Below are positions 1 through 64,000 of a stretch of DNA of 64,000 nucleotides, piece after piece; the stretch's first letter is position 1, and each line of letters starts with the position of its first letter. Origin of the DNA: Gammaproteobacteria bacterium (lineage in GTDB: Bacteria; Pseudomonadota; Gammaproteobacteria; CBDBNL01; JAAOII01). The stretch lies in NCBI GenBank assembly GCA_965209035.1, contig OZ242372.1:160001-224000 (forward strand). Reading direction: 5' to 3'. The notes beneath the pieces are model-generated. The model worked only from the letters and a program-made list of their open reading frames with translations. It had not been told where the DNA came from and did no database searches. Made by a program: the position numbers and the translations under genes.

Positions 1-834
1 GTATTTGTCTATATCATTAATATCCCAATGATTCTCCTTGAAAAACTGATTACGCAGGTACAGACCGGCCAACAGATGCACCGACTGCACAGTGCCCACC
101 GCTTTGATTATTTTCTGCGTCTCTTCGGTTGCCGATATATTCTTTTCAACAAAAGCGTAGATCGCTTCCGCTATTTGATAAAGATCGCCTTGCTCTTCTT
201 GTTCCGGGTTGAGTTTGCTTAGTTCCCTATTCCATTCTTCCCGATGTTCGTCCACATATTCCATCAGCCCGCTACTTTCCAGTATCGCTTCACCGATGTC
301 GGTCATATTGAGAGGAGATGCTTTTTGAGAATATAAAGCGCGTTCTTCTTCAACCGAATCTCTCTTTGCCATGTTTCCCAAAACAGTAAGAATTTTTACG
401 GTATCACGATGCATATCTTCTCTTAAATCTGTTTTAACTTCTTTTATCTCCCCTCTTAACTCTGTTTTAACTTCTTTTATTTCTGTTCTAACTTCTTTTA
501 TTTCTGTTCTAACTTGTTTCATTTCTGTTTGGACTTCTTTTATTTTTGTTTGGACTTCTTTGATTTCTGTTTGGACTTCTTGTTGGCTCACTTCCAACCG
601 CTTGATACCCTTATATATTGAAATGAACGCATATTCGCCAATGAAACCAATCACAAGTGATAACAAAAATATCAAAAGTATCACAAACCAATTGTTTGCC
701 GAAACTTGCCCGTATGTAATCGCCGTGTCGTAAACAGTCATCGTGGATAAAACGGAAAATACAATAAGTCCCAAGGCCGCCGTGAATTTTGCACGACCGC
801 TTAATTTGAGATCTGTGCGTTTATTCATCGGCAA
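1..834 (-). CDS. Membrane-anchored heptad-repeat coiled-coil protein, copy 1 (3' end runs off the window)
   Basis: Near-identical to 1027..1923. TTG start at 834 follows a GAGGAGG RBS. It has one fewer 21-bp heptad unit than copy 2 and is absent from the ORF track because the stop lies outside the window. Confidence 0.8.
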   Translation of the reverse strand, partial: MPMNKRTDLKLSGRAKFTAALGLIVFSVLSTMTVYDTAITYGQVSANNWFVILLIFLLSLVIGFIGEYAFISIYKGIKRLEVSQQEVQTEIKEVQTKIKEVQTEMKQVRTEIKEVRTEIKEVKTELRGEIKEVKTDLREDMHRDTVKILTVLGNMAKRDSVEEERALYSQKASPLNMTDIGEAILESSGLMEYVDEHREEWNRELSKLNPEQEEQGDLYQIAEAIYAFVEKNISATEETQKIIKAVGTVQSVHLLAGLYLRNQFFKENHWDINDIDKY

Positions 835-1026
835 TCACTCCTCCTCAAATTCATAAAATAGTGTCCTCTATCCTCCCGCATTTGTTATGATGTTCCCCTT
901 TTTAATAAACTGCATTGCCATAACAATATTTACCGCAAAATCTTTTAGAAATTTTATCATTATATAATTCCAAACTCAGCGTCCGGAACCTTTCTGAGAT
1001 TATGCATCTTATTTTCTTTTCTTTCT

Positions 1027-1923
1027 TTAATGTTGATTGCGTTTGGATTTGCGTTCAGGTTTGGGTTCGTATTTGTCTATATCATTAATATCCCAATGAT
1101 TCTCCTTGAAAAACTGATTACGCAGGTACAGACCGGCCAACAGATGCACCGACTGCACAGTGCCCACCGCTTTGATTATTCCCTTCGTCTCTTCGGTTGC
1201 CGATATATTCCTTTCAACAAAAGCGTAGATCACTTCCGCAACTTGATAAAGATCGCCTTGCTCTTCTTGTTCCGAGTTAAGTTTTTTTAGATCCTTATTC
1301 CATTCTTCCCGATGCTCGTCCACATATTCCATCAGCCCGCTACTTTCCAGTATCGCTTCACCGATGTCGGTCATGTTGAGAGGAGATGCTTTTTGAGAAT
1401 ATAAAGCGCGTTCTTCTTCAACCGAATCTCTCTTTGCCATGTTTCCCAAAACAGTAAGAATTTTTACGGTATCACGATGCATATCTTCTCTTAAATCTGT
1501 TTTAACTTCTTTTATCTCCCCTCTTAACTCTGTTTTAACTTCTTTTATTTCTGTTCTAACTTCTTTTATTTCTGTTCTAACTTGTTTCATTTCTGTTTGG
1601 ACTTCTTTTATTTTTGTTTGGACTTCTTTGATTTCTGTTTGGACTTCTTTGATTTCTGTTTGGACTTCTTGTTGGCTCACTTCCAACCGCTTGATACCCT
1701 TATATATTGAAATGAACGCATATTCGCCAATGAAACCAATCACAAGTGATAACAAAAATATCAAAAGTATCACAAACCAATTGTTTGCCGAAACTTGCCC
1801 GTATGTAATCGCCGTGTCGTAAACAGTCATCGTGGATAAAACGGAAAATACAATAAGTCCCAAGGCCGCCGTGAATTTTGCACGACCGCTTAATTTGAGA
1901 TCTGTGCGTTTATTCATCGGCAA
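1027..1923 (-). CDS. Membrane-anchored heptad-repeat coiled-coil protein, copy 2 (hypothetical)
   Basis: 298-aa ORF with an AAGGAG RBS, two N-terminal hydrophobic segments, EIKEVQT-type heptads and a globular C-terminal domain. Confidence 0.8.
   Translation of the reverse strand: MPMNKRTDLKLSGRAKFTAALGLIVFSVLSTMTVYDTAITYGQVSANNWFVILLIFLLSLVIGFIGEYAFISIYKGIKRLEVSQQEVQTEIKEVQTEIKEVQTKIKEVQTEMKQVRTEIKEVRTEIKEVKTELRGEIKEVKTDLREDMHRDTVKILTVLGNMAKRDSVEEERALYSQKASPLNMTDIGEAILESSGLMEYVDEHREEWNKDLKKLNSEQEEQGDLYQVAEVIYAFVERNISATEETKGIIKAVGTVQSVHLLAGLYLRNQFFKENHWDINDIDKYEPKPERKSKRNQH
1490..1670. repeat. 21-bp coding tandem repeat (EIKEV[Q/R/K]T heptads)
   Basis: Units such as ttctgtttggacttctttgat. 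The equivalent array at ~420-580 is one unit shorter. Confidence 0.9.
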
Positions 1924-2119
1924 TCACTCCTTCTCAAATTAATGTTTCTCTTTTTAATAAACTGCATTGCCATAATGATATCTTACCACAAAATCTTTTA
2001 GAAATTTTATCATTATATAATTTCAAACTCAGCGTCCGGAACCTTTCTGAGATCATGCACATCATGTATCGTCTCGCCCGGTTTTGGACTGTTGTATGTG
2101 TTCTTTCCGTCAATGATCC

Positions 2120-2165
2120 GGTCGCACATGGTCGCACATGGCCGCACATGGCCGCACATGGCCGC
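2120..2165. repeat. 10-bp tandem repeat (g[t/c]cgcacatg) x4.5
   Basis: gtcgcacatg gtcgcacatg gccgcacatg gccgcacatg gccgc, read directly. Confidence 0.9.
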
Positions 2166-2382
2166 CGTGCGTAACCCGGTCGTTTGCGATTAACACGGAT
2201 GAGCCGGCTGCCGCGTCTGCGATGGGGATCTTGAAGTCGGACGGATATTTCGGTTTTAGAAAAATTGGAAAAAAACAGCGGATAATGACATCAAAGCGGT
2301 CCCCGTTGCCTAAAATAAATGCAAATATGATTAATTTTTATTCGCACAACACTCAATTCAAAATTTAATTCAAACAAACGAT

Positions 2383-2721
2383 ATGACCAGAAGATGTGAA
2401 GTCACCGGTATGTTGCCTATGGCGGGGAACAATGTGTCTCATGCCAACAACAAGACCAAGCGGCGTTTCTTGCCTAACCTGCACAAACGCAGATTTTGGC
2501 ACCCGGGACGCAATCAATTTATACGCTTACGGGTTTCCGCGCGGGGTATCCGCATGATCGACAAGTATGGCTTGGAGGAAGTATTATCCGCGCTTGAGTC
2601 CGGCCGCAAGTTCAAGAAACCGAAAAACCCGGTGCCCGAAACGGGCGCAAACCAGGCGTCCGAATCCGGCACAAACCCGCCGACAGCCGAATCCTCATCG
2701 GAGGAATCAGTAAAAGAATAA
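2383..2721 (+). CDS. rpmB: 50S ribosomal protein L28 with low-complexity C-terminal extension
   Basis: [28 protein letters not shown] signature; followed by rpmG. Confidence 0.97.
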
Positions 2722-2745
2722 TTAAAAAGCAATAAAAAAAGAATT

Positions 2746-2910
2746 ATGCGCGACAAAATCAAACTTGTATCCACAGCCAAGACCGGACATTTTTATGTGA
2801 CAGCCGTCAACAAAAAAAATGCCACGGGGAACAGAGAAAAACTGAGCCTCAAAAAATACGACCCTGTGGTGCGAAAACATGTAGTTTACAAAGAAGAGAA
2901 AATTAAATAG
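2746..2910 (+). CDS. rpmG: 50S ribosomal protein L33 (Cys-free type)
   Basis: Manual translation [17 protein letters not shown]...[19 protein letters not shown] (54 aa, below the ORF-track cutoff), directly after rpmB. Confidence 0.96.
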
Positions 2911-3160
2911 TCGGACATTCTTTGTCAACACAGATGATAAAAATAACGGCACACTTTTTTGTTGTCCGTTATTTTTTTTTACTTCGTTTCCAAACTCTTT
3001 TTTTCGCGGTTTTTTCCGCGTTTTTCCCCGCGGTTTTCCCCGCGTTTTTGAATGTATCCAAGGTACCCCTAACCCGCCCGCCCTTTCCTTTATCCGCAAC
3101 AAACCCGGGGCATAAAAGGTGTTGCGTTCGCCGGCACAGTCCTAGAAATAAAGGAAATAA

Positions 3161-4321
3161 ATGAAACAAAGACCGCCTGTCAAAAGTATGTCACCCAAAA
3201 GAGCGGTTCTCGGTTTGGCCGACGGCATGTCCCTGTTTGGCTATTCTTACGGAAAAACAAAACGCACCGCCGGCGAATTGGTATTCAATACTTCCATAAC
3301 CGGCTACCAAGAGATCATTACAGATCCTTCGTATATGGGGCAAATGATACTCTTCACTTATCCGCACATCGGCAATACCGGTACAAACGATGAGGATAAC
3401 GAATCTCTAAAAATTCATGCCGCCGGCGTCGTGATAAGAGATATTAGCCCGCTCGCTTCCAATTGGCGCGCCAAGGACACCTTAGATAGATTTCTTAAGA
3501 AAGGAAATTGCCCCGCCATTTACGGGCTGGATACGCGGATGCTAACCCGTCACCTGCGAGATCATGGTTGTCAAAATGCGGCGATTGTTCCTTTTGATCA
3601 AAAAACAGACGAGAGAGTCGCGGCAAGCCTGGCCGTCGCGAACGCGCGCAAGCATCCGGCCATAGAATCCAAAAACCTGGCGGAACTTGCCGCAGGCGGC
3701 GGCAAGGCGTTCATTCAAAAAAGATCTTCCGCCAAAGGCAAACGGGGACCGATTGTCCTGACATACGATTGCGGCATCAAGCACAACATTATTCGTAACC
3801 TGGAAAAACGTAATTGCCGGGTTGTTTTGGCAACCCCGGACGAATCGGCATCCGCACTCCTACAAAAACACAAACCAAACGGAATTCTAATCTCCAACGG
3901 ACCCGGTGACCCGGCCGCATGCCAAAAAATCATAAACGATATTCAGTTTTTTCTGCAACAGCGTATCCCGCTGTTTGGTATTTGTCTGGGACATCAATTG
4001 CTCGGGTTGGCAGCCGGCATGCACACTGTCAAGTTAAAGTTCGGACATCATGGGGCAAATCATCCGGTGCTGGATCATACCGACGGGATGATTCTTATTA
4101 GCAGTCAAAATCACAACTTTGCACTCGGCGAAACGGATCTCCCCAAGAACATACGCATCAGCCATCGCTCGCTGTTTGACAATACCATTCAAGGAATTGA
4201 GTTAACCGATTGCCCGGCATTTGCCTTTCAAGGGCATCCGGAAGCATCACCGGGACCGCACGAAGGCGAATATTTGTTTGACAAGTTCCTGCAAATGATC
4301 CAAAAACATGCCCGCGCGTAA
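3161..4321 (+). CDS. carA: Carbamoyl-phosphate synthase small subunit
   Basis: [35 protein letters not shown] and [11 protein letters not shown] motifs. Confidence 0.98.
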
Positions 4322-7300
4322 GGATCTGAAGAAAATTTTGTTAATCGGCTCGGGGCCGATTATCATTGGTCAGGCCTGTGAGTTTGACTATTCGGGCGTT
4401 CAAGCGTGTCGTGCCCTGCGCGAGGAAGGATGTGAAGTCATTCTTGTTAACTCAAATCCCGCCACGATCATGACAGACCCGCAAGTGGCGGACAAAACTT
4501 ACCTTGAACCATTGGTGCCGGCAACACTGCAAAAAATCATTAAACGGGAAAAGCCGGATGCCGTCTTACCCACCATGGGCGGCCAAACGGCACTCAATCT
4601 CACCATGCAACTGGAAGAGTTTCTCAAAAAGCAACGGGTGGAAATCATCGGCGCTTCCATGAAAACGATCAATAAAGCCGAGAACCGCGAAGAATTTACC
4701 AAAGCCATGCATCACATCGGCCTCAAAACACCCAAAGCATTAATTGCCAAAAACATTCAAGAAGCATTGGAAGCCTGCGAGGAACTGGGTTTTCCGATCA
4801 TCATCCGCCCCTCCTTCACACTGGGCGGCAGCGGCGGCGGAATTGCTTACAACAGAGAAGAATTTCTGCAAATCTGCCACAGCGGTTTTCAACTCTCGCC
4901 GGTGCATAGCATTCAACTGGACAAATCTCTCATCGGCTGGAAAGAATATGAACTGGAAGTTGTCCGCGATCGCAAGGATAACTGCATTATCGTCTGCTCC
5001 ATTGAAAACCTGGACCCGATGGGAATTCATACGGGCGACTCTGTCACGGTGGCGCCGGTTCAAACTCTGACCGACAAAGAATACCAAAAAATGCGAACAT
5101 CGGCTATCCGTGTCCTGCGCGAAGTCGGTGTGGAAACCGGCGGTGCAAATGTGCAGTTTGCCGTTTGCCCGACAACCGGCGAGCAGTTAGTTGTGGAAAT
5201 GAACCCGCGCGTATCCCGCTCCTCGGCATTGGCATCCAAAGCCACCGGGTTTCCCATAGCGCGCGTGGCGGCAAAACTTGCCATCGGCTATACTCTGGAC
5301 GAACTTTGCAATGAAATTACCGGCAATGCCATACCCTCTTCGTTTGAGCCCACCATAGACTATGTGGTAACCAAAATCCCGCGCTTTGATTTCAGGAAGT
5401 TTGAACTTGCCGACAGCAGGCTCACCACGCAAATGAAATCGGTCGGCGAAGTCATGGCAATTGGCCGCAACTTTAATGAATCCCTGCAAAAAGCACTGGC
5501 GGGATTGGAAAACGGTTTTTCCGGTCTTAACCCAATTTGCCCCGCGGAAAATCCTAACGAAATTAGCGAAATTAGCAAAATTTTGGAACGCGAACTCAAG
5601 TCCCCCCGCCCGGAACGTCTCTTTTATATTGCCGATGCCCTTCGGTATCATTGGACCTGCGAAAAAATTCATCGCCTAACCGGCATAGACCCTTGGTTTA
5701 TCGCGCACCTGCAAAAACTTGTCCGAATGGAAAACGATTTGGCAAACAAAAAAATCGGGAATCTCGATATGGAGGAACTGCGCTCTTACAAACGCGAAGG
5801 TTTCACAGACATACGACTAGCGGAACTCCTGGGCGGCGACGAACACCGGATGCGCGCCGCCCGGCACAAGTTTGGACTGCATCCCGTTTACAAACGGGTC
5901 GATTCCTGTGCGGCCGAGTTTCCCGCGGCGAGTGCTTATCTGTATTCAACCTATGATACCGAGTGTGAAGCAACCCCATCCGACAAACAAAAGATTGTGG
6001 TACTTGGCAGCGGTCCGAACCGCATCGGACAAGGAATAGAGTTTGATTATTGTTGTGTTCATGTCACCCAAGAAATTCGGAATATGGGTTTTGAAGCGAT
6101 TATGATTAATTGCAATCCCGAAACAGTTTCCACAGACTACGACATTTCGGATAAGTTGTATTTTGAACCGCTGACTTTGGAACACACATTGGAAGTCATT
6201 CGGCGGGAAAATCCCTGCGGCACTCTGGTGCAATACGGAGGGCAAACACCGCTGAAACTGGCAATGCCCTTAACAAAAGAAGGGGTTAGTCTGCTCGGCA
6301 CTTCGGCACAGGTCATTGACAAGGCGGAAGATCGGGAAGAGTTCCGGCACATCATTGAGCAACTGAAACTCAAGCAAGCAAAAAACGCCACCTTCACGAG
6401 TGCCGAGAAGGCCGGCAAGTATGCGGATAAAACGGGTTACCCGTTAATTGTTCGTCCCTCTTATGTTCTCGGCGGGCAAGCAATGCGGGTGGTGTTTAAC
6501 AACAAAGAACTTGCGGAATACTTTACCGAAGCCGTGCGCGTATCCGGTAAAAACCCCGTTCTGCTGGACACTTTTTTGGACAGAGCCACGGAGGTGGATG
6601 TGGATGCCGTCAGTGACGGGAAAGATACTTTTATTGGCGGGATCATGCAGCATATTGAAGAGGCGGGAGTGCACTCGGGGGATTCTTCGGCATGCATACC
6701 GCCGCATTCTCTGCTGCCGGGGCAGGTCCGAGAAATTGCCCGTCAAACCCGCTTACTCGCCAAAACGCTCGGGGTCTGCGGGCTTCTCAACATTCAGTTT
6801 GCAATTCAAGACAAAAACATTTATGTTTTGGAAATCAATCCGCGCGCATCCCGCACCACGCCGTTTATTTCAAAAGTGATCGGGCTTTCATTGCCGAGAC
6901 TGGCTGTCAAGATTGCCCTGGGCGCAACCCTAAAAGATTTGCTGGGAGACCGCCTCAACGCGATATCGCCTCCTCATTCTTACTATGCGGTCAAAGAATC
7001 CGTCTTTCCGTTCAATAAGTTTCCCGGCACGGATCCCATTTTGGGGCCGGAAATGAAATCCACCGGCGAGGTCATGGGCATTGGCACCACCTTTGCCGAG
7101 GCCTATTACAAGGCATCGCTTGCCGCCGGCATGAACATAGAATCGCTGCACAAACACAAAAGCCCCAAAGTATTTATCAGTGTGCGCGACAAAGACAAGA
7201 CGGCGGCTGTCGCCCTGGCGCGTCGTCTTCTAAAACTCGGTTTTGAACTGATTGTCACCAGCGGGACGGGGCAAGTGATGCAACAGCACAAGGTTGCGCA

Positions 7301-7556
7301 TCGCCTCATCAACAAAGTTTACGAAGGAAGTCCGCACATAGTGGACATGATCAAAAACAAGGAAATTCATTTCATTGTCAATACTTGCGAAGGAAGGCAG
7401 TCCGTTGCCGATTCGGCAAGTATCCGCACCCAAGCATTACAACACAACCTTTGCTATACAACGACCATCGGCGGCGGTGATTCTCTTGTCGCCGCCCTGG
7501 AACATCAAAAAACCGATACGCTGCTCTCTCTGCAAGAAATCCTCGCCAACTCCTAA
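4308..7556 (+). CDS. carB: Carbamoyl-phosphate synthase large subunit
   Basis: [17 protein letters not shown], duplicated ATP-grasp halves, [12 protein letters not shown] and a C-terminal MGS-like domain. Confidence 0.99.
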
Positions 7557-7838
7557 TCTGTCCCATCCCACCCGGTCTTGGACTCTGCGTGTTTGTCCGC
7601 ACCGGGCCTCCGAACACCCGAACACCCGAACACCCGAATAAAAAACCGACACGCTGCCTGACACGCTGCCCTCTCTGCAAGAAATTCTTGCCAAAAACTA
7701 ATCTGTCTCATCCCACCCGGTCTTGAACTCTGCCTGTTTGTCCGCACCGGGCCTCCGAACACCCGAACACCCGAATAAAAAAACCGACACACTGCCCTCT
7801 CTGCAAGAAATCCTCGCCAAAAACTAATCTGTCCTTAA
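7507..7838 (+). repeat. Tandem ~130-145 bp direct repeats containing the carB 3' end and an internal (ccgaacac)n microsatellite
   Basis: ctctctgcaagaaat..cgccaa..ctaatctgtc occurs three times and catcccacccggtcttg.actctg..tgtttgtccgcaccgggcctccgaacaccc twice. A further copy is at 10450-10603. Confidence 0.9.
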
Positions 7839-8099
7839 AGAAAGAAAAAGAAAGAAAGATAAGAGTTTCGGTTTTTATGCTTTTATGCTTTTTGTGGTTT
7901 TAATGGCTTCTTATCACTGACTCCCGCTGCTTCCTTTAAAGCACCGGATTGATAAGAGATGGATCAAGGCTTGATGTTGTAGAAAAATTGCGGCTTATTA
8001 AAGATGGACTCTTTGCCGCACACGCATCTCCGTTTCACAGAAGATTCACAGACACTTCGTCTTTATTTCACAGCCACTGCATCGCCGCCAAAATGATCT

Positions 8100-8124
8100 G
8101 TTTGGCTCGCCGAAGCGGCCAAAC
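8100..8124 (-). terminator. Hairpin with cTTCGg tetraloop downstream of the lipoprotein gene; possible terminator or stabiliser
   Basis: Minus strand gtttggc-cgc-TTCG-gcg-a-gccaaac, ~50 bp after the stop at 8177; only a weak U-tract follows. Confidence 0.4.
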
Positions 8125-8176
8125 GAACTCTCGGTCTGCTTCTTGCTCTCGTTTCTACTTGCCCGCTGCTGACAGT

Positions 8177-10345
8177 CTACTGCCGTTGCTGCTGCTCTTC
8201 TACGCTGACAGGAAGACAGTTCAAAACGGGGTATTGGTTGGCATCGCCCAGATCCCAGAGACGCTCGAAGGAGCCGCCGGGGTCCGTCCTATTTTCTTGT
8301 ATCTCGAGACTATCCGGATCACACCAGAAGTTGCCCCAATCGGCATAGATGCCGGTGAAAGTGGTCGGGTTTTGCAACTGTGCAGTTGCCAGAGGTGTGC
8401 CGTCGACCGTGAATCCGCTAATGCCCAATTGTCCGGTAGTCTGATTGTCCCAATAAGAGTCCGTGACCATTATGTTACTAGGGTTGCCAACAAGTCCACC
8501 GGTTACAGGCGCATCAGGACTAATATGACCGACAATGGGGCCGTTGGCCACATAAGAATAAGAGACTTTTGTCCGATGTCCTACACCAACCAAACCACCA
8601 GTAGAGATTCCACCGGAAACACTGCCACCGACTATATAAACATGACGAAGTTCTGCATCCGTGGCACTACCCACAGCACCACCGACCGCACTATCGGACA
8701 AAAGAGTAACACCGGACACGGACACAGCATAAATATTATTATCTCTCCCAAGACCGACTAGACCACCAACCGTAATAAAACCTCTAATAGTAACATCGGA
8801 CACGGACACACCACGAATATTAACGCTTACTAATGATGAATCGACATCATCGCCATCACCAATCAGACCACCCACAGCACGCGCTGACGGACTCATGATC
8901 ATTCCCCCGGCGATTGTCAGATCTGCAAAGAGGCCAGCAAATGCCTTGCCTACCAGCAGCCCCACATCATTGGCACCGCCACGGACATTCACATCTCGGA
9001 GATGCAGATTTTGGATAGTGCCCTTTCCACTTAAGGCACCAAACAAGCCGACACCGTTGGCACTATTACTCGCAGCAATAAACAGATCCGCAATCGCATA
9101 ACCCCGACCGTCAAACATTGCCGTATAAGAGGTGCAAACATCATTGGCAGTACAGGAGCCAATCGGCACCCAGCCGCTGCCCTCGCGATCCGTCCAAGTA
9201 GATTGCTTGTCGCTGTTCTCTTCATAAGATGCCTCTTGACTAAAGTTCAACGAGCGGGCCAGTTCATAACCCAAGCAGCCGCCGTCGGGACAGCCCGCAG
9301 AACCCACAGGAGTAATTCCCGGAAACACATTGTCATCCTCCCCATCGCCATCCAGATCATCGCGCAGTAGAGCTAATTGATCCAAAGTGCGAATCTCTAT
9401 TAAGCCGTTATTGTCATCATCCATATCTTCCGTCAAAGGCGATGTCGTGCAACCCGGCACCAAACTATCCGGCTTGTCGTCATTATCTGTGTCGGTACTC
9501 GCGCAGGCATCGGTCTCGAATGCATCCGTTGCATCCGGAACACCATCATTATCATCGTCCAAATCTGCCGTCAAGTCTGTATCACAGCCGGCAACCAAAG
9601 TATCCGGGATGCCATCTTCGTCCGTATCGGTGCCGGCACAGGCATCCGCTCGGAATGCATCCGTTGCATCCAAAACTCCGTCTCCGTCAATGTCTCCATC
9701 GGGGTTAATTCGCGCAGATCCGGTCCTCGCCGGGCCGGGCGGCGAAAAAGATGCCGAGCGGCTATTTTCATAGATCACCATAATCGTCAGTGTGTAGTTG
9801 GCATTGTCCGTCAGATCCTCAATCGTGACGATCACGCGCGCCTCTGCCGAGACATTGACATCCGCAGCCGTGAATACCTGCGCGTCGCCGTCGTTCGGAT
9901 CTGCCGTATTTTCCCAGAAAACATTAAATCTGTTAATATCCGGTTGATTCGGATTCTTCCAAGCGACCACAATACTCGTATCCGTATTCCCCGCCACAAA
10001 CTCAACTGTGGAAACGGGTGCGGGGCCGCCACCACCTGAACCGCCGCCACCGCCGCCACCACCACCGCCACAGCCGACAAGAAGCAAAGCAAAGCCCAAC
10101 ATACCCGTCAGCAGAGCGGTGCCTAATGAACAAGACGAACGGGATGAACGAAATGACCGTTTCAGCCGCAAGGAAGCATTCGCTGCCGGAGTGGGCGGCC
10201 ATGCAAGCCGACCGGCAACCCAGCCGCCAAACGACATCATAGTATTGAAAATATCATTAAAGCCCTGTGCGCATGCCGGGCGGGACAGTCGGACGGATGT
10301 TTCTCTCACCGACCGAACTGATAAAAGGTTTAACTTATTGAGCAT
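8177..10345 (-). CDS. Surface lipoprotein: lipobox, poly-Gly linker, FN3-like domain, TSP3-like Asp-rich repeats, GLUG-repeat module
   Basis: FALLLVG-C followed by a Gly run; DxDxDG repeats with Cys; repeated VGGLVG; C-terminal FWCxP..WDLG..QYPxLxC. The true start may be downstream of 10345. Confidence 0.8.
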   Translation of the reverse strand: MLNKLNLLSVRSVRETSVRLSRPACAQGFNDIFNTMMSFGGWVAGRLAWPPTPAANASLRLKRSFRSSRSSCSLGTALLTGMLGFALLLVGCGGGGGGGGGGSGGGGPAPVSTVEFVAGNTDTSIVVAWKNPNQPDINRFNVFWENTADPNDGDAQVFTAADVNVSAEARVIVTIEDLTDNANYTLTIMVIYENSRSASFSPPGPARTGSARINPDGDIDGDGVLDATDAFRADACAGTDTDEDGIPDTLVAGCDTDLTADLDDDNDGVPDATDAFETDACASTDTDNDDKPDSLVPGCTTSPLTEDMDDDNNGLIEIRTLDQLALLRDDLDGDGEDDNVFPGITPVGSAGCPDGGCLGYELARSLNFSQEASYEENSDKQSTWTDREGSGWVPIGSCTANDVCTSYTAMFDGRGYAIADLFIAASNSANGVGLFGALSGKGTIQNLHLRDVNVRGGANDVGLLVGKAFAGLFADLTIAGGMIMSPSARAVGGLIGDGDDVDSSLVSVNIRGVSVSDVTIRGFITVGGLVGLGRDNNIYAVSVSGVTLLSDSAVGGAVGSATDAELRHVYIVGGSVSGGISTGGLVGVGHRTKVSYSYVANGPIVGHISPDAPVTGGLVGNPSNIMVTDSYWDNQTTGQLGISGFTVDGTPLATAQLQNPTTFTGIYADWGNFWCDPDSLEIQENRTDPGGSFERLWDLGDANQYPVLNCLPVSVEEQQQRQ

Positions 10346-10449
10346 TTTTTAATATGGTTACGAATTAATTTTTATAAAAATTTTGTAGACTTTCATTATA
10401 ACTTAACTTTCAAAATAATCATCATGCAAATCATTATGCAATGTTGTAA

Positions 10450-10603
10450 CATCCCATCCGGTTTTGGACTCTGCGTGTTTGTCCGCACCGGGCCGCCGAA
10501 CACCCGAACATCCGAATAAAAAAACCGACACGCTGCCCGACATTTTGCCCGACACACGGCCCTCTCTGCAAGAAATCCTCGCCAAAACTTAATCTGTCCT
10601 TAA
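10450..10603 (+). repeat. Distal direct-repeat copy of the carB-3'-containing element
   Basis: catcccatccggttttggactctgcgtgtttgtccgcaccggg...ctctctgcaagaaatcctcgccaaaacttaatctgtccttaa matches ~7709-7838. Confidence 0.9.
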
Positions 10604-10721
10604 TATAAAGATTTTAGTTTTTGCGGCTTCTTATAATATCCTTATGGTTACTATTTTTGCTAACTTGCTTAAAAACTAAAACAATATAATTAATCTTAAA
10701 TAATAAATCAATAATAATTCA

Positions 10722-11147
10722 ATGATGTTTAAAAAAATTACTTCTTGGGTGCTTTCTTTGTGGATCGCCTTTGTATTTGTTCAATCCTTATTCTTTAAAT
10801 TCACCAATTCGCCGGATACGCAACACATTTTCGGCACCATTGGCGATTGGATGCAAACAAATTTTTTACAGCCCCTGGCAACCCCGTTTGCTCTTTACGG
10901 CGGCTATACCATAGGAACTTTGGAATTGATCGCCTCGATCTTTCTGATTATTCTCCCGCGCTATCGCCCTTTGGGGGCTATGCTGGCATTGTGCCTAATG
11001 ACAGGCGCGATCTTCTTTCATGTTTTTACTCCGTTGGGAATCAATGTGCAAGGAGACGGCGGCATTCTGTTTTACATGGCATGCTCCGTATGGGTAGCCG
11101 CATTCATCCTCTTGGCAGTTACCGGTCGCGCCCGTTGGGCGGTTTGA
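10722..11147 (+). CDS. DoxX-like small inner-membrane protein
   Basis: Four hydrophobic segments; QSLFFKF, IGTLELIA and MTGAIFFH motifs. Confidence 0.7.
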   Translation: MMFKKITSWVLSLWIAFVFVQSLFFKFTNSPDTQHIFGTIGDWMQTNFLQPLATPFALYGGYTIGTLELIASIFLIILPRYRPLGAMLALCLMTGAIFFHVFTPLGINVQGDGGILFYMACSVWVAAFILLAVTGRARWAV

Positions 11148-11153
11148 CGGTTT

Positions 11154-12134
11154 TTGTTTTTTATTAAAGAAACAGCCCAACCAAGCCAGCCCCCCATCAA
11201 CCCACAGCCCGATACCAATCCCGATTCCGTCCCCGCACTCAGCGTCCGGGGACTGAGTAAGGTTTATGCCAACGGCGTTGTCGCCCTTAAAGATGTCAGT
11301 TTGGATGTCCGCCAAAAGGACTTCTTTGCTCTCCTGGGCGAAAACGGCGCCGGTAAAACAACCTTATTGGGAATTGTCTGCTCTCTGGTCAACAAGAGCC
11401 GGGGGGAAGTCAAAATATTTGGCGATGACCTGCTCACGCAAACCTCGCGCGCCAAAAGCCATATCGGCTTAGTGCCGCAAGAGTTTAACTTTAATATTTT
11501 TCAGAAGGTCCGCAATATTGTTTATCAACAGGGCGGCTATTACGGCATGCCATTAAATGAGATCAAAGCGCGCGGCGAAAAGTATCTGCGCAAACTGGAC
11601 CTGTGGGATAAGCGTGACGAGCAATCAAACACCCTGTCCGGCGGGATGAAGCGGCGGTTGATGATTGCACGCGCCCTGATTCACGAACCCCGACTGCTCA
11701 TCTTGGACGAACCGACGGCGGGTGTGGATATTGAAATCCGCCACTCTATGTGGGATTTTCTGCAAGAACTTAACCGGAACGGTAAAACAATCATCCTGAC
11801 AACACACTATCTGGAAGAAGCCGAGCAACTTTGTCGCAATGTTGCCATTATTCACGAAGGCCGCATTATCGCCAATAACAGCATGCAAGCACTTTTACGC
11901 CAGTTGGGGGAACGAACCTACATCATAGAAACCAATAACACCCTGCCCGCCGAAATTCGCGGCGATTTTTACGAGGGGCGGCGATTGGATGACAATACCC
12001 TGGAAGTGCGTCTGGACAAACAATACGGACTTAACAAACTGTTTCGCGATCTGGATAACAAAAAATTGGACATTGCCAATGTGGATATCAAAGACAACCG
12101 ACTGGAGAGTGCCTTCTTGGAATTAACCAAATGA
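11154..12134 (+). CDS. yadG: ABC transporter ATP-binding protein (YadG-like)
   Basis: GENGAGKTT, LSGGMKRR, ILDEPTAGVD and LTTHYLEEAE; overlaps the permease start. Start codon uncertain. Confidence 0.85.
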   Translation: MFFIKETAQPSQPPINPQPDTNPDSVPALSVRGLSKVYANGVVALKDVSLDVRQKDFFALLGENGAGKTTLLGIVCSLVNKSRGEVKIFGDDLLTQTSRAKSHIGLVPQEFNFNIFQKVRNIVYQQGGYYGMPLNEIKARGEKYLRKLDLWDKRDEQSNTLSGGMKRRLMIARALIHEPRLLILDEPTAGVDIEIRHSMWDFLQELNRNGKTIILTTHYLEEAEQLCRNVAIIHEGRIIANNSMQALLRQLGERTYIIETNNTLPAEIRGDFYEGRRLDDNTLEVRLDKQYGLNKLFRDLDNKKLDIANVDIKDNRLESAFLELTK

Positions 12135-12904
12135 ACGCGCAACAACTTCTCGTCTCGTTTTATACCATTTTCTATAAAGAAACTTACAGATATTGCCGTC
12201 TTTGGCGTCAGACCCTGTTGCCACCCGCCATCACGATGACCCTTTACTACACAATTTTTGGCAATCTGATAGGGCCGCGCATCGGCGAAATGGGCGGGTT
12301 CTCTTATATGCAGTTCATCGTTCCCGGACTTGTCATGCTTTCAATCATTACCGGCGCTTACAGCAATGTTGTCTCGTCCTTTTACGGGGAAAAGTTTCAA
12401 CGCAGTTTGCAAGAACTTCTTGTTTCGCCCACACCACCGGTCATTATTTTGTTGGGGTTCATCCTCAGCAGTGCCCTGCGCGGCATCCTGGTCGGGATTG
12501 TTGTTTTGTTGTTGTCCCTGTTTTTTACCGAATTATCCATCCATAGTATCGGCACGATTATCTGGGTGGTGATATTAACTTCCGTTTTGTTTGCTTGCAT
12601 GGGCATGATCAACGCCATTTACGCCCAAAGTTTTGATGATGTCACAGTCATCCCCAACTTCGTTCTCACCCCGCTTACTTATCTTGGCGGTATTTTTTAT
12701 TCCATAGATCTGCTGCCGAGTTTTTGGCAAAAGGTTTCATTACTGAACCCGATTCTTTACATGGTCAACGCGTTTCGCTATGGTGTTCTGGGGGTCACGG
12801 ATATTCCTCTCCTGTACTCGTTTGGTATCATCTGCTTCTTTTCCATTGCCTTGTTCTCGGCATGTTGGTATATGCTCGCAAAAGGCATCGGGATTAGAAC
12901 CTAA
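12131..12904 (+). CDS. yadH: ABC-2 type transporter permease (YadH-like)
   Basis: QTLLPPAITMTLY, YMQFIVPGLVM and NPILYMVNAFRYG motifs. Confidence 0.88.
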   Translation: MNAQQLLVSFYTIFYKETYRYCRLWRQTLLPPAITMTLYYTIFGNLIGPRIGEMGGFSYMQFIVPGLVMLSIITGAYSNVVSSFYGEKFQRSLQELLVSPTPPVIILLGFILSSALRGILVGIVVLLLSLFFTELSIHSIGTIIWVVILTSVLFACMGMINAIYAQSFDDVTVIPNFVLTPLTYLGGIFYSIDLLPSFWQKVSLLNPILYMVNAFRYGVLGVTDIPLLYSFGIICFFSIALFSACWYMLAKGIGIRT

Positions 12905-12976
12905 ATTGCCGGTGTTTTTTATGTTCATCCCGGACACAAAACATAAAAATTACTCTGTTATGGTTACAGTGACTCG

Positions 12977-13711
12977 GTGGCGGTAAAAATAAAAATTTGC
13001 GGACTCACGGAAGCCGAAAAAGCCCGTTATGCCGCGATGCTTGGCGCTTCCGCTATCGGGTTAATATTCCATTCCGCCAGTCCCCGTAATGTGACACCGG
13101 CACAGGCGGCCGAGATTCGCAATGCACTGCCACCCTTCACTTCCGCGGTTGCTGTCCTGGTCAACCCGAGTGCCTCGTTTGTTGAAACCATCTTAAAAAT
13201 TGTCCGACCGGATATTTTGCAGTTTCACGGCGACGAGTCCGAAAAGTTCTGCGCTTCCTTTGGCATGCCTTACATCAAAAGCATTCGCGCCCTGTCGCAA
13301 GATCGGATAAAGCAAGAGGCGCTCAGTTATCCGTCCGCGGCCGCGTTTTTATTGGATACGGCGAACTCGGGACCGGGCTCGGATCCAAACTCGGATCCAA
13401 ACTTGGATAGGCACGATTACGGCGGGAGCGGCAAAACTTTTGATTGGGCACAAATTCCGCGGGACCTGCCCAAACCGACGATCATCGCCGGCGGTCTAAA
13501 CCCGGATAATGTGGGCGCACTTCTGCGAACTTATCGGCCCTATGCGGTAGATGTCAGCAGCGGTGTGGAAGCGGACAAGATCTCGGGAATGGGAATGAAC
13601 ACTGGAATGGGGGAGGAAATGAATATGGGAATTAAAGACAAGCAAAAAATTGCCAACTTTATCGCGCAGGTCCGTAATGCCCGGCTCGGTACGACAACAG
13701 CCCCGCGTTAA
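12977..13711 (+). CDS. trpF: N-(5'-phosphoribosyl)anthranilate isomerase
   Basis: KIKICGLT, LQFHGDES, GGSGKTFDW, AGGLNPDNV and VDVSSGVE; two repeat-derived insertions. Confidence 0.95.
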   Translation: MAVKIKICGLTEAEKARYAAMLGASAIGLIFHSASPRNVTPAQAAEIRNALPPFTSAVAVLVNPSASFVETILKIVRPDILQFHGDESEKFCASFGMPYIKSIRALSQDRIKQEALSYPSAAAFLLDTANSGPGSDPNSDPNLDRHDYGGSGKTFDWAQIPRDLPKPTIIAGGLNPDNVGALLRTYRPYAVDVSSGVEADKISGMGMNTGMGEEMNMGIKDKQKIANFIAQVRNARLGTTTAPR

Positions 13712-13750
13712 TATTGCAACAACCGTCAGTTTGCCGTGATTGCTTTTTCT

Positions 13751-14542
13751 TTAATCCAAATATTCAATTCCCGCAGCCGCCAGCCATTCCTTGAATTTGG
13801 CAACCTCTTCGCAGACCGTCCGTTCGTCATAAGAACGCCAAACCGCCTTAACAAAGTAATTGCCGTTGCTGTCTTGTTGGGGATAACTGCCAATTTCCGC
13901 TTCCGGGTTTTCTGCTTGCATTTCGGTCAGTTTGGACGCAATATGACTTTCACCTGCCAGCACGGTGACTGTGCGAGAATGCAACGGCTTGCCGGTGCTC
14001 AGTTCTTTCCCTATCTCATCTAACATCGCGGAAAAAATGACCGGCACACCCGCCAACACAAAGACATTGCCCAAACGAAAACCCGGGGCAGCCGACACCC
14101 GGTTGGGGATAAGAGTTGCGCCGCGCGGGATCATCGCCATTTTACTCGCACCTGCGGACGGACGCTTGCCGCGTGCGGCGGTCCTCGATTCCCTCGATTC
14201 CATGACGCGCATCGCCTCCGCATTCCGTTCCGGTAAAACAGAAAAGGCTGCGGCAATGGCATCGGCTGTGATATCGTCGTGCGTAGGACCTATGCCGCCG
14301 CTTGTAAACACATAATCGTAGTTTTTTGATTGTTCGCGGACAGTTTTTATGATTAACTCTTTGTCATCGCGAATGATACATGCTTCCGCAAGTTCCAGCC
14401 CCCAACGCGTCGCCCGACTTCCCAATTCAAATATGTTAATATCCCGTGTGCTGCCCACCAGAAGTTCGTTACCGATTGCAATCATAGAAATCTTCGGGGG
14501 GTTGCCGATTTTGTGTGTGCGTTCTGCGTTCATAAAAAACAT
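13751..14542 (-). CDS. CinA-like molybdopterin-binding (MoCF) domain protein
   Basis: IGNELLVGSTRDIN, TSGGIGPTHDDITA, NRVSAAPG and LAGVP motifs; no PncC domain. Confidence 0.85.
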   Translation of the reverse strand: MFFMNAERTHKIGNPPKISMIAIGNELLVGSTRDINIFELGSRATRWGLELAEACIIRDDKELIIKTVREQSKNYDYVFTSGGIGPTHDDITADAIAAAFSVLPERNAEAMRVMESRESRTAARGKRPSAGASKMAMIPRGATLIPNRVSAAPGFRLGNVFVLAGVPVIFSAMLDEIGKELSTGKPLHSRTVTVLAGESHIASKLTEMQAENPEAEIGSYPQQDSNGNYFVKAVWRSYDERTVCEEVAKFKEWLAAAGIEYLD

Positions 14543-14620
14543 TATAGTGAGTTGTCGGCGATGTTTGTATCATTGATCTTTGACCGTCACCGTCCCGCAT
14601 ATTTAATTTCTCGTTGATCT

Positions 14621-14782
14621 TTGAACGGAACATTAAACGAAACTTTGAACAGAACATTGAACGGAACATTAAACGGAACATTGAACGGAACATTAAACGA
14701 AACTTTGAACAGAACTTTGAACAGAACATTGAACGGAACATTAAACAGAACATTGAACGGAACATTAAACAGAACATTGAAC
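14621..14782 (+). repeat. 12-bp tandem repeat x13.5 (tt[g/a]aac[g/a][g/a]aac[a/t])
   Basis: Read directly; in frame with tsaD (LN[G/R/E]T units). Confidence 0.95.
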
Positions 14783-15973
14783 AACCCGCCGAATAACACA
14801 CCGGCGCACAGGCGGGAACGGTCACAGTTAATTCTGGCTGTGGAGACATCCTGCGACGAGACCGCCCTGGCATTGCATGACGGCACTCGCCTCATCTCCC
14901 ATTGTTTGTTTTCTCAAGCCGACATTCACTCTTTATATGACGGCGTGGTGCCGGAACTTGCGGCACGCAACCATCTGCAACGCCTCCTCCCGTTGCTAAA
15001 ACTCTGCCTGCAAAAAGGAAACAAAACCAAAGCAGAGATTACTCACATAGCCTATACGATGGGACCCGGTTTGATCGGCGCCTTGATGACGGGAGCATCG
15101 TTTGCCCGCTGTCTCGCGTACGGCTTGTCTGTTCCTGCCGTCGGCATTCATCATCTGGAAGGGCATATCCTTTCTCCTCTGCTGGCAAAAGACGCTCCGT
15201 CTTTTCCCTACTTAACGCTGCTAGTATCCGGCGGGCATACGCAGTTAATTCTGGCACAAGAAGCCGGCAAGTATGTTCTTTACGGCGAAAGTTTGGACGA
15301 TGCGGCCGGCGAAGTCTTTGACAAGGTGGCAAGTTTGCTTGGTCTGCCCTATCCCGGCGGGAAGCATTTGGAAGAACTCGCCCGAAAAGGGAACCCGAAG
15401 GCATACGGGTTGACTGTTCCCATGCGTCATCGCAGGGGTCATCAGCATCGTCAGGATTACAATTTTAGTTTCAGCGGTCTCAAAACCCAGGTACTTTATC
15501 TCGCACGGAAGATCTGCAAAGCATCCAATTCTCCCCATCCGCAAGAACAGGAGTCCGCGCCAAATGTAAAAAGACCCTTCTCACGCACTGTCGGAGCACT
15601 GACTCCCCGACAGAAGGCCGACCTGGCCGCAGGCTTTCAAATGACGATTGTTCAAAGTCTGTTGGAAAAAACTTTCTTATTGGCGGAAACACTCCGAATG
15701 AAAAATATTGTCATAGTCGGCGGCGTCAGTGCCAATTTGTATCTCAGAGAAACGGCGCGCAAGTTCTCGGGGGGGGAGAATTACCGTCTCTTTTTCCCGC
15801 CGCCGGAATACTGCACCGACAATGCGGCCATGATCGCTTTGGCTGCTTCTTATCGTATTGCGGCGGGTGCCCGGGACTCGCTTGTGATACGAGCAAAAGC
15901 GAGGCTTCCGCTTCCCGCCCCCGGCCCCATCCGCATGCCCGCGCAGGACCCGCACGGGGCCCGCACAAGATAA
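14621..15973 (+). CDS. tsaD: tRNA N6-adenosine threonylcarbamoyltransferase
   Basis: ETSCDETA, GVVPELAAR, HHLEGH, VSGGHT, DDAAGE.FDK, FSFSGLKT and CTDNAAMIA. The start lies at one of the TTGs of the upstream repeat. Confidence 0.95.
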   Translation: MNGTLNETLNRTLNGTLNGTLNGTLNETLNRTLNRTLNGTLNRTLNGTLNRTLNNPPNNTPAHRRERSQLILAVETSCDETALALHDGTRLISHCLFSQADIHSLYDGVVPELAARNHLQRLLPLLKLCLQKGNKTKAEITHIAYTMGPGLIGALMTGASFARCLAYGLSVPAVGIHHLEGHILSPLLAKDAPSFPYLTLLVSGGHTQLILAQEAGKYVLYGESLDDAAGEVFDKVASLLGLPYPGGKHLEELARKGNPKAYGLTVPMRHRRGHQHRQDYNFSFSGLKTQVLYLARKICKASNSPHPQEQESAPNVKRPFSRTVGALTPRQKADLAAGFQMTIVQSLLEKTFLLAETLRMKNIVIVGGVSANLYLRETARKFSGGENYRLFFPPPEYCTDNAAMIALAASYRIAAGARDSLVIRAKARLPLPAPGPIRMPAQDPHGARTR

Positions 15974-15979
15974 ACGCGT

Positions 15980-17548
15980 ATGAAAAAGTTTGATGTTCTC
16001 GTCATAGGCACGGGCGCGGCCGGAATGCAGTTGGCACTGCACCTTGCCCGACGCAACAGAACTGTCCTGATGCTCTGCAAGTCCTCTTTTAGAGAAAGTT
16101 CCACCTACTGGGCTCAAGGCGGCATTGCCGCGGCCTGGGCAGAAGAGACGCCCGAGCAGCATATCCGCGATACGATCAAAGCCGGGGCGGGGCTGTGTGA
16201 TGATAAGGCGGTTCGTTTCATCCTAAGCAACGCCCGTTCGGCACTTAAAGAAATTGTGGAACTTGGCTTTCCTTTGTCTCTGCGTCCAAAAAGCGGCGAA
16301 GCACATCTCCACCGGGAAGGCGGTCATTCCCAAAGACGGATTTTACATGCCGCCGATCAAACCGGCAAAGCACTGGCGGATACCCTGTATCACCGAATTT
16401 TGGAAGAACCGGGTATTCAAATATTGGAACATCACATGGCAATTAACTTGATACAGGATCACCGAGGCTGTAAAGGCGCCTATGTTTTTAATGCCATCAA
16501 GAAAAGCGTATCGGTATTCAACGCCCGTTGCACTGTGCTTGCCTGCGGCGGTGCCAGCCGGGTATATCTGTACTCCACGAATCCGGACGGTGCCACCGGA
16601 GACGGTATCGCCATGGCATACAGAGCCGGCTGTCGTATTGCCAATATGGAATTTAATCAGTTTCATCCGACTTGTCTGTATCACCCGCAGGCAAAATCTT
16701 TTCTCATTAGCGAGGCACTGCGCGGCGAAGGCGCGCGTCTGCTGTTGCCGGACGGATCCGCCTTTATGGAAAAATACGATCAGCGCGGTGACCTGGCGCC
16801 GCGCGATATTACCGCACGCGCGATTGACGATCAAATGAAGCGAAACGGCTTGGATTGCGTCCTGCTGGACATCACGCATAAACCGGCAAAAGAGATTATT
16901 AAAAATTTCCCGCACATCTACCAAAATTGCCTGACATACGGAATAGACATCACCAAAGAGCCTATCCCGGTTGTGCCGGCGGCGCACTATATATGCGGCG
17001 GCATTATCACAGATATGAAGGGGCAAACGGACATTCAAAATCTTTATGCAATCGGCGAAACCGCCTACACTGGTCTGCATGGGGCAAATCGTTTGGCAAG
17101 CAACTCACTGTTGGAATGCCTTGTGATGGCACGCAGCGCCGCCCAAAATATTGATCGGACTCTGGCGCAGATCCCCGTGCCGAGTCCTTCGCCGTCATGG
17201 GATGAAAGCCGGGTTACAAACTCCGACGAGGAAGTTATCATAAATCATAATTGGGATGAACTCCGCAGATTCATGTGGAATTATGTCGGTATCGTCCGCA
17301 CCGACAAAAGATTGGAACGCGCCCGCCACCGCATAGACCTTCTTCAATCGGAAATTAAAGAATACTACAACAATTACCGTGTCAGTCGCGATCTTTTGGA
17401 ACTGCGTAACCTTGCTCTCTGCGCCAAACTCATCACGGACGCGGCCATCGGCCGCAAGGAGAGCCGGGGACTGCATTACACACCCGATTATCCCGATTAT
17501 CCCGCATCGCAAAAACAGGCAACAATCAGTATCTTGCAAAAAAATTAG
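15980..17548 (+). CDS. nadB: L-aspartate oxidase
   Basis: GTGAAG, AQGGIA, REGGHS..RILHAAD, QFHPT, GLHGANRLASNSLLEC and ESRGLHY motifs. Confidence 0.96.
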   Translation: MKKFDVLVIGTGAAGMQLALHLARRNRTVLMLCKSSFRESSTYWAQGGIAAAWAEETPEQHIRDTIKAGAGLCDDKAVRFILSNARSALKEIVELGFPLSLRPKSGEAHLHREGGHSQRRILHAADQTGKALADTLYHRILEEPGIQILEHHMAINLIQDHRGCKGAYVFNAIKKSVSVFNARCTVLACGGASRVYLYSTNPDGATGDGIAMAYRAGCRIANMEFNQFHPTCLYHPQAKSFLISEALRGEGARLLLPDGSAFMEKYDQRGDLAPRDITARAIDDQMKRNGLDCVLLDITHKPAKEIIKNFPHIYQNCLTYGIDITKEPIPVVPAAHYICGGIITDMKGQTDIQNLYAIGETAYTGLHGANRLASNSLLECLVMARSAAQNIDRTLAQIPVPSPSPSWDESRVTNSDEEVIINHNWDELRRFMWNYVGIVRTDKRLERARHRIDLLQSEIKEYYNNYRVSRDLLELRNLALCAKLITDAAIGRKESRGLHYTPDYPDYPASQKQATISILQKN

Positions 17549-17566
17549 CCATAAAATAAATTCCAC

Positions 17567-18991
17567 ATGCAAGACAAACACTCTCCGGCAGAGAAGCCCG
17601 CCAAGCATCCAAATCCAAATCCCAATCCCAACCCCAATCAAAGATTTTTAAGTTTGGCGTTTAGCCGCCGACTGGCGCCCCTGTTTTGGACGCAATTCTG
17701 CGGTGCCTTCAATGACAATGTCTACAAAAGTGCTTTTGCCGTCATCCTGGTATACAAGTTATTGGAGGGGAAATCCGAGCTAAGCGGTATCCTGGTCAAT
17801 CTCACCCAGGCTCTGTTCATACTGCCCTTTATTCTGTTTGCCGCCATTGCCGGAAGTTTGGGCGATGTCTATGACAAGACTGTCCTCATTCGTCATATTA
17901 AATTGACGGAAATTTTTATTGTTTGTCTGGCAGCCGCCGCTCTCTTTCTCGGCAATATCCCCGCACTGATGTTCGTTGTTTTTCTGTTGTCCGTCCAGTC
18001 CACTTTTTTTGGTCCCTTAAAATACGGCATCATTCCGCAGCATGTCCCGCCGTCTGCATTGGTGAACAGTAATGCCCTGGTCAGTGCCGGCACTTTTGTT
18101 GCCATCATTGCCGGGACCTTAATCGGCGCCTATGCCGCCACCCTGGAACAATATGAGGTACGGATTTCGACCCTTCTGCTTACATATGCGATTATCGGTT
18201 ATGTGAGCAGTCAGTTCATCCCCAAGGCACCGCCGTATCCCGATGCAAATACACCGGACCTGCCTCCGCAGGCCAACAAGCCGGCAAACCGGCAAACGCG
18301 TCTTTCATACGAGCCAGTTGGCGCAACCATTCGCCTGATGCGGACAATATACGGACGCCAACCGCAATATCGTCCGTATCTTTGGGGAGTTTCCTGGTTC
18401 TGGTTTGTCGGCTCGGTTCTTCTGACTCAAATCCCCATTCTTACGGAGCAACAACTTAAATTGGAAGACATCTCGGTGAGTTTTTTTATGGTGATGTTTG
18501 CGACAGGGATTGCCTGCGGTTCTCTGATCACCGGCATTGTGCTTAAGAACAAACCCACCTCCAAGTATGCCGGCATCGCGGCACTCTTTATGGCGATCTT
18601 AAGTTTGGATCTGATCCTTGCCATGCGCCAATTCAACCCGGACGCGCTCCTGTCACTGAGTGCGGATGATTATGTTACGCTGGTCGCATTCCTAACAAAC
18701 TTCCATGGCATCAGACTATCGCTTGACTTTTTCTTGATCAGTTTGTTTGGCGGCTTCTATGTCATTCCGCTGTTTACCGTTTTGATTAGTCTCGCCAAGC
18801 CCGAAGAGCGTTCCCGAGTCATTGCCGCCAATAATATCTTCAATGCGTTATTTATGGTGGGTTCGGCCCTGGCGGTGATGGTGATCTACGCAGTCGGCGG
18901 CGGTCTCACCGAGATATTTCCGCTGATTACCGTCAGTGCCTTGTTGGTCTCTTTTCTTTGGTTCCGAAAATCTCGTTCGGTAGTTGCGTAG
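17567..18991 (+). CDS. MFS transporter (lysophospholipid transporter LplT / Aas-MFS-like)
   Basis: TQFCGAFNDNVYK, QSTFFGPLKYGIIPQ and RSRVIAANNIFNALFM; about 12 TM segments. Confidence 0.8.
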   Translation: MQDKHSPAEKPAKHPNPNPNPNPNQRFLSLAFSRRLAPLFWTQFCGAFNDNVYKSAFAVILVYKLLEGKSELSGILVNLTQALFILPFILFAAIAGSLGDVYDKTVLIRHIKLTEIFIVCLAAAALFLGNIPALMFVVFLLSVQSTFFGPLKYGIIPQHVPPSALVNSNALVSAGTFVAIIAGTLIGAYAATLEQYEVRISTLLLTYAIIGYVSSQFIPKAPPYPDANTPDLPPQANKPANRQTRLSYEPVGATIRLMRTIYGRQPQYRPYLWGVSWFWFVGSVLLTQIPILTEQQLKLEDISVSFFMVMFATGIACGSLITGIVLKNKPTSKYAGIAALFMAILSLDLILAMRQFNPDALLSLSADDYVTLVAFLTNFHGIRLSLDFFLISLFGGFYVIPLFTVLISLAKPEERSRVIAANNIFNALFMVGSALAVMVIYAVGGGLTEIFPLITVSALLVSFLWFRKSRSVVA

Positions 18992-19099
18992 TTGCCTAGT
19001 TACCTTGTAGTTACTTTGTAGTTACTTTGTAGTTGTTTCTGCCGAGAAAAAAAAGAAACTATAAAATCACCCAAAAGAACACATAAAAGATCCCGGCTG

Positions 19100-19237
19100 A
19101 TGTTCGGTTGAGGTTTGGTCGGGGTTTGGTCGGGGTTTCGTTGAGGTTTCGTTGATGTTTGGTCGGGGTTTGGTCGGGGTTTGGTCGGGGGTTGGTCGGG
19201 GTTTGGTTGGTGGCTGGTTGATGTTTGGTCGGGGTTT
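19100..19237. repeat. Degenerate 11-bp tandem repeat (ggggtttggtc) between convergent genes
   Basis: Read directly. A gtagttacttt repeat lies at ~18990-19035 and a C11 tract at 19269-19279. Confidence 0.85.
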
Positions 19238-19338
19238 CATTTCTGTTCGGTTTGCGGTTTGCATTTGTCCCCCCCCCCCGCAGGCACTGAATTAAAAACA
19301 GCCGGGGATCACTCGGCGGTTGTTACGCTATTACTTTG

Positions 19339-20076
19339 CTACCGGTTGTCTTTCAACTGCTTTTTTAATTGGGGGAAATCCGTGACAAATTTTTGCACTT
19401 CCTTGCCCGCTTCTCCTTCATATGCCAAATGAAAATAGTCACGCATTGCCGATGGCTCGGTATTAACTTCACAACACAGAGCGCCGGCCGCTCTTGCCTG
19501 TAACACAAAGCCGGCCGCCGGGAACACGCTGCCCGAAGTGCCGATTGCCAAAAAAATCTTGCCACCCCGCCCCCGCAGTGCCTGTTCAATGCGCTCCATC
19601 TGGTAAGGCATTTCTCCAAACCATACGATATCCGGTCGCAAACCGCCCGCACGACCGCAACCCGGGCAGTTATTTTTTGTATCCATATCTTGCTTGCAAT
19701 CAAACTTTCCGGCACAAGAGTTACACTTCATCTTGTAAAGTTCGCCATGCATGTGGATGACGCGTTGACTGCCGCCGCGCTCGTGCAAATCGTCTATATT
19801 CTGCGTAATGATCAGCATCTTATCGCCCAACTCTTTTTCCAACTCTCCCAATGCATGATGTGCGGGATTTGGCAAAACCTTACCCAGTTCGTTTCGGCGC
19901 GCATTATAAAATCGGTGCACCTTATCGGGGTCGGCGGCAAATGCCTCCGGGGTTGCCACTTCTTCTATGGGATGTTCTTCCCAAAGACCGTCCGCAGCGC
20001 GAAATGTTTTGATACCGGACTCGGCGGAAATTCCCGCACCCGTAAGAACAACCAAAAGAGGCTGCGAATCTTTCAC
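19339..20076 (-). CDS. cobB: NAD-dependent protein deacylase (sirtuin, class III)
   Basis: GAGISAESGIKTFR, FYNARR, TQNIDDLHE, HGEL, CxxC..CxxC, RPDIVWFGE and GTSG motifs. Confidence 0.93.
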   Translation of the reverse strand: MKDSQPLLVVLTGAGISAESGIKTFRAADGLWEEHPIEEVATPEAFAADPDKVHRFYNARRNELGKVLPNPAHHALGELEKELGDKMLIITQNIDDLHERGGSQRVIHMHGELYKMKCNSCAGKFDCKQDMDTKNNCPGCGRAGGLRPDIVWFGEMPYQMERIEQALRGRGGKIFLAIGTSGSVFPAAGFVLQARAAGALCCEVNTEPSAMRDYFHLAYEGEAGKEVQKFVTDFPQLKKQLKDNR

Positions 20077-20085
20077 CCCTGGTCC

Positions 20086-20949
20086 CTAAAACAAATGTTG
20101 AAACAACAAGCCCGTGGTTTCTGTCTTGGTGTCGTAGTTTGCGGCATAATCGGACTCTCCCGTGCTCCAATCCAACAGCAGTCGCCAACCGAGTATGGGT
20201 GCCTTAGAGCGTTCCAAGCCGATGCGCAGCCTTGTGGAAAAACCCCAGTTGTTATAAGCATAGCCGCGCTGCTCGCCCCCCAAAACAAGTTTCAAGTCGC
20301 CCGACCCGTCTCCGAATCTGGCATCAAAACCCCAGTAACCAAAATCTTGTTTTAGGTTCTCTCCCGCCGAAGTTTCCAAATTCTCAAAACGCCCGTAAGA
20401 AAAATAATAACGCGCCGCCCGGCTGACATCCCCCAAAAACAGCCGCACAGAATCCCCGCCAAGCCAAGCAATATCATTATCTTCGGTTAAAAACTCCTCT
20501 TCGGTTTCCCGCCGGTCCGCTTCCCAGATCAGACGCAAAGCCAAACCGTTTGTCAGATAGCCCACATTTGCCGCAACCAAGTATTCGCGCCCCAATAGTG
20601 TGAGCTCATTCGATGGCAAGTCTCTGTTTTCGTTCGCCTCTTCGTTATAAACAAACTGATGGTAAATCCCCGCCCTGCCGCCGATCTCCACGGCACTTGT
20701 CCCGCCAAAATACCATCTTCTGATAGAAAACCCTTTCGCCAGATCCAGGTTCACTAATTCTTGCCTGCCAAAAACATCGTGTTTGGTCTCCCGATAGCCT
20801 GTCACAAACCCATCGGTATGAAAGGCCGCCACAGGGGCGGGGAATAGTTCGCTCTCTCCAAAGGATTCGCTATTGGGACCGTCCGGTACAAAAGCAAAGA
20901 TGCCGCCGTTAAGTGCCAGCAGAGCCAGGATTTCCGCCAAGCCGTTCAT
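20086..20949 (-). CDS. Hypothetical exported protein, probable outer-membrane beta-barrel (loosely DUF1207-like)
   Basis: N-terminal hydrophobic signal, amphipathic strands and terminal Phe. The family resemblance was judged by eye only. Confidence 0.5.
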   Translation of the reverse strand: MNGLAEILALLALNGGIFAFVPDGPNSESFGESELFPAPVAAFHTDGFVTGYRETKHDVFGRQELVNLDLAKGFSIRRWYFGGTSAVEIGGRAGIYHQFVYNEEANENRDLPSNELTLLGREYLVAANVGYLTNGLALRLIWEADRRETEEEFLTEDNDIAWLGGDSVRLFLGDVSRAARYYFSYGRFENLETSAGENLKQDFGYWGFDARFGDGSGDLKLVLGGEQRGYAYNNWGFSTRLRIGLERSKAPILGWRLLLDWSTGESDYAANYDTKTETTGLLFQHLF

Positions 20950-21483
20950 TTAATTGTCTCTAAAATTGCACACATAAGATTTGTTCATTAAGTATTTTGC
21001 CATCCGTTTCTGCTCGGTATTTGGCTCCGCATATTCCTTGCATCCCTGCCGCATCTCCGCTGCCTCGCAAAATAATGAACAGAGAATCCGTCTTCATTTC
21101 AACATTATAACAAAGAGGATCACTCTTGTCCTTATTTGTATCATCCCACCCGGTTTTGGATTCTGGTTGAGAATTGTATCGACGAAGAACCGGGAACCGG
21201 ATGGTGACGCGAGAGTTTTGGACTCTGCGTGTTTTTGTCTTAAGCGAACTAAACCGGCGAGAGTTGCTCAAGAGTTGTTCACAGACATTTGGTATGAATA
21301 GAAAATAGGAATAATGCGATTTGAAACTGACCCTGGCATCCTTTTAAGTCAGCGTATTCGTTAATGTAAACGACCCTGGGCTTGCCAACAGATTTCAAGT
21401 TAAGATACCGAGCGAACAGATGTTTTAATTCCGTTCCGTCCCGCCCCATCTGTTCTGCTGCCTGCTCTGCCTCTACTCTACCT

Positions 21484-24400
21484 CTACCTGCCTTGCGCCG
21501 AAATGCCACCCGGCATGCAGTTCAAAGCCGGGTATTGGGAACTCTCGCCCAGATCCCAGACGCGGACAAAGCCGATCGGTTGGGAAGTACTTTCCGTTTC
21601 CTCGCCGGTGTTTGGATTGCACCAGAAGTTACCCCAGAGAGCATAGATCCCTGTGAAAGAAGCACCTTGTAGTTGAACCGTGCTTTGCCCATCACCGCCG
21701 GCACCGGTTGATTGCCCGGTGGTTTCAGTATCCCAATAGGAAGCATTGACAGTGATTTGCGCATCGGCAATGCCAATCAAGCCGCCGATATCACCACCGG
21801 AACCTAAAACAAACCCGGCGGCAACATAAGAATAATAAATTTGACTGTCTTGCCCGCCTCCAATACCAACCAGCCCACCAACTTCATCATCGCCGGCAAC
21901 ACTTCCGCCGAGCACATAAGCATAGCGAATGTCAGACCTATATCCATCCCCAACCAGTCCGCCAACCTCATCACCGCCGGCAACACTTCCGCCGAACACA
22001 TAAGCATAGCGAATATCAACCTCTCGCCCCTTCCCAACCAGCCCACCAACTTCATCATCGCCGGCAACACTTCCGCCGAGCACATAAGAATAGCGAATAT
22101 CAGCACCCTCGCCATCCCCAACCAGTCCGCCAACGGTAACATTGCCGGAAACATCTCCGCCGGACACATACGCATAGTGAATATCAGCACCCTCGCCATC
22201 CCCAACCAGTCCGCCAACAGCAACATCACCGGATACATTTACGCCGGATACATTGGCATAGATAATACTGGCATTCGCACCAGACCCAACCAGCCCGCCA
22301 ACTTCATCACCGCCGGCAACACTTCCGCCGAACACATAAGCATAGCGAATATCAGCATCCTCGCCATCCCCAACCAGCCCGCCGACATTGCCGGCAGACG
22401 GACTCATCACACTGCCACCGGTAACCGACAGATTCTCATAACCGGCATTCCTGCCATTGCCTACCAGTGTGCCCACATCATTGGCACCACCGCTGACACG
22501 CGCATTCCGGAGATGCAAATTTTGAAGACTACCATTGAACGCGCCAAATAATCCCACTCCGATCGCATCATGATGCGCAGAAACAAACAGATCGGCAATC
22601 GTGTGATCCCGGCCATCAAACACACCCGTATAAGCGGTGCAAACATTATTTGATGTACAGAAGCCAATCGGCACCCATCCGCTGCCATCACGATCCGTCC
22701 AAGTAGATTGCTTGCCGCTGTTCTCCCCATTAGACCCATAAGATGCCACCAGACTAAAATTCAACGAGCGGGTCAATTCGTAACCCAAACAGCCGGAACT
22801 CGGACAACCTGCAGAACCCACGGCGGTAATCTCGTCAGTACGGTTATCATCCGCCCCATCGCCATTCAGATCATCGCGCAGGCGCGCCAAGTCATCCAGA
22901 GTGCGGATTTCTATCAAGCCATTATTGTCATCGTCCGAGTCCGCCATCAAGTCTGTTTGACAACCGGCAACCACGCTATCCGGATTACCGTCTTGATCCG
23001 TATCGGTGCTCGCACAGGCATCCCGAGGAAACGCATCTGTCGTATCGGGGACATGATCATTGTCATCGTCCGTATCTTCGCCCGCATCCCGACAGCCGTC
23101 TTTGTCATTGTCCGTCGTCCGATTGGATCTCCAATCCGTTTCGCCGGGATCGCAGGCATCCTCTCCGTTGAGCACACGATCGCCATCATCGTCCGGCAAC
23201 CCATCCAAAACACCCGCCATTCCCGTATCGCCTTCATAGAATAAGTTGACACCCGTTGCCTCATTGGCACTCAATACCGTCGCCTCGTCGCGATCTTGAA
23301 TTTGAATATCCACCCAGGCAAGATAATTGCATTGCTCAAACTCCGGTCTTGTCCCTAAAATACCTCCGCTACATGCACCCGAAACAGGCGGATTCGTCCG
23401 GGCAACTTGACCAAAAAAAAGACTCTTGCGATCATACCGCTCCGGCACATCGCCCAAAATACCGGTTGTCACATCCGTATAGTCATCCGACAAGCCGGTC
23501 AGAGATACCCGGACGCTACAGTAATAACGACTCCTTGCCTCAAAATCTACTTCCTCCTCGGAACCCAACAAAATTCGATAGCCCTGATTATCCAAATAAA
23601 ATCGGCGGGAACAGTAAGCACTATTATCCGTTCTGTTGAATCCGGACTGCAAACGAAAGTAAAGAGTCGGCGGCCTGTCCAAACCCGCCTGTGCCCGCAT
23701 GGCTGCCGAAAGATCTGTTTGGATACCCAAGGTACGAAGAACATTGCCGGCGCCGGAAACCACAGAATACGGTGGCGCATTTTCATTCAACATACCTACG
23801 AGTTCATAATGATGACGCCGGCGTTCCACTATCCTTTCTTCCGTTTGCAACACCTCACGCTGATAGAAAAATGGAAACGCAAACCTTATCGACTCCAAAT
23901 CCGCGCCGAACCCGCTCTTTGCCGCAGGATCTAAATTGAAAATATCCTCCGGTGCCGAGGTCACATTCGGATGAGTCACCAAGAAATGCCGCAAGGATCC
24001 TTCCCGGGTATGAATGTCATCAAAAAGTTCCCGAGACATCCCCTTAGCCGCTCGATAGGTCAACGACAGATTGCGATGATTTACTCCGTTTTCTGTCAAC
24101 CGCAATAGGATCGAGATATTTAAGGCCTGATTTAGCCGAAAGATTCTGTTTTCGCCCATGCCCTCGCTGTCCCAAAAATCTGTCTGAAAAATAGCTTCTG
24201 TGGGATAAACAACTGAGCGAGCATTATCTCTAAACAGCGAATAAAGTAACGGATCTTTCTTTGATAGCGAAAAGAACGAAAACATTAGAGGAAACCCTAG
24301 TTCCACCCTTCCCTCAAAAGTGCGGTTATTCGTCTCAACAACCACTGTCACCCGTTCTGTCCCGGCCCTTGTAAACCCATTAAATATGACAAAATCCTCC

Positions 24401-24960
24401 GTTTCCAAGGCACGCGCTGCCGCGGAAATACGCACCGGTACAGATACGGAAGCCCAATGTCGCCGCTCACCGTCCCTGTCCAAATACGAAATATCCGCCG
24501 CCACCTCAAACTCGCGCACACCGAGTACACGCACCACATGACCCAAACTGAAATCTTGTGCCCCATCGCTCTTAAACAATAACCTGCCGGAAGACGCATT
24601 CACTTCAAAAAAGGTCGCCACCAATTCGTTATCTCCCGGCAGCAAGCGATAGGTTACCGTCACATTCCCGGCACCTTGCGGCAGGCGGGCACGCACCTCT
24701 TCGTTTTCCAGCCGGACCACGCCCATGGTTCTGTTTCGTGACGATGCCGCCGTTGTTGTCGTATTGGCCAAAGCAAAATGATAGGCAGCATGCGAAAATA
24801 AATTGCGTGCCGGCCCACCGCCGGAAGAGTAAGAAGGCACGCATGCCGAAAGCGAGAACAACGATGCAAAAAAAGTAAACAAAATTGCCAAGCGTCGCAC
24901 GAAGACGGCACTGCGCCCGGATATGATGTATGCTCCGATGCTCGCCATCCGGTCCATCAT
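21484..24960 (-). CDS. Giant surface lipoprotein A1: conserved N-region, TSP3-like repeats, GLUG module
   Basis: The frame is open to 25239, but homology to paralogs and overlap with the upstream gene favour a start near MMDRMASIG (24960). Lipobox SLSA-C; cadherin-like FEVNASSGRL..DF; VGGLVG repeats. Confidence 0.8.
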   Translation of the reverse strand: MMDRMASIGAYIISGRSAVFVRRLAILFTFFASLFSLSACVPSYSSGGGPARNLFSHAAYHFALANTTTTAASSRNRTMGVVRLENEEVRARLPQGAGNVTVTYRLLPGDNELVATFFEVNASSGRLLFKSDGAQDFSLGHVVRVLGVREFEVAADISYLDRDGERRHWASVSVPVRISAAARALETEDFVIFNGFTRAGTERVTVVVETNNRTFEGRVELGFPLMFSFFSLSKKDPLLYSLFRDNARSVVYPTEAIFQTDFWDSEGMGENRIFRLNQALNISILLRLTENGVNHRNLSLTYRAAKGMSRELFDDIHTREGSLRHFLVTHPNVTSAPEDIFNLDPAAKSGFGADLESIRFAFPFFYQREVLQTEERIVERRRHHYELVGMLNENAPPYSVVSGAGNVLRTLGIQTDLSAAMRAQAGLDRPPTLYFRLQSGFNRTDNSAYCSRRFYLDNQGYRILLGSEEEVDFEARSRYYCSVRVSLTGLSDDYTDVTTGILGDVPERYDRKSLFFGQVARTNPPVSGACSGGILGTRPEFEQCNYLAWVDIQIQDRDEATVLSANEATGVNLFYEGDTGMAGVLDGLPDDDGDRVLNGEDACDPGETDWRSNRTTDNDKDGCRDAGEDTDDDNDHVPDTTDAFPRDACASTDTDQDGNPDSVVAGCQTDLMADSDDDNNGLIEIRTLDDLARLRDDLNGDGADDNRTDEITAVGSAGCPSSGCLGYELTRSLNFSLVASYGSNGENSGKQSTWTDRDGSGWVPIGFCTSNNVCTAYTGVFDGRDHTIADLFVSAHHDAIGVGLFGAFNGSLQNLHLRNARVSGGANDVGTLVGNGRNAGYENLSVTGGSVMSPSAGNVGGLVGDGEDADIRYAYVFGGSVAGGDEVGGLVGSGANASIIYANVSGVNVSGDVAVGGLVGDGEGADIHYAYVSGGDVSGNVTVGGLVGDGEGADIRYSYVLGGSVAGDDEVGGLVGKGREVDIRYAYVFGGSVAGGDEVGGLVGDGYRSDIRYAYVLGGSVAGDDEVGGLVGIGGGQDSQIYYSYVAAGFVLGSGGDIGGLIGIADAQITVNASYWDTETTGQSTGAGGDGQSTVQLQGASFTGIYALWGNFWCNPNTGEETESTSQPIGFVRVWDLGESSQYPALNCMPGGISAQGR

Positions 24961-25036
24961 CGGCAGCAACACTCGACTTGTCTTGTACCTACTCAAAAAT
25001 ATCCGATGGAATAAGATGCCGGGACGGCACAATGTC

Positions 25037-26668
25037 CTAAAAACGATATGCGAGAGCAAGGCGCAAGTTTGTGGCGGAGAAGGAGGTCCGGAACACTTCC
25101 GTATTCGCATCATCTTCTTGGTCAATCGCCTCATCGACCAGATCGGTATCATTGATATATTCAAGAACATCCAAAGATACCGCCGCCGTGAGCCCAAAGT
25201 CGCTTTGGTATTGGTAATACAAGGTTGTGCCCCGGGCAAAACCTACTCCTCCCAAAGCCCAGCCAACCCGATGCCGCAGTTGCTCGCCCATATTGCCCGC
25301 AATATGCAAAGCGGGAAAACACTCAAGGGCGAAGTTCATCGTATCACCGGTAGCTGCCGCATAGAGCGCATAGCCGCGATAGTTCTTTTCATCAAAATAA
25401 GAGGCCCCGCAAAGATAATTAAAATTAACGATCCGCTTATCCGAGTAATAATCAAAACCGACACTATAGATATCACCTATAATTTCCAAATAGGCTTTAC
25501 CGTCATTCTCATTGGCAACCCAGTTCAGATAGTCAATTGTTTGTGAATAAAACTGACTCGTCCCGGGGGAGAACTCTCTACCGCCCGATTCCCGATCCAA
25601 GACATTATAATCATCCAAAGAAAAGGTGCGCGCCCATTCAAACTTAACGGCATACCTCTTGATGGGAACCGAAAGTTCAAAACCGTATGCTGTGTTCGGA
25701 CTAAAAGTTGGCGACGGCCTGGCGACAGGCAACCGTTCATCCGTATTAATACTCCGAATACAGCCTTCAATCGTTGCTCTCACTGCTCCGCCGCGACACA
25801 CATAGTCGCCGTTGCGACGCAACAGTTCGAACTGCGCGATTGGAAATCTATAGCCCTCGTAATAGGTGAAACCGGCAGTCAGCCGGGAACCCACATATAA
25901 AACGCGCACCGCTTGTTGTGAAGGATCTTTCGGTGCGGCAAATTTTACCGTTTGATCTTCGTTGTGTTCGTTTGCATATTCCACATTGCCGGTAAACTCG
26001 CCCAACAATTGATCGACCAACAGTTGCGGAAAATAATAATAATGCACTTCCAGACCACCCGGTATAAAAAATTGGGCGGATGCCACATATTGCGGCAGGC
26101 GATTATCCACCTTACTGTAACTGAGTGTTGTGCTGCTAAAATCTATGGGCAGTACCAGATCTACGGGCGAAAAGAGATCAAACTGACCGAACACCACGCG
26201 TTTGCGGCCCAGAGAAAACAGGGCATAATTCGCATCCAAGTCCACATAGCCTTCCAGTAGTTCCACATTGTCCGCCGTCACTGTGCGACTAAATGTTTCT
26301 CCTTCATTAGTATTGATATTCTCGGATCGCAAACTGAACTTGACCGCGGAACGATAGGCACGACCTTCCAGGGCAACCTTCCCCCAACTCCAATCCTCGT
26401 CATAACGCAGCCTGGCTTGGGTACTCGCACGCGTGTTAACCTCATCAATGATACCGGCATAGGTCGCAACCAGAATGCCACTAAAATGCCGCTGCCAATA
26501 ATCCGCTGTGCCGGGGCTGTCTGTGCCGGTTGAAAGATCCGTGCCGTCCTCTTCTTCTATGATGACCGGAGCACTTTCAATCACGGTTGCATTCTCAGCG
26601 GCAAGAGCTAAAACAGAGAACAGACATAGTCCGCATAGTCCGCAAAAAATAAGACATTTTAGTTTCAC
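25037..26668 (-). CDS. Predicted outer-membrane beta-barrel protein, copy 1
   Basis: Signal peptide ending VLALA, amphipathic strands, LEGYVD..LGRKRVVFG..SPVD motif and C-terminal LALAYRF (BAM-type signal). GTG start chosen by homology with copy 2. Confidence 0.8.
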   Translation of the reverse strand: MKLKCLIFCGLCGLCLFSVLALAAENATVIESAPVIIEEEDGTDLSTGTDSPGTADYWQRHFSGILVATYAGIIDEVNTRASTQARLRYDEDWSWGKVALEGRAYRSAVKFSLRSENINTNEGETFSRTVTADNVELLEGYVDLDANYALFSLGRKRVVFGQFDLFSPVDLVLPIDFSSTTLSYSKVDNRLPQYVASAQFFIPGGLEVHYYYFPQLLVDQLLGEFTGNVEYANEHNEDQTVKFAAPKDPSQQAVRVLYVGSRLTAGFTYYEGYRFPIAQFELLRRNGDYVCRGGAVRATIEGCIRSINTDERLPVARPSPTFSPNTAYGFELSVPIKRYAVKFEWARTFSLDDYNVLDRESGGREFSPGTSQFYSQTIDYLNWVANENDGKAYLEIIGDIYSVGFDYYSDKRIVNFNYLCGASYFDEKNYRGYALYAAATGDTMNFALECFPALHIAGNMGEQLRHRVGWALGGVGFARGTTLYYQYQSDFGLTAAVSLDVLEYINDTDLVDEAIDQEDDANTEVFRTSFSATNLRLALAYRF

Positions 26669-26730
26669 GAACCGCCCGGACCCCGAAAGCATCTGATGGC
26701 AACTTTATGATGATTCGTTTTGAATTTCAT
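26665..26730 (-). other. 21-codon mini-ORF: 5' remnant of a gene-B-like gene whose TGA overlaps the barrel GTG
   Basis: GAGGTGATGAT-ATG then MKFKTNHHKVAIRCFRGPGGS*. RBS and first codons match 51211 (MKSKINNYKIAR). Confidence 0.65.
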
Positions 26731-26872
26731 ATCATCACCTCTTTTAAAAAATAAATTAAATTTATTCTATTGTAAAGGGAAAAGATCGATGTATAAAAAA
26801 TATGGTTCGCTCGCCTTCGGCAAGAACTCCTTAGTTTTTTAACATCTCTTGAAATTAACAAGAGGCATCGTC

Positions 26873-29800
26873 TCAGCGCGGTCTCAGCCACCTGCCGGCT
26901 GTGTCACGGCGACCATAAATCACATACACCCTGTTGCCACCGGGGCCCGGTGCACCCACCGCAAAATCCCGAACCCGATCACCGTTGAGATCACCCACAC
27001 CCGCAACCGCATACCCAAGACCCTGCGAGAACATACCGCCGCGCGTCGATACGACAAATCCTTGGGAGGCATTAAAGTGTTGCAGATCCAACAAACGCCG
27101 CGCGGTCACCGGATCCAACACGCCGTAGCCCACATCCCGTCGACCATAAATCACATACAAACGACCTTGCCCATCCGCATATTCGGAAGCACCCACCGCA
27201 AAATCGTTCGTGCCATCACCGTTAATATCGCCGAGATTCGCAACCGAAACGCCCAAACGGCTATTGGTCTCCTCCCCGCGCACAATAAAACCGGCTGCCG
27301 ACGCCAGGGTCGCCGGTGCCAACACCGACCGATGGATGCCGTTTCTTGCCGTCCGACGCCCATGACTGCGGTTGCCATAAATCACATACAACAGACCTTC
27401 GCGCACGCGCCTACTGTCACCCCCATCGTAACCGGCACGCGCAGCCGAAACGGCAAAATCCGCCGTGCCATCACCGTTAATGTCGCCAAGACCCGTGATG
27501 ACTTCCCCCGCATGATCACCGGCTTGTGTTGATTCTATGACGAACCCCGCGGACGCGGACAGAGTTTCTGTTCGCAGAATCCGCGTTGCTGTGCCCGCCG
27601 CCGGATTGTTCGCCAAAGAGCCATGAAGTGAGCCATGAAGTGAGCCATGAGATCCCCCTTCACGCCCGTAAATCACATACACCCGGGTTGTTCTGTTCGC
27701 AATTCCCCCCGCAGGCACATTGTGAACCGCACCGCTGCTGACGGCAAAGTCGTCCGTGCCATCGCCGTTGATATCACCCACACCCGCAACGAATGCCCCC
27801 AAGTGCTCTCCGACCACATTCCCATTTTCCACCGCAGTATCTCCGAAAAGAATAAACCCGTGCGACCGGTTGAAGTCCGCCGCATTAAGCCGTTCACGCC
27901 CGCCGGCCAACATTCCATAATGGCCATCCTTGCGCCCGTAAAAAACATACAATCGACCCGCATTGGAAGGCGGATCCGTCATATTCGCATTAAAGCCGGA
28001 CGGCGCGGAAATCGCAAAATCCGGCACACCATCACCGTTGATATCGCCAATGCCCGCCACAGCCGCCCCGAGCCCATCACCGCCGGCCGGCGAAACTCCG
28101 CCATGCATTGTAAATCCGTGCGATTGATTAAAGTCTTGTAAATTTAACGCACGACGGCCACGGGCACTGCCCCGACCACCGAAATCCCCCTCCCGACGCC
28201 CGTAAACCACATAGGCATCACCGGAGTTGCTTCCGTTTGTATCGGCATGCCGAACACCCATCACAAAATCACTGACATTGTCCCCATTAATGTCGCCGAC
28301 CCCGGCAAGCAACCGCCCGGATGCGTCGCCCAAGCGATCCGCCTTTTGACCGCCAAAAAAGACCACACCCGCAGCCGGCGCAAGACTCCCGCCGTTAATC
28401 ACCCGCACCCCCGTTTGCGGATCCGGCATCCCGTATGCATCGTCACCACGGCCGAACAAGACAGATACCTCGCCGCGTGCTTGGCCGGCAGCAAAACCCA
28501 GACCTTGATCGGCATTCGGTGCACCAAGCGCAAAGTCGTCCCGACCATCGCCATTGACATCACCCACGGCGGCGATGCTGCTTCCCAACCGGTCCTTGTC
28601 GGCGTCCCGGCGCCACATCGATGCGACAACCGCAGGATCCGGCTCAACAGCACTGCCGTTGATGATGAACCCTTCCGCCGGCAAAAAAGTTCCCGTGTCA
28701 ATGACAAATCGCCGCAGATCACAGGCATCGCCCACTCCGTCCGCATCATTGTCGTCTTGCCGCGCATTTGGAAAATACACACAATTGTCCGTCAGATCCG
28801 GCTCCCCATCGTTGTCGTCATCCTTGTCTTCGCCCGCATCCCGACAGCCATCACCGTCATTGTCCGTCGTCCGGTTGGATATCCAACCCGTTTCGCCGCG
28901 CGGACAAGCATCCAATGGAGTGTTCCCGTCGGTGGCAAGATCATTCACACCGTCATTGTCATCGTCCGGATCCTCGGCACCATCGTCCCGACAGCCCTCA
29001 CCGTCATTGTCCGTCGTCCGATTGGATCTCCAACCCGTTTCGCCGGGATCGCAGGCATCCTCTCCGTTGAGCACACGATCGCCATCATCGTCCGGCAACC
29101 CATCCAAAACACCCGCCATTCCCGTATCGCCTTCATAGAATAAGTTGACACCCGTCGCCTCATCAATCCGCGATACCGGCGGCTCGTTGCGATCTCTAAT
29201 ATAAATATCCACCCAGGCAAGATAATTGCATTGCTCAAACTCGGGTGCCCTCCCGGAAATTCTGTCGGTACATGTACGCGGAACAGACGGGATCGTCCGG
29301 GCAACTTGACCGGAGAAACGACTCGTGCGATCATATCGCTCCGGCGAATCACCCAAAATACCGGTTGTCACATCCGTATAGTCATCCGACAAGCCGGTCA
29401 GAGATACCTGGACGCTACAGTAATCACGACTCCTTGCCTCAAAATCTGCTTCCTCCTCGGAACCCAACAAAATCCGATAGCCCTGATTATCCAAATAAAA
29501 TCGGCGGGAACAGTAAGCACTATTATCCGTTCTGTCGAATCCGGACTGCAAACGAAAGTAAAGAGTCGGCAGCCTGTCCAAACCCGTCTGTGCCCGCATG
29601 GCTGCCGAAAGACCGGTTTGGATACCCAAAGTATTAAGAAGATGACCGATTCCGGAAACTACAGAACGCGGCGGAGAATTTTCATCCAACCTGCCAATGA
29701 GTTGGTAACGATGACGCCGACTTTCCACCGTTCTTTCCTCTTCTTGCCCCACCTCACGCTGATAGAAAAATGGAAACGCAAACCCTATCGCCTCCAAGTC

Positions 29801-30922
29801 CGCACCGAACCCACTCTTTGCCGAAGTATTCAAATTGAAAATATCCTCCGGTGCCGAAGTAACATCCGGATGGGTCGCCCAAAAATGCCGCAAGGACCCT
29901 TCCCGGGTATGCACATCATCCAGAAGTTCCTGATACATCCCCTTAGCCGCCGGATAGGTCAGCGACAGATTACGATGATTTTTCCCATCTTTTGTCAACA
30001 ACAACAGAACCGAGATATTTAATGCTTGATTCAGTCGAGAGGTTATGTTTTCGCCCATACCCTCGCTGTCCCAAAGATCCGGATAAGAAATTATCTCTGC
30101 AGGATCAACGACTGATCGGGCATTACTTATAAACAGTGTAGAAAATAACGGATGTTTATTTGATTGCAACAAGAACGTAAATGTTCGGTGAAGTCCTAGT
30201 TTCACTCTCCCTTCAAAAGAGCGATTATTCGCATCAATAAGAACTGTCACCCGCACTGTCCCAGGATCCGCATACCCTTGAAATATGACAAAATCCTCCG
30301 TTTCCAAAGCACGTGCTGCCGCGGAAATACGCACCGGTACAGATACGGAAGCCCAATGTCGCCGCTCACCGCCCGTGTTCAAATACGAAATATCCGCCGC
30401 TACCTCAAACTCGCGCACGCCGAGTACACGCACCACATGACCCAAACTGAAATCTTGTGCCCTATCGCTCTTAAACAATAACCTGCCGGAAGACGCATTC
30501 ACTTCAAAAAAGGCCGTCACCAATTCGTTATCCCCCGGCAGCAAGCGATAGGTTACTGTCACATTCCCGGCATCTTGCGGCAGGCGGGCACGCATCTCTT
30601 CGCTTTCCAGCCGGACCATGCCCATGGTTCTGTTTCGTGACGATGCCGCCGTTGTTGTCGTATTGACCAAAGCAAAATGATAGGCAGCATGCGAAAACAA
30701 ATTGCGTGCCGGTCCGCTACCGCCGGAAGAGTAAGAAGGCACACATGCCGAAAGCGAGAACAACGATGCAAAAAAAGTAAACAAAATTGCCAAGCGTCGC
30801 ACGAAGACGGCACTGCACCCGGATATGATGTATGCTCCGATGCTCGCCATCCGGTCCATCATCGTCGGCAACACTTGACCCGTCTTTCGCCCATTCAAAA
30901 ATATCAAAAATATATCTTGCAA
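26873..30922 (-). CDS. Giant surface lipoprotein A2: conserved N-region, TSP3-like repeats, integrin-alpha-like FG-GAP repeats
   Basis: Lipobox SLSA-C; seven GD[I/V/L]NGD..DF[A/V]..YV.[Y/F]G units consistent with a beta-propeller. Confidence 0.85.
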   Translation of the reverse strand: MQDIFLIFLNGRKTGQVLPTMMDRMASIGAYIISGCSAVFVRRLAILFTFFASLFSLSACVPSYSSGGSGPARNLFSHAAYHFALVNTTTTAASSRNRTMGMVRLESEEMRARLPQDAGNVTVTYRLLPGDNELVTAFFEVNASSGRLLFKSDRAQDFSLGHVVRVLGVREFEVAADISYLNTGGERRHWASVSVPVRISAAARALETEDFVIFQGYADPGTVRVTVLIDANNRSFEGRVKLGLHRTFTFLLQSNKHPLFSTLFISNARSVVDPAEIISYPDLWDSEGMGENITSRLNQALNISVLLLLTKDGKNHRNLSLTYPAAKGMYQELLDDVHTREGSLRHFWATHPDVTSAPEDIFNLNTSAKSGFGADLEAIGFAFPFFYQREVGQEEERTVESRRHRYQLIGRLDENSPPRSVVSGIGHLLNTLGIQTGLSAAMRAQTGLDRLPTLYFRLQSGFDRTDNSAYCSRRFYLDNQGYRILLGSEEEADFEARSRDYCSVQVSLTGLSDDYTDVTTGILGDSPERYDRTSRFSGQVARTIPSVPRTCTDRISGRAPEFEQCNYLAWVDIYIRDRNEPPVSRIDEATGVNLFYEGDTGMAGVLDGLPDDDGDRVLNGEDACDPGETGWRSNRTTDNDGEGCRDDGAEDPDDDNDGVNDLATDGNTPLDACPRGETGWISNRTTDNDGDGCRDAGEDKDDDNDGEPDLTDNCVYFPNARQDDNDADGVGDACDLRRFVIDTGTFLPAEGFIINGSAVEPDPAVVASMWRRDADKDRLGSSIAAVGDVNGDGRDDFALGAPNADQGLGFAAGQARGEVSVLFGRGDDAYGMPDPQTGVRVINGGSLAPAAGVVFFGGQKADRLGDASGRLLAGVGDINGDNVSDFVMGVRHADTNGSNSGDAYVVYGRREGDFGGRGSARGRRALNLQDFNQSHGFTMHGGVSPAGGDGLGAAVAGIGDINGDGVPDFAISAPSGFNANMTDPPSNAGRLYVFYGRKDGHYGMLAGGRERLNAADFNRSHGFILFGDTAVENGNVVGEHLGAFVAGVGDINGDGTDDFAVSSGAVHNVPAGGIANRTTRVYVIYGREGGSHGSLHGSLHGSLANNPAAGTATRILRTETLSASAGFVIESTQAGDHAGEVITGLGDINGDGTADFAVSAARAGYDGGDSRRVREGLLYVIYGNRSHGRRTARNGIHRSVLAPATLASAAGFIVRGEETNSRLGVSVANLGDINGDGTNDFAVGASEYADGQGRLYVIYGRRDVGYGVLDPVTARRLLDLQHFNASQGFVVSTRGGMFSQGLGYAVAGVGDLNGDRVRDFAVGAPGPGGNRVYVIYGRRDTAGRWLRPR

Positions 30923-30950
30923 GATTCAATATTGAGGCGGCGGCGATGTC

Positions 30951-32594
30951 CTAAAAACGATATGCGAGAGCAAAACGCAGGTTTGAGAGGGAGAAGGTAG
31001 TCCGTTCCACTTCCGTATTCGCATCTTCTTCTTGGCCGATCGCCTCATCGGCAAGTTCCGTATCATTGATATATTCAAGGGCATCCAAAGATACCGACGC
31101 AGTTAACCCGAAGTTACTTCGGTATTGGTAATACAAACTTGTTCCCCGGGCAAAACCTACTCCTCCCAAAGCCCAGCCAACCCGATGCCGCAGTTGCTCG
31201 CCCACATTGCCCCCAATATGCAACGCGGGAGCACAGTCAAGAATGAAGTTATTGTTATCTTCCTCAGTAGCTGCCGCATAGAGTTCATAGCCGCGATAAT
31301 TCTTTTCATCAAAAAAAGAAACCCCACAAAAATAATTAAAATTAACAATCAGTTTGTCCGAGTAATAATCAAAACCAACGCTATAGATATCTTGTATCCT
31401 TTCCAAATATGCTTTACCGTCATTCTCATTGGCGACCCAGTTCAGATAATCAAGCGTTTGTGAATAAAACTGACTCGTCCCGGGGAAGAAAGATCTCCCA
31501 CCCGATTCCCTCTCCAATACATTATAATCATCCAAAGAAAAGATGCGCACCCATTCCAATTTAAGAGAATATCTCTTGATCGGAACCGAAAGTTCAAACC
31601 CGTATGCTTTCAGAGGGCTAAAAGTTGGCTCCGGTTCGGCGACAGGCAATCGTTCATCCGTATTAACATTCGCAGTACATCCCTCAATGGTTGCACTCAC
31701 CGCTCCGCCACGGCATACATAACCGCCGTCGCGACGCAACAGTTCAGACTGCGAGATAGGAAAACCATAACCCTCGTAATAGGTGAGACCGGCAATCAGC
31801 CGGGAACCCACATATAAAACACGCACCGCCTGCTGTGAAGAATCTTTCGGCGCGGCGAATCTTGCCGTTTGGTCTTCGTTGTGTTCGTTTGTATATTCAA
31901 CATTACCGCTAAATTCGCCCAGCAGTTGATCGGATAAAAGTTGCGGAAAATAATAATAATGAACCTCCAAACCGCCCGGTATAAAAAATTGAGCGGATGC
32001 AACATACTGCGGCAGGCGATTATCTACCTTGCTGTAACTGAGTGTTGTGCCGCTAAAGTCTATGGGCAGCACCAGATCTACGGGCGAAAAGAGATCAAAC
32101 TGACCGAACACCACCCGTTTGCGGCCCAGAGAAAACAGGGCATAATTCGCATCCAAGTCCACATAGCCTTCCAGTAGTTCCACATTGTCCGCTGTCACTG
32201 TGCGACTAAATGTGTTTCTTTCACGAGTATTGAGATTCTCGGATTCCAAACTAAACTTGACCGCGGAACGATAGGCGCGGCCTTCCATGGCAACCTTACC
32301 CCAACTCCAATCCTCGTCATAACGCAGCCTGGCTTGGGTACTCGCGCGTGTGTTATCCTCATTAAGGACACCGCTATAGGTCGCAAACAAAAGACCGCTA
32401 AAATGACGCTGCCAATAATCCGCTGTGCCGGGGCTGCCGGGACCGTCTGTATCCGTTGAAAGATCCGTGTCGTCCTCTTCTTCTATGATGACCGGAGGAT
32501 TCTCAATAACGGTTGCATTCTCAGCGGCAAGAGCTAAAACAGAGAACAGGCACAGTCCGCATAGTCCACAAAAGATGAGGCATTTTAGTTTCAC
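30951..32594 (-). CDS. Predicted outer-membrane beta-barrel protein, copy 2
   Basis: Paralog of 25037..26668; ends FALAYRF. Confidence 0.82.
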   Translation of the reverse strand: MKLKCLIFCGLCGLCLFSVLALAAENATVIENPPVIIEEEDDTDLSTDTDGPGSPGTADYWQRHFSGLLFATYSGVLNEDNTRASTQARLRYDEDWSWGKVAMEGRAYRSAVKFSLESENLNTRERNTFSRTVTADNVELLEGYVDLDANYALFSLGRKRVVFGQFDLFSPVDLVLPIDFSGTTLSYSKVDNRLPQYVASAQFFIPGGLEVHYYYFPQLLSDQLLGEFSGNVEYTNEHNEDQTARFAAPKDSSQQAVRVLYVGSRLIAGLTYYEGYGFPISQSELLRRDGGYVCRGGAVSATIEGCTANVNTDERLPVAEPEPTFSPLKAYGFELSVPIKRYSLKLEWVRIFSLDDYNVLERESGGRSFFPGTSQFYSQTLDYLNWVANENDGKAYLERIQDIYSVGFDYYSDKLIVNFNYFCGVSFFDEKNYRGYELYAAATEEDNNNFILDCAPALHIGGNVGEQLRHRVGWALGGVGFARGTSLYYQYRSNFGLTASVSLDALEYINDTELADEAIGQEEDANTEVERTTFSLSNLRFALAYRF

Positions 32595-32727
32595 GAACCG
32601 CCCGGATCGAGATTCGGCAGACCTATGAGGGTCGGCGTAAAAAATTTTTCATTAACAGACAAAAAGATCATCGGACGGATAAAGCATGACACGGGTCTCT
32701 TATTAGGTATTGGACGGCGGCGATGTC

Positions 32728-32891
32728 CTAAAAACGATATGCAAAAGAAAGACGCAGATTGGCGATGGATATGGAAGCCCGTTCCACGCGTCTGGTCGGA
32801 TCTTTTTGTTGCTCTTCCTCTTCCAAATCGGTGAAAACAAGGTAATCATTGAAATATTCAAGGACATCCAAAGAAACTGCCGTGGTTAACC
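32728..32891 (-). pseudogene. 3'-terminal fragment of a fourth, divergent beta-barrel allele
   Basis: LTTAVSLDVLEYFND...ANLRLSFAYRF aligns with the last ~53 aa of the barrels and keeps the taggacatcgccgccg flank; no 5' part. Confidence 0.8.
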
Positions 32892-33135
32892 TGCATAGTC
32901 TCATAAAGGTTCTGGACTCTGAGTTTGGCATTGTGCGTCATCAGATCAAGCAGCCGGAGGTTCTGTCGGACGGGTCGAAAATAGATCCGGCAACAGGTCT
33001 CCGGTATGTGGAGCTAGATGAATGAAACGGGCAAGAAAGACGGTGAGCTGTTTTGCTCTCACCGACGCAGACAGCGGCGGCTTGTTGTTGTCAAAACTTT
33101 GAAGTTGATGCTTTTGAATAAGAAAGGTGTTGCCA

Positions 33136-33512
33136 TGCAAGTACTAATTGCCGCGGAGCATTCTCCTCTCGATATGACAGCTCTTGGTCGGGAAACATTG
33201 GAGGAAAGTGGCATTAAAAAATATGTTGACGGCCGTTGGGAAGAATGGAGTCAGAAATTGCATGTACTCAACCTATCCAAAAAGCATACGAGGGACCTTT
33301 ACGAGATTTAAGAAGAAATTTTTTCTTTTGTGGAAGCAAACATTTCCGAGAAAGAAGATCTTGCGTCAATGATAGAATAAATCGGTTCCTTATCCAATCT
33401 GCGCTTTCTGGCGCGCCTGTATGCCCGCAACAAATTTTTTAAAGAAAACAATTGGATGATTAAAGAAATAGACAAATATAATCCATCAAAAAATAAACCC
33501 GCCAAGGAGTAA
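33136..33512 (+). pseudogene. Pseudogene of the C-terminal domain of the coiled-coil family at 1-1923
   Basis: SPLDMTALGRETLEESG..DLYEI*EEIFSFVEANIS..MIE*IGS..LARLYARNKFFKENNWMIKEIDKY aligns with SPLNMTDIGEAILESSG..LAGLYLRNQFFKENHWDINDIDKY. In-frame TAA at 33309 and 33378. Confidence 0.8.
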
Positions 33513-33526
33513 AGCATCCCGTTGCG

Positions 33527-33919
33527 CTACTTGAGCGGGAACTTATAATCAAAAAACAGGAACTCCGCTTCCAACTCGGCAAAAAAGGATTCCGCAGGGT
33601 GCACTTGATATTGTTTGAACAGGCGAAGACGATAGTCTTTTTCACCGTCCCGAATTTGTAAAAACAACGGCAATCCTGTATTACCGACGCGCTTGGTTAC
33701 CAGGTTCTGTAACTTCTTAACCGAAGAACTGTTTGCATATTGCGCCTCCGTGTGTAAGAAAATGCAATCGCAATTTGCTGTCCGTAAAGCCGCCAGACTG
33801 AACACAATCTCCACATCAAACCCAGTTCTCTCCGAATTGCGAAAACCGGACAGCTTTCCTTTTAGAGCAATCAGATTGCCTTCTTTGAGAATCCAATCAT
33901 CGGTCTTGGCATAGATGTC
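33527..33919 (-). pseudogene. C-terminal fragment resembling DNA polymerase III alpha subunit (end of OB-fold plus C-terminal domain)
   Basis: Open frame DIYAKTDDWILKEGNLIALKGKLS...RLRLFKQYQVHPAESFFAELE resembles the DnaE tail (e.g. [20 protein letters not shown]). An in-frame stop lies immediately upstream. Confidence 0.55.
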
Positions 33920-33972
33920 TTATTCCTTTCCATTCCATCCCGTCCCGGCTGTCTTGCCTGTCCGCTCTACCT

Positions 33973-36900
33973 CTACCTGCCTTGCGCCGAAAGACCACCC
34001 GGCATGCAGTTCAAAGCCGGGTATTGGGAACTCTCGCCCAGATCCCAGACGCGGACAAAGCCGATCGGTTGGGAAGTACTTTCCGTTTCCTCGCCGGTGT
34101 TTGGATTGCACCAGAAGTTGCCCCAGAGGGCATAGATCCCTGTGAAAGAAGCACCTTGTAGTTGAACCGTGCTTTGCCCATCACCACCGGCACTGGTTAA
34201 TTGCCCGGTGGTTTCAGTATCCCAATAGGAAGCATTGACAGTGATTTGCGCATCGGCAATGCCAATCAAGCCGCCGATATCACCACCGGAACCTAAAACA
34301 AACCCGGCGGCAACATAAGAATAATAAATTTGACCGTCTTGCCCGCCTCCAATACCAACCAGCCCACCAACTTCATCATCGCCGGCAACACTTCCGCCGA
34401 GCACATAAGCATAGCGAATGTCAGACCTATATCCATCCCCAACCAGTCCGCCAACGGTAACATTGCCGGAAACATCTACGCCGGATACATAAGCATAGCG
34501 AATATCAACCTCTCGCCCCTTCCCAACCAGCCCACCAACATTATCAAACTTCCCGGAAACATTTACACCGGACACATAAGCATAGCGAATATCAACCTCT
34601 CGCCCCTTCCCAACCAGTCCGCCAACGGTAACATTGCCGGAAACATCTCCGCCGGACACAGATGCATAGCGAATATCAGCCCTTGCTGCTTCTCCAACCA
34701 GTCCGCCGACATTGCCGGCAGACGGACTCATCACACTGCCACCGGTAACCGACAGATTCTCATAACCGGCATTCCTGCCATTGCCTACCAGTGTGCCCAC
34801 ATCATTGGCACCACCGCTGACACGCGCATTCCGGAGATGCAAATTTTGAAGACTACCATTGAACGCGCCAAATAATCCCACTCCGATCGCATCATGATGC
34901 GCAGAAACAAACAGATCGGCAATCGTGTGATCCCGGCCATCAAACACACCCGTATAAGCGGTGCAAACATTATTTGATGTACAGAAGCCAATCGGCACCC
35001 AGCCACTGCCATCACGATCCGTCCAGGTAGATTGCTTGCCGCTATTTTCCCCATTAGACCCATAAGATGCCGCCAGACTAAAATTCAACGAGCGAGTCAA
35101 TTCGTAACCCAAACAGCCGGAACTCGGACAACCCGCGGAACCCACGGCGGTAATCTCGTCAGTACGGTTATCATCCGCCCCATCGCCATTCAGATCATCG
35201 CGCAGGCGCGCCAAGTCATCCAGAGTGCGGATTTCTATCAAGCCATTATTGTCATCGTCCGGATCCTCATCGGCATCCCGACAGCCATCACCGTCATGGT
35301 CCGTCGTCCGATTGGATCTCCAACCCGTTTCGCCGCGCGGACAAGCATCCAATTGAGTTCCGTCGGTAGCAAGATCATTCACACCGTCATTGTCATCGTC
35401 CGTGGTCGTCGCCGAAATACGCACCGTGACACGCGCTGTCGCGGTCACTCGCGACGCTTGGAAGTCCTCAAATACCACATCAAACTCGACACTGCCACCG
35501 TCGCCCCTATTCAATTCGGTATAAAGTTCCGGACTCATTCGCAAATCCAACGGCAATTCCACACGCAACTCGTTCGTACCCGCAACCGGAGTGAAGGTAA
35601 TCCCGGTGGGATTCAAAGTTAAATGATGCGCAATATTTGTCGTGGAACGGCCATTGTTGAGTGTCAGCCGGTGGTTTCTCAACATGCGCACGGTCGGATG
35701 CGCGTTCGGCTCAAAACTCAGATCTGCATCATGCACAAACACCATCGCCGACCGGCGCACGGTCCCGGTTGCAGCCAACGCGGATGTGCCAAAATCCTCT
35801 TGCAAACGATAGGCCGCCCCCCGGCGCACACTGCCCGGCGCACAGGGCGCGCCGCCACCGGACGGACAAACAAGCAATCGATCGTTCTCGCTCCGCACCG
35901 AAAACATCTTCGCAATCACCGGCTGCGCGGCATAAGTGAAATTCCTATCCGTAAAACCGCGCGGCTCCGTTTCCGTCAACTCCAAATTAAAAGTTGCTAC
36001 TCCAAACGAATCCGGCTGATGCCTATAACCGCCTTGCGTCACAAGCACTTCGGCCGAACTGCCGTTTTGGGACAATGCCGTCGCCCGAGACGGCATGCCG
36101 ATAAAGATCCGCGGCGACGCAGGAACGAGCACCGCACGCGTCCCCGTCAGCAGCAACTGCTGCCGCACCGGCTCTAAAAAATCGGCATCCCGCACCACAA
36201 ACTGAAAGTTAAACAAACCCGCCAAATCGGGATGATTTTCATCAATTGCGGCCCGCCGATCGCTTCCGATAAAAACATTGCTCGCCGAACGGTTCGCAAC
36301 CAACAACAAAGGACCCGGAACCGCCGGCACCCGATTCGCCACCGGATTCACTCGTATCCGATAATACTCCACAACCGGTGCGTGCGGATACATCGCATCG
36401 CCATCAACGAACTCGCGCAGCGTGACCTGAATCACCGCCTCACCGTGCAGATTGCGCGCCATCTGAAACCCATGACCCGTCGAATTATGACGCACCTGAC
36501 CGGACCCCAAACTCACCCGGTGCACCGCATCGGCGGCAACACCCAAGCGAATCAACTCACTGCCGGTGGCAAAGCCACTTTGCAAGTTAAATTTCGGAAC
36601 ATCCGCCGCCGCACTCGCATTGGCAATCACCTCCAAGTGAATCTCTGTCCGCTGCGCACCGTCCGATGCATCCGCCGCATCCGGATTCACCACCGTGAAA
36701 CTTAAAATCTCACTCAGGTTGTTCACCGCCAACGCAAACTGATTCGCATCAACATCCGTCACCGTCTCGTTTGAAAGAAAAACATCTCCCAGCGACAACG
36801 ACGATACAAACGCCGGCTCATTCAGATTCGCCCTATTCACCCGCACATTCATCTGACCTAACGCACGCCGACTCGCATCGGTTCTATTCTCCCCCTCTCC

Positions 36901-39900
36901 CTCCCCAACGAACACTTCCACAAAATAACTCAACGTCTCCGCCGGCCGATTCAAACTCAACGACAAGGTGTCCAAAGCCGGGTAGACCGCACCCGCAATC
37001 ACCGCATCGGCACCCGCACTGACATTACGCACCGGATAAAACTTCGGCCGCAGCACCAGTGCCGTAACCGGCGCAGCATCCGCACCCACCCGATAACTCG
37101 CATTGAACTCCCACTCAAAGTAATCCTCAAAATACGCGCCCGCCACCGTCAGCCGACCCGCAGAATCCAAACGAGACACACGCACCGCCGATACATTTAC
37201 AGCCGGCCCGCTCAAACGAAAACCAACAGCACGACCATCGACCGCAACCAACGCTGCCCCATCGCCATCCATCAAGCCAGTCTGTTCGTCCGACCGCCGC
37301 GCCACCGCCGTCAAATCACCGGACGGACCCCGCAGCAATCGCGCCGGGTAACAACGACCATCCACCCGAACAGCCGGCACATCCGGCACCGCTGACACTT
37401 CCCCGCCGGCGCATGCCGCCCCGGCCAACTCCTTCTCATAGGCACTCTGCTCATACAACAGAGTATAGGCCGCCGGCCGCAACACGCGACCTTCGCGATC
37501 CGCAAACGCCAACGCTTCCGCAGCCGGCGGCGCCAACACTTCTACCCGCACCTGAGTCGTTACCGAATGTTCCGCAGCCGCCGCCACCGTATCCGACGGA
37601 TCCCGCAACAGAATAGGCAAGCCCAGCACATCCCCCAGAAAATTGCGCTCAATCAAACGTCCTTCGTCCAACCGTAAATCCACACCAACCCCGCCCACAC
37701 TCGGCACGAGCGCAAACAAACCAAACAATTCTTCGCGATGCAACCGCTCGCCAAACACCGACTCCTCAAAGGTCACCGGCCGAACCACTGCCTCCACATC
37801 TGCCAAACGTACATCCGTCCCCGGAAAAAACTCGTCATAATCCGGCTGCAAGGCCGCAACATCAAACATTCCCTCAAGCAAAATACCCAACCCCGGGCTT
37901 GCTATCGCGTCCAGTCCCAATTGTTCGCTGATCCGCACCACGCCCAAATCCGGAACAACCGGCCGATACACCACATCCTCCACCCGAATCGCAAACGAAA
38001 CCGACTCGGACGCCAAACCCGTCCCGTTCTCCCATACACGCACCGTCACCGTAAACAAACGACCATCACCGGCATTCTCCAAAGCCGCCGCATCCGCCAC
38101 ATTTAACCGATAGTAAAACGCATCCTCGCCGGCCGATGTAAACACCAAATCCAACGCATCACGCAAGGAAGCCGGCTCCGTCTCTAAACTCACTCTCGGC
38201 CGCGCCACCGACAAGCGGCTCTCCGGATCATCCAAATGCACATACAGACCTTCTATCAAACCCAAGCCGCGATCTTCCGGCAACAACAATTCGGACTGCA
38301 ATAGGACGCTCGCCGCCGCATCGCGCGTCACATTCACCGCAATCGCTTCGTTCATATTCGCAACCTCAACCGCTAAGTCCAATTCCGCAGACAAACGCAC
38401 GCTGCCAGCCAACGGAAGCATCTCACTGCCGGTTGCCAACGGCAGAACCCGATAGACGCCACCGTCCGTCCAACGCTGCGTCGCCGTCAGAGTCGCATCC
38501 GCTTCATAGTCCGGCGATACCGCCAACGAAACCGCATAGGGAGTTAGCCACTCACCGCTCACCGCATCGCGCGACGGCTCACCCAAAGATGCCAATACAA
38601 ACCCGCCATCACTGTCATTGGTTGCCACAAACACACTCTCCGCCGGCGGACGATTGTCATCGCGTAACATAAAAGTTGCCAGACGCGTCCCCGCCGCCGT
38701 GTTCTCCGGCAGGCGAGCTAACACCGCAGCGGTACCGGCGCCGACACTCGGCCGCACATCTACATCGCCTCCCGGCACCGAAGCCGCACGCAACGCCGTA
38801 ATGCGCGGCGCCGCATTTCGATCCGCAACCACAACTCGCACCAACGCATAGTCACTGTGCAAATACCCGGAATCTTCCGCCGCCTCACGCGCATCATCGG
38901 TCACACGCACCAAGAGGGTGTAAACAGACTGCACACCGAAATTTACCATCACACCTTCCCGCAGAGACAAGGCACCATTCGCCGCATTCAACTCAAACGC
39001 TTCCGCATCCGCCCGGCGGAAACGCTCGCCGCCAAACACCGCATTTAATGCCGCCGCCCGCGCCGCATCCGTCCGACCGATGAAGCCGATGAACTCTCGC
39101 AACTCCGCCGCCGCCATCAAGTCATATACCAAAGTATTCCCCGCCGCCACGGAAGCCGCCGACTGGGTTGTCCATGCCGACAACAACAGAGGCGCCGGCG
39201 GCGATACCGGCCGCAAGGTCGTCTCATCCGCCGCAAGCACCGCAACACCGACGGCATCCCCCTCCGCCACCGAACCCAACAACAGACCCCGTTCAAAAGA
39301 TGCCGGCAGCTCGCCCAAATCAAAAGCATCATCCGCTGTTGTCACTTCCGCAGCCACCCGCGTCTGCACCGTCACATTCGCCGCCGCCTGCGGACTACCC
39401 TCACGATAAGCCGTCACCCGAATACCAAAATCATACGGCAAGTCCGACAGACCCGGCATGCCCGGAACATACGCCGACAGCACGCGCAAATCCAAACCGC
39501 CCAAACGCAACTCCGAACCCGATACCTCAAACTGACGGCCAATCCGCGCCGCCAAACCGGACGCCACCGACGACGACAAGGCACTTGTCACAGCCGGATG
39601 CAAGATCACTCCCCCATACCGAAAGGTAATCTCCGTCCCACGACCGCTCTCCGGATCCAAACCCGTTAAACGACCCAACACAGGACCGCCATTGGCAACA
39701 AACTGTGCAAAACTCGGCAACAGAACCTGTGTCTCCGCCAAACCATCGCCCGCAGGCAACCGTTCCGAAACATTTCCACCCGAACTGCGCATATACGCAA
39801 GATTCGTCGGGGCATAAGCCAAATCCCGCACTTCCAAATCCAATGTCTGCCGCGTCTCCAACGCAGATGTACTATTATCCCGCACACTCAATGTAATCCG

Positions 39901-42012
39901 ATAGCCCCGATAGCCGGTGTCCGTGTCCGCCGGAAGACCCTCATAATCAATCGCCGAACTCATACTCCCGTTAAGATACAAAACGCCGCTGCGCTCATTT
40001 TCCGCCAGTTTGAGATAAAACAGACCCGCCGGAGCCGACGGCACCACAGACACAATCTCCGGCGCGCGCGTCAATAAAGGCCCCCGGATATTCCCGGTGG
40101 TACTCCTATCCTCATCTTCATATTCAAAGGACGCCAGAAAAATTGTCTCGTTATGCCTAGCCGGCGGCAGCTTGCCCCCAACCGGCAACACACCCAAAAT
40201 ATCCGCCATTCCCGTATCGCCTTCATAAGTGAAGTTGACACGCGTCGCCTCATCAATCCGCAATACCGGCGGCTCGTTGCGATCTCTAATGAAAATATAC
40301 ACCCGGGTACGATAATTGCATTGTCCGAACTCAGGTGCCGTCCCTAAAATACTTCCCTCACATGCCTGCGGAACAGGCGGATTCGTCCGGGCAACTTGAC
40401 CAAAGAAAAGACTCATGCGATCATATCGCTCCGGCACATCGCCCAAAATACCGGTTGTCACATCCGTATAGTCATCCGACAAGCCGGTTAGAGACACCTG
40501 TACCTTACATACATAAAGATCATTTACCTCAAAGTCCGCATCCGCCTCGGAGCCCAACAAAATCCGATAGCCCTGATTATCCAAATAAAAGCGTCCGGAA
40601 CAGTAAGCACTCTCACCCGACCTGTCGAATCCGGACTGCAACCGAAAGTAAAGAGTTGGCGGCCTGTCCAAACCCGTCTGTGCCCGCACCTCTTTCGAAA
40701 GATCCGGGTATATGCCCAGAGTATCAAAAAGATCGCCTACTCGAGAAACTACAGAACGCGGTGACGCATTTTCATCCAACGCACCCTGGAGTTCATAATA
40801 ATGACGCCGGCGTTCCACTAACCTTTCCTCCGTTTGCCCCACCTCACGCTGATAGAAAAATGGAAATGCAAACCTTATCGCCTCCAAGTCCGCACCGAAC
40901 CCACTCTTTGCCGAAGGATCCAAATTGAAAATATCCTCTTGCGCCGAAATAACATCCGGATGGGCTGCCACAAAATGCCGTAAGGACCCCTCCCGAGTAT
41001 GAATGTCATCCAGAAGTTCCTGAGAGATCCCATTAGCCGCCGGATAGGTCAGCGACAGATTGCGATGGTTTTCTCCGTTTTTTGTCAACAGCAACAGGAC
41101 CGAGATATTTAATGCTTGATTCAGCCGAGAAGTTATATTCTCGCCCATGCCCTCGCTGTCCCAAAGATCCGGATAAGAAATTATCTCTGTAGGATCAACA
41201 ACTGATCGGGCAGTATTTATAAACAGTGTAGAAAACCGCCTGAATTTATTTGATTGCAAAAAGAACGGAGATATTCGGTGAAATCCTAGTTCCACTCTCC
41301 CTTCAAAAGAGCGGTTATTCGCATCAATAAGGAATGTCACCCGTTCTGTCCTGGCCCTTGTAAACCCATTAAATATGACGAAATCCGCCGCTTCCAATGC
41401 ACGCGCTGTCGCGGAAATACGCACCGGTACAGATACGGAATCCCAATGTTGCCGCTCCCCGTCCGTGTTCAAATACGAAATATCCGCCGCCACATCAAAC
41501 TCGCGCACACCGAGTGCATGCACCACATAACCCAAACTGAAATCGCGCGCCCATTCGCTCTTAAACAATAACCTGCCGGAAGATGCATTCACTTCAAAAA
41601 AGGTCGTCACCAATTCGTTATCTCCCGGCAGCAAGCGATAGGTTACTGTCACATTCCCGGCATCTTGCGGCAGGCGGGCACGCATCTCTTCGCTTTCCAG
41701 CCGGACCATGCCCATGGTTCTGTTTCGTGACGATGCCGCCGTTGTTGTCGTATTGGCCAAAGCAAAATGATAAGCAGCGTGTGAAAACAAATTGCGTGCC
41801 GGGCCGGCACCGCCGGAAGAGTAAGAAGGCACGCATGCCGAAAACGAGAATAACGATGCAAAAAAAGCAAACAAAATTGCCAAGCATCGCACAAAGCCGG
41901 CACTGCGCCCGGATGATGTATGCCTCATGATGCTCACCATCCGGTCAATTATCGTCAGCCACACTTGACCCGTCTTTCGCCCATTCAAAAATATCAAAAA
42001 TATATCTTGCAA
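33973..42012 (-). CDS. Giant surface lipoprotein A3 (2679 aa): conserved N-region, ~1600-aa cadherin/Ig-like insert, TSP3-like joint, GLUG module
   Basis: Lipobox SFSA-C; cadherin-like motifs (IDYE, PDYE, DRNEPP, DRNAAP, PENTAAG); C-terminal module nearly identical to that of A1. Confidence 0.85.
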   Translation of the reverse strand: MQDIFLIFLNGRKTGQVWLTIIDRMVSIMRHTSSGRSAGFVRCLAILFAFFASLFSFSACVPSYSSGGAGPARNLFSHAAYHFALANTTTTAASSRNRTMGMVRLESEEMRARLPQDAGNVTVTYRLLPGDNELVTTFFEVNASSGRLLFKSEWARDFSLGYVVHALGVREFDVAADISYLNTDGERQHWDSVSVPVRISATARALEAADFVIFNGFTRARTERVTFLIDANNRSFEGRVELGFHRISPFFLQSNKFRRFSTLFINTARSVVDPTEIISYPDLWDSEGMGENITSRLNQALNISVLLLLTKNGENHRNLSLTYPAANGISQELLDDIHTREGSLRHFVAAHPDVISAQEDIFNLDPSAKSGFGADLEAIRFAFPFFYQREVGQTEERLVERRRHYYELQGALDENASPRSVVSRVGDLFDTLGIYPDLSKEVRAQTGLDRPPTLYFRLQSGFDRSGESAYCSGRFYLDNQGYRILLGSEADADFEVNDLYVCKVQVSLTGLSDDYTDVTTGILGDVPERYDRMSLFFGQVARTNPPVPQACEGSILGTAPEFGQCNYRTRVYIFIRDRNEPPVLRIDEATRVNFTYEGDTGMADILGVLPVGGKLPPARHNETIFLASFEYEDEDRSTTGNIRGPLLTRAPEIVSVVPSAPAGLFYLKLAENERSGVLYLNGSMSSAIDYEGLPADTDTGYRGYRITLSVRDNSTSALETRQTLDLEVRDLAYAPTNLAYMRSSGGNVSERLPAGDGLAETQVLLPSFAQFVANGGPVLGRLTGLDPESGRGTEITFRYGGVILHPAVTSALSSSVASGLAARIGRQFEVSGSELRLGGLDLRVLSAYVPGMPGLSDLPYDFGIRVTAYREGSPQAAANVTVQTRVAAEVTTADDAFDLGELPASFERGLLLGSVAEGDAVGVAVLAADETTLRPVSPPAPLLLSAWTTQSAASVAAGNTLVYDLMAAAELREFIGFIGRTDAARAAALNAVFGGERFRRADAEAFELNAANGALSLREGVMVNFGVQSVYTLLVRVTDDAREAAEDSGYLHSDYALVRVVVADRNAAPRITALRAASVPGGDVDVRPSVGAGTAAVLARLPENTAAGTRLATFMLRDDNRPPAESVFVATNDSDGGFVLASLGEPSRDAVSGEWLTPYAVSLAVSPDYEADATLTATQRWTDGGVYRVLPLATGSEMLPLAGSVRLSAELDLAVEVANMNEAIAVNVTRDAAASVLLQSELLLPEDRGLGLIEGLYVHLDDPESRLSVARPRVSLETEPASLRDALDLVFTSAGEDAFYYRLNVADAAALENAGDGRLFTVTVRVWENGTGLASESVSFAIRVEDVVYRPVVPDLGVVRISEQLGLDAIASPGLGILLEGMFDVAALQPDYDEFFPGTDVRLADVEAVVRPVTFEESVFGERLHREELFGLFALVPSVGGVGVDLRLDEGRLIERNFLGDVLGLPILLRDPSDTVAAAAEHSVTTQVRVEVLAPPAAEALAFADREGRVLRPAAYTLLYEQSAYEKELAGAACAGGEVSAVPDVPAVRVDGRCYPARLLRGPSGDLTAVARRSDEQTGLMDGDGAALVAVDGRAVGFRLSGPAVNVSAVRVSRLDSAGRLTVAGAYFEDYFEWEFNASYRVGADAAPVTALVLRPKFYPVRNVSAGADAVIAGAVYPALDTLSLSLNRPAETLSYFVEVFVGEGEGENRTDASRRALGQMNVRVNRANLNEPAFVSSLSLGDVFLSNETVTDVDANQFALAVNNLSEILSFTVVNPDAADASDGAQRTEIHLEVIANASAAADVPKFNLQSGFATGSELIRLGVAADAVHRVSLGSGQVRHNSTGHGFQMARNLHGEAVIQVTLREFVDGDAMYPHAPVVEYYRIRVNPVANRVPAVPGPLLLVANRSASNVFIGSDRRAAIDENHPDLAGLFNFQFVVRDADFLEPVRQQLLLTGTRAVLVPASPRIFIGMPSRATALSQNGSSAEVLVTQGGYRHQPDSFGVATFNLELTETEPRGFTDRNFTYAAQPVIAKMFSVRSENDRLLVCPSGGGAPCAPGSVRRGAAYRLQEDFGTSALAATGTVRRSAMVFVHDADLSFEPNAHPTVRMLRNHRLTLNNGRSTTNIAHHLTLNPTGITFTPVAGTNELRVELPLDLRMSPELYTELNRGDGGSVEFDVVFEDFQASRVTATARVTVRISATTTDDDNDGVNDLATDGTQLDACPRGETGWRSNRTTDHDGDGCRDADEDPDDDNNGLIEIRTLDDLARLRDDLNGDGADDNRTDEITAVGSAGCPSSGCLGYELTRSLNFSLAASYGSNGENSGKQSTWTDRDGSGWVPIGFCTSNNVCTAYTGVFDGRDHTIADLFVSAHHDAIGVGLFGAFNGSLQNLHLRNARVSGGANDVGTLVGNGRNAGYENLSVTGGSVMSPSAGNVGGLVGEAARADIRYASVSGGDVSGNVTVGGLVGKGREVDIRYAYVSGVNVSGKFDNVGGLVGKGREVDIRYAYVSGVDVSGNVTVGGLVGDGYRSDIRYAYVLGGSVAGDDEVGGLVGIGGGQDGQIYYSYVAAGFVLGSGGDIGGLIGIADAQITVNASYWDTETTGQLTSAGGDGQSTVQLQGASFTGIYALWGNFWCNPNTGEETESTSQPIGFVRVWDLGESSQYPALNCMPGGLSAQGR

Positions 42013-42040
42013 GATTCAATATTGGGGCGGCGGCGATGTC

Positions 42041-43684
42041 CTAAAAACGATATGCGATAACAAAACGCAGGTTTGAGAGGAAGAAGGTAGTCCGTTCCAC
42101 TTCCGTATTCGCATCATCTTCTTCGCTTATCGCCTCATCGGCAAGTTCCGTATCATTGATATATTCAAGGGCATCCAAAGATACCGACGCAGTTAACCCG
42201 AAGTTACTTCGGTATTGGTAATACAAACTTGTTCCCCGGGCAAAACCTACTCCTCCCAAAGCCCAGCCAACCCGATGCCGCAGTTGCTCGCCCACATTGC
42301 CCCCAATATGCAACGCGGGAGCACAGTCAAGGATGAAGTTATTGTTGTCTTCCTCAGTGGCTGCCGCATAGAGTTCATAGCCGCGATAATTCTTTTCATC
42401 AAAAAAAGAAACCCCACAAAAATAATTAAAATTAACAATCAGTTTGTCCGAGTAATAATCAAAACCGGCGCTATAGATATCTTGTATCCTTTCCAAATAT
42501 GCTTTACCGTCATTCTCATTGGCAACCCAGTTCAGATAGTCAATGGTTTGTGAATAAAATTGATTCACTCCGAATGAGAAAGGTCTCCCGGCATCTTCTC
42601 TCTCAAATACCTCAAAATCATTCAAGGAAAATGTCCGCAACCATTCAAATTTAAGGGAATATCTCTTGATCGGAACCGAAAGTTCAAACCCGTATGCTCT
42701 CACCGGGCTAAAAGTTGGCTCCGGTTCGGCGACAGGCAATCGTTCATCGGTATTAATACTCCGAAGACAACCCTCAATGGTTGCTCTCACCGCTCCGCCG
42801 CGACACACATAACCGCCGTCGCGACGCAACAGTTCAAACTGCGAGATAGGAAAACCATAGCCCTCGTAATAGGTGAGACCGGCGATCAGCCGGGAACCCA
42901 CATATAAAACACGCACTGCTTGTTGTGAAGAATCTTTCGGTGCGGAGAATCTTGCAGTTTGGTCTTCGTTGTGTTCGTTTGCATATTCCACATTGCCACT
43001 AAATTCACCCAACAATTGATCGACCAGCAGTTGCGGAAAATAATAATAATGAATTTCCAGACCGCCCGGTATAAAAAATTGAGCGGATGCAACATACTGC
43101 GGCAGGCGATTATCTACCTTGCTGTAACTGAGTGTTGTGCCGCTAAAGTCTATGGGCAGCACCAGATCTACGGGCGAAAAGAGATCAAACTGACCGAACA
43201 CCACCCGTTTGCGGCCCAGAGAAAACAGGGCATAATTCGCATCCAAGTCCACATAGCCTTCCAGTAGTTCCACATTGTCCGCTGTCACTGTGCGACTAAA
43301 TGTGTTTCTTTCACGAGTATTGAGATTCTCGGATTCCAAACTAAACTTGACCGCGGAACGATAGGCGCGGCCTTCCATGGCAACCTTACCCCAACTCCAA
43401 TCCTCGTCATAACGCAGCCTGGCTTGGGTACTCGCGCGTGTGTTATCCTCATTAAGGACACCGCTATAGGTCGCAAACAAAAGACCGCTAAAATGACGCT
43501 GCCAATAATCCGCTGTGCCGGGGCTGCCGGGACCGTCTGTATCCGTTGAAAGATCCGTGTCGTCCTCTTCTTCTATGATGACCGGAGGATTCTCAATAAC
43601 GGTTGCATTCTCAGCGGCAAGAGCTAAAACAGAGAACAGGCACAGTCCGCATAGTCCACAAAAGATGAGGCATTTTAGTTTCAC
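42041..43684 (-). CDS. Predicted outer-membrane beta-barrel protein, copy 3
   Basis: N-terminal ~200 codons match copy 2; ends FVIAYRF. The frame is open to 43732; GTG start chosen by homology. Confidence 0.82.
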   Translation of the reverse strand: MKLKCLIFCGLCGLCLFSVLALAAENATVIENPPVIIEEEDDTDLSTDTDGPGSPGTADYWQRHFSGLLFATYSGVLNEDNTRASTQARLRYDEDWSWGKVAMEGRAYRSAVKFSLESENLNTRERNTFSRTVTADNVELLEGYVDLDANYALFSLGRKRVVFGQFDLFSPVDLVLPIDFSGTTLSYSKVDNRLPQYVASAQFFIPGGLEIHYYYFPQLLVDQLLGEFSGNVEYANEHNEDQTARFSAPKDSSQQAVRVLYVGSRLIAGLTYYEGYGFPISQFELLRRDGGYVCRGGAVRATIEGCLRSINTDERLPVAEPEPTFSPVRAYGFELSVPIKRYSLKFEWLRTFSLNDFEVFEREDAGRPFSFGVNQFYSQTIDYLNWVANENDGKAYLERIQDIYSAGFDYYSDKLIVNFNYFCGVSFFDEKNYRGYELYAAATEEDNNNFILDCAPALHIGGNVGEQLRHRVGWALGGVGFARGTSLYYQYRSNFGLTASVSLDALEYINDTELADEAISEEDDANTEVERTTFFLSNLRFVIAYRF

Positions 43685-43735
43685 GAACCGCCCGGATCGA
43701 GATTCGGCAGACCTATGAGCACAGACTGCCACAGA

Positions 43736-46700
43736 TTACCGGGGAGGGGGAGAAGGATTACCGGAACGACCATCACTGCCCGCTGAACCGGTACTGCCGG
43801 TCCTTCCATCATTGTGCCCACAAGCCCCTTCGCCTTTTCTACCACCGCCACCGCCCGTACCACCATCACCGCCATAACCGCCAACACCTCTTGCAACTAT
43901 CCCGTATGCGGCAGAATCTGTGATGGAACCTCTGCGAGAACCGATACCATGGACGGCGACAAGCCCGTCCGCACTTCCGGCATTGCCACCGCTGCCACCG
44001 CTGCCACCATTACCGCCATTGCCGCCATTGCCGGCATTCCGACTACAATTAGCACTTCTTCCACTGTAACCATTACCTCCGTTGCCACCATCACCGCCAT
44101 TGCCACCGTTACCACTAGTCACAGTCCCAGTTGCCTTGGATTCCGCCATGATACGACCGGCATTAATAGCCACCAGGCCGCCGGCATCGCCTCCGTTTGT
44201 GCCGTCAGTACCGGCAGTGCCGGAGCTGCCACTTCTGCCATGCCTGTTACCGTGTTTTCTACCAGCACCGTTTGCCCCATTCCTTCCGGGTGTACCGGGT
44301 CTACCAACAACACCTCGCACTCTTCCGGTAGCATAGGACCTCTCTATGGTGCCACCACTATCATTGCAACCGACCAGACCGCCCGCGGAAGAACCATAAT
44401 ATGAACCCGGCATCACATCACTCGCGGAATAGGAATCGCTAATCGTTCCTCGGTTGACCGCCACTAGGCCGCCGTAGGTGCCGACACCGGTTGAACAAGG
44501 ATTACTGGCCGCATTGGCATAGACCCCCGCACCTTGTTTTGTATAAGAATTTTCAATCCGTCCCTCATTAAGTTTTGCCAATCCTTTACCACCGACGATA
44601 CCAAGGTCGGCAACTATTGCACTGCCTCCGATTGTATTAAACAACGGCACGGACAACCCGCTAATCTTTTTCCCGTTGCCATAAAACTTGCCTTGAAAAC
44701 GAGCAATACTTGAAAAGGCTGAACCGGTATATCTTAAATCCGCATTGAGGATATAAATTCCCGACATATCGTTGGCGACAGATCTCAGATCACGAGAATT
44801 ACGAATATGAATGCTATCCGAATCACACAGATCGCCATCCCCATCATCATCCGCATCCTCTTGACGAGGATTGCGAACAGCCGGACAATTATCCGTTACC
44901 CGCTTTGGTGCTGTGCAAGCATAATCTATGCAAAAAGCGTAGTAAGCATCAGCAATGTTATGTGTTACAGATTCGGATATCTCCCGAGTTGTAGCCAAAG
45001 GCGAAGAGCGTAAATTGTGTGTGGCTAACAGCCTATCAATGGCAGGATCAATACGACTATCCGCGGATTGATAAAGTGTAACAGATACACCCTCACAGAG
45101 AAGATCGCAAACAAGATCCACACTTATTTCAAATACCTGATTTGTGTCCACTAAAGAATCTCTGCCATCCCAATTGGAAAAGACCGGACTTGGAAGGGGC
45201 GGATGCGGAACTTCTATGTTCCGTTGAGGTTCAAGCCCACCCGGTGCACAGTGCAAAGCGGGATATTGATCCCGGTTGCCCGGATTCCACAAACGCACGA
45301 AACCGGCGGCCGGCTGTGCCGAACTTTCTCTGCTCTCGTTTGTACTTGGATTGCACCAAAAATCAGCCCAGTTTGAATAAATGTTATCGGAAAAATCGGT
45401 CGGGGATCGGAGTTCCAGTGTGGTCCAACCCGAACCCTTATTACCGTAACTGCTCGCTTGACCGGTTGTCTCCCAGTTCCAATAGGAATCCGTAACGACA
45501 GTGTCGTCATTACCGCCACCAAGCAAACCGCCTACGGATGCATCACCGGATACGGTGCCTGTTGCCGCATACGAACGTTTCATGATAGCACCTCCGCCAT
45601 ATCCGACCAGACCACCAACCCTGGAATTTCCGGCGACATTGCCACCGACTGTATATGCATCCTTAATGGTGGCACTCCCGCCATACCCAATCAAACCGCC
45701 GACATCATTATCTCCGGAAACATTGCCGCCGGCCACATACGAACGGTCAATCTCAGATCTCCAGCCACTTCCAACCAAACCACCCACTCTGACATTTCCG
45801 GTGACATTGCCACCAACCATATGCGAATTATCAATCTCAAAATATGTGCCATATCCGAGCAAACCGCCGACTCTGAAATTTCCGGCGACTGCACTACCTT
45901 CCACATACGAATGGTAAACCTCAGAATTTCTGCCGGTTCCAACCAGCCCGCCTACTTCGTTGTTTCCAAAAACATTGCTACCGGCCACATACGAATATCT
46001 AAGGGTGGCTTCCCTGCCATCCCCAACCAGACCGCCAACATAGTTTATTCCCAAGACATCGCTGTCGAGTGCATACGAATGACTAATAGCAGCACCCAAG
46101 CCATATCCAACCAGACCGCCAACGATGAGATTCCCTGAGACCTCACCGCCAACCACATACGAATAATCAATCGCGGCATTAAGACCGGAACCAACCAGAC
46201 CACCGATGCTGCCCTCGCCGGAAACAGCACTATCTTTGGCAACTGTCCAAACCAAGGCGGCTGAATTAACATCTCCTCCCAGAGCACCGACAGAATCAGC
46301 CACCCGGCTCCTCACTGTCCCCGAAACCAAAATATTCTCAAAACGCGCATGGTGACCATTGCCCGCCAGCAAGCCCACATCATATGCACCGCCACTGACA
46401 TTCGCTGACAACAGACGCAGATTGCGCACCTCACCGCTCAACGCAGAAAATAAACCAACACCATAGACGCTGTCATCCACTGCAATCAACAGATTGGAAA
46501 TGGTGTGATCATTTCCCTCAAACACTCCGGTCCAGGCATTGCATATATCATTTGCACTACAAGAACCAATCGGCCCCCAACCGCTATCACTTGTCCAAAT
46601 ACTCCTGTTACCACTATCCGGTTCATAAGAAGCGGCATCGCTAAAATTGAGCGAACGCATTAACTCATAGCCAATACAACCCCCGACAGGACAGCCTCTG

Positions 46701-49700
46701 TTACTCACTACCGTAATATCACCCATATTACCGTCATCCAGACCATCGCCATTCAGATCATCGCGCAGCAGAGCCAGGGCATCCAGCGTGTGAATCTCTA
46801 TCAAACCATTGTTATCATCGTCCGCATCCGCAGCATCTTCAACGCCGTCATTGTCGTCGTCCATGTCCTCATCGCTGTCATCGCGGCAGCCATCACCATC
46901 ATTGTCTGTCGTCGGACCCGAACGCCAACCTAATTCCCCGATAAGACAATTATCGGAAAGATCCGCGACCCCGTCATTGTCATCATCCAAATCCTCATCA
47001 CGATCCCGACAGCCGTCACCGTCACGATCCGTCGTTGGACCCGAATGCCAATCGGTTACACCGCGCGGACATGCATCCAACCGGGTCGTCCCGCCAGCCT
47101 CAAAATCAGCCACACCATCATTGTCATCGTCCGTGTCCTCATCGCTGTCACGGCAACCGTCACCATCATGATCCGTCGCCGGACCCGAATGCCAATCGGT
47201 TACTCCGCGCGGACATGCATCCGCAAAGTCAGCCACTCCGTCATTGTCATCGTCCAAATCCTCATCACGATCCCGACAACCGTCACCGTCACGGTCCGTC
47301 GTCGGACCCGAACGCCAATCGGTTACTCCGCGCGGACATGCATCCGCAAAGTCAGCCACTCCGTCATTGTCATCGTCCAAATCCTCATCACGATCCCGAC
47401 AACCGTCACCGTCACGATCCGTCGTTGAATTCGAGTGCCAACCGGTTACTCCGCGCGGACAGGCATCCAACCGGGTTGTCCCATCCGTATCAAAGTAATC
47501 CACTCCGTCATTGTCATCCTCGGTCATACAGGTGAGTTGCGGATAGTCACCGGAACCGCCCAGATCCCAGGCACGAACGAACCCGGCAGCCGGCTGTGCC
47601 GAACTTTCTATCACCTCACCACTGCCGGGCCTGCACCAAAAATTAGCCCAATTTGAATAAATGTTATCGGAAAAATCGGTCGGAGACTGCAGTTCCTGTG
47701 TGGTCCGACCCGAACCCGGGGCACGAAAACTGTTCGCTTGACCGGTTGTTTCCCGGTTCCAATAGGAATCCGTAACGACAGTGTCGTCATTACCGAAACC
47801 GAGTAAGCCACCTACGCTTATGTCGTCCGAGTCTCCGGATATGAATACGGGACCACCGGACGCATATGAATAACTAATCCGAGATCCTTGATTATTTCCA
47901 ACCAGACCGCCAACAATCCTATTTGCGGATATGGCACCACCGAACGCATACGCATGGCTAATCACGGAAAAACTGCCTTCTCCTACCAAACCACCGACAA
48001 CACCGGTTCCTTTACCTGATACGGAACCAACGGATACATATGAAAAGTTAATCTGTGCAAGCGGACTGTATCCGACCAAGCCACCAACATAACCCCTTCC
48101 GGATACGGTGCCACCGGACGCATACGAATATTTAATCACCGCATTTTGAGCCGAGCCAACCAGACCGCCGACATTCAACTTTCCGACTACCTCACTGTTT
48201 TCGACAACTATCCGAACCAAAGTAGCGGATGTGGCATCGCCCGCCAACAAGCCCACATTATTTGCACCACCTGTGACATAGGCAGACAGCAGACGCAGGT
48301 TACGCACTGTGCCTCTCAGCGCAGCAAACAGACCAACATCACCGATGCCATCCTCCGCTGAAATGAACAGATTGGAAATAGTATGAGCATTGCCTTCAAA
48401 AACTCCAGTCCAAGAACCAATCGGCTGCCAACCGTTACCACTTGTCCAAATACGCAGATTAGCACTGCCAGGCTCATAAGAATTCGCATCGCTAAAATTG
48501 AGCGAACGCATTAACTCATAGCCAATACAACCCCCGGCCGGGCAACCACTGTTACCCGATGCTGTAATATCATCAATATTGCCGTCATCTATGCCATCGC
48601 CGTTCAAATCATCGCGTAGCAGAGCCAGTGCATCCAATGTGCGGACTTCTATCAGACCGTTATTATTACCGTCCACATCCGCCAGATCTTCAACGCCGTC
48701 ATTGTCATCGTCCGGATCCTCGTCACTATCCCGACAACCATCACCGTCATGATCCGTCGTTGAATCCGAATGCCAACCGGTTACCCCGCGCGGACAAGCA
48801 TCCGCAAAGTCAGCCACATTGTCATTGTCATCGTCATCATCACAGGCATCGCCAAACTTATCCTCGTCATTGTTAGCCTGATCCCGATTGGCAACTGTCT
48901 GACAGTTGTCCTTCGGTGTCGTCCCGTCCGCCTCAAAATCATCCACACCATCATTGTCATCATCCAAATCCTCGTCACGATCGCGGCAGCCATCACCGTC
49001 ATTGTCCGTTGTCGCATCCGAACGCCAGCCGGTTACCCCAAGCGGGCAATCATCCAGGCGAGTGATCCCGTCCGCGGCAAAGTAGTCCACGCCGTCATTG
49101 TCATCCGCGATCGTACAAGTGAGTCTTGGATATTCATTAGAGCGACCCAGATCCCACACACGCATGAAACCCTCTGCCGGCTGTGTCCGATTTTGCCGCA
49201 CATCAGCACTGCCGGGTTTACACCAAAAATCAGCCCAGCCCGAATAGACATCATGGATGTTCCCGGAAAAATTGGTCGGAGATTGGAGTTCATGCGTGGT
49301 CCGGCCCAAGCCAAGACCCTCGGCACTGTGCTCCTGCCCGGTACTTTCCTTGTCCCAGTAGGAGGCGATAACGACAGTTGCATTATTACTGTAACCGAGC
49401 AATCCGCCTGTAAGGAAAACACCGGATACAACTCCTCCGCCCACATAAGTATACTCAATCTCAGCACCCATAGTATGCCCCACCAGACCGCCAACACGAC
49501 CGCCTCTTCCGCCCATGGCCACACCACCGAACACATAAGCATGCCGAATCCTCGCATTCGTACCTTCTCCAACCAGACCACCGACAATGTGACTGCGCCC
49601 CGAAGCAGTGACATCGGACGCATAAGAATAACTAATCCGGCTGTTCTTACCATCGCCAACCAGACCACCGACAATGTGACTGCGCCCCGAAGCAGTGACA

Positions 49701-51211
49701 TCGGACGCATAAGAATAACTAATCCGGCTGTTCTTACCATCGCCAACCAGACCGCCAATATGATCCCCACCCGAAATAGTACTACCGGATGCATGCGAAT
49801 GGCTAATATTGGTATTCAGACCATCGCCAACCAAACCACCGACATGAGAATTCCCGGAGACAGCGACATTCTCCGCAACGATCCGAACCAACATAGCAAA
49901 CGACACATCACCGCCAAGAGCTCCAACCGCAGTGGCTCTCGGGCCACCATTCACTGTCCCCGATACCGTAATATTTTCAAAAATCGCATTGCGGCCATAA
50001 CCGACCAGAAGCCCCAGATCACTGCGACCACCACTGACTCTCGCGGACAACAGATCCAGATTACGCACTGTGCCGGTCATCGCAGCAAACAAACCAACAC
50101 CGTTGATCCGATCATCCGCCAAAATGAACAAATCGGAAATGCTGTGATGATTGCCTTCAAAGGTCCCATTCCAGGCTTGGCAATCCCCCCTAGCACCGCA
50201 AGAACCAATCGACTGCCAACCGCTGCCATCGGTCCAAGCATCCCTATTCGCACTGCCATTGGCATAAGAATGGACATCGCTAAAATTGAGCGAACGCATT
50301 AACTCATAGCCGATGCAACCTCTGTCCGGACAGCCATCGGCACCGGGTGCGCTAATCTGATGAATATTGCCGTCGTCTGTGCCGTCGCCATTTAAATCAT
50401 CGCGCAGCCATGCCAACTCGTCCGGCGTCCGGATTTCTATCAAACCATCACCGTCATCATCCACATCCGCTGCATCGTCAAAACTGTCGTTGTCGTCGTT
50501 ATCATCCTCTGTCAGCTCCGTATCACAACCCGGCACCAGACTATCCGGCTCTTTATCCCCATCGCTGTCTGTGCTCGCACAAGCATCCGTCCCAAACGCA
50601 TCCTCCGCATCCGGCACACCGTCATTGTCATCGTCCGCATCCAGACTATCCGGCTCCGCATCACCGTCCGCATTCGGACCCGCAGTACTCCTTAAACTCT
50701 CGGACGCCGACGCACTGCCGTCCGCATAGAGGATCATCAAACGCACGGTATAGCCGCCATCGTTTGCCAAGCCCGTAATTTGGTAGTGCATTGCCGCCAA
50801 AGGAGACACAATGACACCCGCTTCACCCGCCATGAGTATCACCGTTCCGGTATCGGCCAAATCTGCCACATCTGCCACATTGTCCCAAGCAATATGGAAC
50901 CCGGTAATGTCCGTGCGATTCGGATTGATCCAACTCAGTTCTAAGACCGTATCGGCCGGCACACTCTTGAAATTGGAAGCAGCCGGGGCCGAAGCGGTAT
51001 GCACTTGTTCATTTACATTAAAGCCATCAGGACCATTCCATCCTTTAGAGCTGTTGCCGTTGCCGCCGCCACATGCGGCTAAAAACAAAGCCAAGAAGCC
51101 GCTCATCCATAAAACGGGGAAAAAAGATTTCAAGTAAAAACTCCGGCAAGGAGTAAGATATTTGCCGGCGAACATGCGGGCAATTTTATAATTATTAATT
51201 TTAGATTTCAT
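43736..51211 (-). CDS. Giant surface lipoprotein B (2491 aa): FN3-like domain, three [TSP3-like + GLUG] modules, Gly-rich tail
   Basis: GAGGTG RBS; lipobox FLAA-C; N-terminus homologous to 8177..10345; three FWCxP..W[D/N][L/P]G..YPxLxC module ends; GNGGNGG tail. Confidence 0.87.
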   Translation of the reverse strand: MKSKINNYKIARMFAGKYLTPCRSFYLKSFFPVLWMSGFLALFLAACGGGNGNSSKGWNGPDGFNVNEQVHTASAPAASNFKSVPADTVLELSWINPNRTDITGFHIAWDNVADVADLADTGTVILMAGEAGVIVSPLAAMHYQITGLANDGGYTVRLMILYADGSASASESLRSTAGPNADGDAEPDSLDADDDNDGVPDAEDAFGTDACASTDSDGDKEPDSLVPGCDTELTEDDNDDNDSFDDAADVDDDGDGLIEIRTPDELAWLRDDLNGDGTDDGNIHQISAPGADGCPDRGCIGYELMRSLNFSDVHSYANGSANRDAWTDGSGWQSIGSCGARGDCQAWNGTFEGNHHSISDLFILADDRINGVGLFAAMTGTVRNLDLLSARVSGGRSDLGLLVGYGRNAIFENITVSGTVNGGPRATAVGALGGDVSFAMLVRIVAENVAVSGNSHVGGLVGDGLNTNISHSHASGSTISGGDHIGGLVGDGKNSRISYSYASDVTASGRSHIVGGLVGDGKNSRISYSYASDVTASGRSHIVGGLVGEGTNARIRHAYVFGGVAMGGRGGRVGGLVGHTMGAEIEYTYVGGGVVSGVFLTGGLLGYSNNATVVIASYWDKESTGQEHSAEGLGLGRTTHELQSPTNFSGNIHDVYSGWADFWCKPGSADVRQNRTQPAEGFMRVWDLGRSNEYPRLTCTIADDNDGVDYFAADGITRLDDCPLGVTGWRSDATTDNDGDGCRDRDEDLDDDNDGVDDFEADGTTPKDNCQTVANRDQANNDEDKFGDACDDDDDNDNVADFADACPRGVTGWHSDSTTDHDGDGCRDSDEDPDDDNDGVEDLADVDGNNNGLIEVRTLDALALLRDDLNGDGIDDGNIDDITASGNSGCPAGGCIGYELMRSLNFSDANSYEPGSANLRIWTSGNGWQPIGSWTGVFEGNAHTISNLFISAEDGIGDVGLFAALRGTVRNLRLLSAYVTGGANNVGLLAGDATSATLVRIVVENSEVVGKLNVGGLVGSAQNAVIKYSYASGGTVSGRGYVGGLVGYSPLAQINFSYVSVGSVSGKGTGVVGGLVGEGSFSVISHAYAFGGAISANRIVGGLVGNNQGSRISYSYASGGPVFISGDSDDISVGGLLGFGNDDTVVTDSYWNRETTGQANSFRAPGSGRTTQELQSPTDFSDNIYSNWANFWCRPGSGEVIESSAQPAAGFVRAWDLGGSGDYPQLTCMTEDDNDGVDYFDTDGTTRLDACPRGVTGWHSNSTTDRDGDGCRDRDEDLDDDNDGVADFADACPRGVTDWRSGPTTDRDGDGCRDRDEDLDDDNDGVADFADACPRGVTDWHSGPATDHDGDGCRDSDEDTDDDNDGVADFEAGGTTRLDACPRGVTDWHSGPTTDRDGDGCRDRDEDLDDDNDGVADLSDNCLIGELGWRSGPTTDNDGDGCRDDSDEDMDDDNDGVEDAADADDDNNGLIEIHTLDALALLRDDLNGDGLDDGNMGDITVVSNRGCPVGGCIGYELMRSLNFSDAASYEPDSGNRSIWTSDSGWGPIGSCSANDICNAWTGVFEGNDHTISNLLIAVDDSVYGVGLFSALSGEVRNLRLLSANVSGGAYDVGLLAGNGHHARFENILVSGTVRSRVADSVGALGGDVNSAALVWTVAKDSAVSGEGSIGGLVGSGLNAAIDYSYVVGGEVSGNLIVGGLVGYGLGAAISHSYALDSDVLGINYVGGLVGDGREATLRYSYVAGSNVFGNNEVGGLVGTGRNSEVYHSYVEGSAVAGNFRVGGLLGYGTYFEIDNSHMVGGNVTGNVRVGGLVGSGWRSEIDRSYVAGGNVSGDNDVGGLIGYGGSATIKDAYTVGGNVAGNSRVGGLVGYGGGAIMKRSYAATGTVSGDASVGGLLGGGNDDTVVTDSYWNWETTGQASSYGNKGSGWTTLELRSPTDFSDNIYSNWADFWCNPSTNESRESSAQPAAGFVRLWNPGNRDQYPALHCAPGGLEPQRNIEVPHPPLPSPVFSNWDGRDSLVDTNQVFEISVDLVCDLLCEGVSVTLYQSADSRIDPAIDRLLATHNLRSSPLATTREISESVTHNIADAYYAFCIDYACTAPKRVTDNCPAVRNPRQEDADDDGDGDLCDSDSIHIRNSRDLRSVANDMSGIYILNADLRYTGSAFSSIARFQGKFYGNGKKISGLSVPLFNTIGGSAIVADLGIVGGKGLAKLNEGRIENSYTKQGAGVYANAASNPCSTGVGTYGGLVAVNRGTISDSYSASDVMPGSYYGSSAGGLVGCNDSGGTIERSYATGRVRGVVGRPGTPGRNGANGAGRKHGNRHGRSGSSGTAGTDGTNGGDAGGLVAINAGRIMAESKATGTVTSGNGGNGGDGGNGGNGYSGRSANCSRNAGNGGNGGNGGSGGSGGNAGSADGLVAVHGIGSRRGSITDSAAYGIVARGVGGYGGDGGTGGGGGRKGEGACGHNDGRTGSTGSAGSDGRSGNPSPPPR
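46860..47520 (-). repeat. ~120-bp coding tandem repeats (TSP3-like DNDGVADFADACPRGVTDWxSGPTTDRDGDGCRDRDEDLDD)
   Basis: About five units visible at both nucleotide and protein level. Confidence 0.9.
49569..49753 (-). repeat. Perfect 87-bp tandem duplication of one GLUG repeat
   Basis: DGKNSRISYSYASDVTASGRSHIVGGLVG occurs twice; unit starts at 49569 and 49656. Confidence 0.92.
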
Positions 51212-51587
51212 ATCATCACCTCTTTAAAAAATAATAGTTTATATCTATATATTATATATCTTTTTTATAAAAATGCCTCAATCCCGCCTATTTTAAAAAT
51301 TTATTGATTGTGACCCAAACCGGCACAGAACAGTGATTGCAGAACATCATAGAGGCATTTAAAAGAGGCACTTAAATAAAATTAATCCAAGGTGACAAGA
51401 GAATTCATTTGGTGTCAAAGACCCGGATGCGTTAGTCCGAGAGATGCCACGGATAGCGCACGGATAGCGACCAAACGATTCGCCGGATAAAAAGATTGCG
51501 AAGAAGAAATCCGCCGAGAAATGAAAATCGGTATAATAAAAAGACGCACAAAATGGAACCAAATACTTCAAAAATACTTCAAAATCT

Positions 51588-52337
51588 ATGCAACTGACAG
51601 AGTTTTATCAATTTCGTCCGGCAACCGAAGCGGCCGCACTAAAAGAGAATATACTGGAAATCGCCGAATTAAAATCATTAAAGGGCAGCATTCTTTTGGC
51701 CGACGAAGGGATTAATGCGGCCCTGTCAGGCCCCTCGCTCTTGTGCGAAAAAATATTCGGGCAAGTCTGTCATCTGGGCGGGTTTGATCGCCCGGTCGTC
51801 AATCGGACCCCGATTACAAAGCATCCGTTTAAGAGATTAAAAATTAAAATCAAGAAAGAAATCGTTACATTGCGTTCCCAAGCATCCGAAGTTGTGGCAA
51901 AGCAACCCGCCAAACAGGTTAAAAGATTAAGCCCGGCAGAATGGAATTGTCTCATAAAAAAAGAAAAGCCGATTTTGTTGGATGTCCGCAATGATTTTGA
52001 ATTTTCTATGGGCAGTTTTGTCGACTCGGTGAATCCGCGCACCGAGGCATTCGGTGAAATACTTGGATTCATCAAAAAACAATTACCGGCATTACAGTCC
52101 GGAAAACACAATTCGGATAAACTGGCGATCTTCTGCACCGGCGGCATCCGATGTGAAAAAGTAATTCCGTATCTGCAAGACAACAGCGAAACAGAACTTT
52201 ATCTTTTGGAAGGAGGTATTGTCAGATACTTAAAGGAGGTGACAGCGGACGAGAGTCTTTGGGAAGGCGAATGTTTTGTGTTTGACGATCGGATATCCGT
52301 TCGCCGACAAAAACAATCATCGGGAAAGCAATTTTGA
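51588..52337 (+). CDS. trhO: Rhodanese-domain tRNA U34 hydroxylase (TrhO/YceA family)
   Basis: KGSILLADEGINAAL, PFKRLKIKIKKEIVT, LDVRNDFE, FCTGGIRCEK and CFVFDDR motifs. Confidence 0.88.
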   Translation: MQLTEFYQFRPATEAAALKENILEIAELKSLKGSILLADEGINAALSGPSLLCEKIFGQVCHLGGFDRPVVNRTPITKHPFKRLKIKIKKEIVTLRSQASEVVAKQPAKQVKRLSPAEWNCLIKKEKPILLDVRNDFEFSMGSFVDSVNPRTEAFGEILGFIKKQLPALQSGKHNSDKLAIFCTGGIRCEKVIPYLQDNSETELYLLEGGIVRYLKEVTADESLWEGECFVFDDRISVRRQKQSSGKQF

Positions 52338-53134
52338 TGCGAGCAGGCACAAAACCGGCGGTAGCCGCAGTATCCCCAATATCTGCAATGTCCGCAATGT
52401 CCGATGACGCCCCTATTCCGTTGGGTTCCCTTCCCGCTCAGCCGGTATCCGTGCTTTCGGACAAAAAATATTTGGGGGCGGGACACAGAAGTTATGCCTT
52501 GCGTGGCGGGCGACTCACCCAAGGTAAAAAGCGTATCTTGAAAAAAGACAACTCCGACTACATTCTTGAGGCAACACAAAAAATAAACTGGGAGCAAGTG
52601 TTTCGCGGTTCAACCGCCGCCAACCGACGGATTGTAGAAATTGGTTTTGGCAACGGGGCGGATCTCATCAAAGATGCAATTGCACAGTCAAACTACCGAT
52701 TTGTCGGCATAGAAACCTACCCCCCCGGTATAGCGGATCTTTTGTTATCCATCGAACGGTATTCTGTCTCAAACATCCGCCAGGTGCGGGCGGATGCGGC
52801 AAGTTTATTCCCGGGCTTTTTTAACGAGCATTCTCTGGATGCAGTTCGCGTGTTCTTCCCGGATCCCTGGCCCAAGAGACGACATCACAAAAGGCGGCTT
52901 CTAAAAAAAGAATTCTTAACGCGCCTGATCTTATGCCTGAGACCTTCCGGTAAGCTGCACATTCTGACGGACTGGCACGATTATGCGAAAGAGATTGACA
53001 GGGGATTTAAAGAAATCCAAGGCACTCTCCGCAAGCGATGCCTTGACCACGGAGAAGAAATTGTTGGCAAGTACGGGCAAAAGGCTCGGCGCGCAGGCAG
53101 AGAGATTAACGAGTTTTTATTTATCAAACATTAA
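52334..53134 (+). CDS. trmB: tRNA (guanine-N7)-methyltransferase
   Basis: EIGFGNG, FFPDPWPKRRHHKRRL and TDWHDYA motifs. Confidence 0.94.
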   Translation: MMRAGTKPAVAAVSPISAMSAMSDDAPIPLGSLPAQPVSVLSDKKYLGAGHRSYALRGGRLTQGKKRILKKDNSDYILEATQKINWEQVFRGSTAANRRIVEIGFGNGADLIKDAIAQSNYRFVGIETYPPGIADLLLSIERYSVSNIRQVRADAASLFPGFFNEHSLDAVRVFFPDPWPKRRHHKRRLLKKEFLTRLILCLRPSGKLHILTDWHDYAKEIDRGFKEIQGTLRKRCLDHGEEIVGKYGQKARRAGREINEFLFIKH

Positions 53135-53207
53135 AAGCAAAAAAACGAAAAATGACCCTTATTCAAAACACTGTCCCCGTTTTAATCACAATATAATAAA
53201 AAACGAT

Positions 53208-54170
53208 ATGCATATGATAGAAACTGTCCGAGAGGGGATTTACTGTGCGGACGCCTTTTACGGCGGGGCAAGGCGCGGTGCCGTGTACATCATTTTTGAC
53301 AAAGGAGAGGCTGCAATTATTGATACGGGGACAGCCCTTTCCGTGCCTTACATTACGGATGCTTTGCAAAAACTAAGCATACAACCGGAACAGGTGCGTT
53401 ATATTCTGCCAACACATGTGCATTTGGACCATGCGGGCGGTGCCGCTCTTTTAAGCCGCAAGTTACCCAACGCACAGGTTATCGTGCATCCGCGCGGATT
53501 AAAGCATTTAATTGAGCCGACAAAATTAATTGAAGGCAGTGCGGCGGTTTATGGACAGGAAGTCATGGAGACCGTCATCGGCAAGGTAGAGCCTTTGGAT
53601 GCGAACAGAGGGGCGGAGGCGACGGACGGGATGCGCCTTTCTTTGGGGGGGCGTAACCTGCATCTGATCTTCTCACCCGGACACGCCAAACATCATTATT
53701 CGGTTTGGGACGAAACGGAAGGATGCTATTTTGCGGGAGATGTTGCCGGCAACAGTTATCGCGAAATGGACAAAGACGGCCGGCACTTGATGTTTCTTTG
53801 CTCCGCCCCCGTTCAATATGATCCGGCGGAATGGCATGCCAGTTTGGACAAGATTCTTGAATTAAATACGAAGTGCTTGTGTCTTTGTCACTATGGTGTT
53901 ATAGAAGGCACGGGGATCCGGCAGGCGATCGCGGATATGCAAAGATTAATTGCGGAGAATAACGCGGCTGTGATGGAGCATTCAACAATTAACCGACAAC
54001 AGACCGAAGATATCGTATGGAAGATGTTTTGGCAAGAATACAATCGCATTGCACCCGCTATGCCTGTCGCCGAGGCAAAAGAATGGATGATTAAAGATGT
54101 CTATATTGCAACAGGCGGCTTGTTCCACTGGCATCGGCAGCAACATCCAACATCCCGCCCCAATCACTAG
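53208..54170 (+). CDS. Metallo-beta-lactamase fold hydrolase
   Basis: IIDTG, THVHLDHAGG, PGHAKHH and FAGD motifs. The start was moved to avoid overlap with trmB. Confidence 0.85.
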   Translation: MHMIETVREGIYCADAFYGGARRGAVYIIFDKGEAAIIDTGTALSVPYITDALQKLSIQPEQVRYILPTHVHLDHAGGAALLSRKLPNAQVIVHPRGLKHLIEPTKLIEGSAAVYGQEVMETVIGKVEPLDANRGAEATDGMRLSLGGRNLHLIFSPGHAKHHYSVWDETEGCYFAGDVAGNSYREMDKDGRHLMFLCSAPVQYDPAEWHASLDKILELNTKCLCLCHYGVIEGTGIRQAIADMQRLIAENNAAVMEHSTINRQQTEDIVWKMFWQEYNRIAPAMPVAEAKEWMIKDVYIATGGLFHWHRQQHPTSRPNH

Positions 54171-54715
54171 TCCGCAAAATTTGCTAACATCCGCAGGACT
54201 CTCAGTTCCTCCGCGGAAAGATCGCCCAACAAAAACGGCAAACACAAAGCGGGCGGTTTCTGCTTAAACAAACGGAATAATGACATTCCACCTTTTACGG
54301 ATGAGATTCCGGGCTCCTTCTCTCTAAGTATGAGTAAAAGTGCGATGTCCAAAAAATTGAAGTGCGTAACAAGTTCCATATCTCGCCAAGGCGCATCAAG
54401 CCCATCAGGCGCATTGGCTCGTCTCAAACGCCAACCGCGCCGCCTTTTATTCCTTCCTCTTTGTTCCGAATCATCGTAAACCAATTTCAGCGGCAAGAGC
54501 GAACCGCGTTCACTGTATACCCTGTCGTTCAAATAGCCGATCACCAAAATCGCAACCCCAAATATTGCTTTTAGTGTCCATGGTATTCCCGCAATAAGAA
54601 CCGGCAAAAAACCGGTGAGGTAAACCAAGGCAAAAACAACCCTTTGGTATGGCATTTTTTTTATGTCAAAAATAAAAAGATGGCCGCCGAGTTCGGACTT
54701 AATTTTGACTTGCAA
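54167..54715 (-). CDS. YgfX/CptA-like inner-membrane protein
   Basis: Two N-terminal TM segments, C-terminal DLSAEELRVLR, and position directly downstream of sdhE. Confidence 0.6.
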   Translation of the reverse strand: MQVKIKSELGGHLFIFDIKKMPYQRVVFALVYLTGFLPVLIAGIPWTLKAIFGVAILVIGYLNDRVYSERGSLLPLKLVYDDSEQRGRNKRRRGWRLRRANAPDGLDAPWRDMELVTHFNFLDIALLLILREKEPGISSVKGGMSLFRLFKQKPPALCLPFLLGDLSAEELRVLRMLANFAD

Positions 54716-54754
54716 CGGCGCCTGTTCGAAAATAAGAAAAATAACTCTGAGATC

Positions 54755-55024
54755 TTAATCGGAACCGGCAGCAAGATGATTTCGAGAGGACTGCACGATG
54801 TCATCCGTGATTTCAACAAACGGCGACGGCGGCTTTTTGCCGCGGACCAGCCAATCTGTTAAGCGATTATCGTCCTCTTGTAACAGCAGACGATAATCTC
54901 TGCGAAGACCCGGCGAACGGTCGGAATAGTGATTTTTTAAGTAGTTACTCAACAAAATATCCAACTCCAAAGAACCGCGTCTGGCTTGCCAAGTCAGTCT
55001 GCGAATTTCAGCAGACAAGTTCAA
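54755..55024 (-). CDS. sdhE: Succinate dehydrogenase FAD assembly factor
   Basis: RLTWQARRGSLELDILL..LLQEDDNRLTDWL (RGxxE motif). Confidence 0.9.
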   Translation of the reverse strand: MNLSAEIRRLTWQARRGSLELDILLSNYLKNHYSDRSPGLRRDYRLLLQEDDNRLTDWLVRGKKPPSPFVEITDDIVQSSRNHLAAGSD

Positions 55025-55055
55025 AATGTAAAACGCTGATTAGAGGATTAGATGC

Positions 55056-56432
55056 TTACTTGTGCCCGATTTTAAGTGCCAGTTCCGCCGCCAAACCCGT
55101 ATAGTCGGTGGGCTTGAGATCCAGAAGAATTTCTTGATCTTTTGTATCCAGCCCGCTTCCCTTCACCAAACGAACATAATCCGACCGGGACATTTTTTGA
55201 CCGCGCGTCAAGTTCTTAATGCGCGTATAAGCGTTTGGTATGCCGGTGCGGCGCATCAAAGTTTGAACCGCCTCGGTGAGCAGTTCCCAGGAATCCTCCA
55301 ATTCGGCGGCAAGGGCTTCTTTTTGCACCGTCAATCTGCCAAGACCGCGCAAGATCGCTTTGTAACCAATTAAACTATGCGCGAACACAACACCCAGATT
55401 GCGTAAGACCGTAGAATCACTCAAATCTCGCTGCCAACGCGATATCTGCAGTTTGGAGGCACAGTGTCCCGCCAAAGAATTTGCAATGCCGAAGTTCCCT
55501 TCGGCATTTTCAAAATCTATGGGATTCACTTTATGCGGCATAGTGGAAGAACCCACCTCGCCGGCCCGGATCTGCTGCTTAAAATAGCCGAGTGCGGCAT
55601 AACCCCAAACATCGCGGCAAAGGTCCGTAAGGATGTTATTAATGCGAAGTAACTCGTGCAACAATTCGGCAAGCCTATCGTATCCTTCTATCTGTGTCGT
55701 GCAAGCATTGTATTCGCAACCCAAGTCCGTAATAAACGCGCGCATCTCGCTAGGCCAATCAACCGAAGGGTAAGCGATATGCAGTGCGTTGTGGTTACCG
55801 GTTGCTCCGTTAAACTTGGCACTGATTTTGAATCTGTCAAAAGATGCCGTTTGTCTTTCCAATCGGTGTGCAAAAACTGCCATCTCCTTGCCGTATGTTG
55901 TCGGCGAAGCAGCCATGCCGTGCGTTCTTGCCACCATCGCGGTCTCGGCATGCTCAATTGCCGCCCGCTTCAAAACGGACAGAATGTCCAACAAACACTC
56001 GGACAGGATCTTGATTCCCCGCATGGTCATCATCCCCAATGCGGGGTTTGTGATATCTTCGGAGGTGCAACCAAAATGAACATAGTGTTCGTAATCACCG
56101 AGACCCAACACACGCATCTTTTTGATCAGCCATTGCTCCAATGCCTTGACATCGTGTTGCGTTCGACTTTCCAACCGCTTAACCGCTTCGGCGTCCTTGG
56201 GAGTGAACCTTGCCACTGTTTCGCGTAACAGGGCCTGTGTTTCGGTATTAAATGCCTTGACCGGAACCGCTCGGTTGTTCACCAAACGGATCAACCATTC
56301 CACCTCCACATGCAATCGGTAACGAATTAAGCCAAACTCGCCGAACAGAGGGGCGAGAATGTCTGTCATTTTCGCATATCTCCCGTCTATCGGAGATATT
56401 GCGAGCAAAGGTATCTTGATGCGAGAACTCAC
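55056..56432 (-). CDS. purB: Adenylosuccinate lyase
   Basis: AISPIDGRY, HFGCTSEDI, ARTHG, GSSTMPHKVNPIDFENAEGN and SRWQRDLSDS. The GTG start overlaps the hflD TGA. Confidence 0.96.
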   Translation of the reverse strand: MSSRIKIPLLAISPIDGRYAKMTDILAPLFGEFGLIRYRLHVEVEWLIRLVNNRAVPVKAFNTETQALLRETVARFTPKDAEAVKRLESRTQHDVKALEQWLIKKMRVLGLGDYEHYVHFGCTSEDITNPALGMMTMRGIKILSECLLDILSVLKRAAIEHAETAMVARTHGMAASPTTYGKEMAVFAHRLERQTASFDRFKISAKFNGATGNHNALHIAYPSVDWPSEMRAFITDLGCEYNACTTQIEGYDRLAELLHELLRINNILTDLCRDVWGYAALGYFKQQIRAGEVGSSTMPHKVNPIDFENAEGNFGIANSLAGHCASKLQISRWQRDLSDSTVLRNLGVVFAHSLIGYKAILRGLGRLTVQKEALAAELEDSWELLTEAVQTLMRRTGIPNAYTRIKNLTRGQKMSRSDYVRLVKGSGLDTKDQEILLDLKPTDYTGLAAELALKIGHK

Positions 56433-57070
56433 AGCTCCGTGTTTTTGATATCGGCCAACTGCCGCAAAAGTTTGCCGCTGCCAATAAAAGTATGGGGCCA
56501 TCTTCCGCCCAGATGCCTCCAAAAAACGGCGGCACGAATCCCGGCAAACAGGGCGGCGCGTATACGCGCCACATTATCCGTAGGCGTCAAAAACTCTTTC
56601 TTACCGTTCACACGAATTCTGTTCTTCGCCGGCAGAGAACTGAAGTTTTGACAGTAAATCCGGGCAATGCGACGAACCAGTTCAATAGAAATCTTGTTAA
56701 CCTTCCCGTGTTTTTCGCTCAGTTCATCGATAGCCAGTGCCACAGTGCCTACCTTCCCCGCATCCTGCATCATAATATCCGCCAAAAGAATTAATTGACG
56801 GGTATAGCTAAGGATATGAATAAAATCAGCGGTTTTGGTATTGCGAGAAGTCAGAAAGTTTTCCAAACATTCCAGACCGGGTTTTAGGTTTGCCGTCTTT
56901 CCGTAAAGACCGGTGATCCCCTCATCCGTTCCGCTTAAAAGAGAGCCAATGGAAGCATCAAAGTAACTTTTTTGCGTTTTTCCTCGAGTTGCAATGTCTG
57001 AGACAAGAGATGCCCCTTGGAAAATACCGGCAAGTGCCAATGCTTTGTCGCGCATTTGTTTGTCCGGCAT
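56429..57070 (-). CDS. hflD: High frequency lysogenization protein HflD (DUF489)
   Basis: ALALAGIFQ, RIRVNG and RIRAALFAGIRAAVFWRHLGG; upstream of purB. Confidence 0.9.
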   Translation of the reverse strand: MPDKQMRDKALALAGIFQGASLVSDIATRGKTQKSYFDASIGSLLSGTDEGITGLYGKTANLKPGLECLENFLTSRNTKTADFIHILSYTRQLILLADIMMQDAGKVGTVALAIDELSEKHGKVNKISIELVRRIARIYCQNFSSLPAKNRIRVNGKKEFLTPTDNVARIRAALFAGIRAAVFWRHLGGRWPHTFIGSGKLLRQLADIKNTEL

Positions 57071-57113
57071 TAAAAAAACAAAAGCAAAAACGAATCGCCC
57101 CGCCTCTTCGCTC

Positions 57114-59591
57114 TTAATGAGCGGAAAGCGGTTTTGAAATAAGATCTTCTTTCTTGAGCGTCGGCATATAAGCAAACTTCTTAAGATCAATGCTCGCAGG
57201 TAACTTGGCGAATGCAAGTTCCATTGCCTCGTCAATGGTCTTAATCGGTTTGACGGCTAGTTTGCTAAGAATCTTATCGTCAATTTCTTTTAATTCTCCC
57301 AGATTTTCATAAGGGATGAGCACCTTGCCGATATGGCTGCGTTTGGCGGCCAGTAACTTTTCTTTCAACCCGCCTATTTTCAAGACCTCGCCGCGCAAAG
57401 TAATTTCACCCGTCATCGCGACATCCGCGCGCAATGGCTCGGATACCAGACAAGAAATCAACGCCAAGGAAATGGCAAGGCCCGCACTGGGGCCGTCTTT
57501 CGGTGTTGCCCCTTCCGGTACATGAATATGAAAGTCGTATTTGCGATTAAATTCACCGTCTATTCCGAGTGCCCGGCTGCGACTGCGCACCACGCTGATC
57601 GCCGCTTGAATTGATTCCTGCATGACTTTACCGAGATGCCCTGTCTTAATGATCTGGCCGGATCCGGGCATCACAGCCGCTTCTATGTTCAAAATCTCCC
57701 CGCCCACACTTGTCCAAGCCAGACCGGCCGCTTGTCCTATCTGCCGCCTGGCGGGCAGTTTGGTGTATGCGTACTTTTCCGTCCCCAGATAAGAATCCGT
57801 ATCTTCCGCCGTAATGAGAATCTTTTCTTCGGTCTCTTCTTTGCTGAGCTTCAAAACCACCTTGCGCATAATCTTGGATATCTGCCGCTCCATTTCCCGC
57901 ACCCCCGCTTCGCGCGTATAGGAGGCAACGATTTTTGCCAAAGCCGGACGAGCAAAACGCACCTGTTTCTTTGGCAAGCCGCACAGTTCCAGTTGCTTGG
58001 GAATTAAATGCTTTTGCGCGATGGAAATCTTTTCTATATCCGTATATCCGGGCAAACGAATAATTTCTACCCTGTCCAAAAGTGCCGGCGGAATATCCAA
58101 CGAGTTGGCAGTGCATACAAACAGGACATCCGACAAATCGTAATCCACTTCCAAGTAGTGATCGCTAAATGCCGAATTTTGCTCCGGATCCAATGCCTCC
58201 AGAAGAGCCGCGGCCGGATCGCCGCGAAAATCCATTCCCATTTTATCCACTTCGTCCAAAAGGAACAAGGGGTTGTTAACTTTGACTTTCGCCAATTTTT
58301 GAATGATTTTACCGGGCATGGAGCCGATATAGGTGCGGCGATGACCGCGAATCTCCGCCTCGTCGTGCACCCCTCCCAGCGAAAAACGAACCAGTTTGCG
58401 CCCCGTGGCTGCGGCCATGGCTTGCCCCAAAGAGGTCTTGCCCACTCCCGGCGGTCCCACCAGCAGAATCAACGGTGCCCTGTTTTTTTGCGCGCGTTTA
58501 TATACCGCCAGATATTCCATAATCCGCTCCTTAACTTCTTTAAGACCGTAATGGTGTCTGTTAAGTATTTTTTCCGCACGCAAAATGTTGAGCGGGGATT
58601 TGGTTTTGACATCCCATGGCAGGTCCAATAACCACTCCAAGTAACTGCGCACCACCGTGGCTTCGGCGGACATGGGCGACATAACCTTAAGTTTGCGCAT
58701 TTCGTTATCCGCTTTTGCACGGGCATCCGGTGACATCTTGCTTTTTTTCAACCGAGTCTCCAATTCTTCCAATTCACTTTTCTCGTCGCCGCCGCCGAGT
58801 TCGCGACGAATTGCTTTCACCTGTTCATTAAGATAGTATTCCCTTTGATTTTTGTCAATCTGCTCGCGCACCTTACGGTGAATTTTCTTATCCATGTTTG
58901 CTATTTCTACCTCCGATTTAATGTAGTTCATCAAAACATTAAAGCGTTCTTCCAAATCCGGCGATGTCAGAATTTTTTGTTTGTCTTCCGTGCTCAGCTG
59001 GCAAAAAGAGGCTACCGCGTCTATACATCTTTCCAAACTTTCCAGACCGCGCAGTATGTTGTTGATCTCGCGTCCTTTTTCACACTCCGACAGGTCGATG
59101 TCGGCATCGTCGCGCCGCCTGTTGTTGATCTCGTGTCCTTTTTCACGCACATCAAACATCTTCTTCACTTCTTTAAAAAGACGCTGACGCATGCCCGCCG
59201 CAAGATGGGGAGACATCTTTTTGGTTGGTAAGATTTCGTAATCACACATATAACCCGAGGATGTTTCCCGCATTGCATTAATGTGCACTCTGCGTTCTCC
59301 TTCCACCAAAATCTTGATTGTGTCGTCCGGCAATCGTTTCGCCGAAACAATCATCGCCAAGGTGCCGACAGGGTAAATGTCTTCAAAAGTTGGATTCTCT
59401 GTTTCACCGTCCTTTTGCGAGGTCAAAATAACACGGTTTCCCTGATCGTGCGCGTAAACCAACGAAAGCAAGGATGACCGTCTGCCGATATAAAGTTGTG
59501 TTGCCAAAGAAGGATATATCACCGCTCCCCGCAAAGGGATCAAAGAAAGTTTCTTCGGGTCGTTTTGTTTTGTTTTATTTTCCGGTTCCAT
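57114..59591 (-). CDS. lon: ATP-dependent Lon protease
   Basis: [23 protein letters not shown] and PKDGPSAG motifs. Confidence 0.98.
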
Positions 59592-60903
59592 TTGATTTTT
59601 TTCTTTTTAATTCCGTCATTCTGTTTGCGGCCTGCGTTCTGACCACGACCGGTTCCTTCCCTTGCTCCACCATTTCTCGCGTCACAATAATTTTACTCAC
59701 CTTATCCGAAGCGGACGGGACATTAAACATCGTATCCAACATCGCCATGTCCAACACAGAACGCAGCCCTCTTGCCCCTGTTTTCCGTTGTTGCGCCTTC
59801 TCGGCAATCGCCAAAAGAGCGTCTTCGCGAAACTCAAGTTCCACATCATCCAGGGCAAAAAGTTTTCGGTATTGTTTCACCAAGGCGTTCTTGGGACGCA
59901 CCAAAATGTTAATCAACGCCTCGCGATTTAACTCTTCCAATGCCACAGTTAACGGCATTCGGCCGACAAATTCCGGAATCAAACCGTAGCGAATCAGATC
60001 TTCCGGCTCCACCTGTTCCAATAATTTGTATTGTTCGTTTCCTTCCGCACCTTCCCGGCCGCTCACCTGGGCGGCAAACCCCATACCGCTTTTTTCCGTC
60101 CGTTGCTCAATAATTTTTGTCAAGCCCTCAAACGCACCGCCACAAATAAACAGAATCTGACTTGTATCCACATGCAAAAATTCTTGATTCGGATGCTTGC
60201 GCCCTCCTTGTGGCGGAATCGCCGCAAGAGTTCCTTCTATTAACTTCAACAATGCCTGCTGCACACCTTCGCCGGACACATCGCGCGTAATGGAAACATT
60301 CTCCGACTTACGGGCTACCTTGTCTATTTCGTCTATGTAAATGATTCCGTGTTTTGCTTTGGAAACATCGTAATTGCATTTCAACAACAATCGCTGAATG
60401 ATGTTTTCCACATCTTCGCCCACATAACCCGCTTCGGTAAGAGTGGTCGCATCCGCAATCGCAAAGGGTATATCCAAAATATTTGCCAGGGTCTCGGCAA
60501 GAAGTGTTTTTCCGCTGCCGGTCGGACCGAGCAACAGAACATTGCTCTTTCCCAATTCAACATCTCGGTCCAATTCCGAAGCATCGTAGCCGGAGTAAAT
60601 CTTTTTATAGTGACTGTAAACTGCCACGGACAAAATACGCTTGGCTTTTTCTTGCCCGATAACATGTTCATCCAACAGGGCTTTAATTTCCGCCGGCTTG
60701 GGCAGTTTTTGCATGCGGGTAACGGCTTGTTTCTCGCGTCTCGCATTCAGAGCCCCGACGGCGGACTGAAGGCAGTCTTCACAAATGTTACTGTCGTTAC
60801 CGCTCACAATGATCGCCTGTCCCGACGCCTTCCGGCAAAAAGAACACCTTTTGATTTCGGGTTCTTTAATAGTTTTATTACCGCCTTGCTTTTTGCTTGC
60901 CAT
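59575..60903 (-). CDS. clpX: ATP-dependent Clp protease ATP-binding subunit
   Basis: CSFC..C..C zinc finger, [26 protein letters not shown] and RKHP motifs. Confidence 0.98.
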
Positions 60904-60970
60904 AACTACAATTTATAAACATATTATACTTTTTCAACAAAAATCTCATTCTCCAACGCAATATAAAAAT

Positions 60971-61660
60971 TTAATCCTTATTGCTGTCCGGAGCCATTTG
61001 TCGTTTTGTCAAAATCTTATCTACCAGATGGTATTTTTGAGCATCTTCGGCATCCATAAAGTGATCGCGCTCGGTATCTTTGGCAACAACAGCGGGGCGT
61101 TTGCCCGTATGAAGCGCCAAAATCTTATTCAGCCTTTCCTTAATTCGCTGAATTTCACGCGCATGGATTTCCACATCCGTGGCCGGACCGTGAAATCCTC
61201 CCAAAGGCTGATGAATCATCACCCTGGAATTGGGTAAACAGAACCTCTTGCCCGCAGCCCCGCTTGCCAAAAGAAGAGCACCCATGCTTGCCGCCTGACC
61301 GACACAAAGGGTACTGACATCCGGGTTAATGAACTGCATCGTATCGTAAACCGACATGCCCGCGGTGACGGAACCTCCCGGCGAGTTAATGTACAAATGA
61401 ATGTCTTTGTTCGGGTTCTCCGCCTCCAAAAACAACAACTGGGCAATAATCAGGTTTGCCAAATGATCTTCCAGGGGACCCACAAGAAAGACAATTCTGT
61501 CCTTAAGAAGACGGGAATAGATGTCATACGCGCGTTCTCCCCGCGCCAGATGCTCAATGACTATCGGCACCAACGCGGCTTCGGCCGGATGCTCGCTTTG
61601 GCTCCGATTCCCGGCAAGGTATGCGGAAGATTTCATTTTGGGATTAAGACAATTCGGCAT
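60971..61660 (-). CDS. clpP: Clp protease proteolytic subunit
   Basis: [26 protein letters not shown] and MIHQP; start may be at 61636. Confidence 0.97.
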
Positions 61661-63002
61661 TTAAGCGCATCAACTCCGGATACGACACTTCCTTTTCCAC
61701 AACCTTGACAGTATCCTTATATTTTATAATCGCCATATTTTCCAAAAGAATCGCTTCCACTTGCCGATACAGTTCCGGATTGTCCGTGTATTCCTTTTCC
61801 GCCTTGGCGGGATCCTCATGAGATTGCGCCAGGACTCCGATGTACTTTTTCACTTCTTCGGCCGCCGGTTCAATGGAATGGCGATGGGCAAATTCGGCAA
61901 GCAGCATTCCGCCCTTAAGTTGGCGTTCGGTTCTCTCTTCAAACAGTTTCATCGGGAACTCGTTTTCGCTCGGCGGGGTTTTGGCACCGGTTGTCTCCAT
62001 CCAATAATCCATACTCCGCTTTCGCATACGCTCGGCTTCGCGCTTTAATCGCAACGGCGGCACCTTAAAATCTTTGTGTGCCTCAATCAGACTATCGTAA
62101 ACCTTGTGTTTTTGAATACGAGTCAAAGTTTGAACCATTTTCATTTCCATGCTCCCTCGCATCAATTGACGGAAGTCCGCTTCTTTGCCGGTCTCCACAC
62201 CCAGGATCTTATAAAATTCTTCGTTGAGTTCCGGTAACACGCGCTTCTGCAACTTCTTCAATGTAACATTAAAAATAGCCGGAACTTCCTTGAGCTCCTT
62301 TCCTTTAATGTCTTGAGGGTCTTGCGGATCTGCCGGAATCCGTATATTATCTCGGATCTCCCTGCTATCGCCGATGATCATGCCGCTAATTCCCGCCACA
62401 AATGCCGCACTCGGATAATCCTTGTCCATTTCTACTTTTATCTCGGATGGGCGGGCATCAGTTTGCGGGTGACCTATCACTTGCAGTTTGCAATCAAGAA
62501 CCGCCACATGTCCCTTGCCCGCGGGTGCCCCCACAATTAAAATATCCTCATAGGTAGCTGACCGTTGCCGCAAGGATTCTATCATAGTATTTAGATCATC
62601 TTCGGTAATCTTCGACTTCACCAGTTGCAATTCTATCGCATCCGTTATATTCAATTGAGTTTCCGCAAAAACCTCGTATTCCGTCTCAAAAATAAAATCC
62701 TTGCCACTTTCCAACTGCACGGATTTCATAGAATGCACCTCGGAAAGTTTTATTTTCCGCTCTCCCGTCAATTTAAGAAATGCCGATTGCATCAATTCCT
62801 CGCCCGCTAAATTCAATAATCGCGTCCCGTATTTTTGGCGAATGATGCCCGGCGGTATCTTGCCGGGGCGAAACCCGTCTATCTTGACGGTCCTTGCCAA
62901 TTTAAGCGTCTCGGTTTCCAAGGCATCGCTAAGTTTTTCCGCCGGCAAGGTGATGCGCACCTTGTGCAAGGATCCGTCTTCATTCAAATGTTGTATTTGC
63001 AT
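61644..63002 (-). CDS. tig: Trigger factor
   Basis: [10 protein letters not shown] ribosome-binding motif and tig-clpP-clpX-lon synteny; FKBP domain divergent. Confidence 0.93.
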
Positions 63003-63101
63003 ATGCCTCTGTCAGAAATAAGCTATAAAAAAGAAAAGTCTATAAAAAGAAAAATAATGTTATCCGTTCGGCATTAAAGAAAGAAAGCAAGCAAGCAAAA
63101 T

Positions 63102-63186
63102 TGGTGCGAAAGGAGAGACTCGAACTCTCACATCTTTCGATACAGGATCCTAAATCCTGCGCGTCTACCAATTCCGCCACTTTCGC
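63102..63186 (-). tRNA. tRNA-Leu (anticodon TAG)
   Basis: GCGAAAGTGGCGGAATTGGTAGACGCG-CAGGA TT TAG GA TCCTG-variable arm-GAGAGTTCGAGTCTCTC-CTTTCGC-ACCA, 85 nt, upstream of tig. Confidence 0.97.
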
Positions 63187-63249
63187 TTCAAACTGCCCGC
63201 CTGTTGTGTTTATTATAACAAATGGCAATGAGGGGATGAGGAGAGCAAC

Positions 63250-63963
63250 TTAAGAATTGGGGTCCCGGTCTGCAAACTTTTTCCAGGCGGTGTTCAACTT
63301 GGCGGAATTAAAGCCCGGGGTGAGTGCCGCATCTATCACGATCCTCTCCGATAGGACAACTTCGCGAATGCCTTCAAGAATATTTGGCAGCAGGATCTTC
63401 TCTATAACAACCGCGCCGTGTCTGTCCGCATGAACAACATCGCCGCTCCGGACACGCATCCCCATGATATCCGTCTCGCCGCCCACTTCTTTGACATGCA
63501 CATGCGCGTGCGACACGCCGACATTGGAGCCGATCAAGGGAAAGCCGGGGGCCATAGTATCGAGATCTCGTATCAGACCGCTGGTCAGCACACCGCGCAA
63601 CCCCAATCCTTTGTGAACCGCCACATTAACCTCACCAAAAAAACAAGCAATCGCGCTGGGCCAATCGGTATCCTCTATGACAACGACCGACGGGGACGGC
63701 TCCTCCGTCAGATAATTATGATATCTTTCGCGTATCTTCCAAGCCTCCCGGTTGGAAAGTTTGGGCGGTTCGCGACCGGCAATTTTTGCCGTCTTGGCAA
63801 AACCGACCATGGGCGGCAACCGAGGATCCGCACAATAAACGGGGTGCTCGGTGAAGCCGTCACCTTGGCGCCCGCCTTTTACAATCTCAATCGCATTACA
63901 AACAGTGGGAGTATCGTATTTTTGTAAGGCCTCAAACAAGGCGGTGGCTTCCGAAATATTCAT
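63250..63963 (-). CDS. RraA-family protein (HMG/CHA aldolase-like)
   Basis: DTPTVCNAIE, FFGEVN, TSGLIRD and GDVVHADRHGAVVI motifs. Confidence 0.82.
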   Translation of the reverse strand: MNISEATALFEALQKYDTPTVCNAIEIVKGGRQGDGFTEHPVYCADPRLPPMVGFAKTAKIAGREPPKLSNREAWKIRERYHNYLTEEPSPSVVVIEDTDWPSAIACFFGEVNVAVHKGLGLRGVLTSGLIRDLDTMAPGFPLIGSNVGVSHAHVHVKEVGGETDIMGMRVRSGDVVHADRHGAVVIEKILLPNILEGIREVVLSERIVIDAALTPGFNSAKLNTAWKKFADRDPNS

Positions 63964-64000
63964 TTCGTTACTATTTTACAACAGGATACTTTGATCGACA

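Follow-up and report, generated by a model that had tools for sequence, protein, structure and literature searches.

The window (the whole 64-kb stretch of DNA analysed) holds a tandem array of three outer-membrane barrel genes, each followed by a gene for a very large predicted lipoprotein. Taken as a whole, the explanation that we favour, with about even confidence, is that this array is young and that its barrels keep an ancestral transport job, rather than constituting a dedicated secretion machine. The closest paralog of the barrels within the genome is encoded in a LolA-like/RND operon, and the pairing with giant lipoproteins can be traced to a single duplicated block.

Organization of the locus

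The gene order was confirmed as three pairs of a barrel and a giant lipobox protein, with every gene on the minus strand. Transcription runs from giant A through barrel1, cargo1, a 1.4-kb gap, barrel2, cargo2 and barrel3 to cargo3. The features, with positions of the window, are the following:

43736..51211, minus strand: giant lipoprotein A, 2491 aa, with lipobox LAAC (..FLAAC), TSP3 repeats, three GLUG-type modules and a Gly-rich tail
42041..43732, minus strand: barrel1, longest ORF 563 aa; the homologous GTG start at 43684 gives 547 aa
33973..42012, minus strand: cargo1, giant lipoprotein, longest ORF 2679 aa; likely Met start at 41940
33083-33918, no strand assigned: repeat of 0.4-0.8 kb with 5-7 copies in the genome
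32892-33098, no strand assigned: MITE-like repeat of about 207 bp with more than 30 copies in the genome
32708..32891, minus strand: barrel remnant of about 50 codons, left from the 3' end of another barrel copy
30951..32594, minus strand: barrel2, 547 aa
26873..30922, minus strand: cargo2, lipoprotein, longest ORF 1349 aa; likely start at 30862
25037..26692, minus strand: barrel3, 551 aa with the ATG at 26692 as start; homologous GTG at 26644
21484..24960, minus strand: cargo3, lipoprotein of 1158 aa if counted from the homologous start; its longest ORF extends to 25239

The gene calls bear out the earlier note on this DNA, in which each barrel was placed close upstream of a co-oriented lipobox giant. 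Behind the barrel stop, the longest cargo ORF begins after 28 bp and the likely Met starts come after 76-100 bp; weak scans called no terminator-like site between barrel and cargo. Promoter and terminator scans of the locus gave no informative signal. All three barrels and all three cargos are open frames. The giant A gene stops about 50 bp ahead of barrel1; its product has an N-terminus unlike that of cargos 1-3, matches Glug (1.2e-22), TSP_3 and Peptidase_M26_N in Pfam, and is a homolog of the 1753-aa lipoprotein beside the genome's canonical LolA-like/barrel/RND operon.

Block duplication and gene conversion

Barrel, spacer and the 5' part of the cargo gene recur as a block of about 3.5 kb:

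40182..43719, minus strand: block copy 1, comprising the barrel, the spacer and the first 1.83 kb of the cargo gene
28953-32629, minus strand: block copy 2
23057-26680, minus strand: block copy 3; the copies share 85-91% nucleotide identity

The three barrel-cargo copies are duplicates of this one block, one event and not three, so that the linkage of barrel and lipoprotein has been seen once. Divergence among the copies amounts to a dS of 0.12-0.33, in a mosaic pattern along the genes: barrel1 equals barrel2 over codons 1-180, and the N-regions of the cargos are nearly identical over codons 61-120. This mosaic profile indicates gene-conversion tracts, by which the block copies are partly homogenised. 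Every recombination event left barrel and N-region joined, with a spacer of 28-88 bp. Cargo1 and cargo3 are also alike over their last 1.3-1.5 kb or so, at about 91% nucleotide identity.

The gap between cargo1 and barrel2 is filled by the two repeated elements (32892..33918), whose copy numbers come from blastn of the gap against the genome. The adjoining barrel remnant matches the live copies at 49% amino acid and 72-73% nucleotide identity. Contigs from short reads are interrupted at the repeats of the array, and the raw reads of a second sample gave 4 matching reads. The array is probably not an assembly artefact, because its copies differ and because copy-specific pieces were recovered with 0 differences, at single-copy depth, in contigs of three runs; these runs belong to one sample, probably the source, and do not count as independent support for the array.

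Barrel proteins and their kinship with DUF1302

The description of the barrels in the earlier note, as signal-peptide proteins of about 550 aa that end in ..AYRF, was accurate: they are intact, about 547 aa long, and end in ..LAYRF in two copies and in ..IAYRF in barrel1. Their N-terminus, judged by eye, is signal-peptide-like (...LFSVLALA, then AE), and in barrel1 the signal peptide is followed by an acidic IIEEE linker and the beta-barrel. The window barrels retain the acidic IIEEE / YW..HFSG N-terminal motif of the canonical family members. Barrel2, to which barrel1 is 94% and barrel3 85% identical, was the reference copy for the searches and the fold model.

The AF2 model of barrel2 (pLDDT 86.3) predicts one barrel, preceded by an acidic, disordered linker (residues 20-55) and otherwise only by one short helix. 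The best fold matches were 18-strand barrels, namely Wzi (Z 19.5), MOMP, Occ and AlgE, and a ScrY-type channel was matched too; for the 18-strand folds, Z ranged from 17.8 to 19.5 and rmsd from 4.0 to 5.7 A over 281-315 residues. Wzi (2ynk), OccD/OccK/OccAB, AlgE and Campylobacter MOMP thus resemble the window barrel in fold at 8-12% identity, and a fold common to the barrel and 18-strand porins does not show a common function. Foldseek against the PDB returned generic porins only (query-normalised TM-scores 0.29-0.43), a search of solved structures by sequence with the barrel profile returned nothing relevant, and NCBIfam gave no match for the barrel or the LolA-like protein.

PF06980 (DUF1302) gave no match in the three window barrels at its cut-off of 23.2 bits, nor in a six-frame search of the genome at E<=10, and was matched by 3 of 41 aligned barrel relatives (best E 2.7e-9). 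The alignment of the barrel (A1) was nevertheless linked by hhalign to ten bona fide DUF1302 proteins, at 92.7% probability and E 4.2e-7 over 192 columns. By profile comparison and predicted structure, the barrel is a remote DUF1302 relative with a porin-like 18-strand-type fold, in line with the DUF1302/porin-like motifs pointed out earlier. One report on DUF1302 likewise gives Occ- and AlgE-type barrels as fold matches (PMC13499233).

Genomic context and phylogeny of the barrel family

Barrel loci of other genomes, found in part with a 9-row barrel alignment as the query, numbered 15. A LolA_like gene stands directly upstream of the barrel in 11 of them and an MMPL/RND gene downstream in 10, while a co-oriented giant lipoprotein lies downstream in none (0/15). 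Neighbours in these canonical cassettes matched PF17131 (2.8e-49 to 1.1e-45) and also PF03176 in Pfam; around the cassettes only housekeeping genes were found, with no clue to the substrate. A metagenome scan for the barrel gave four loci, one of them new and informative. At the level of the family, the neighbourhood survey found linkage to RND/LolA-like genes and not to large lipoproteins, the very outcome that had been named beforehand as refuting a dedicated Slam-like translocon or anchor, and that proposal of the earlier note is not supported.

Within the genome, the window barrels are 61% identical to barrel4, the barrel of its own cassette. A quick tree placed barrels 1-3 as sister to this LolA/RND-linked barrel4 (support 100), and the clade of the four as sister to the canonical barrel of a genome of the same family; the post-duplication branch measured 0.40 for barrels 1-3 versus 0.22 for barrel4 in the same quick tree, and the longer one would fit a change of function. 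The window barrels are recent paralogs of the genome's LolA-like/RND-linked barrel. Searches of the 64-kb window by tblastn with the LolA-like and RND proteins found no match, and the genome holds a single LolA-like copy (C1:504.0-504.9 kb) and a single RND copy (C1:499.7-502.1 kb). The window barrel clade has lost both canonical neighbours. Orphan barrels with no lipoprotein partner were also found, two in tandem at 1.114-1.118 Mb of this genome and also in genome G001; the contexts of orphan copies are unrelated and include a defence-island-like region.

Known cassettes of DUF1302, DUF1329 and HAE3-MMPL RND proteins include AmeABCD of Castellaniella defragrans, Sama_1588-1591, and P. putida PP_0765/0766 with PP_2018/2019. 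The barrel family resembles them in that the closest paralog and most relatives of the window barrels sit between LolA_like and MMPL/RND genes. It differs in pairing with PF17131 LolA_like instead of DUF1329 and in lacking the COG4447/BNR gene; the window barrels moreover fail PF06980, have no LolA-like/RND neighbour and are followed by giant lipoproteins. AmeABCD is reported to be linked to monoterpene tolerance (PMC6394551), DUF1302/DUF1329/BNR/RND clusters show cofitness (bioRxiv 10.1101/072470), PP_0765/PP_0766 of P. putida are needed for Tween 20 (PMC10866462), an MMPL and LolA-like protein and an adjacent porin are induced on C28 alkane (PMC6304351), and DUF1302-DUF1329 complexes have been predicted (PMC13499233, PMC10866462).

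Lipoproteins of the locus and of the genome

The lipobox pattern [LVI][ASTVI][GAS]C was found by inspection and pattern search as ...LFS(L/F)SAC in cargos 1-3 and as ...FLAAC in giant A, and the Cys of the cargo lipobox, LS(F/L)SAC, is residue 60 of the long ORF. Cargos 1-3 and giant A are therefore predicted lipoproteins and putative SPII substrates. As had been noticed earlier, the cargos have a common N-region and different C-termini: residues 61-610 (about 550 aa) show 74-80% identity among the three. Past this N-region, cargo1 shows weak cadherin-like signals over about 1600 aa and, after them, TSP3 and a C-terminal module of GLUG type; cargo2 carries TSP3 repeats and then six FG-GAP repeats (FG-GAP 1.9e-29); and cargo3 carries TSP3 and then a GLUG-type C-terminal module.

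The constant N-region, once suggested as a recognition or stalk element, is thus common to the three cargos; beyond this genome it was not found, and a distant paralog in the genome (2059 aa, with a lipobox) has no barrel nearby. The searches behind this covered genomes G001-G005, with no match; a word-indexed protein database apart from its 'longer' and 'shorter' length classes, which returned only the genome's own cargo3 (P0154, 1158 aa); the ESM Atlas, with no usable match; and Pfam at E<=1, with a Tail_tube match at chance level only. An AF2 fold of the N-region from a 3-row alignment was unusable (mean pLDDT 29.9).

The dN/dS ratio of barrels 1-3 is 0.26-0.31 among themselves and 0.21-0.24 against barrel4. 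The value of about 0.3, together with the intact frames, shows that they are under purifying selection and functional. The N-region evolves faster, with a dN/dS of 0.50-0.53, and parts of the barrel (windows within codons 301-420) have a raised dN.

Across the genome, 77 module-bearing ORFs of at least 600 aa were counted, of which 64 fit a crude lipobox pattern. Five of the giants lie at most 5 kb from a barrel, and at least 59 lipobox giants have none nearby. Genome G001 gave 289 module matches. Genomes of the sister genus (g3) gave 30-88 GLUG-module matches, with a lipobox in 7 of 7 sampled giants, and the barrel profile had no match in the three g3 genomes searched. Since so few of the 77 ORFs lie near a barrel, the giant-lipoprotein class does not need the barrel in cis. 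That barrels lie close to giants at locus 4 and in G001 was weighed as evidence of coupling and discarded, as the giants are so frequent that chance closeness is likely.

The source bacterium is likely sponge-associated. Giant repeat adhesins are among the 'eukaryote-like proteins' of sponge symbionts, and the proteins described here resemble them in their TSP3, FG-GAP, cadherin-like, fn3 and GLUG-type modules and in the massive expansion of the family. They differ in that most are predicted lipoproteins (64/77 by the crude pattern) and not T1SS or T5SS substrates; a literature search found no paper on such giants being mostly lipoproteins.

Comparison with known secretion systems

In Slam, or type XI, secretion, a DUF560 barrel is paired with a neighbouring surface lipoprotein, for instance TbpB or fHbp, and Slam itself is a 14-strand barrel with an N-terminal periplasmic TPR domain. 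The locus resembles this system in that a barrel gene adjoins a co-oriented lipoprotein gene. It is unlike Slam in that the window barrel has no periplasmic TPR domain and a predicted 18-strand-type fold, and in that the cargos are modular adhesins of 1150-2680 aa, paired with a barrel in one genome only. Pfam gave no PF04575 (DUF560) match in the window barrels; a search of the genome gave none either, nor did one of the control genomes, in which matches were expected. The reported absence of POTRA, TPS, autotransporter, RTX, plug and TPR domains holds for barrels and cargos alike in Pfam. Two-partner secretion and autotransport do not fit: Pfam scans of barrels and cargos revealed no POTRA Omp85 barrel, TPS domain or C-terminal autotransporter barrel.

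Origin and function of the array

In the explanation that we favour, one block of about 3.5 kb, consisting of a barrel gene and the 5' 1.83 kb of a lipoprotein adhesin gene, was duplicated to three copies, and a fourth barrel copy decayed beside MITE-like insertions. The 3' ends of the lipoprotein genes were re-assorted with TSP3, GLUG-type, FG-GAP and cadherin-like modules from the giant-lipoprotein family of the genome. The array is young and lineage-specific. Its barrels are paralogous to the outer-membrane barrel of the one LolA-like/barrel/MMPL-type RND operon in the genome, which is a three-part version of AmeABCD or of the DUF1302-DUF1329-RND cassettes, movers of greasy molecules across the envelope. 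The three barrels would then be outer-membrane ports that take a ligand, presumably hydrophobic, from a LolA-fold periplasmic carrier. They would work in trans with the sole LolA-like/RND pair at C1:499.7-504.9 kb, which is an assumption, given that these neighbours are lost in the window and exist as single copies in the genome. Because they were duplicated together with the adhesin genes, the barrels may be co-transcribed with them, and they would not be a dedicated secretion machine for the adjoining adhesins. Dosage alone fits three near-identical intact channels less easily than one barrel per cargo does, and the window clade, devoid of LolA-like/RND neighbours and kept beside lipoproteins by selection, could possibly have a derived cargo-linked role.

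According to the strongest alternative, which we regard as rather unlikely, each barrel has come after duplication to serve its own co-transcribed giant lipoprotein. It might take the triacylated N-terminus from the LolA-fold carrier and hand it on to the outer leaflet along with the polypeptide, with a Slam-like effect, or it might anchor a threaded N-terminal linker. The tight co-oriented spacing in all three copies, the preservation of the barrel and N-region block while 3' modules were swapped, the three intact barrels with dN/dS of about 0.3, the accelerated stem of their clade and the loss of the LolA-like and RND neighbours are consistent with it, as is the failure to find a PF04575 Slam-type gene in the genome, a search whose control is uninformative. 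Judging from complexes predicted in two reports (PMC13499233, PMC10866462), the ancestral barrel may also dock a carrier of LolA fold that brings acyl-like ligands; chemically, this would resemble the handling of a lipoprotein anchor. However, the linkage has a single origin and occurs in this genome alone, the N-region being found neither in G001-G005 nor in the word-indexed protein search; in the 15 barrel loci of other genomes, no giant lipoprotein lies downstream (0/15); 59 or more of the genome's lipobox giants, and the 2059-aa lipobox paralog of the N-region, have no barrel nearby; the sister genus has lipobox giants, and a barrel homolog was not found there; and the N-region is fast evolving. 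That a barrel from a lipid-type LolA-like/RND export cassette has turned into a flippase or anchor of the outer membrane, specific to its giant triacylated adhesin cargo, seems doubtful to us.

Less probable again is that the barrels are autonomous porin-like channels for hydrophobic or other solutes, with neither LolA-like/RND nor lipoprotein partner, duplicated with the adhesins for dosage or antigenic variation. In fold, the barrel comes closest to substrate channels (Occ, MOMP, ScrY and AlgE type), orphan copies occur in unrelated contexts that include the defence-island-like region, and the locally higher dN at codons 301-420 would suit this idea; the conserved N-terminal acidic motif, however, suggests a retained periplasmic contact, and no family member is known to act as a free porin. 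That the array is one mis-assembled locus, or consists of redundant duplicates being lost, is very improbable: the decayed barrel copy beside the MITE-like insertions and the contig breaks at repeats would agree with it, but the copies differ in a mosaic manner (dS 0.12-0.33), copy-specific pieces occur at single-copy depth with 0 differences in the same sample, and all barrel and cargo frames are open, with barrel dN/dS of about 0.3.

Significance

Outside Neisseria, where Slam serves, the routes that bring large lipoproteins to the cell surface are largely open. A second barrel family for lipoprotein display would be important if true, and the present evidence does not support it; if true, it would be a new, independently evolved route of surface-lipoprotein display, seen as it emerges in a symbiont with a surface dominated by dozens of giant lipoproteins. 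The locus is a natural experiment in which selection has kept the outer-membrane part of a DUF1302-like/LolA-like/RND cassette after it was uncoupled from its partners. It also shows how a reduced symbiont genome diversifies its giant lipoprotein adhesins, through block duplication, gene conversion and module shuffling. How this genome displays at least 64 giant lipoproteins is probably a more interesting question than the three barrels themselves.

Organization of the array

Seven large genes lie between positions 21484 and 51211, all co-oriented on the minus strand. In transcription order, they are:

1st, 43736–51211, minus strand: giant lipoprotein A, 2491 aa
2nd, minus strand: outer-membrane barrel gene, barrel1
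3rd, minus strand: giant lipoprotein cargo1, 2679 aa, followed by a 1.4-kb gap
4th, minus strand: barrel2, 547 aa
5th, minus strand: cargo2, 1349 aa
6th, minus strand: barrel3
7th, minus strand: cargo3, 1158 aa from the homologous start

Barrels 1–3 share 85–94% identity; each has a signal-peptide-like start followed by an acidic linker, and all three end in ..AYRF. The barrel stop is separated from the cargo by 28 bp considering the longest ORF, or by 76–100 bp considering the likely Met starts. Cargos 1–3 carry the lipobox LS[F/L]SAC and have residues 61–610 in common (N-region, 74–80% identity). Their C-termini differ: cadherin-like, TSP3 and GLUG-type modules in cargo1; TSP3 and FG-GAP in cargo2; TSP3 and GLUG-type in cargo3. 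No POTRA, TPS, autotransporter, RTX, plug or TPR domain was found by Pfam in barrels or cargos. The gene anatomy and these negatives show that the earlier note was correct in describing barrel–lipobox pairs with a common N-region and differing C-termini, and the Pfam scans agree with it on the absence of POTRA, TPS, autotransporter barrel and RTX.

Just downstream of cargo3, a 287-aa ORF (20086–20949, minus strand) has no Pfam family. It may encode a small outer-membrane barrel, judging from its Gly/Tyr-rich alternating sequence and its C-terminal ...LLFQHLF. Upstream of this ORF is the region's best promoter-like site (21132–21104).

Identity and fold of the barrels

The barrel has no family of its own in Pfam or NCBIfam. 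An exhaustive HMMER search retrieved 183 representative clusters of relatives at E≤1e-3, 19 of them at E≤1e-30. DUF1302 was matched by 3 of the 41 aligned relatives, and the DUF1302 model had no match in this genome. The suggestion of a DUF1302/porin-like barrel was borne out in profile–profile comparison with ten bona fide DUF1302 proteins (92.7% probability, E 4.2e-7, 192 columns) and in the AF2 model, a single barrel (pLDDT 86.3). The likeness of this predicted fold is to 18-strand barrels, Wzi being the best match (Z 19.5), followed by MOMP, Occ channels and AlgE. In a 2026 paper (PMC13499233), Occ and AlgE are likewise reported as structural neighbours of DUF1302, which is stated there to have no solved structure. 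We place the barrel as a remote member of the DUF1302 superfamily, derived from a known but little-characterised cassette.

The barrel family in this and other genomes

The genome (2.24 Mb, 92.7% complete) contains six barrel genes and one remnant. Barrel4, 61% identical, is flanked by a LolA_like gene (PF17131, 2.8e-49) on one side and a 789-aa MMPL/RND-like gene on the other; the genome has no other copy of either kind. In a quick maximum-likelihood tree, barrels 1–3 are sister to barrel4 (support 100), and these four together are sister to the canonical barrel of G001, a genome of the same family; another two copies, in tandem, fall in an older orphan clade with a G001 orphan. The orphan pair (G000:C1:1114258–1118321, plus strand) is 34–36% identical to the window barrels; large helicase/methylase-like and other defence-island-like ORFs surround it, and neither a LolA-like or RND gene nor a lipoprotein was found near it.

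The neighbour survey covered 15 distinct loci outside this genome: 12 from a species-representative genome scan, one each in G012:C4 and G222, and one on a metagenome contig. Loci L033, L034 and L035 were left out as redundant, and L075–L077 duplicate the contigs of L023, L021 and L031. LolA_like is directly upstream of the barrel in 11/15 loci and MMPL/RND is downstream in 10/15, once with one gene between; a co-oriented giant lipoprotein downstream occurs in none of the 15. The linkage expected from a Slam-like barrel for lipoprotein cargo, as first proposed, therefore does not extend across the family. Few members of the class have the cassette: among the matches listed, clear ones (E≤1e-60) come from 7 of the 400 Gammaproteobacteria searched, this genome included. 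Canonical cassette neighbours are all housekeeping genes and gave no substrate clue.

Some loci present other arrangements. In L022 (G001:C1), an orphan barrel (locus positions 10001–11599) precedes a Sulfotransfer_2-domain gene and an equally large second ORF. A 1972-aa lipobox GLUG-type protein is encoded 3 kb upstream of this barrel, and an amino-acid permease gene on the opposite strand separates the two. In L020 (G012:C12, 9603–19058, minus strand), three very divergent DUF1302-like barrels (602, 704 and 581 aa) stand in tandem behind a 1077-aa subtilase (Peptidase_S8); here too, orphan barrels follow a large, putatively exported-type protein. In L026, from one Arcobacteraceae MAG, a second, divergent barrel (13854–15392, plus strand) comes right after the RND gene of a canonical operon; the sister MAG (L025) is without it.

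Published work connects relatives of this cassette with hydrophobic compounds and not with lipoproteins: AmeABCD with monoterpenes (PMC6394551), cofit DUF1302/DUF1329/BNR/RND clusters with a proposed export of a cell-wall component (bioRxiv 10.1101/072470), a related P. putida cassette with Tween 20 use (PMC10866462), and an MMPL+LolA-like protein with an adjacent porin with induction by C28 alkane (PMC6304351). In full-text literature, with subscription journals mostly outside its scope, we found no report linking DUF1302-like barrels to lipoprotein display and no description of GLUG-type giant lipoproteins in sponge symbionts. The window barrels share homology with the DUF1302/LolA-like/RND cassettes, but differ by the lost partners and by the giant lipoprotein downstream of each copy.

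The giant lipoproteins

Cargos 1–3 form part of an expanded adhesin family. GLUG-type, TSP3 or FG-GAP modules occur in 77 ORFs of the genome that are at least 600 aa long (in the window, for example, 8177–10345 and giant lipoprotein A, both minus strand). By a crude pattern 64 of them (65 if cargo3 is read from its homologous start) have a lipobox, and a Gly/Ser-rich linker usually follows the predicted lipobox. A barrel gene lies 5 kb or less from only 5 of the 77. Module matches number 289 in G001 and 88, 81 and 30 in three genomes of the sister genus g3 (completeness 93, 91 and 72%), where the barrel family profile had no match; a clear lipobox was present in 7/7 ORFs of at least 999 aa at three sampled g3 loci. 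Ordinary LolA and LolB are present in this genome, and a search for Slam-type genes gave no match either here or in the control genomes.

The N-region, with cadherin-like motifs by eye and a fold prediction at pLDDT 29.9, was not found in five related genomes, nor outside this genome in a word-indexed protein search or in Atlas. It has two distant paralogs in the genome (34–38% identity), both without residues ~220–394: a 2059-aa protein with lipobox LTAC and no barrel nearby, and a truncated one of 415 aa (in the region G000:C1:2090639–2092908). The latter abuts a 388-aa opposite-strand ORF, transposase- or HTH-like by eye; the nearby accD-like gene exists in two copies, suggesting a recent rearrangement.

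Duplication history and selection

DNA self-comparison revealed a block of ~3.5 kb in three copies (23057–26680, 28953–32629 and 40182–43719; 85–91% identity), extending from ~35 bp before the start codon of the barrel to cargo residue ~610. The three barrel–cargo pairs represent one event, not three. Along the block dS is mosaic, with codons 1–180 identical between barrel1 and barrel2 and codons 61–120 nearly identical in all three N-regions, which indicates ongoing gene conversion among the copies. The last ~1.3–1.5 kb of cargo1 and cargo3 are ~91% identical, so the 3′ modules have been re-assorted. In the cargo1–barrel2 gap, two repeats are inserted beside a decayed barrel remnant:

32708–32891: remaining 3′ end of another barrel copy
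32892–33098: MITE-like repeat, ~207 bp, >30 copies across the chromosome at 90–95% identity
33083–33918: second repeat, 0.4–0.8 kb, 5–7 genomic copies

Copy-specific pieces presented 0 differences and single-copy depth in contigs from three runs of one sample; these contigs break at repeats and the sample is probably the source, hence this support is not independent.

Pairwise dN/dS was 0.26–0.31 among barrels 1–3, 0.21–0.24 between them and barrel4, and 0.50–0.53 among the N-regions. By a rough reckoning, 1.6-kb open frames would not outlast a dS of 0.12–0.33 unselected, so all three barrels are functional. Their retention by selection is the strongest point for a copy-specific role.

Proposed origin and role

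We propose, at about even probability, that block duplication put cassette barrels before adhesin genes and that the barrels keep their ancestral role, with LolA-like/RND in trans. Copies of the cassette's outer-membrane barrel would have landed before adhesin lipoprotein genes by a lineage-specific duplication. They would most likely still be ports for a ligand brought by a LolA-fold carrier, working with the genome's single LolA-like/RND pair, and their linkage to lipoproteins would be historical. The N-terminal IIEEE / YW..HFSG motif, conserved in the barrels, fits a retained port role.

The main rival is the earlier idea, refined: the barrels would now be cargo-specific partners of the giant lipoproteins. 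The preserved barrel and N-region block, the loss of canonical neighbours, the longer stem branch (0.40 vs 0.22) and the retention of all three copies speak for it; however, the linkage has a single origin, the pairing is absent elsewhere, and many giants, as well as an N-region paralog, are without a barrel. Such a partnership is rather unlikely. A newly born route for surface-lipoprotein display is improbable.

The barrel's cassette and the adhesin family are already known in kind. What is new here is how these parts are combined: a barrel of the cassette, separated from its partners, occurs in triplicate and forms an apparent operon with giant lipoproteins.

Follow-up and report, generated by a model that had tools for sequence, protein, structure and literature searches.

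Three adjoining surface-protein genes of a small genome, A1, A2 and A3, are patchworks, and the locus raises the question of how their unlike modules came to be joined. The initial annotation proposed that Asp-rich, TSP3-like repeats (here called the stalk) provide the homology for domain shuffling. According to the reading that we prefer, to which we assign a probability of about 0.65, unlike modules meet at the stalk as the outcome of two steps, namely rare grafts at microhomologies and subsequent ectopic recombination of the RecA type. The basis for this reading consists of the block edges, the mosaic pattern, the outgroup architecture and the presence of a stalk before 87 of the 94 heads in the genome. 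Because one strain only is concerned, we infer the order of events from outgroups and parsimony.

The locus and its gene family

Positions refer to the window, that is, the whole stretch of 64,000 nucleotides that was analysed; all genes of the locus lie on the minus strand. Domain limits are based on alignment, and a predicted fold of A3 residues 60-699 (4 sequences, pLDDT 36) was discarded.

Table 1. Genes and modules of the A1-A4 locus, in window positions.
Feature	Position	Strand	Description
A1	21484..24960	-	Predicted lipoprotein with probable start at 24960 (frame open from 25239): N-module, then truncated cadherin-like repeat, Asp-rich stalk and GLUG-like beta-helix head
A1 head	21484..22935	-	About 98% identity to A3 in two blocks; rung block unlike
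A1 stalk	22936..23195	-	One R-type and one S-type unit; both ends and internal boundary (23072) begin with CGGACGATGA
B1	25037..26692	-	DUF1302-like predicted outer-membrane protein, co-duplicated with A gene
A2	26873..30862	-	N-module as in A1, stalk, FG-GAP (integrin-alpha-like) propeller; open frame from 30922
A2 FG-GAP module	26873..28720	-	61% protein, 69% DNA identity to G000:C1:2148116-2150842
A2 stalk	28712..29094	-	A1-like unit, A3-like unit (28968-28806), FG-GAP-paralog-like unit (from about 28905)
B2	30951..32594	-	5' end: 659 bp identical to B3
Scar between A3 and B2	32708..33918	-	Three parts
Scar part 1	32708-32891	-	Tail of further B-like gene
Scar part 2	32891-33098	-	207-bp dispersed repeat
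Scar part 3	33083-33918	-	836-bp repeated segment
A3	33973..41940	-	N-module, cadherin-like repeat chain, one-unit stalk, head; open frame from 42012
A3 head	33973..35259	-	
A3 stalk	35260..35402	-	One R-type unit, grafted at inter-domain linker
A3 cadherin-like chain	35401..40278	-	Segment 40181-35401 missing in A1 and A2
B3	42041..43732	-	
A4	43736..51211	-	Lipoprotein: three stalk-head units, different GLUG/M26-like tail

A4 belongs to the same family as A1-A3 and has a different N-terminus. The family comprises about 85 genes (10.3% of the genome). A lipobox pattern occurs in 70 of its 85 ORFs, and inspection by eye of the other 15 revealed a lipobox-like motif in 7, an out-of-frame leader in 5 and truncation in 3; the latter eight are scattered in the genome and form no array at the A1-A4 locus. 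The tips that follow stalks in the genome are of at least four kinds (beta-helix, FG-GAP, subtilase, and Ig-like plus ephrin-like), and non-head tips are found on a handful of stalks only.

The label "TSP3-like" proved apt with one restriction. The last stalk unit of A2 matches Pfam TSP_3 (PF02412) at 23.7 bits, under the cut-off of 25, and the structures of COMP (3fby) and TSP-2 (2rhp) at E 1e-10, whereas the R- and S-type units, which carry the switches, matched no Pfam family, nor did the A1 and A3 stalks. Judging from its motifs, the stalk is likely a tolerant Ca2+-binding linker. The A1 head matches Pfam Glug at E 6e-4, just below the cut-off, and a sequence search of the A1 stalk and head against solved structures gave no match. 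The A2 tip matches integrin-alpha structures, and the family profile matches protocadherin structures (E 3e-10). For the N-module, a metagenome scan with alignment found nothing and an Atlas search gave no usable match. B2 scored 0.97 against DUF1302 clusters in the Atlas; B1 had no match in Pfam, and a B-protein scan of the genome_contigs collection returned nothing. Because the closest paralog of B (58-61%) sits within a LolA-like/B/MMPL operon, in both this genome (G000) and G001, B may be a co-duplicated passenger.

Edges between unlike modules

A1 and A2 share a joint of 153 bp (23256-23104 vs 29155-29003) with a sole mismatch at 23135, past which A1 continues into the GLUG-like beta-helix and A2 into the FG-GAP propeller, in agreement with the initial annotation. 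This joint is the last part of a 3.65-kb block of 87% identity (23057-26680 vs 28953-32606), which spans the entire N-module and the upstream B gene. The repeat unit said to be common to A2 and A3 between unlike flanks was likewise recovered (28806-28968 vs 35243-35402, 87.7% over 163 bp). The nearly identical C-terminal module ascribed to A1 and A3 holds for two blocks of the head, which differ at 9 of 558 bp (22937-22380) and at 8 of 491 bp (21966-21476), except that the beta-helix rungs between them are unlike and A1 has two extra, such that 399 of 484 protein columns are identical. The homologous 3' flank extends, with gaps, only about 55 bp past the stop (the block ends at 21429); identity is 77% over a 73-bp span that takes in the last codons, and gapless identity stops 8 bp past the stop.

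When the block edges were mapped, every edge between unlike modules in A1-A3 was found in or at the stalk, as had been claimed, and six of the seven copies of the 10-mer CGGACGATGA in these genes are exact block edges (23195, 29094, 28968, 35402, 22937 and 35261), the seventh (23072) being a unit boundary. However, the edges of unlike modules necessarily lie at the last shared sequence, so this coincidence with the stalk is partly forced. A switch absent from the initial annotation separates A3 from A1/A2 (40182/23193/29092) and has the repeat on the A1/A2 side only.

The A2 stalk is a three-way mosaic whose best donors are, in order, A1 (0.99), A3 (0.88) and the FG-GAP paralog (0.78-0.79). 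Homology to A3 and homology to the FG-GAP paralog overlap inside a single repeat unit, and the crossover to the FG-GAP lineage sits inside that unit. A query with the A2 tip found it in none of the five relatives G001-G005.

Proposed first grafts and later exchange

A different picture emerges for the joins of the stalk to the N-module. Residue 610 of A3 is spanned by 14 of 21 non-self homologs, all 14 of which continue as cadherin-like sequence, and the other 7 do not reach this residue or match weakly. Eight homologs reach residue 2204, none with a stalk there (the 60 residues that follow contain 3-8 Asp, against 16 in A3); one homolog compared, P0018, is this genome's own paralog. The G002 and G003 orthologs align unbroken through A3 residues 41-1867, and by outgroup comparison the N-terminal architecture of A3 is judged ancestral. 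The break in A1/A2 falls within a cadherin-like repeat, about 30 residues in, and all 15 aligned homologs conserve this repeat. In a second case (G000:C1:41131), fn3 and stalk are fused to a subtilase with 79% identity to its stalk-less neighbour. As far as these alignments tell, the original joins of stalk to N-module, in A1/A2 and in A3, involved partners that had no repeat there.

The proposed origin has five steps. A giant cadherin-like lipoprotein would have acquired stalk and head at an inter-domain linker (A3), and the B + A unit would have been duplicated in tandem. One copy would have lost 4.78 kb of cadherin-like chain, starting inside a repeat and ending at the stalk, giving the ancestor of A1 and A2; this join has a 3-bp CGG overlap, which could be chance. 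In A2, a crossover within a repeat unit would have imported the FG-GAP tip of a distant paralog's lineage, and patch exchange would have continued among the three units over their whole length. The first A1/A2 unit is unlike that of A3 in its 5' half, and therefore a later change must be assumed. The stalk would serve as the joint because it is the sole sequence common to the unlike modules, has unit boundaries homogenised at the DNA level and is a linker of likely tolerance, and the outcome is likely a varied set of surface-displayed, putative binding tips. RecA is present in the genome. So are MutS and MutL, which should impede exchange between copies of 80-90% identity; loss of mismatch repair is thus ruled out as a cause. 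The donors could be alleles of related strains instead of paralogs in the same cell.

Exchange is by no means confined to the stalks. The repeat-free upstream unit of 3.5 kb is heavily mosaic, with 226 runs at 611 informative sites vs 382 after shuffling (runs test, 0/10000) and 15-24 segments vs 2.7-6.9. Throughout the genome, stalks contain 77 of the 237 tract ends, 1.4 times the 54.5 expected (1/5000), and the remaining 160 lie in rungs (46) or non-repeat parts (114). The claim that the repeats supply the homology for shuffling therefore stands in part: unlike tips do switch within the stalk, the A2 homologies overlap, and stalks show a modest excess, but the first joins had stalk-less partners, repeat-free DNA also exchanges, two-thirds of tract ends lie outside stalks, and the excess is not significant for the most recent tracts. 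The stalk is a mild hotspot rather than a programmed site.

A broader possibility, which we offer tentatively, is that the stalk acts as a genome-wide plug-in socket, with domains captured once and then moved among the about 85 surface lipoproteins without a dedicated recombinase. The homogenised unit boundary, whose 13-mer CGGACGATGACAA occurs 129 times in the genome and 128 times within family genes, would enable both capture and a combinatorial display library; an integrin-like propeller, a cadherin chain, an ephrin-like domain and a subtilase would have been captured, and the bacterium would likely be host-associated. Sponge-associated genomes are enriched in cadherin and fibronectin domains, which were proposed to function in attachment, according to the accessible portion of PMC8163846; the portion of PMC12153261 at hand mentions neither TSP3 nor GLUG.

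We regard it as unlikely that the stalk is a privileged, selected joint at which tip exchange is the family's main route of diversification. The edges in A1-A3 and the variety of tips would fit such a joint, as would the rate of donor switches, which is 0.37-0.41 at stalks vs 0.11-0.24 in repeat-free spans and 0.26-0.28 in rungs; however, in paired tests per gene, p was 0.012 for short spans and 0.085 when pooled, and medium spans gave 0.37 with the sign reversed (five tests, uncorrected, on non-independent genes), and most tract ends lie elsewhere. Synonymous codons are shared at 82-93% at the unit boundaries, but head motifs are about equally homogeneous, and the DNA motif is not conserved in the G001 stretches examined (2 copies in 67 kb). 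Moreover, nearly all heads (87 of 94) follow a stalk, while few stalks bear other tips.

Still less probable is a filter by selection, in which breakpoints would be evenly distributed and joins at the stalk would be those leaving both flanking domains folded. The excess at stalks occurs in older tracts and is not significant in recent ones (23 of 75 vs 19.7 at 92% identity or more; 4 of 17 vs 4.6 at 95% or more), and three grafts at stalk edges had repeat-less partners, so repeat homology was not needed. Nevertheless, the A1/A2 graft survived despite cutting into a conserved cadherin-like repeat, and the A2 tip switch coincides with repeat units that are homologous in the two parents.

Assembly and comparison with known systems

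That the chimeras arose through misassembly of a repeat-rich locus is scarcely credible: although identical blocks of 122 and 659 bp cannot be phased by short-read contigs, none of which spans the locus, the assembly consists of 2 contigs free of N, A1, A2 and A3 each have an open frame, the copies differ by 9-15% over 3.5 kb, and short-read contigs match the joints as assembled. These contigs come from one sample, the only one containing the stretch. At single-copy-like depth and with zero differences, they cover the A2 stalk-to-FG-GAP join (26594-28911), the A3 N-module-to-insert join (35374-40401) and the A1-specific joint (22908-23133, a single piece in two of three runs), the last overlapping shared sequence by 30 letters on each side, under the threshold of 31. 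The A3 insert-to-stalk join is crossed by 26-27 letters only, also under that threshold, and a single contig crossing the A1 graft differs by one letter. Alternative joints (15 of 50 listed), with 21-33 letters on the short side and 90% likeness, fit paralogs and were discarded. In a raw-read run from a different study, only repeats were covered (11 of 30 bins), which indicates that the organism is absent there.

The comparison with polymorphic toxins was not upheld. These proteins (MafB, CdiA, Rhs) combine a similar N-terminal region with a variable C-terminal toxin, a downstream immunity gene and cassettes, as the consulted part of PMC4287609 describes. The likeness lies in the conserved N-terminal part, the variable C-terminal module and exchange by recombination; A1 and A2 have a common N-module and unrelated tips. 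However, Pfam detected only FG-GAP and a weak Glug in the tips and no toxin domain, the neighbouring genes include no immunity gene downstream of A2 (the conserved B1 follows), A3 (a repeat scar follows) or A1 (about 530 bp, then an unrelated 287-aa ORF), and stand-alone C-terminal cassettes are absent from the locus, where A1-A4 are full-length. Neither a recombinase beside the locus nor a reverse transcriptase, as a site-specific shufflon or a diversity-generating retroelement would require, was found: PF00078 and PF00239 had no match in this genome (93% complete), and the sole PF00589 match (C1:2117491) is far away. A recombinase site in CGGACGATGA is judged improbable: the 10-mer marks six edges here, but other edges lie elsewhere in the unit, head motifs are equally homogeneous, the stretches examined in relatives do not conserve the motif, and no recombinase is adjacent. 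Ordinary recombination among the family's related genes, with no dedicated cassette system, is the likely process.

RTX adhesins, in the available part of 10.1101/2025.09.30.679566, resemble the preferred reading in their near-identical bodies, swapped distal region and cadherin- or Ig-like extenders. They differ in that neither an RTX beta-roll nor a type I secretion signal was seen in the proteins studied here, which have a lipobox-like motif and belong to a family of about 85 genes in one genome. Our literature search (few subscription journals, openings of abstracts) found no publication that describes TSP3-like repeats serving as recombination joints. That paralogs recombine ectopically is well known, and hence the value of this locus lies in a worked case and its scale rather than in a new machine. 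The assembly of such mosaic proteins is seldom visible, and here parents, grafts and an in-repeat crossover are preserved at base resolution. A testable rule follows, that a domain once grafted onto a stalk becomes exchangeable with the whole family.

The yeast FLO adhesins are paralogous surface proteins with a repeat spacer, in which some ectopic events cross the central repeats and create new combinations of domains, and others occur at microhomologies outside the repeats (PMC3512402, in the part consulted). The proteins of this locus differ in being bacterial lipoproteins with an Asp-rich stalk and a C-terminal tip, and their tips are unrelated folds, whereas those of FLO, on the same partial source, are alleles of one domain. 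Both kinds of event are present here, with tract ends in repeats and outside them, and the chimeric paralogs are supported statistically by the runs test, segmentation and donor scan.

Organisation of the locus and the family

The window corresponds to G000:C1:160001-224000, in a genome that comprises 2.24 Mb on two contigs. The minus-strand order in the window is A4, B3, A3, scar, B2, A2, B1, A1, where A1-A4 are predicted surface-protein genes, B1-B3 are DUF1302-like genes and the scar is a remnant. A1-A3 carry an LSAC/FSAC lipobox-like motif, and each B gene forms with the N-terminal part of the next A gene a 3.5-kb unit, present in three copies that are 85.5-91% identical. The B proteins resemble DUF1302 outer-membrane proteins (Atlas 0.97), and a Pfam scan of them returned no match. 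Their probable source is the operon at L115 (table); a similar arrangement occurs near family genes in one relative (G001). The 207-bp repeat of the scar has more than 20 near-full genomic copies (90-95% identity), and the 836-bp segment has a second copy at C1:2065973-2066808.

GLUG-like beta-helix heads number 94, in 78 ORFs, and cover 10.3% of the genome length. A stalk of Asp-rich TSP3-like repeats stands directly before 87 of them; other tips after stalks are FG-GAP, subtilase and Ig-like plus ephrin-like. The family is expanded in four of the five relatives searched. Among named genomes, the best 74 loci for the head module lie in MAGs titled Gammaproteobacteria, Ca. Porisulfidus, Oxydemutatoraceae, Spirochaetia, Chloroflexota and others, several of which we take to be sponge symbionts, and a host-associated life of the source bacterium is likely.

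Features of the window and of contig C1 in the source genome (G000)
Feature	Location	Description
Scar	window 32708-33918	B-like gene tail cut by 207-bp repeat; 836-bp repeated segment adjoins
Open frame	window 33520-33918, minus strand	startless, 130 codons, directly after A3, within repeated segment
Direct repeat	window 1-2059	1 kb, 92% identity
Short repeats	window 7504-7845 / 10450-10611	either side of family gene A0 (8177-10345)
L104	G000:C1:38787-43956	subtilase lipoprotein and 79%-identical neighbour having gained fn3+stalk N-terminus
L105	G000:C1:1241887-1244766	stalk, then Ig-like domains; tip 41% identical to L106 tip
L106	G000:C1:1464866-1467130	stalk, Ig-like domains, C-terminal ephrin-like domain (Pfam E 6e-5, below cut-off)
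L110	G000:C1:2090612-2103416	giant cadherin-like A3 paralog, interrupted near 207-bp repeat copy (2092977-2093186)
L115	G000:C1:499722-504932	LolA-like / B-like / MMPL operon immediately downstream of family gene
Long-stalk gene	G000:C1:724565-732760	family gene with ~2015-residue stalk
Leaders	G000:C1:48527, 1185604, 1471302, 1575242, 1579965	lipobox/Gly-rich leader seemingly out of frame with body

Shared blocks and the stalk as a probable joint

The module sharing described in the initial annotation is real and lies where it was placed. The A1/A2 joint (23256-23104 / 29155-29003) is 153 bp long and contains a single mismatch, after which the two genes part into a head and an FG-GAP propeller. 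One repeat unit is common to A2 and A3 (87.7% over 163 bp). A1 and A3 have the head in common, as matching blocks of 558 bp (9 mismatches) and 491 bp (8 mismatches); the beta-helix rungs between these blocks differ in sequence and, by two, in number. The 3' flank homology ascribed to A1 and A3 is present, but it extends only ~55 bp. The breakpoints do coincide with the stalk: of the seven copies of the 10-mer CGGACGATGA in A1-A3, six mark exact shared-block edges and one a boundary between units, and the other two block edges (23104; ~28810/35250) lie at different stalk D-N-D motifs.

It is unlikely that these chimeras are assembly artefacts. Three runs of a single sample, which may be the source sample, gave contigs that agree with the A1-specific joint (22908-23133) at 0 differences, in a single piece in two of the three runs, and that also match the A2 stalk-to-propeller join (26594-28911) and the A3 N-module-to-insert join (35374-40401). 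They do not phase across the identical blocks of 122 bp and 659 bp, and fewer than 31 letters span two of the joins.

One unrelated tip moved by crossover within repeat homology, as had been proposed. When A2 is scanned in 120-bp windows against each of the 85 family genes, its best donor is first A1 (0.99), then A3 (0.88) and then the FG-GAP paralog C1:2148116 (0.78-0.79), and the A3-like and paralog-like homologies overlap in one repeat unit (~28905-28806). This crossover is old, with DNA identity over the tip at 69%.

Grafts onto stalk-less partners and exchange outside stalks

Repeat homology is not the basis of all swaps: the grafts in A1/A2, A3 and C1:41131 lie at stalk edges and had one parent without the repeat. 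Judged from homologs, the ancestral form is an N-terminal module followed by a cadherin-like chain, as in A3. Two G000 paralogs are stalk-less through A3 residue 610, the G002 and G003 orthologs have no stalk there, and the 14 of 21 non-self database homologs that span this residue all lack one; the family profile also matches protocadherin structures. The A1/A2 break falls ~30 residues past the start of a repeat that 15/15 aligned homologs conserve, and the ends of the 4.78 kb missing from A1/A2 overlap by 3 bp, CGG. At A3 residue 2204, all eight homologs reaching that point continue as cadherin-like sequence; therefore, the A3 stalk and head were also grafted onto a stalk-less partner. C1:41131 joins an fn3+stalk N-terminus to a subtilase that shares 79% identity with its stalk-less neighbour, and this locus (L104) is a clean case of a new tip captured at the stalk 3' edge.

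Exchange in the family is general and occurs along repeat-free DNA too. Across the repeat-free unit of B gene and N-module, 611 informative sites form 226 runs vs 382 when shuffled (0/10000), segmentation gives 15-24 segments vs 2.7-6.9, and B2 and B3 share a 659-bp identical tract. The stalk is a mild hotspot. For paralog tracts genome-wide, limited to those whose non-repeat sequence amounts to 150 bp or more and leaving aside ends near gene termini, 77 of 237 ends fall in stalks at an identity of at least 88% (54.5 expected; 1/5000 draws), 23 of 75 at 92% (19.7 expected; 1069/5000 draws) and 4 of 17 at 95% (4.6 expected). Donor-switch rates are 0.37-0.41 across stalks, 0.26-0.28 across rungs and 0.11-0.24 across repeat-free spans, with uncorrected per-gene p values of 0.012, 0.37 (opposite sign), 0.068, 0.085 and 0.068; both measures are heuristics on non-independent genes. 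The A2 tip and the modest stalk excess support swapping at repeats; the grafts onto stalk-less partners and the repeat-free exchange speak against it.

Mechanism and comparison with known systems

Direct evidence covers the edges, the mosaicism, the outgroup architecture and the family size. We propose that rare microhomology grafts would join a stalk to a foreign module, after which the stalk would be the sole homology between unlike modules, so that general recombination there would reassort N-terminal parts and tips; like modules could exchange anywhere along their length. Part of the pattern is probably due to joins surviving in a tolerant linker, and the donors may lie in other strains. 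RecA, MutS and MutL are present in G000, where a single tyrosine recombinase match lies far from the locus and a search for reverse transcriptase and serine recombinase found none. The 13-mer CGGACGATGACAA has 129 copies, 128 within family genes. Head motifs are about equally uniform in codons and the stalk DNA motif is not conserved in the relatives' stretches read; lineage-specific homogenisation accounts for this better than a recombinase site would.

The A1-A3 process operates in the manner of FLO adhesin ectopic recombination, for which PMC3512402 describes events both across repeats and at microhomologies outside, and the tip change resembles the distal swaps of RTX adhesins (10.1101/2025.09.30.679566). 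A1-A3 are not a polymorphic toxin system: a toxin tip, an immunity gene and an array of cassettes, the traits given in PMC4287609, were sought and none was found. The earlier interpretation is therefore borne out in part, and this locus adds an unlike-tip switch and a graft analysis. The out-of-frame leaders of five family genes may reflect slipped-strand phase variation or assembly error.
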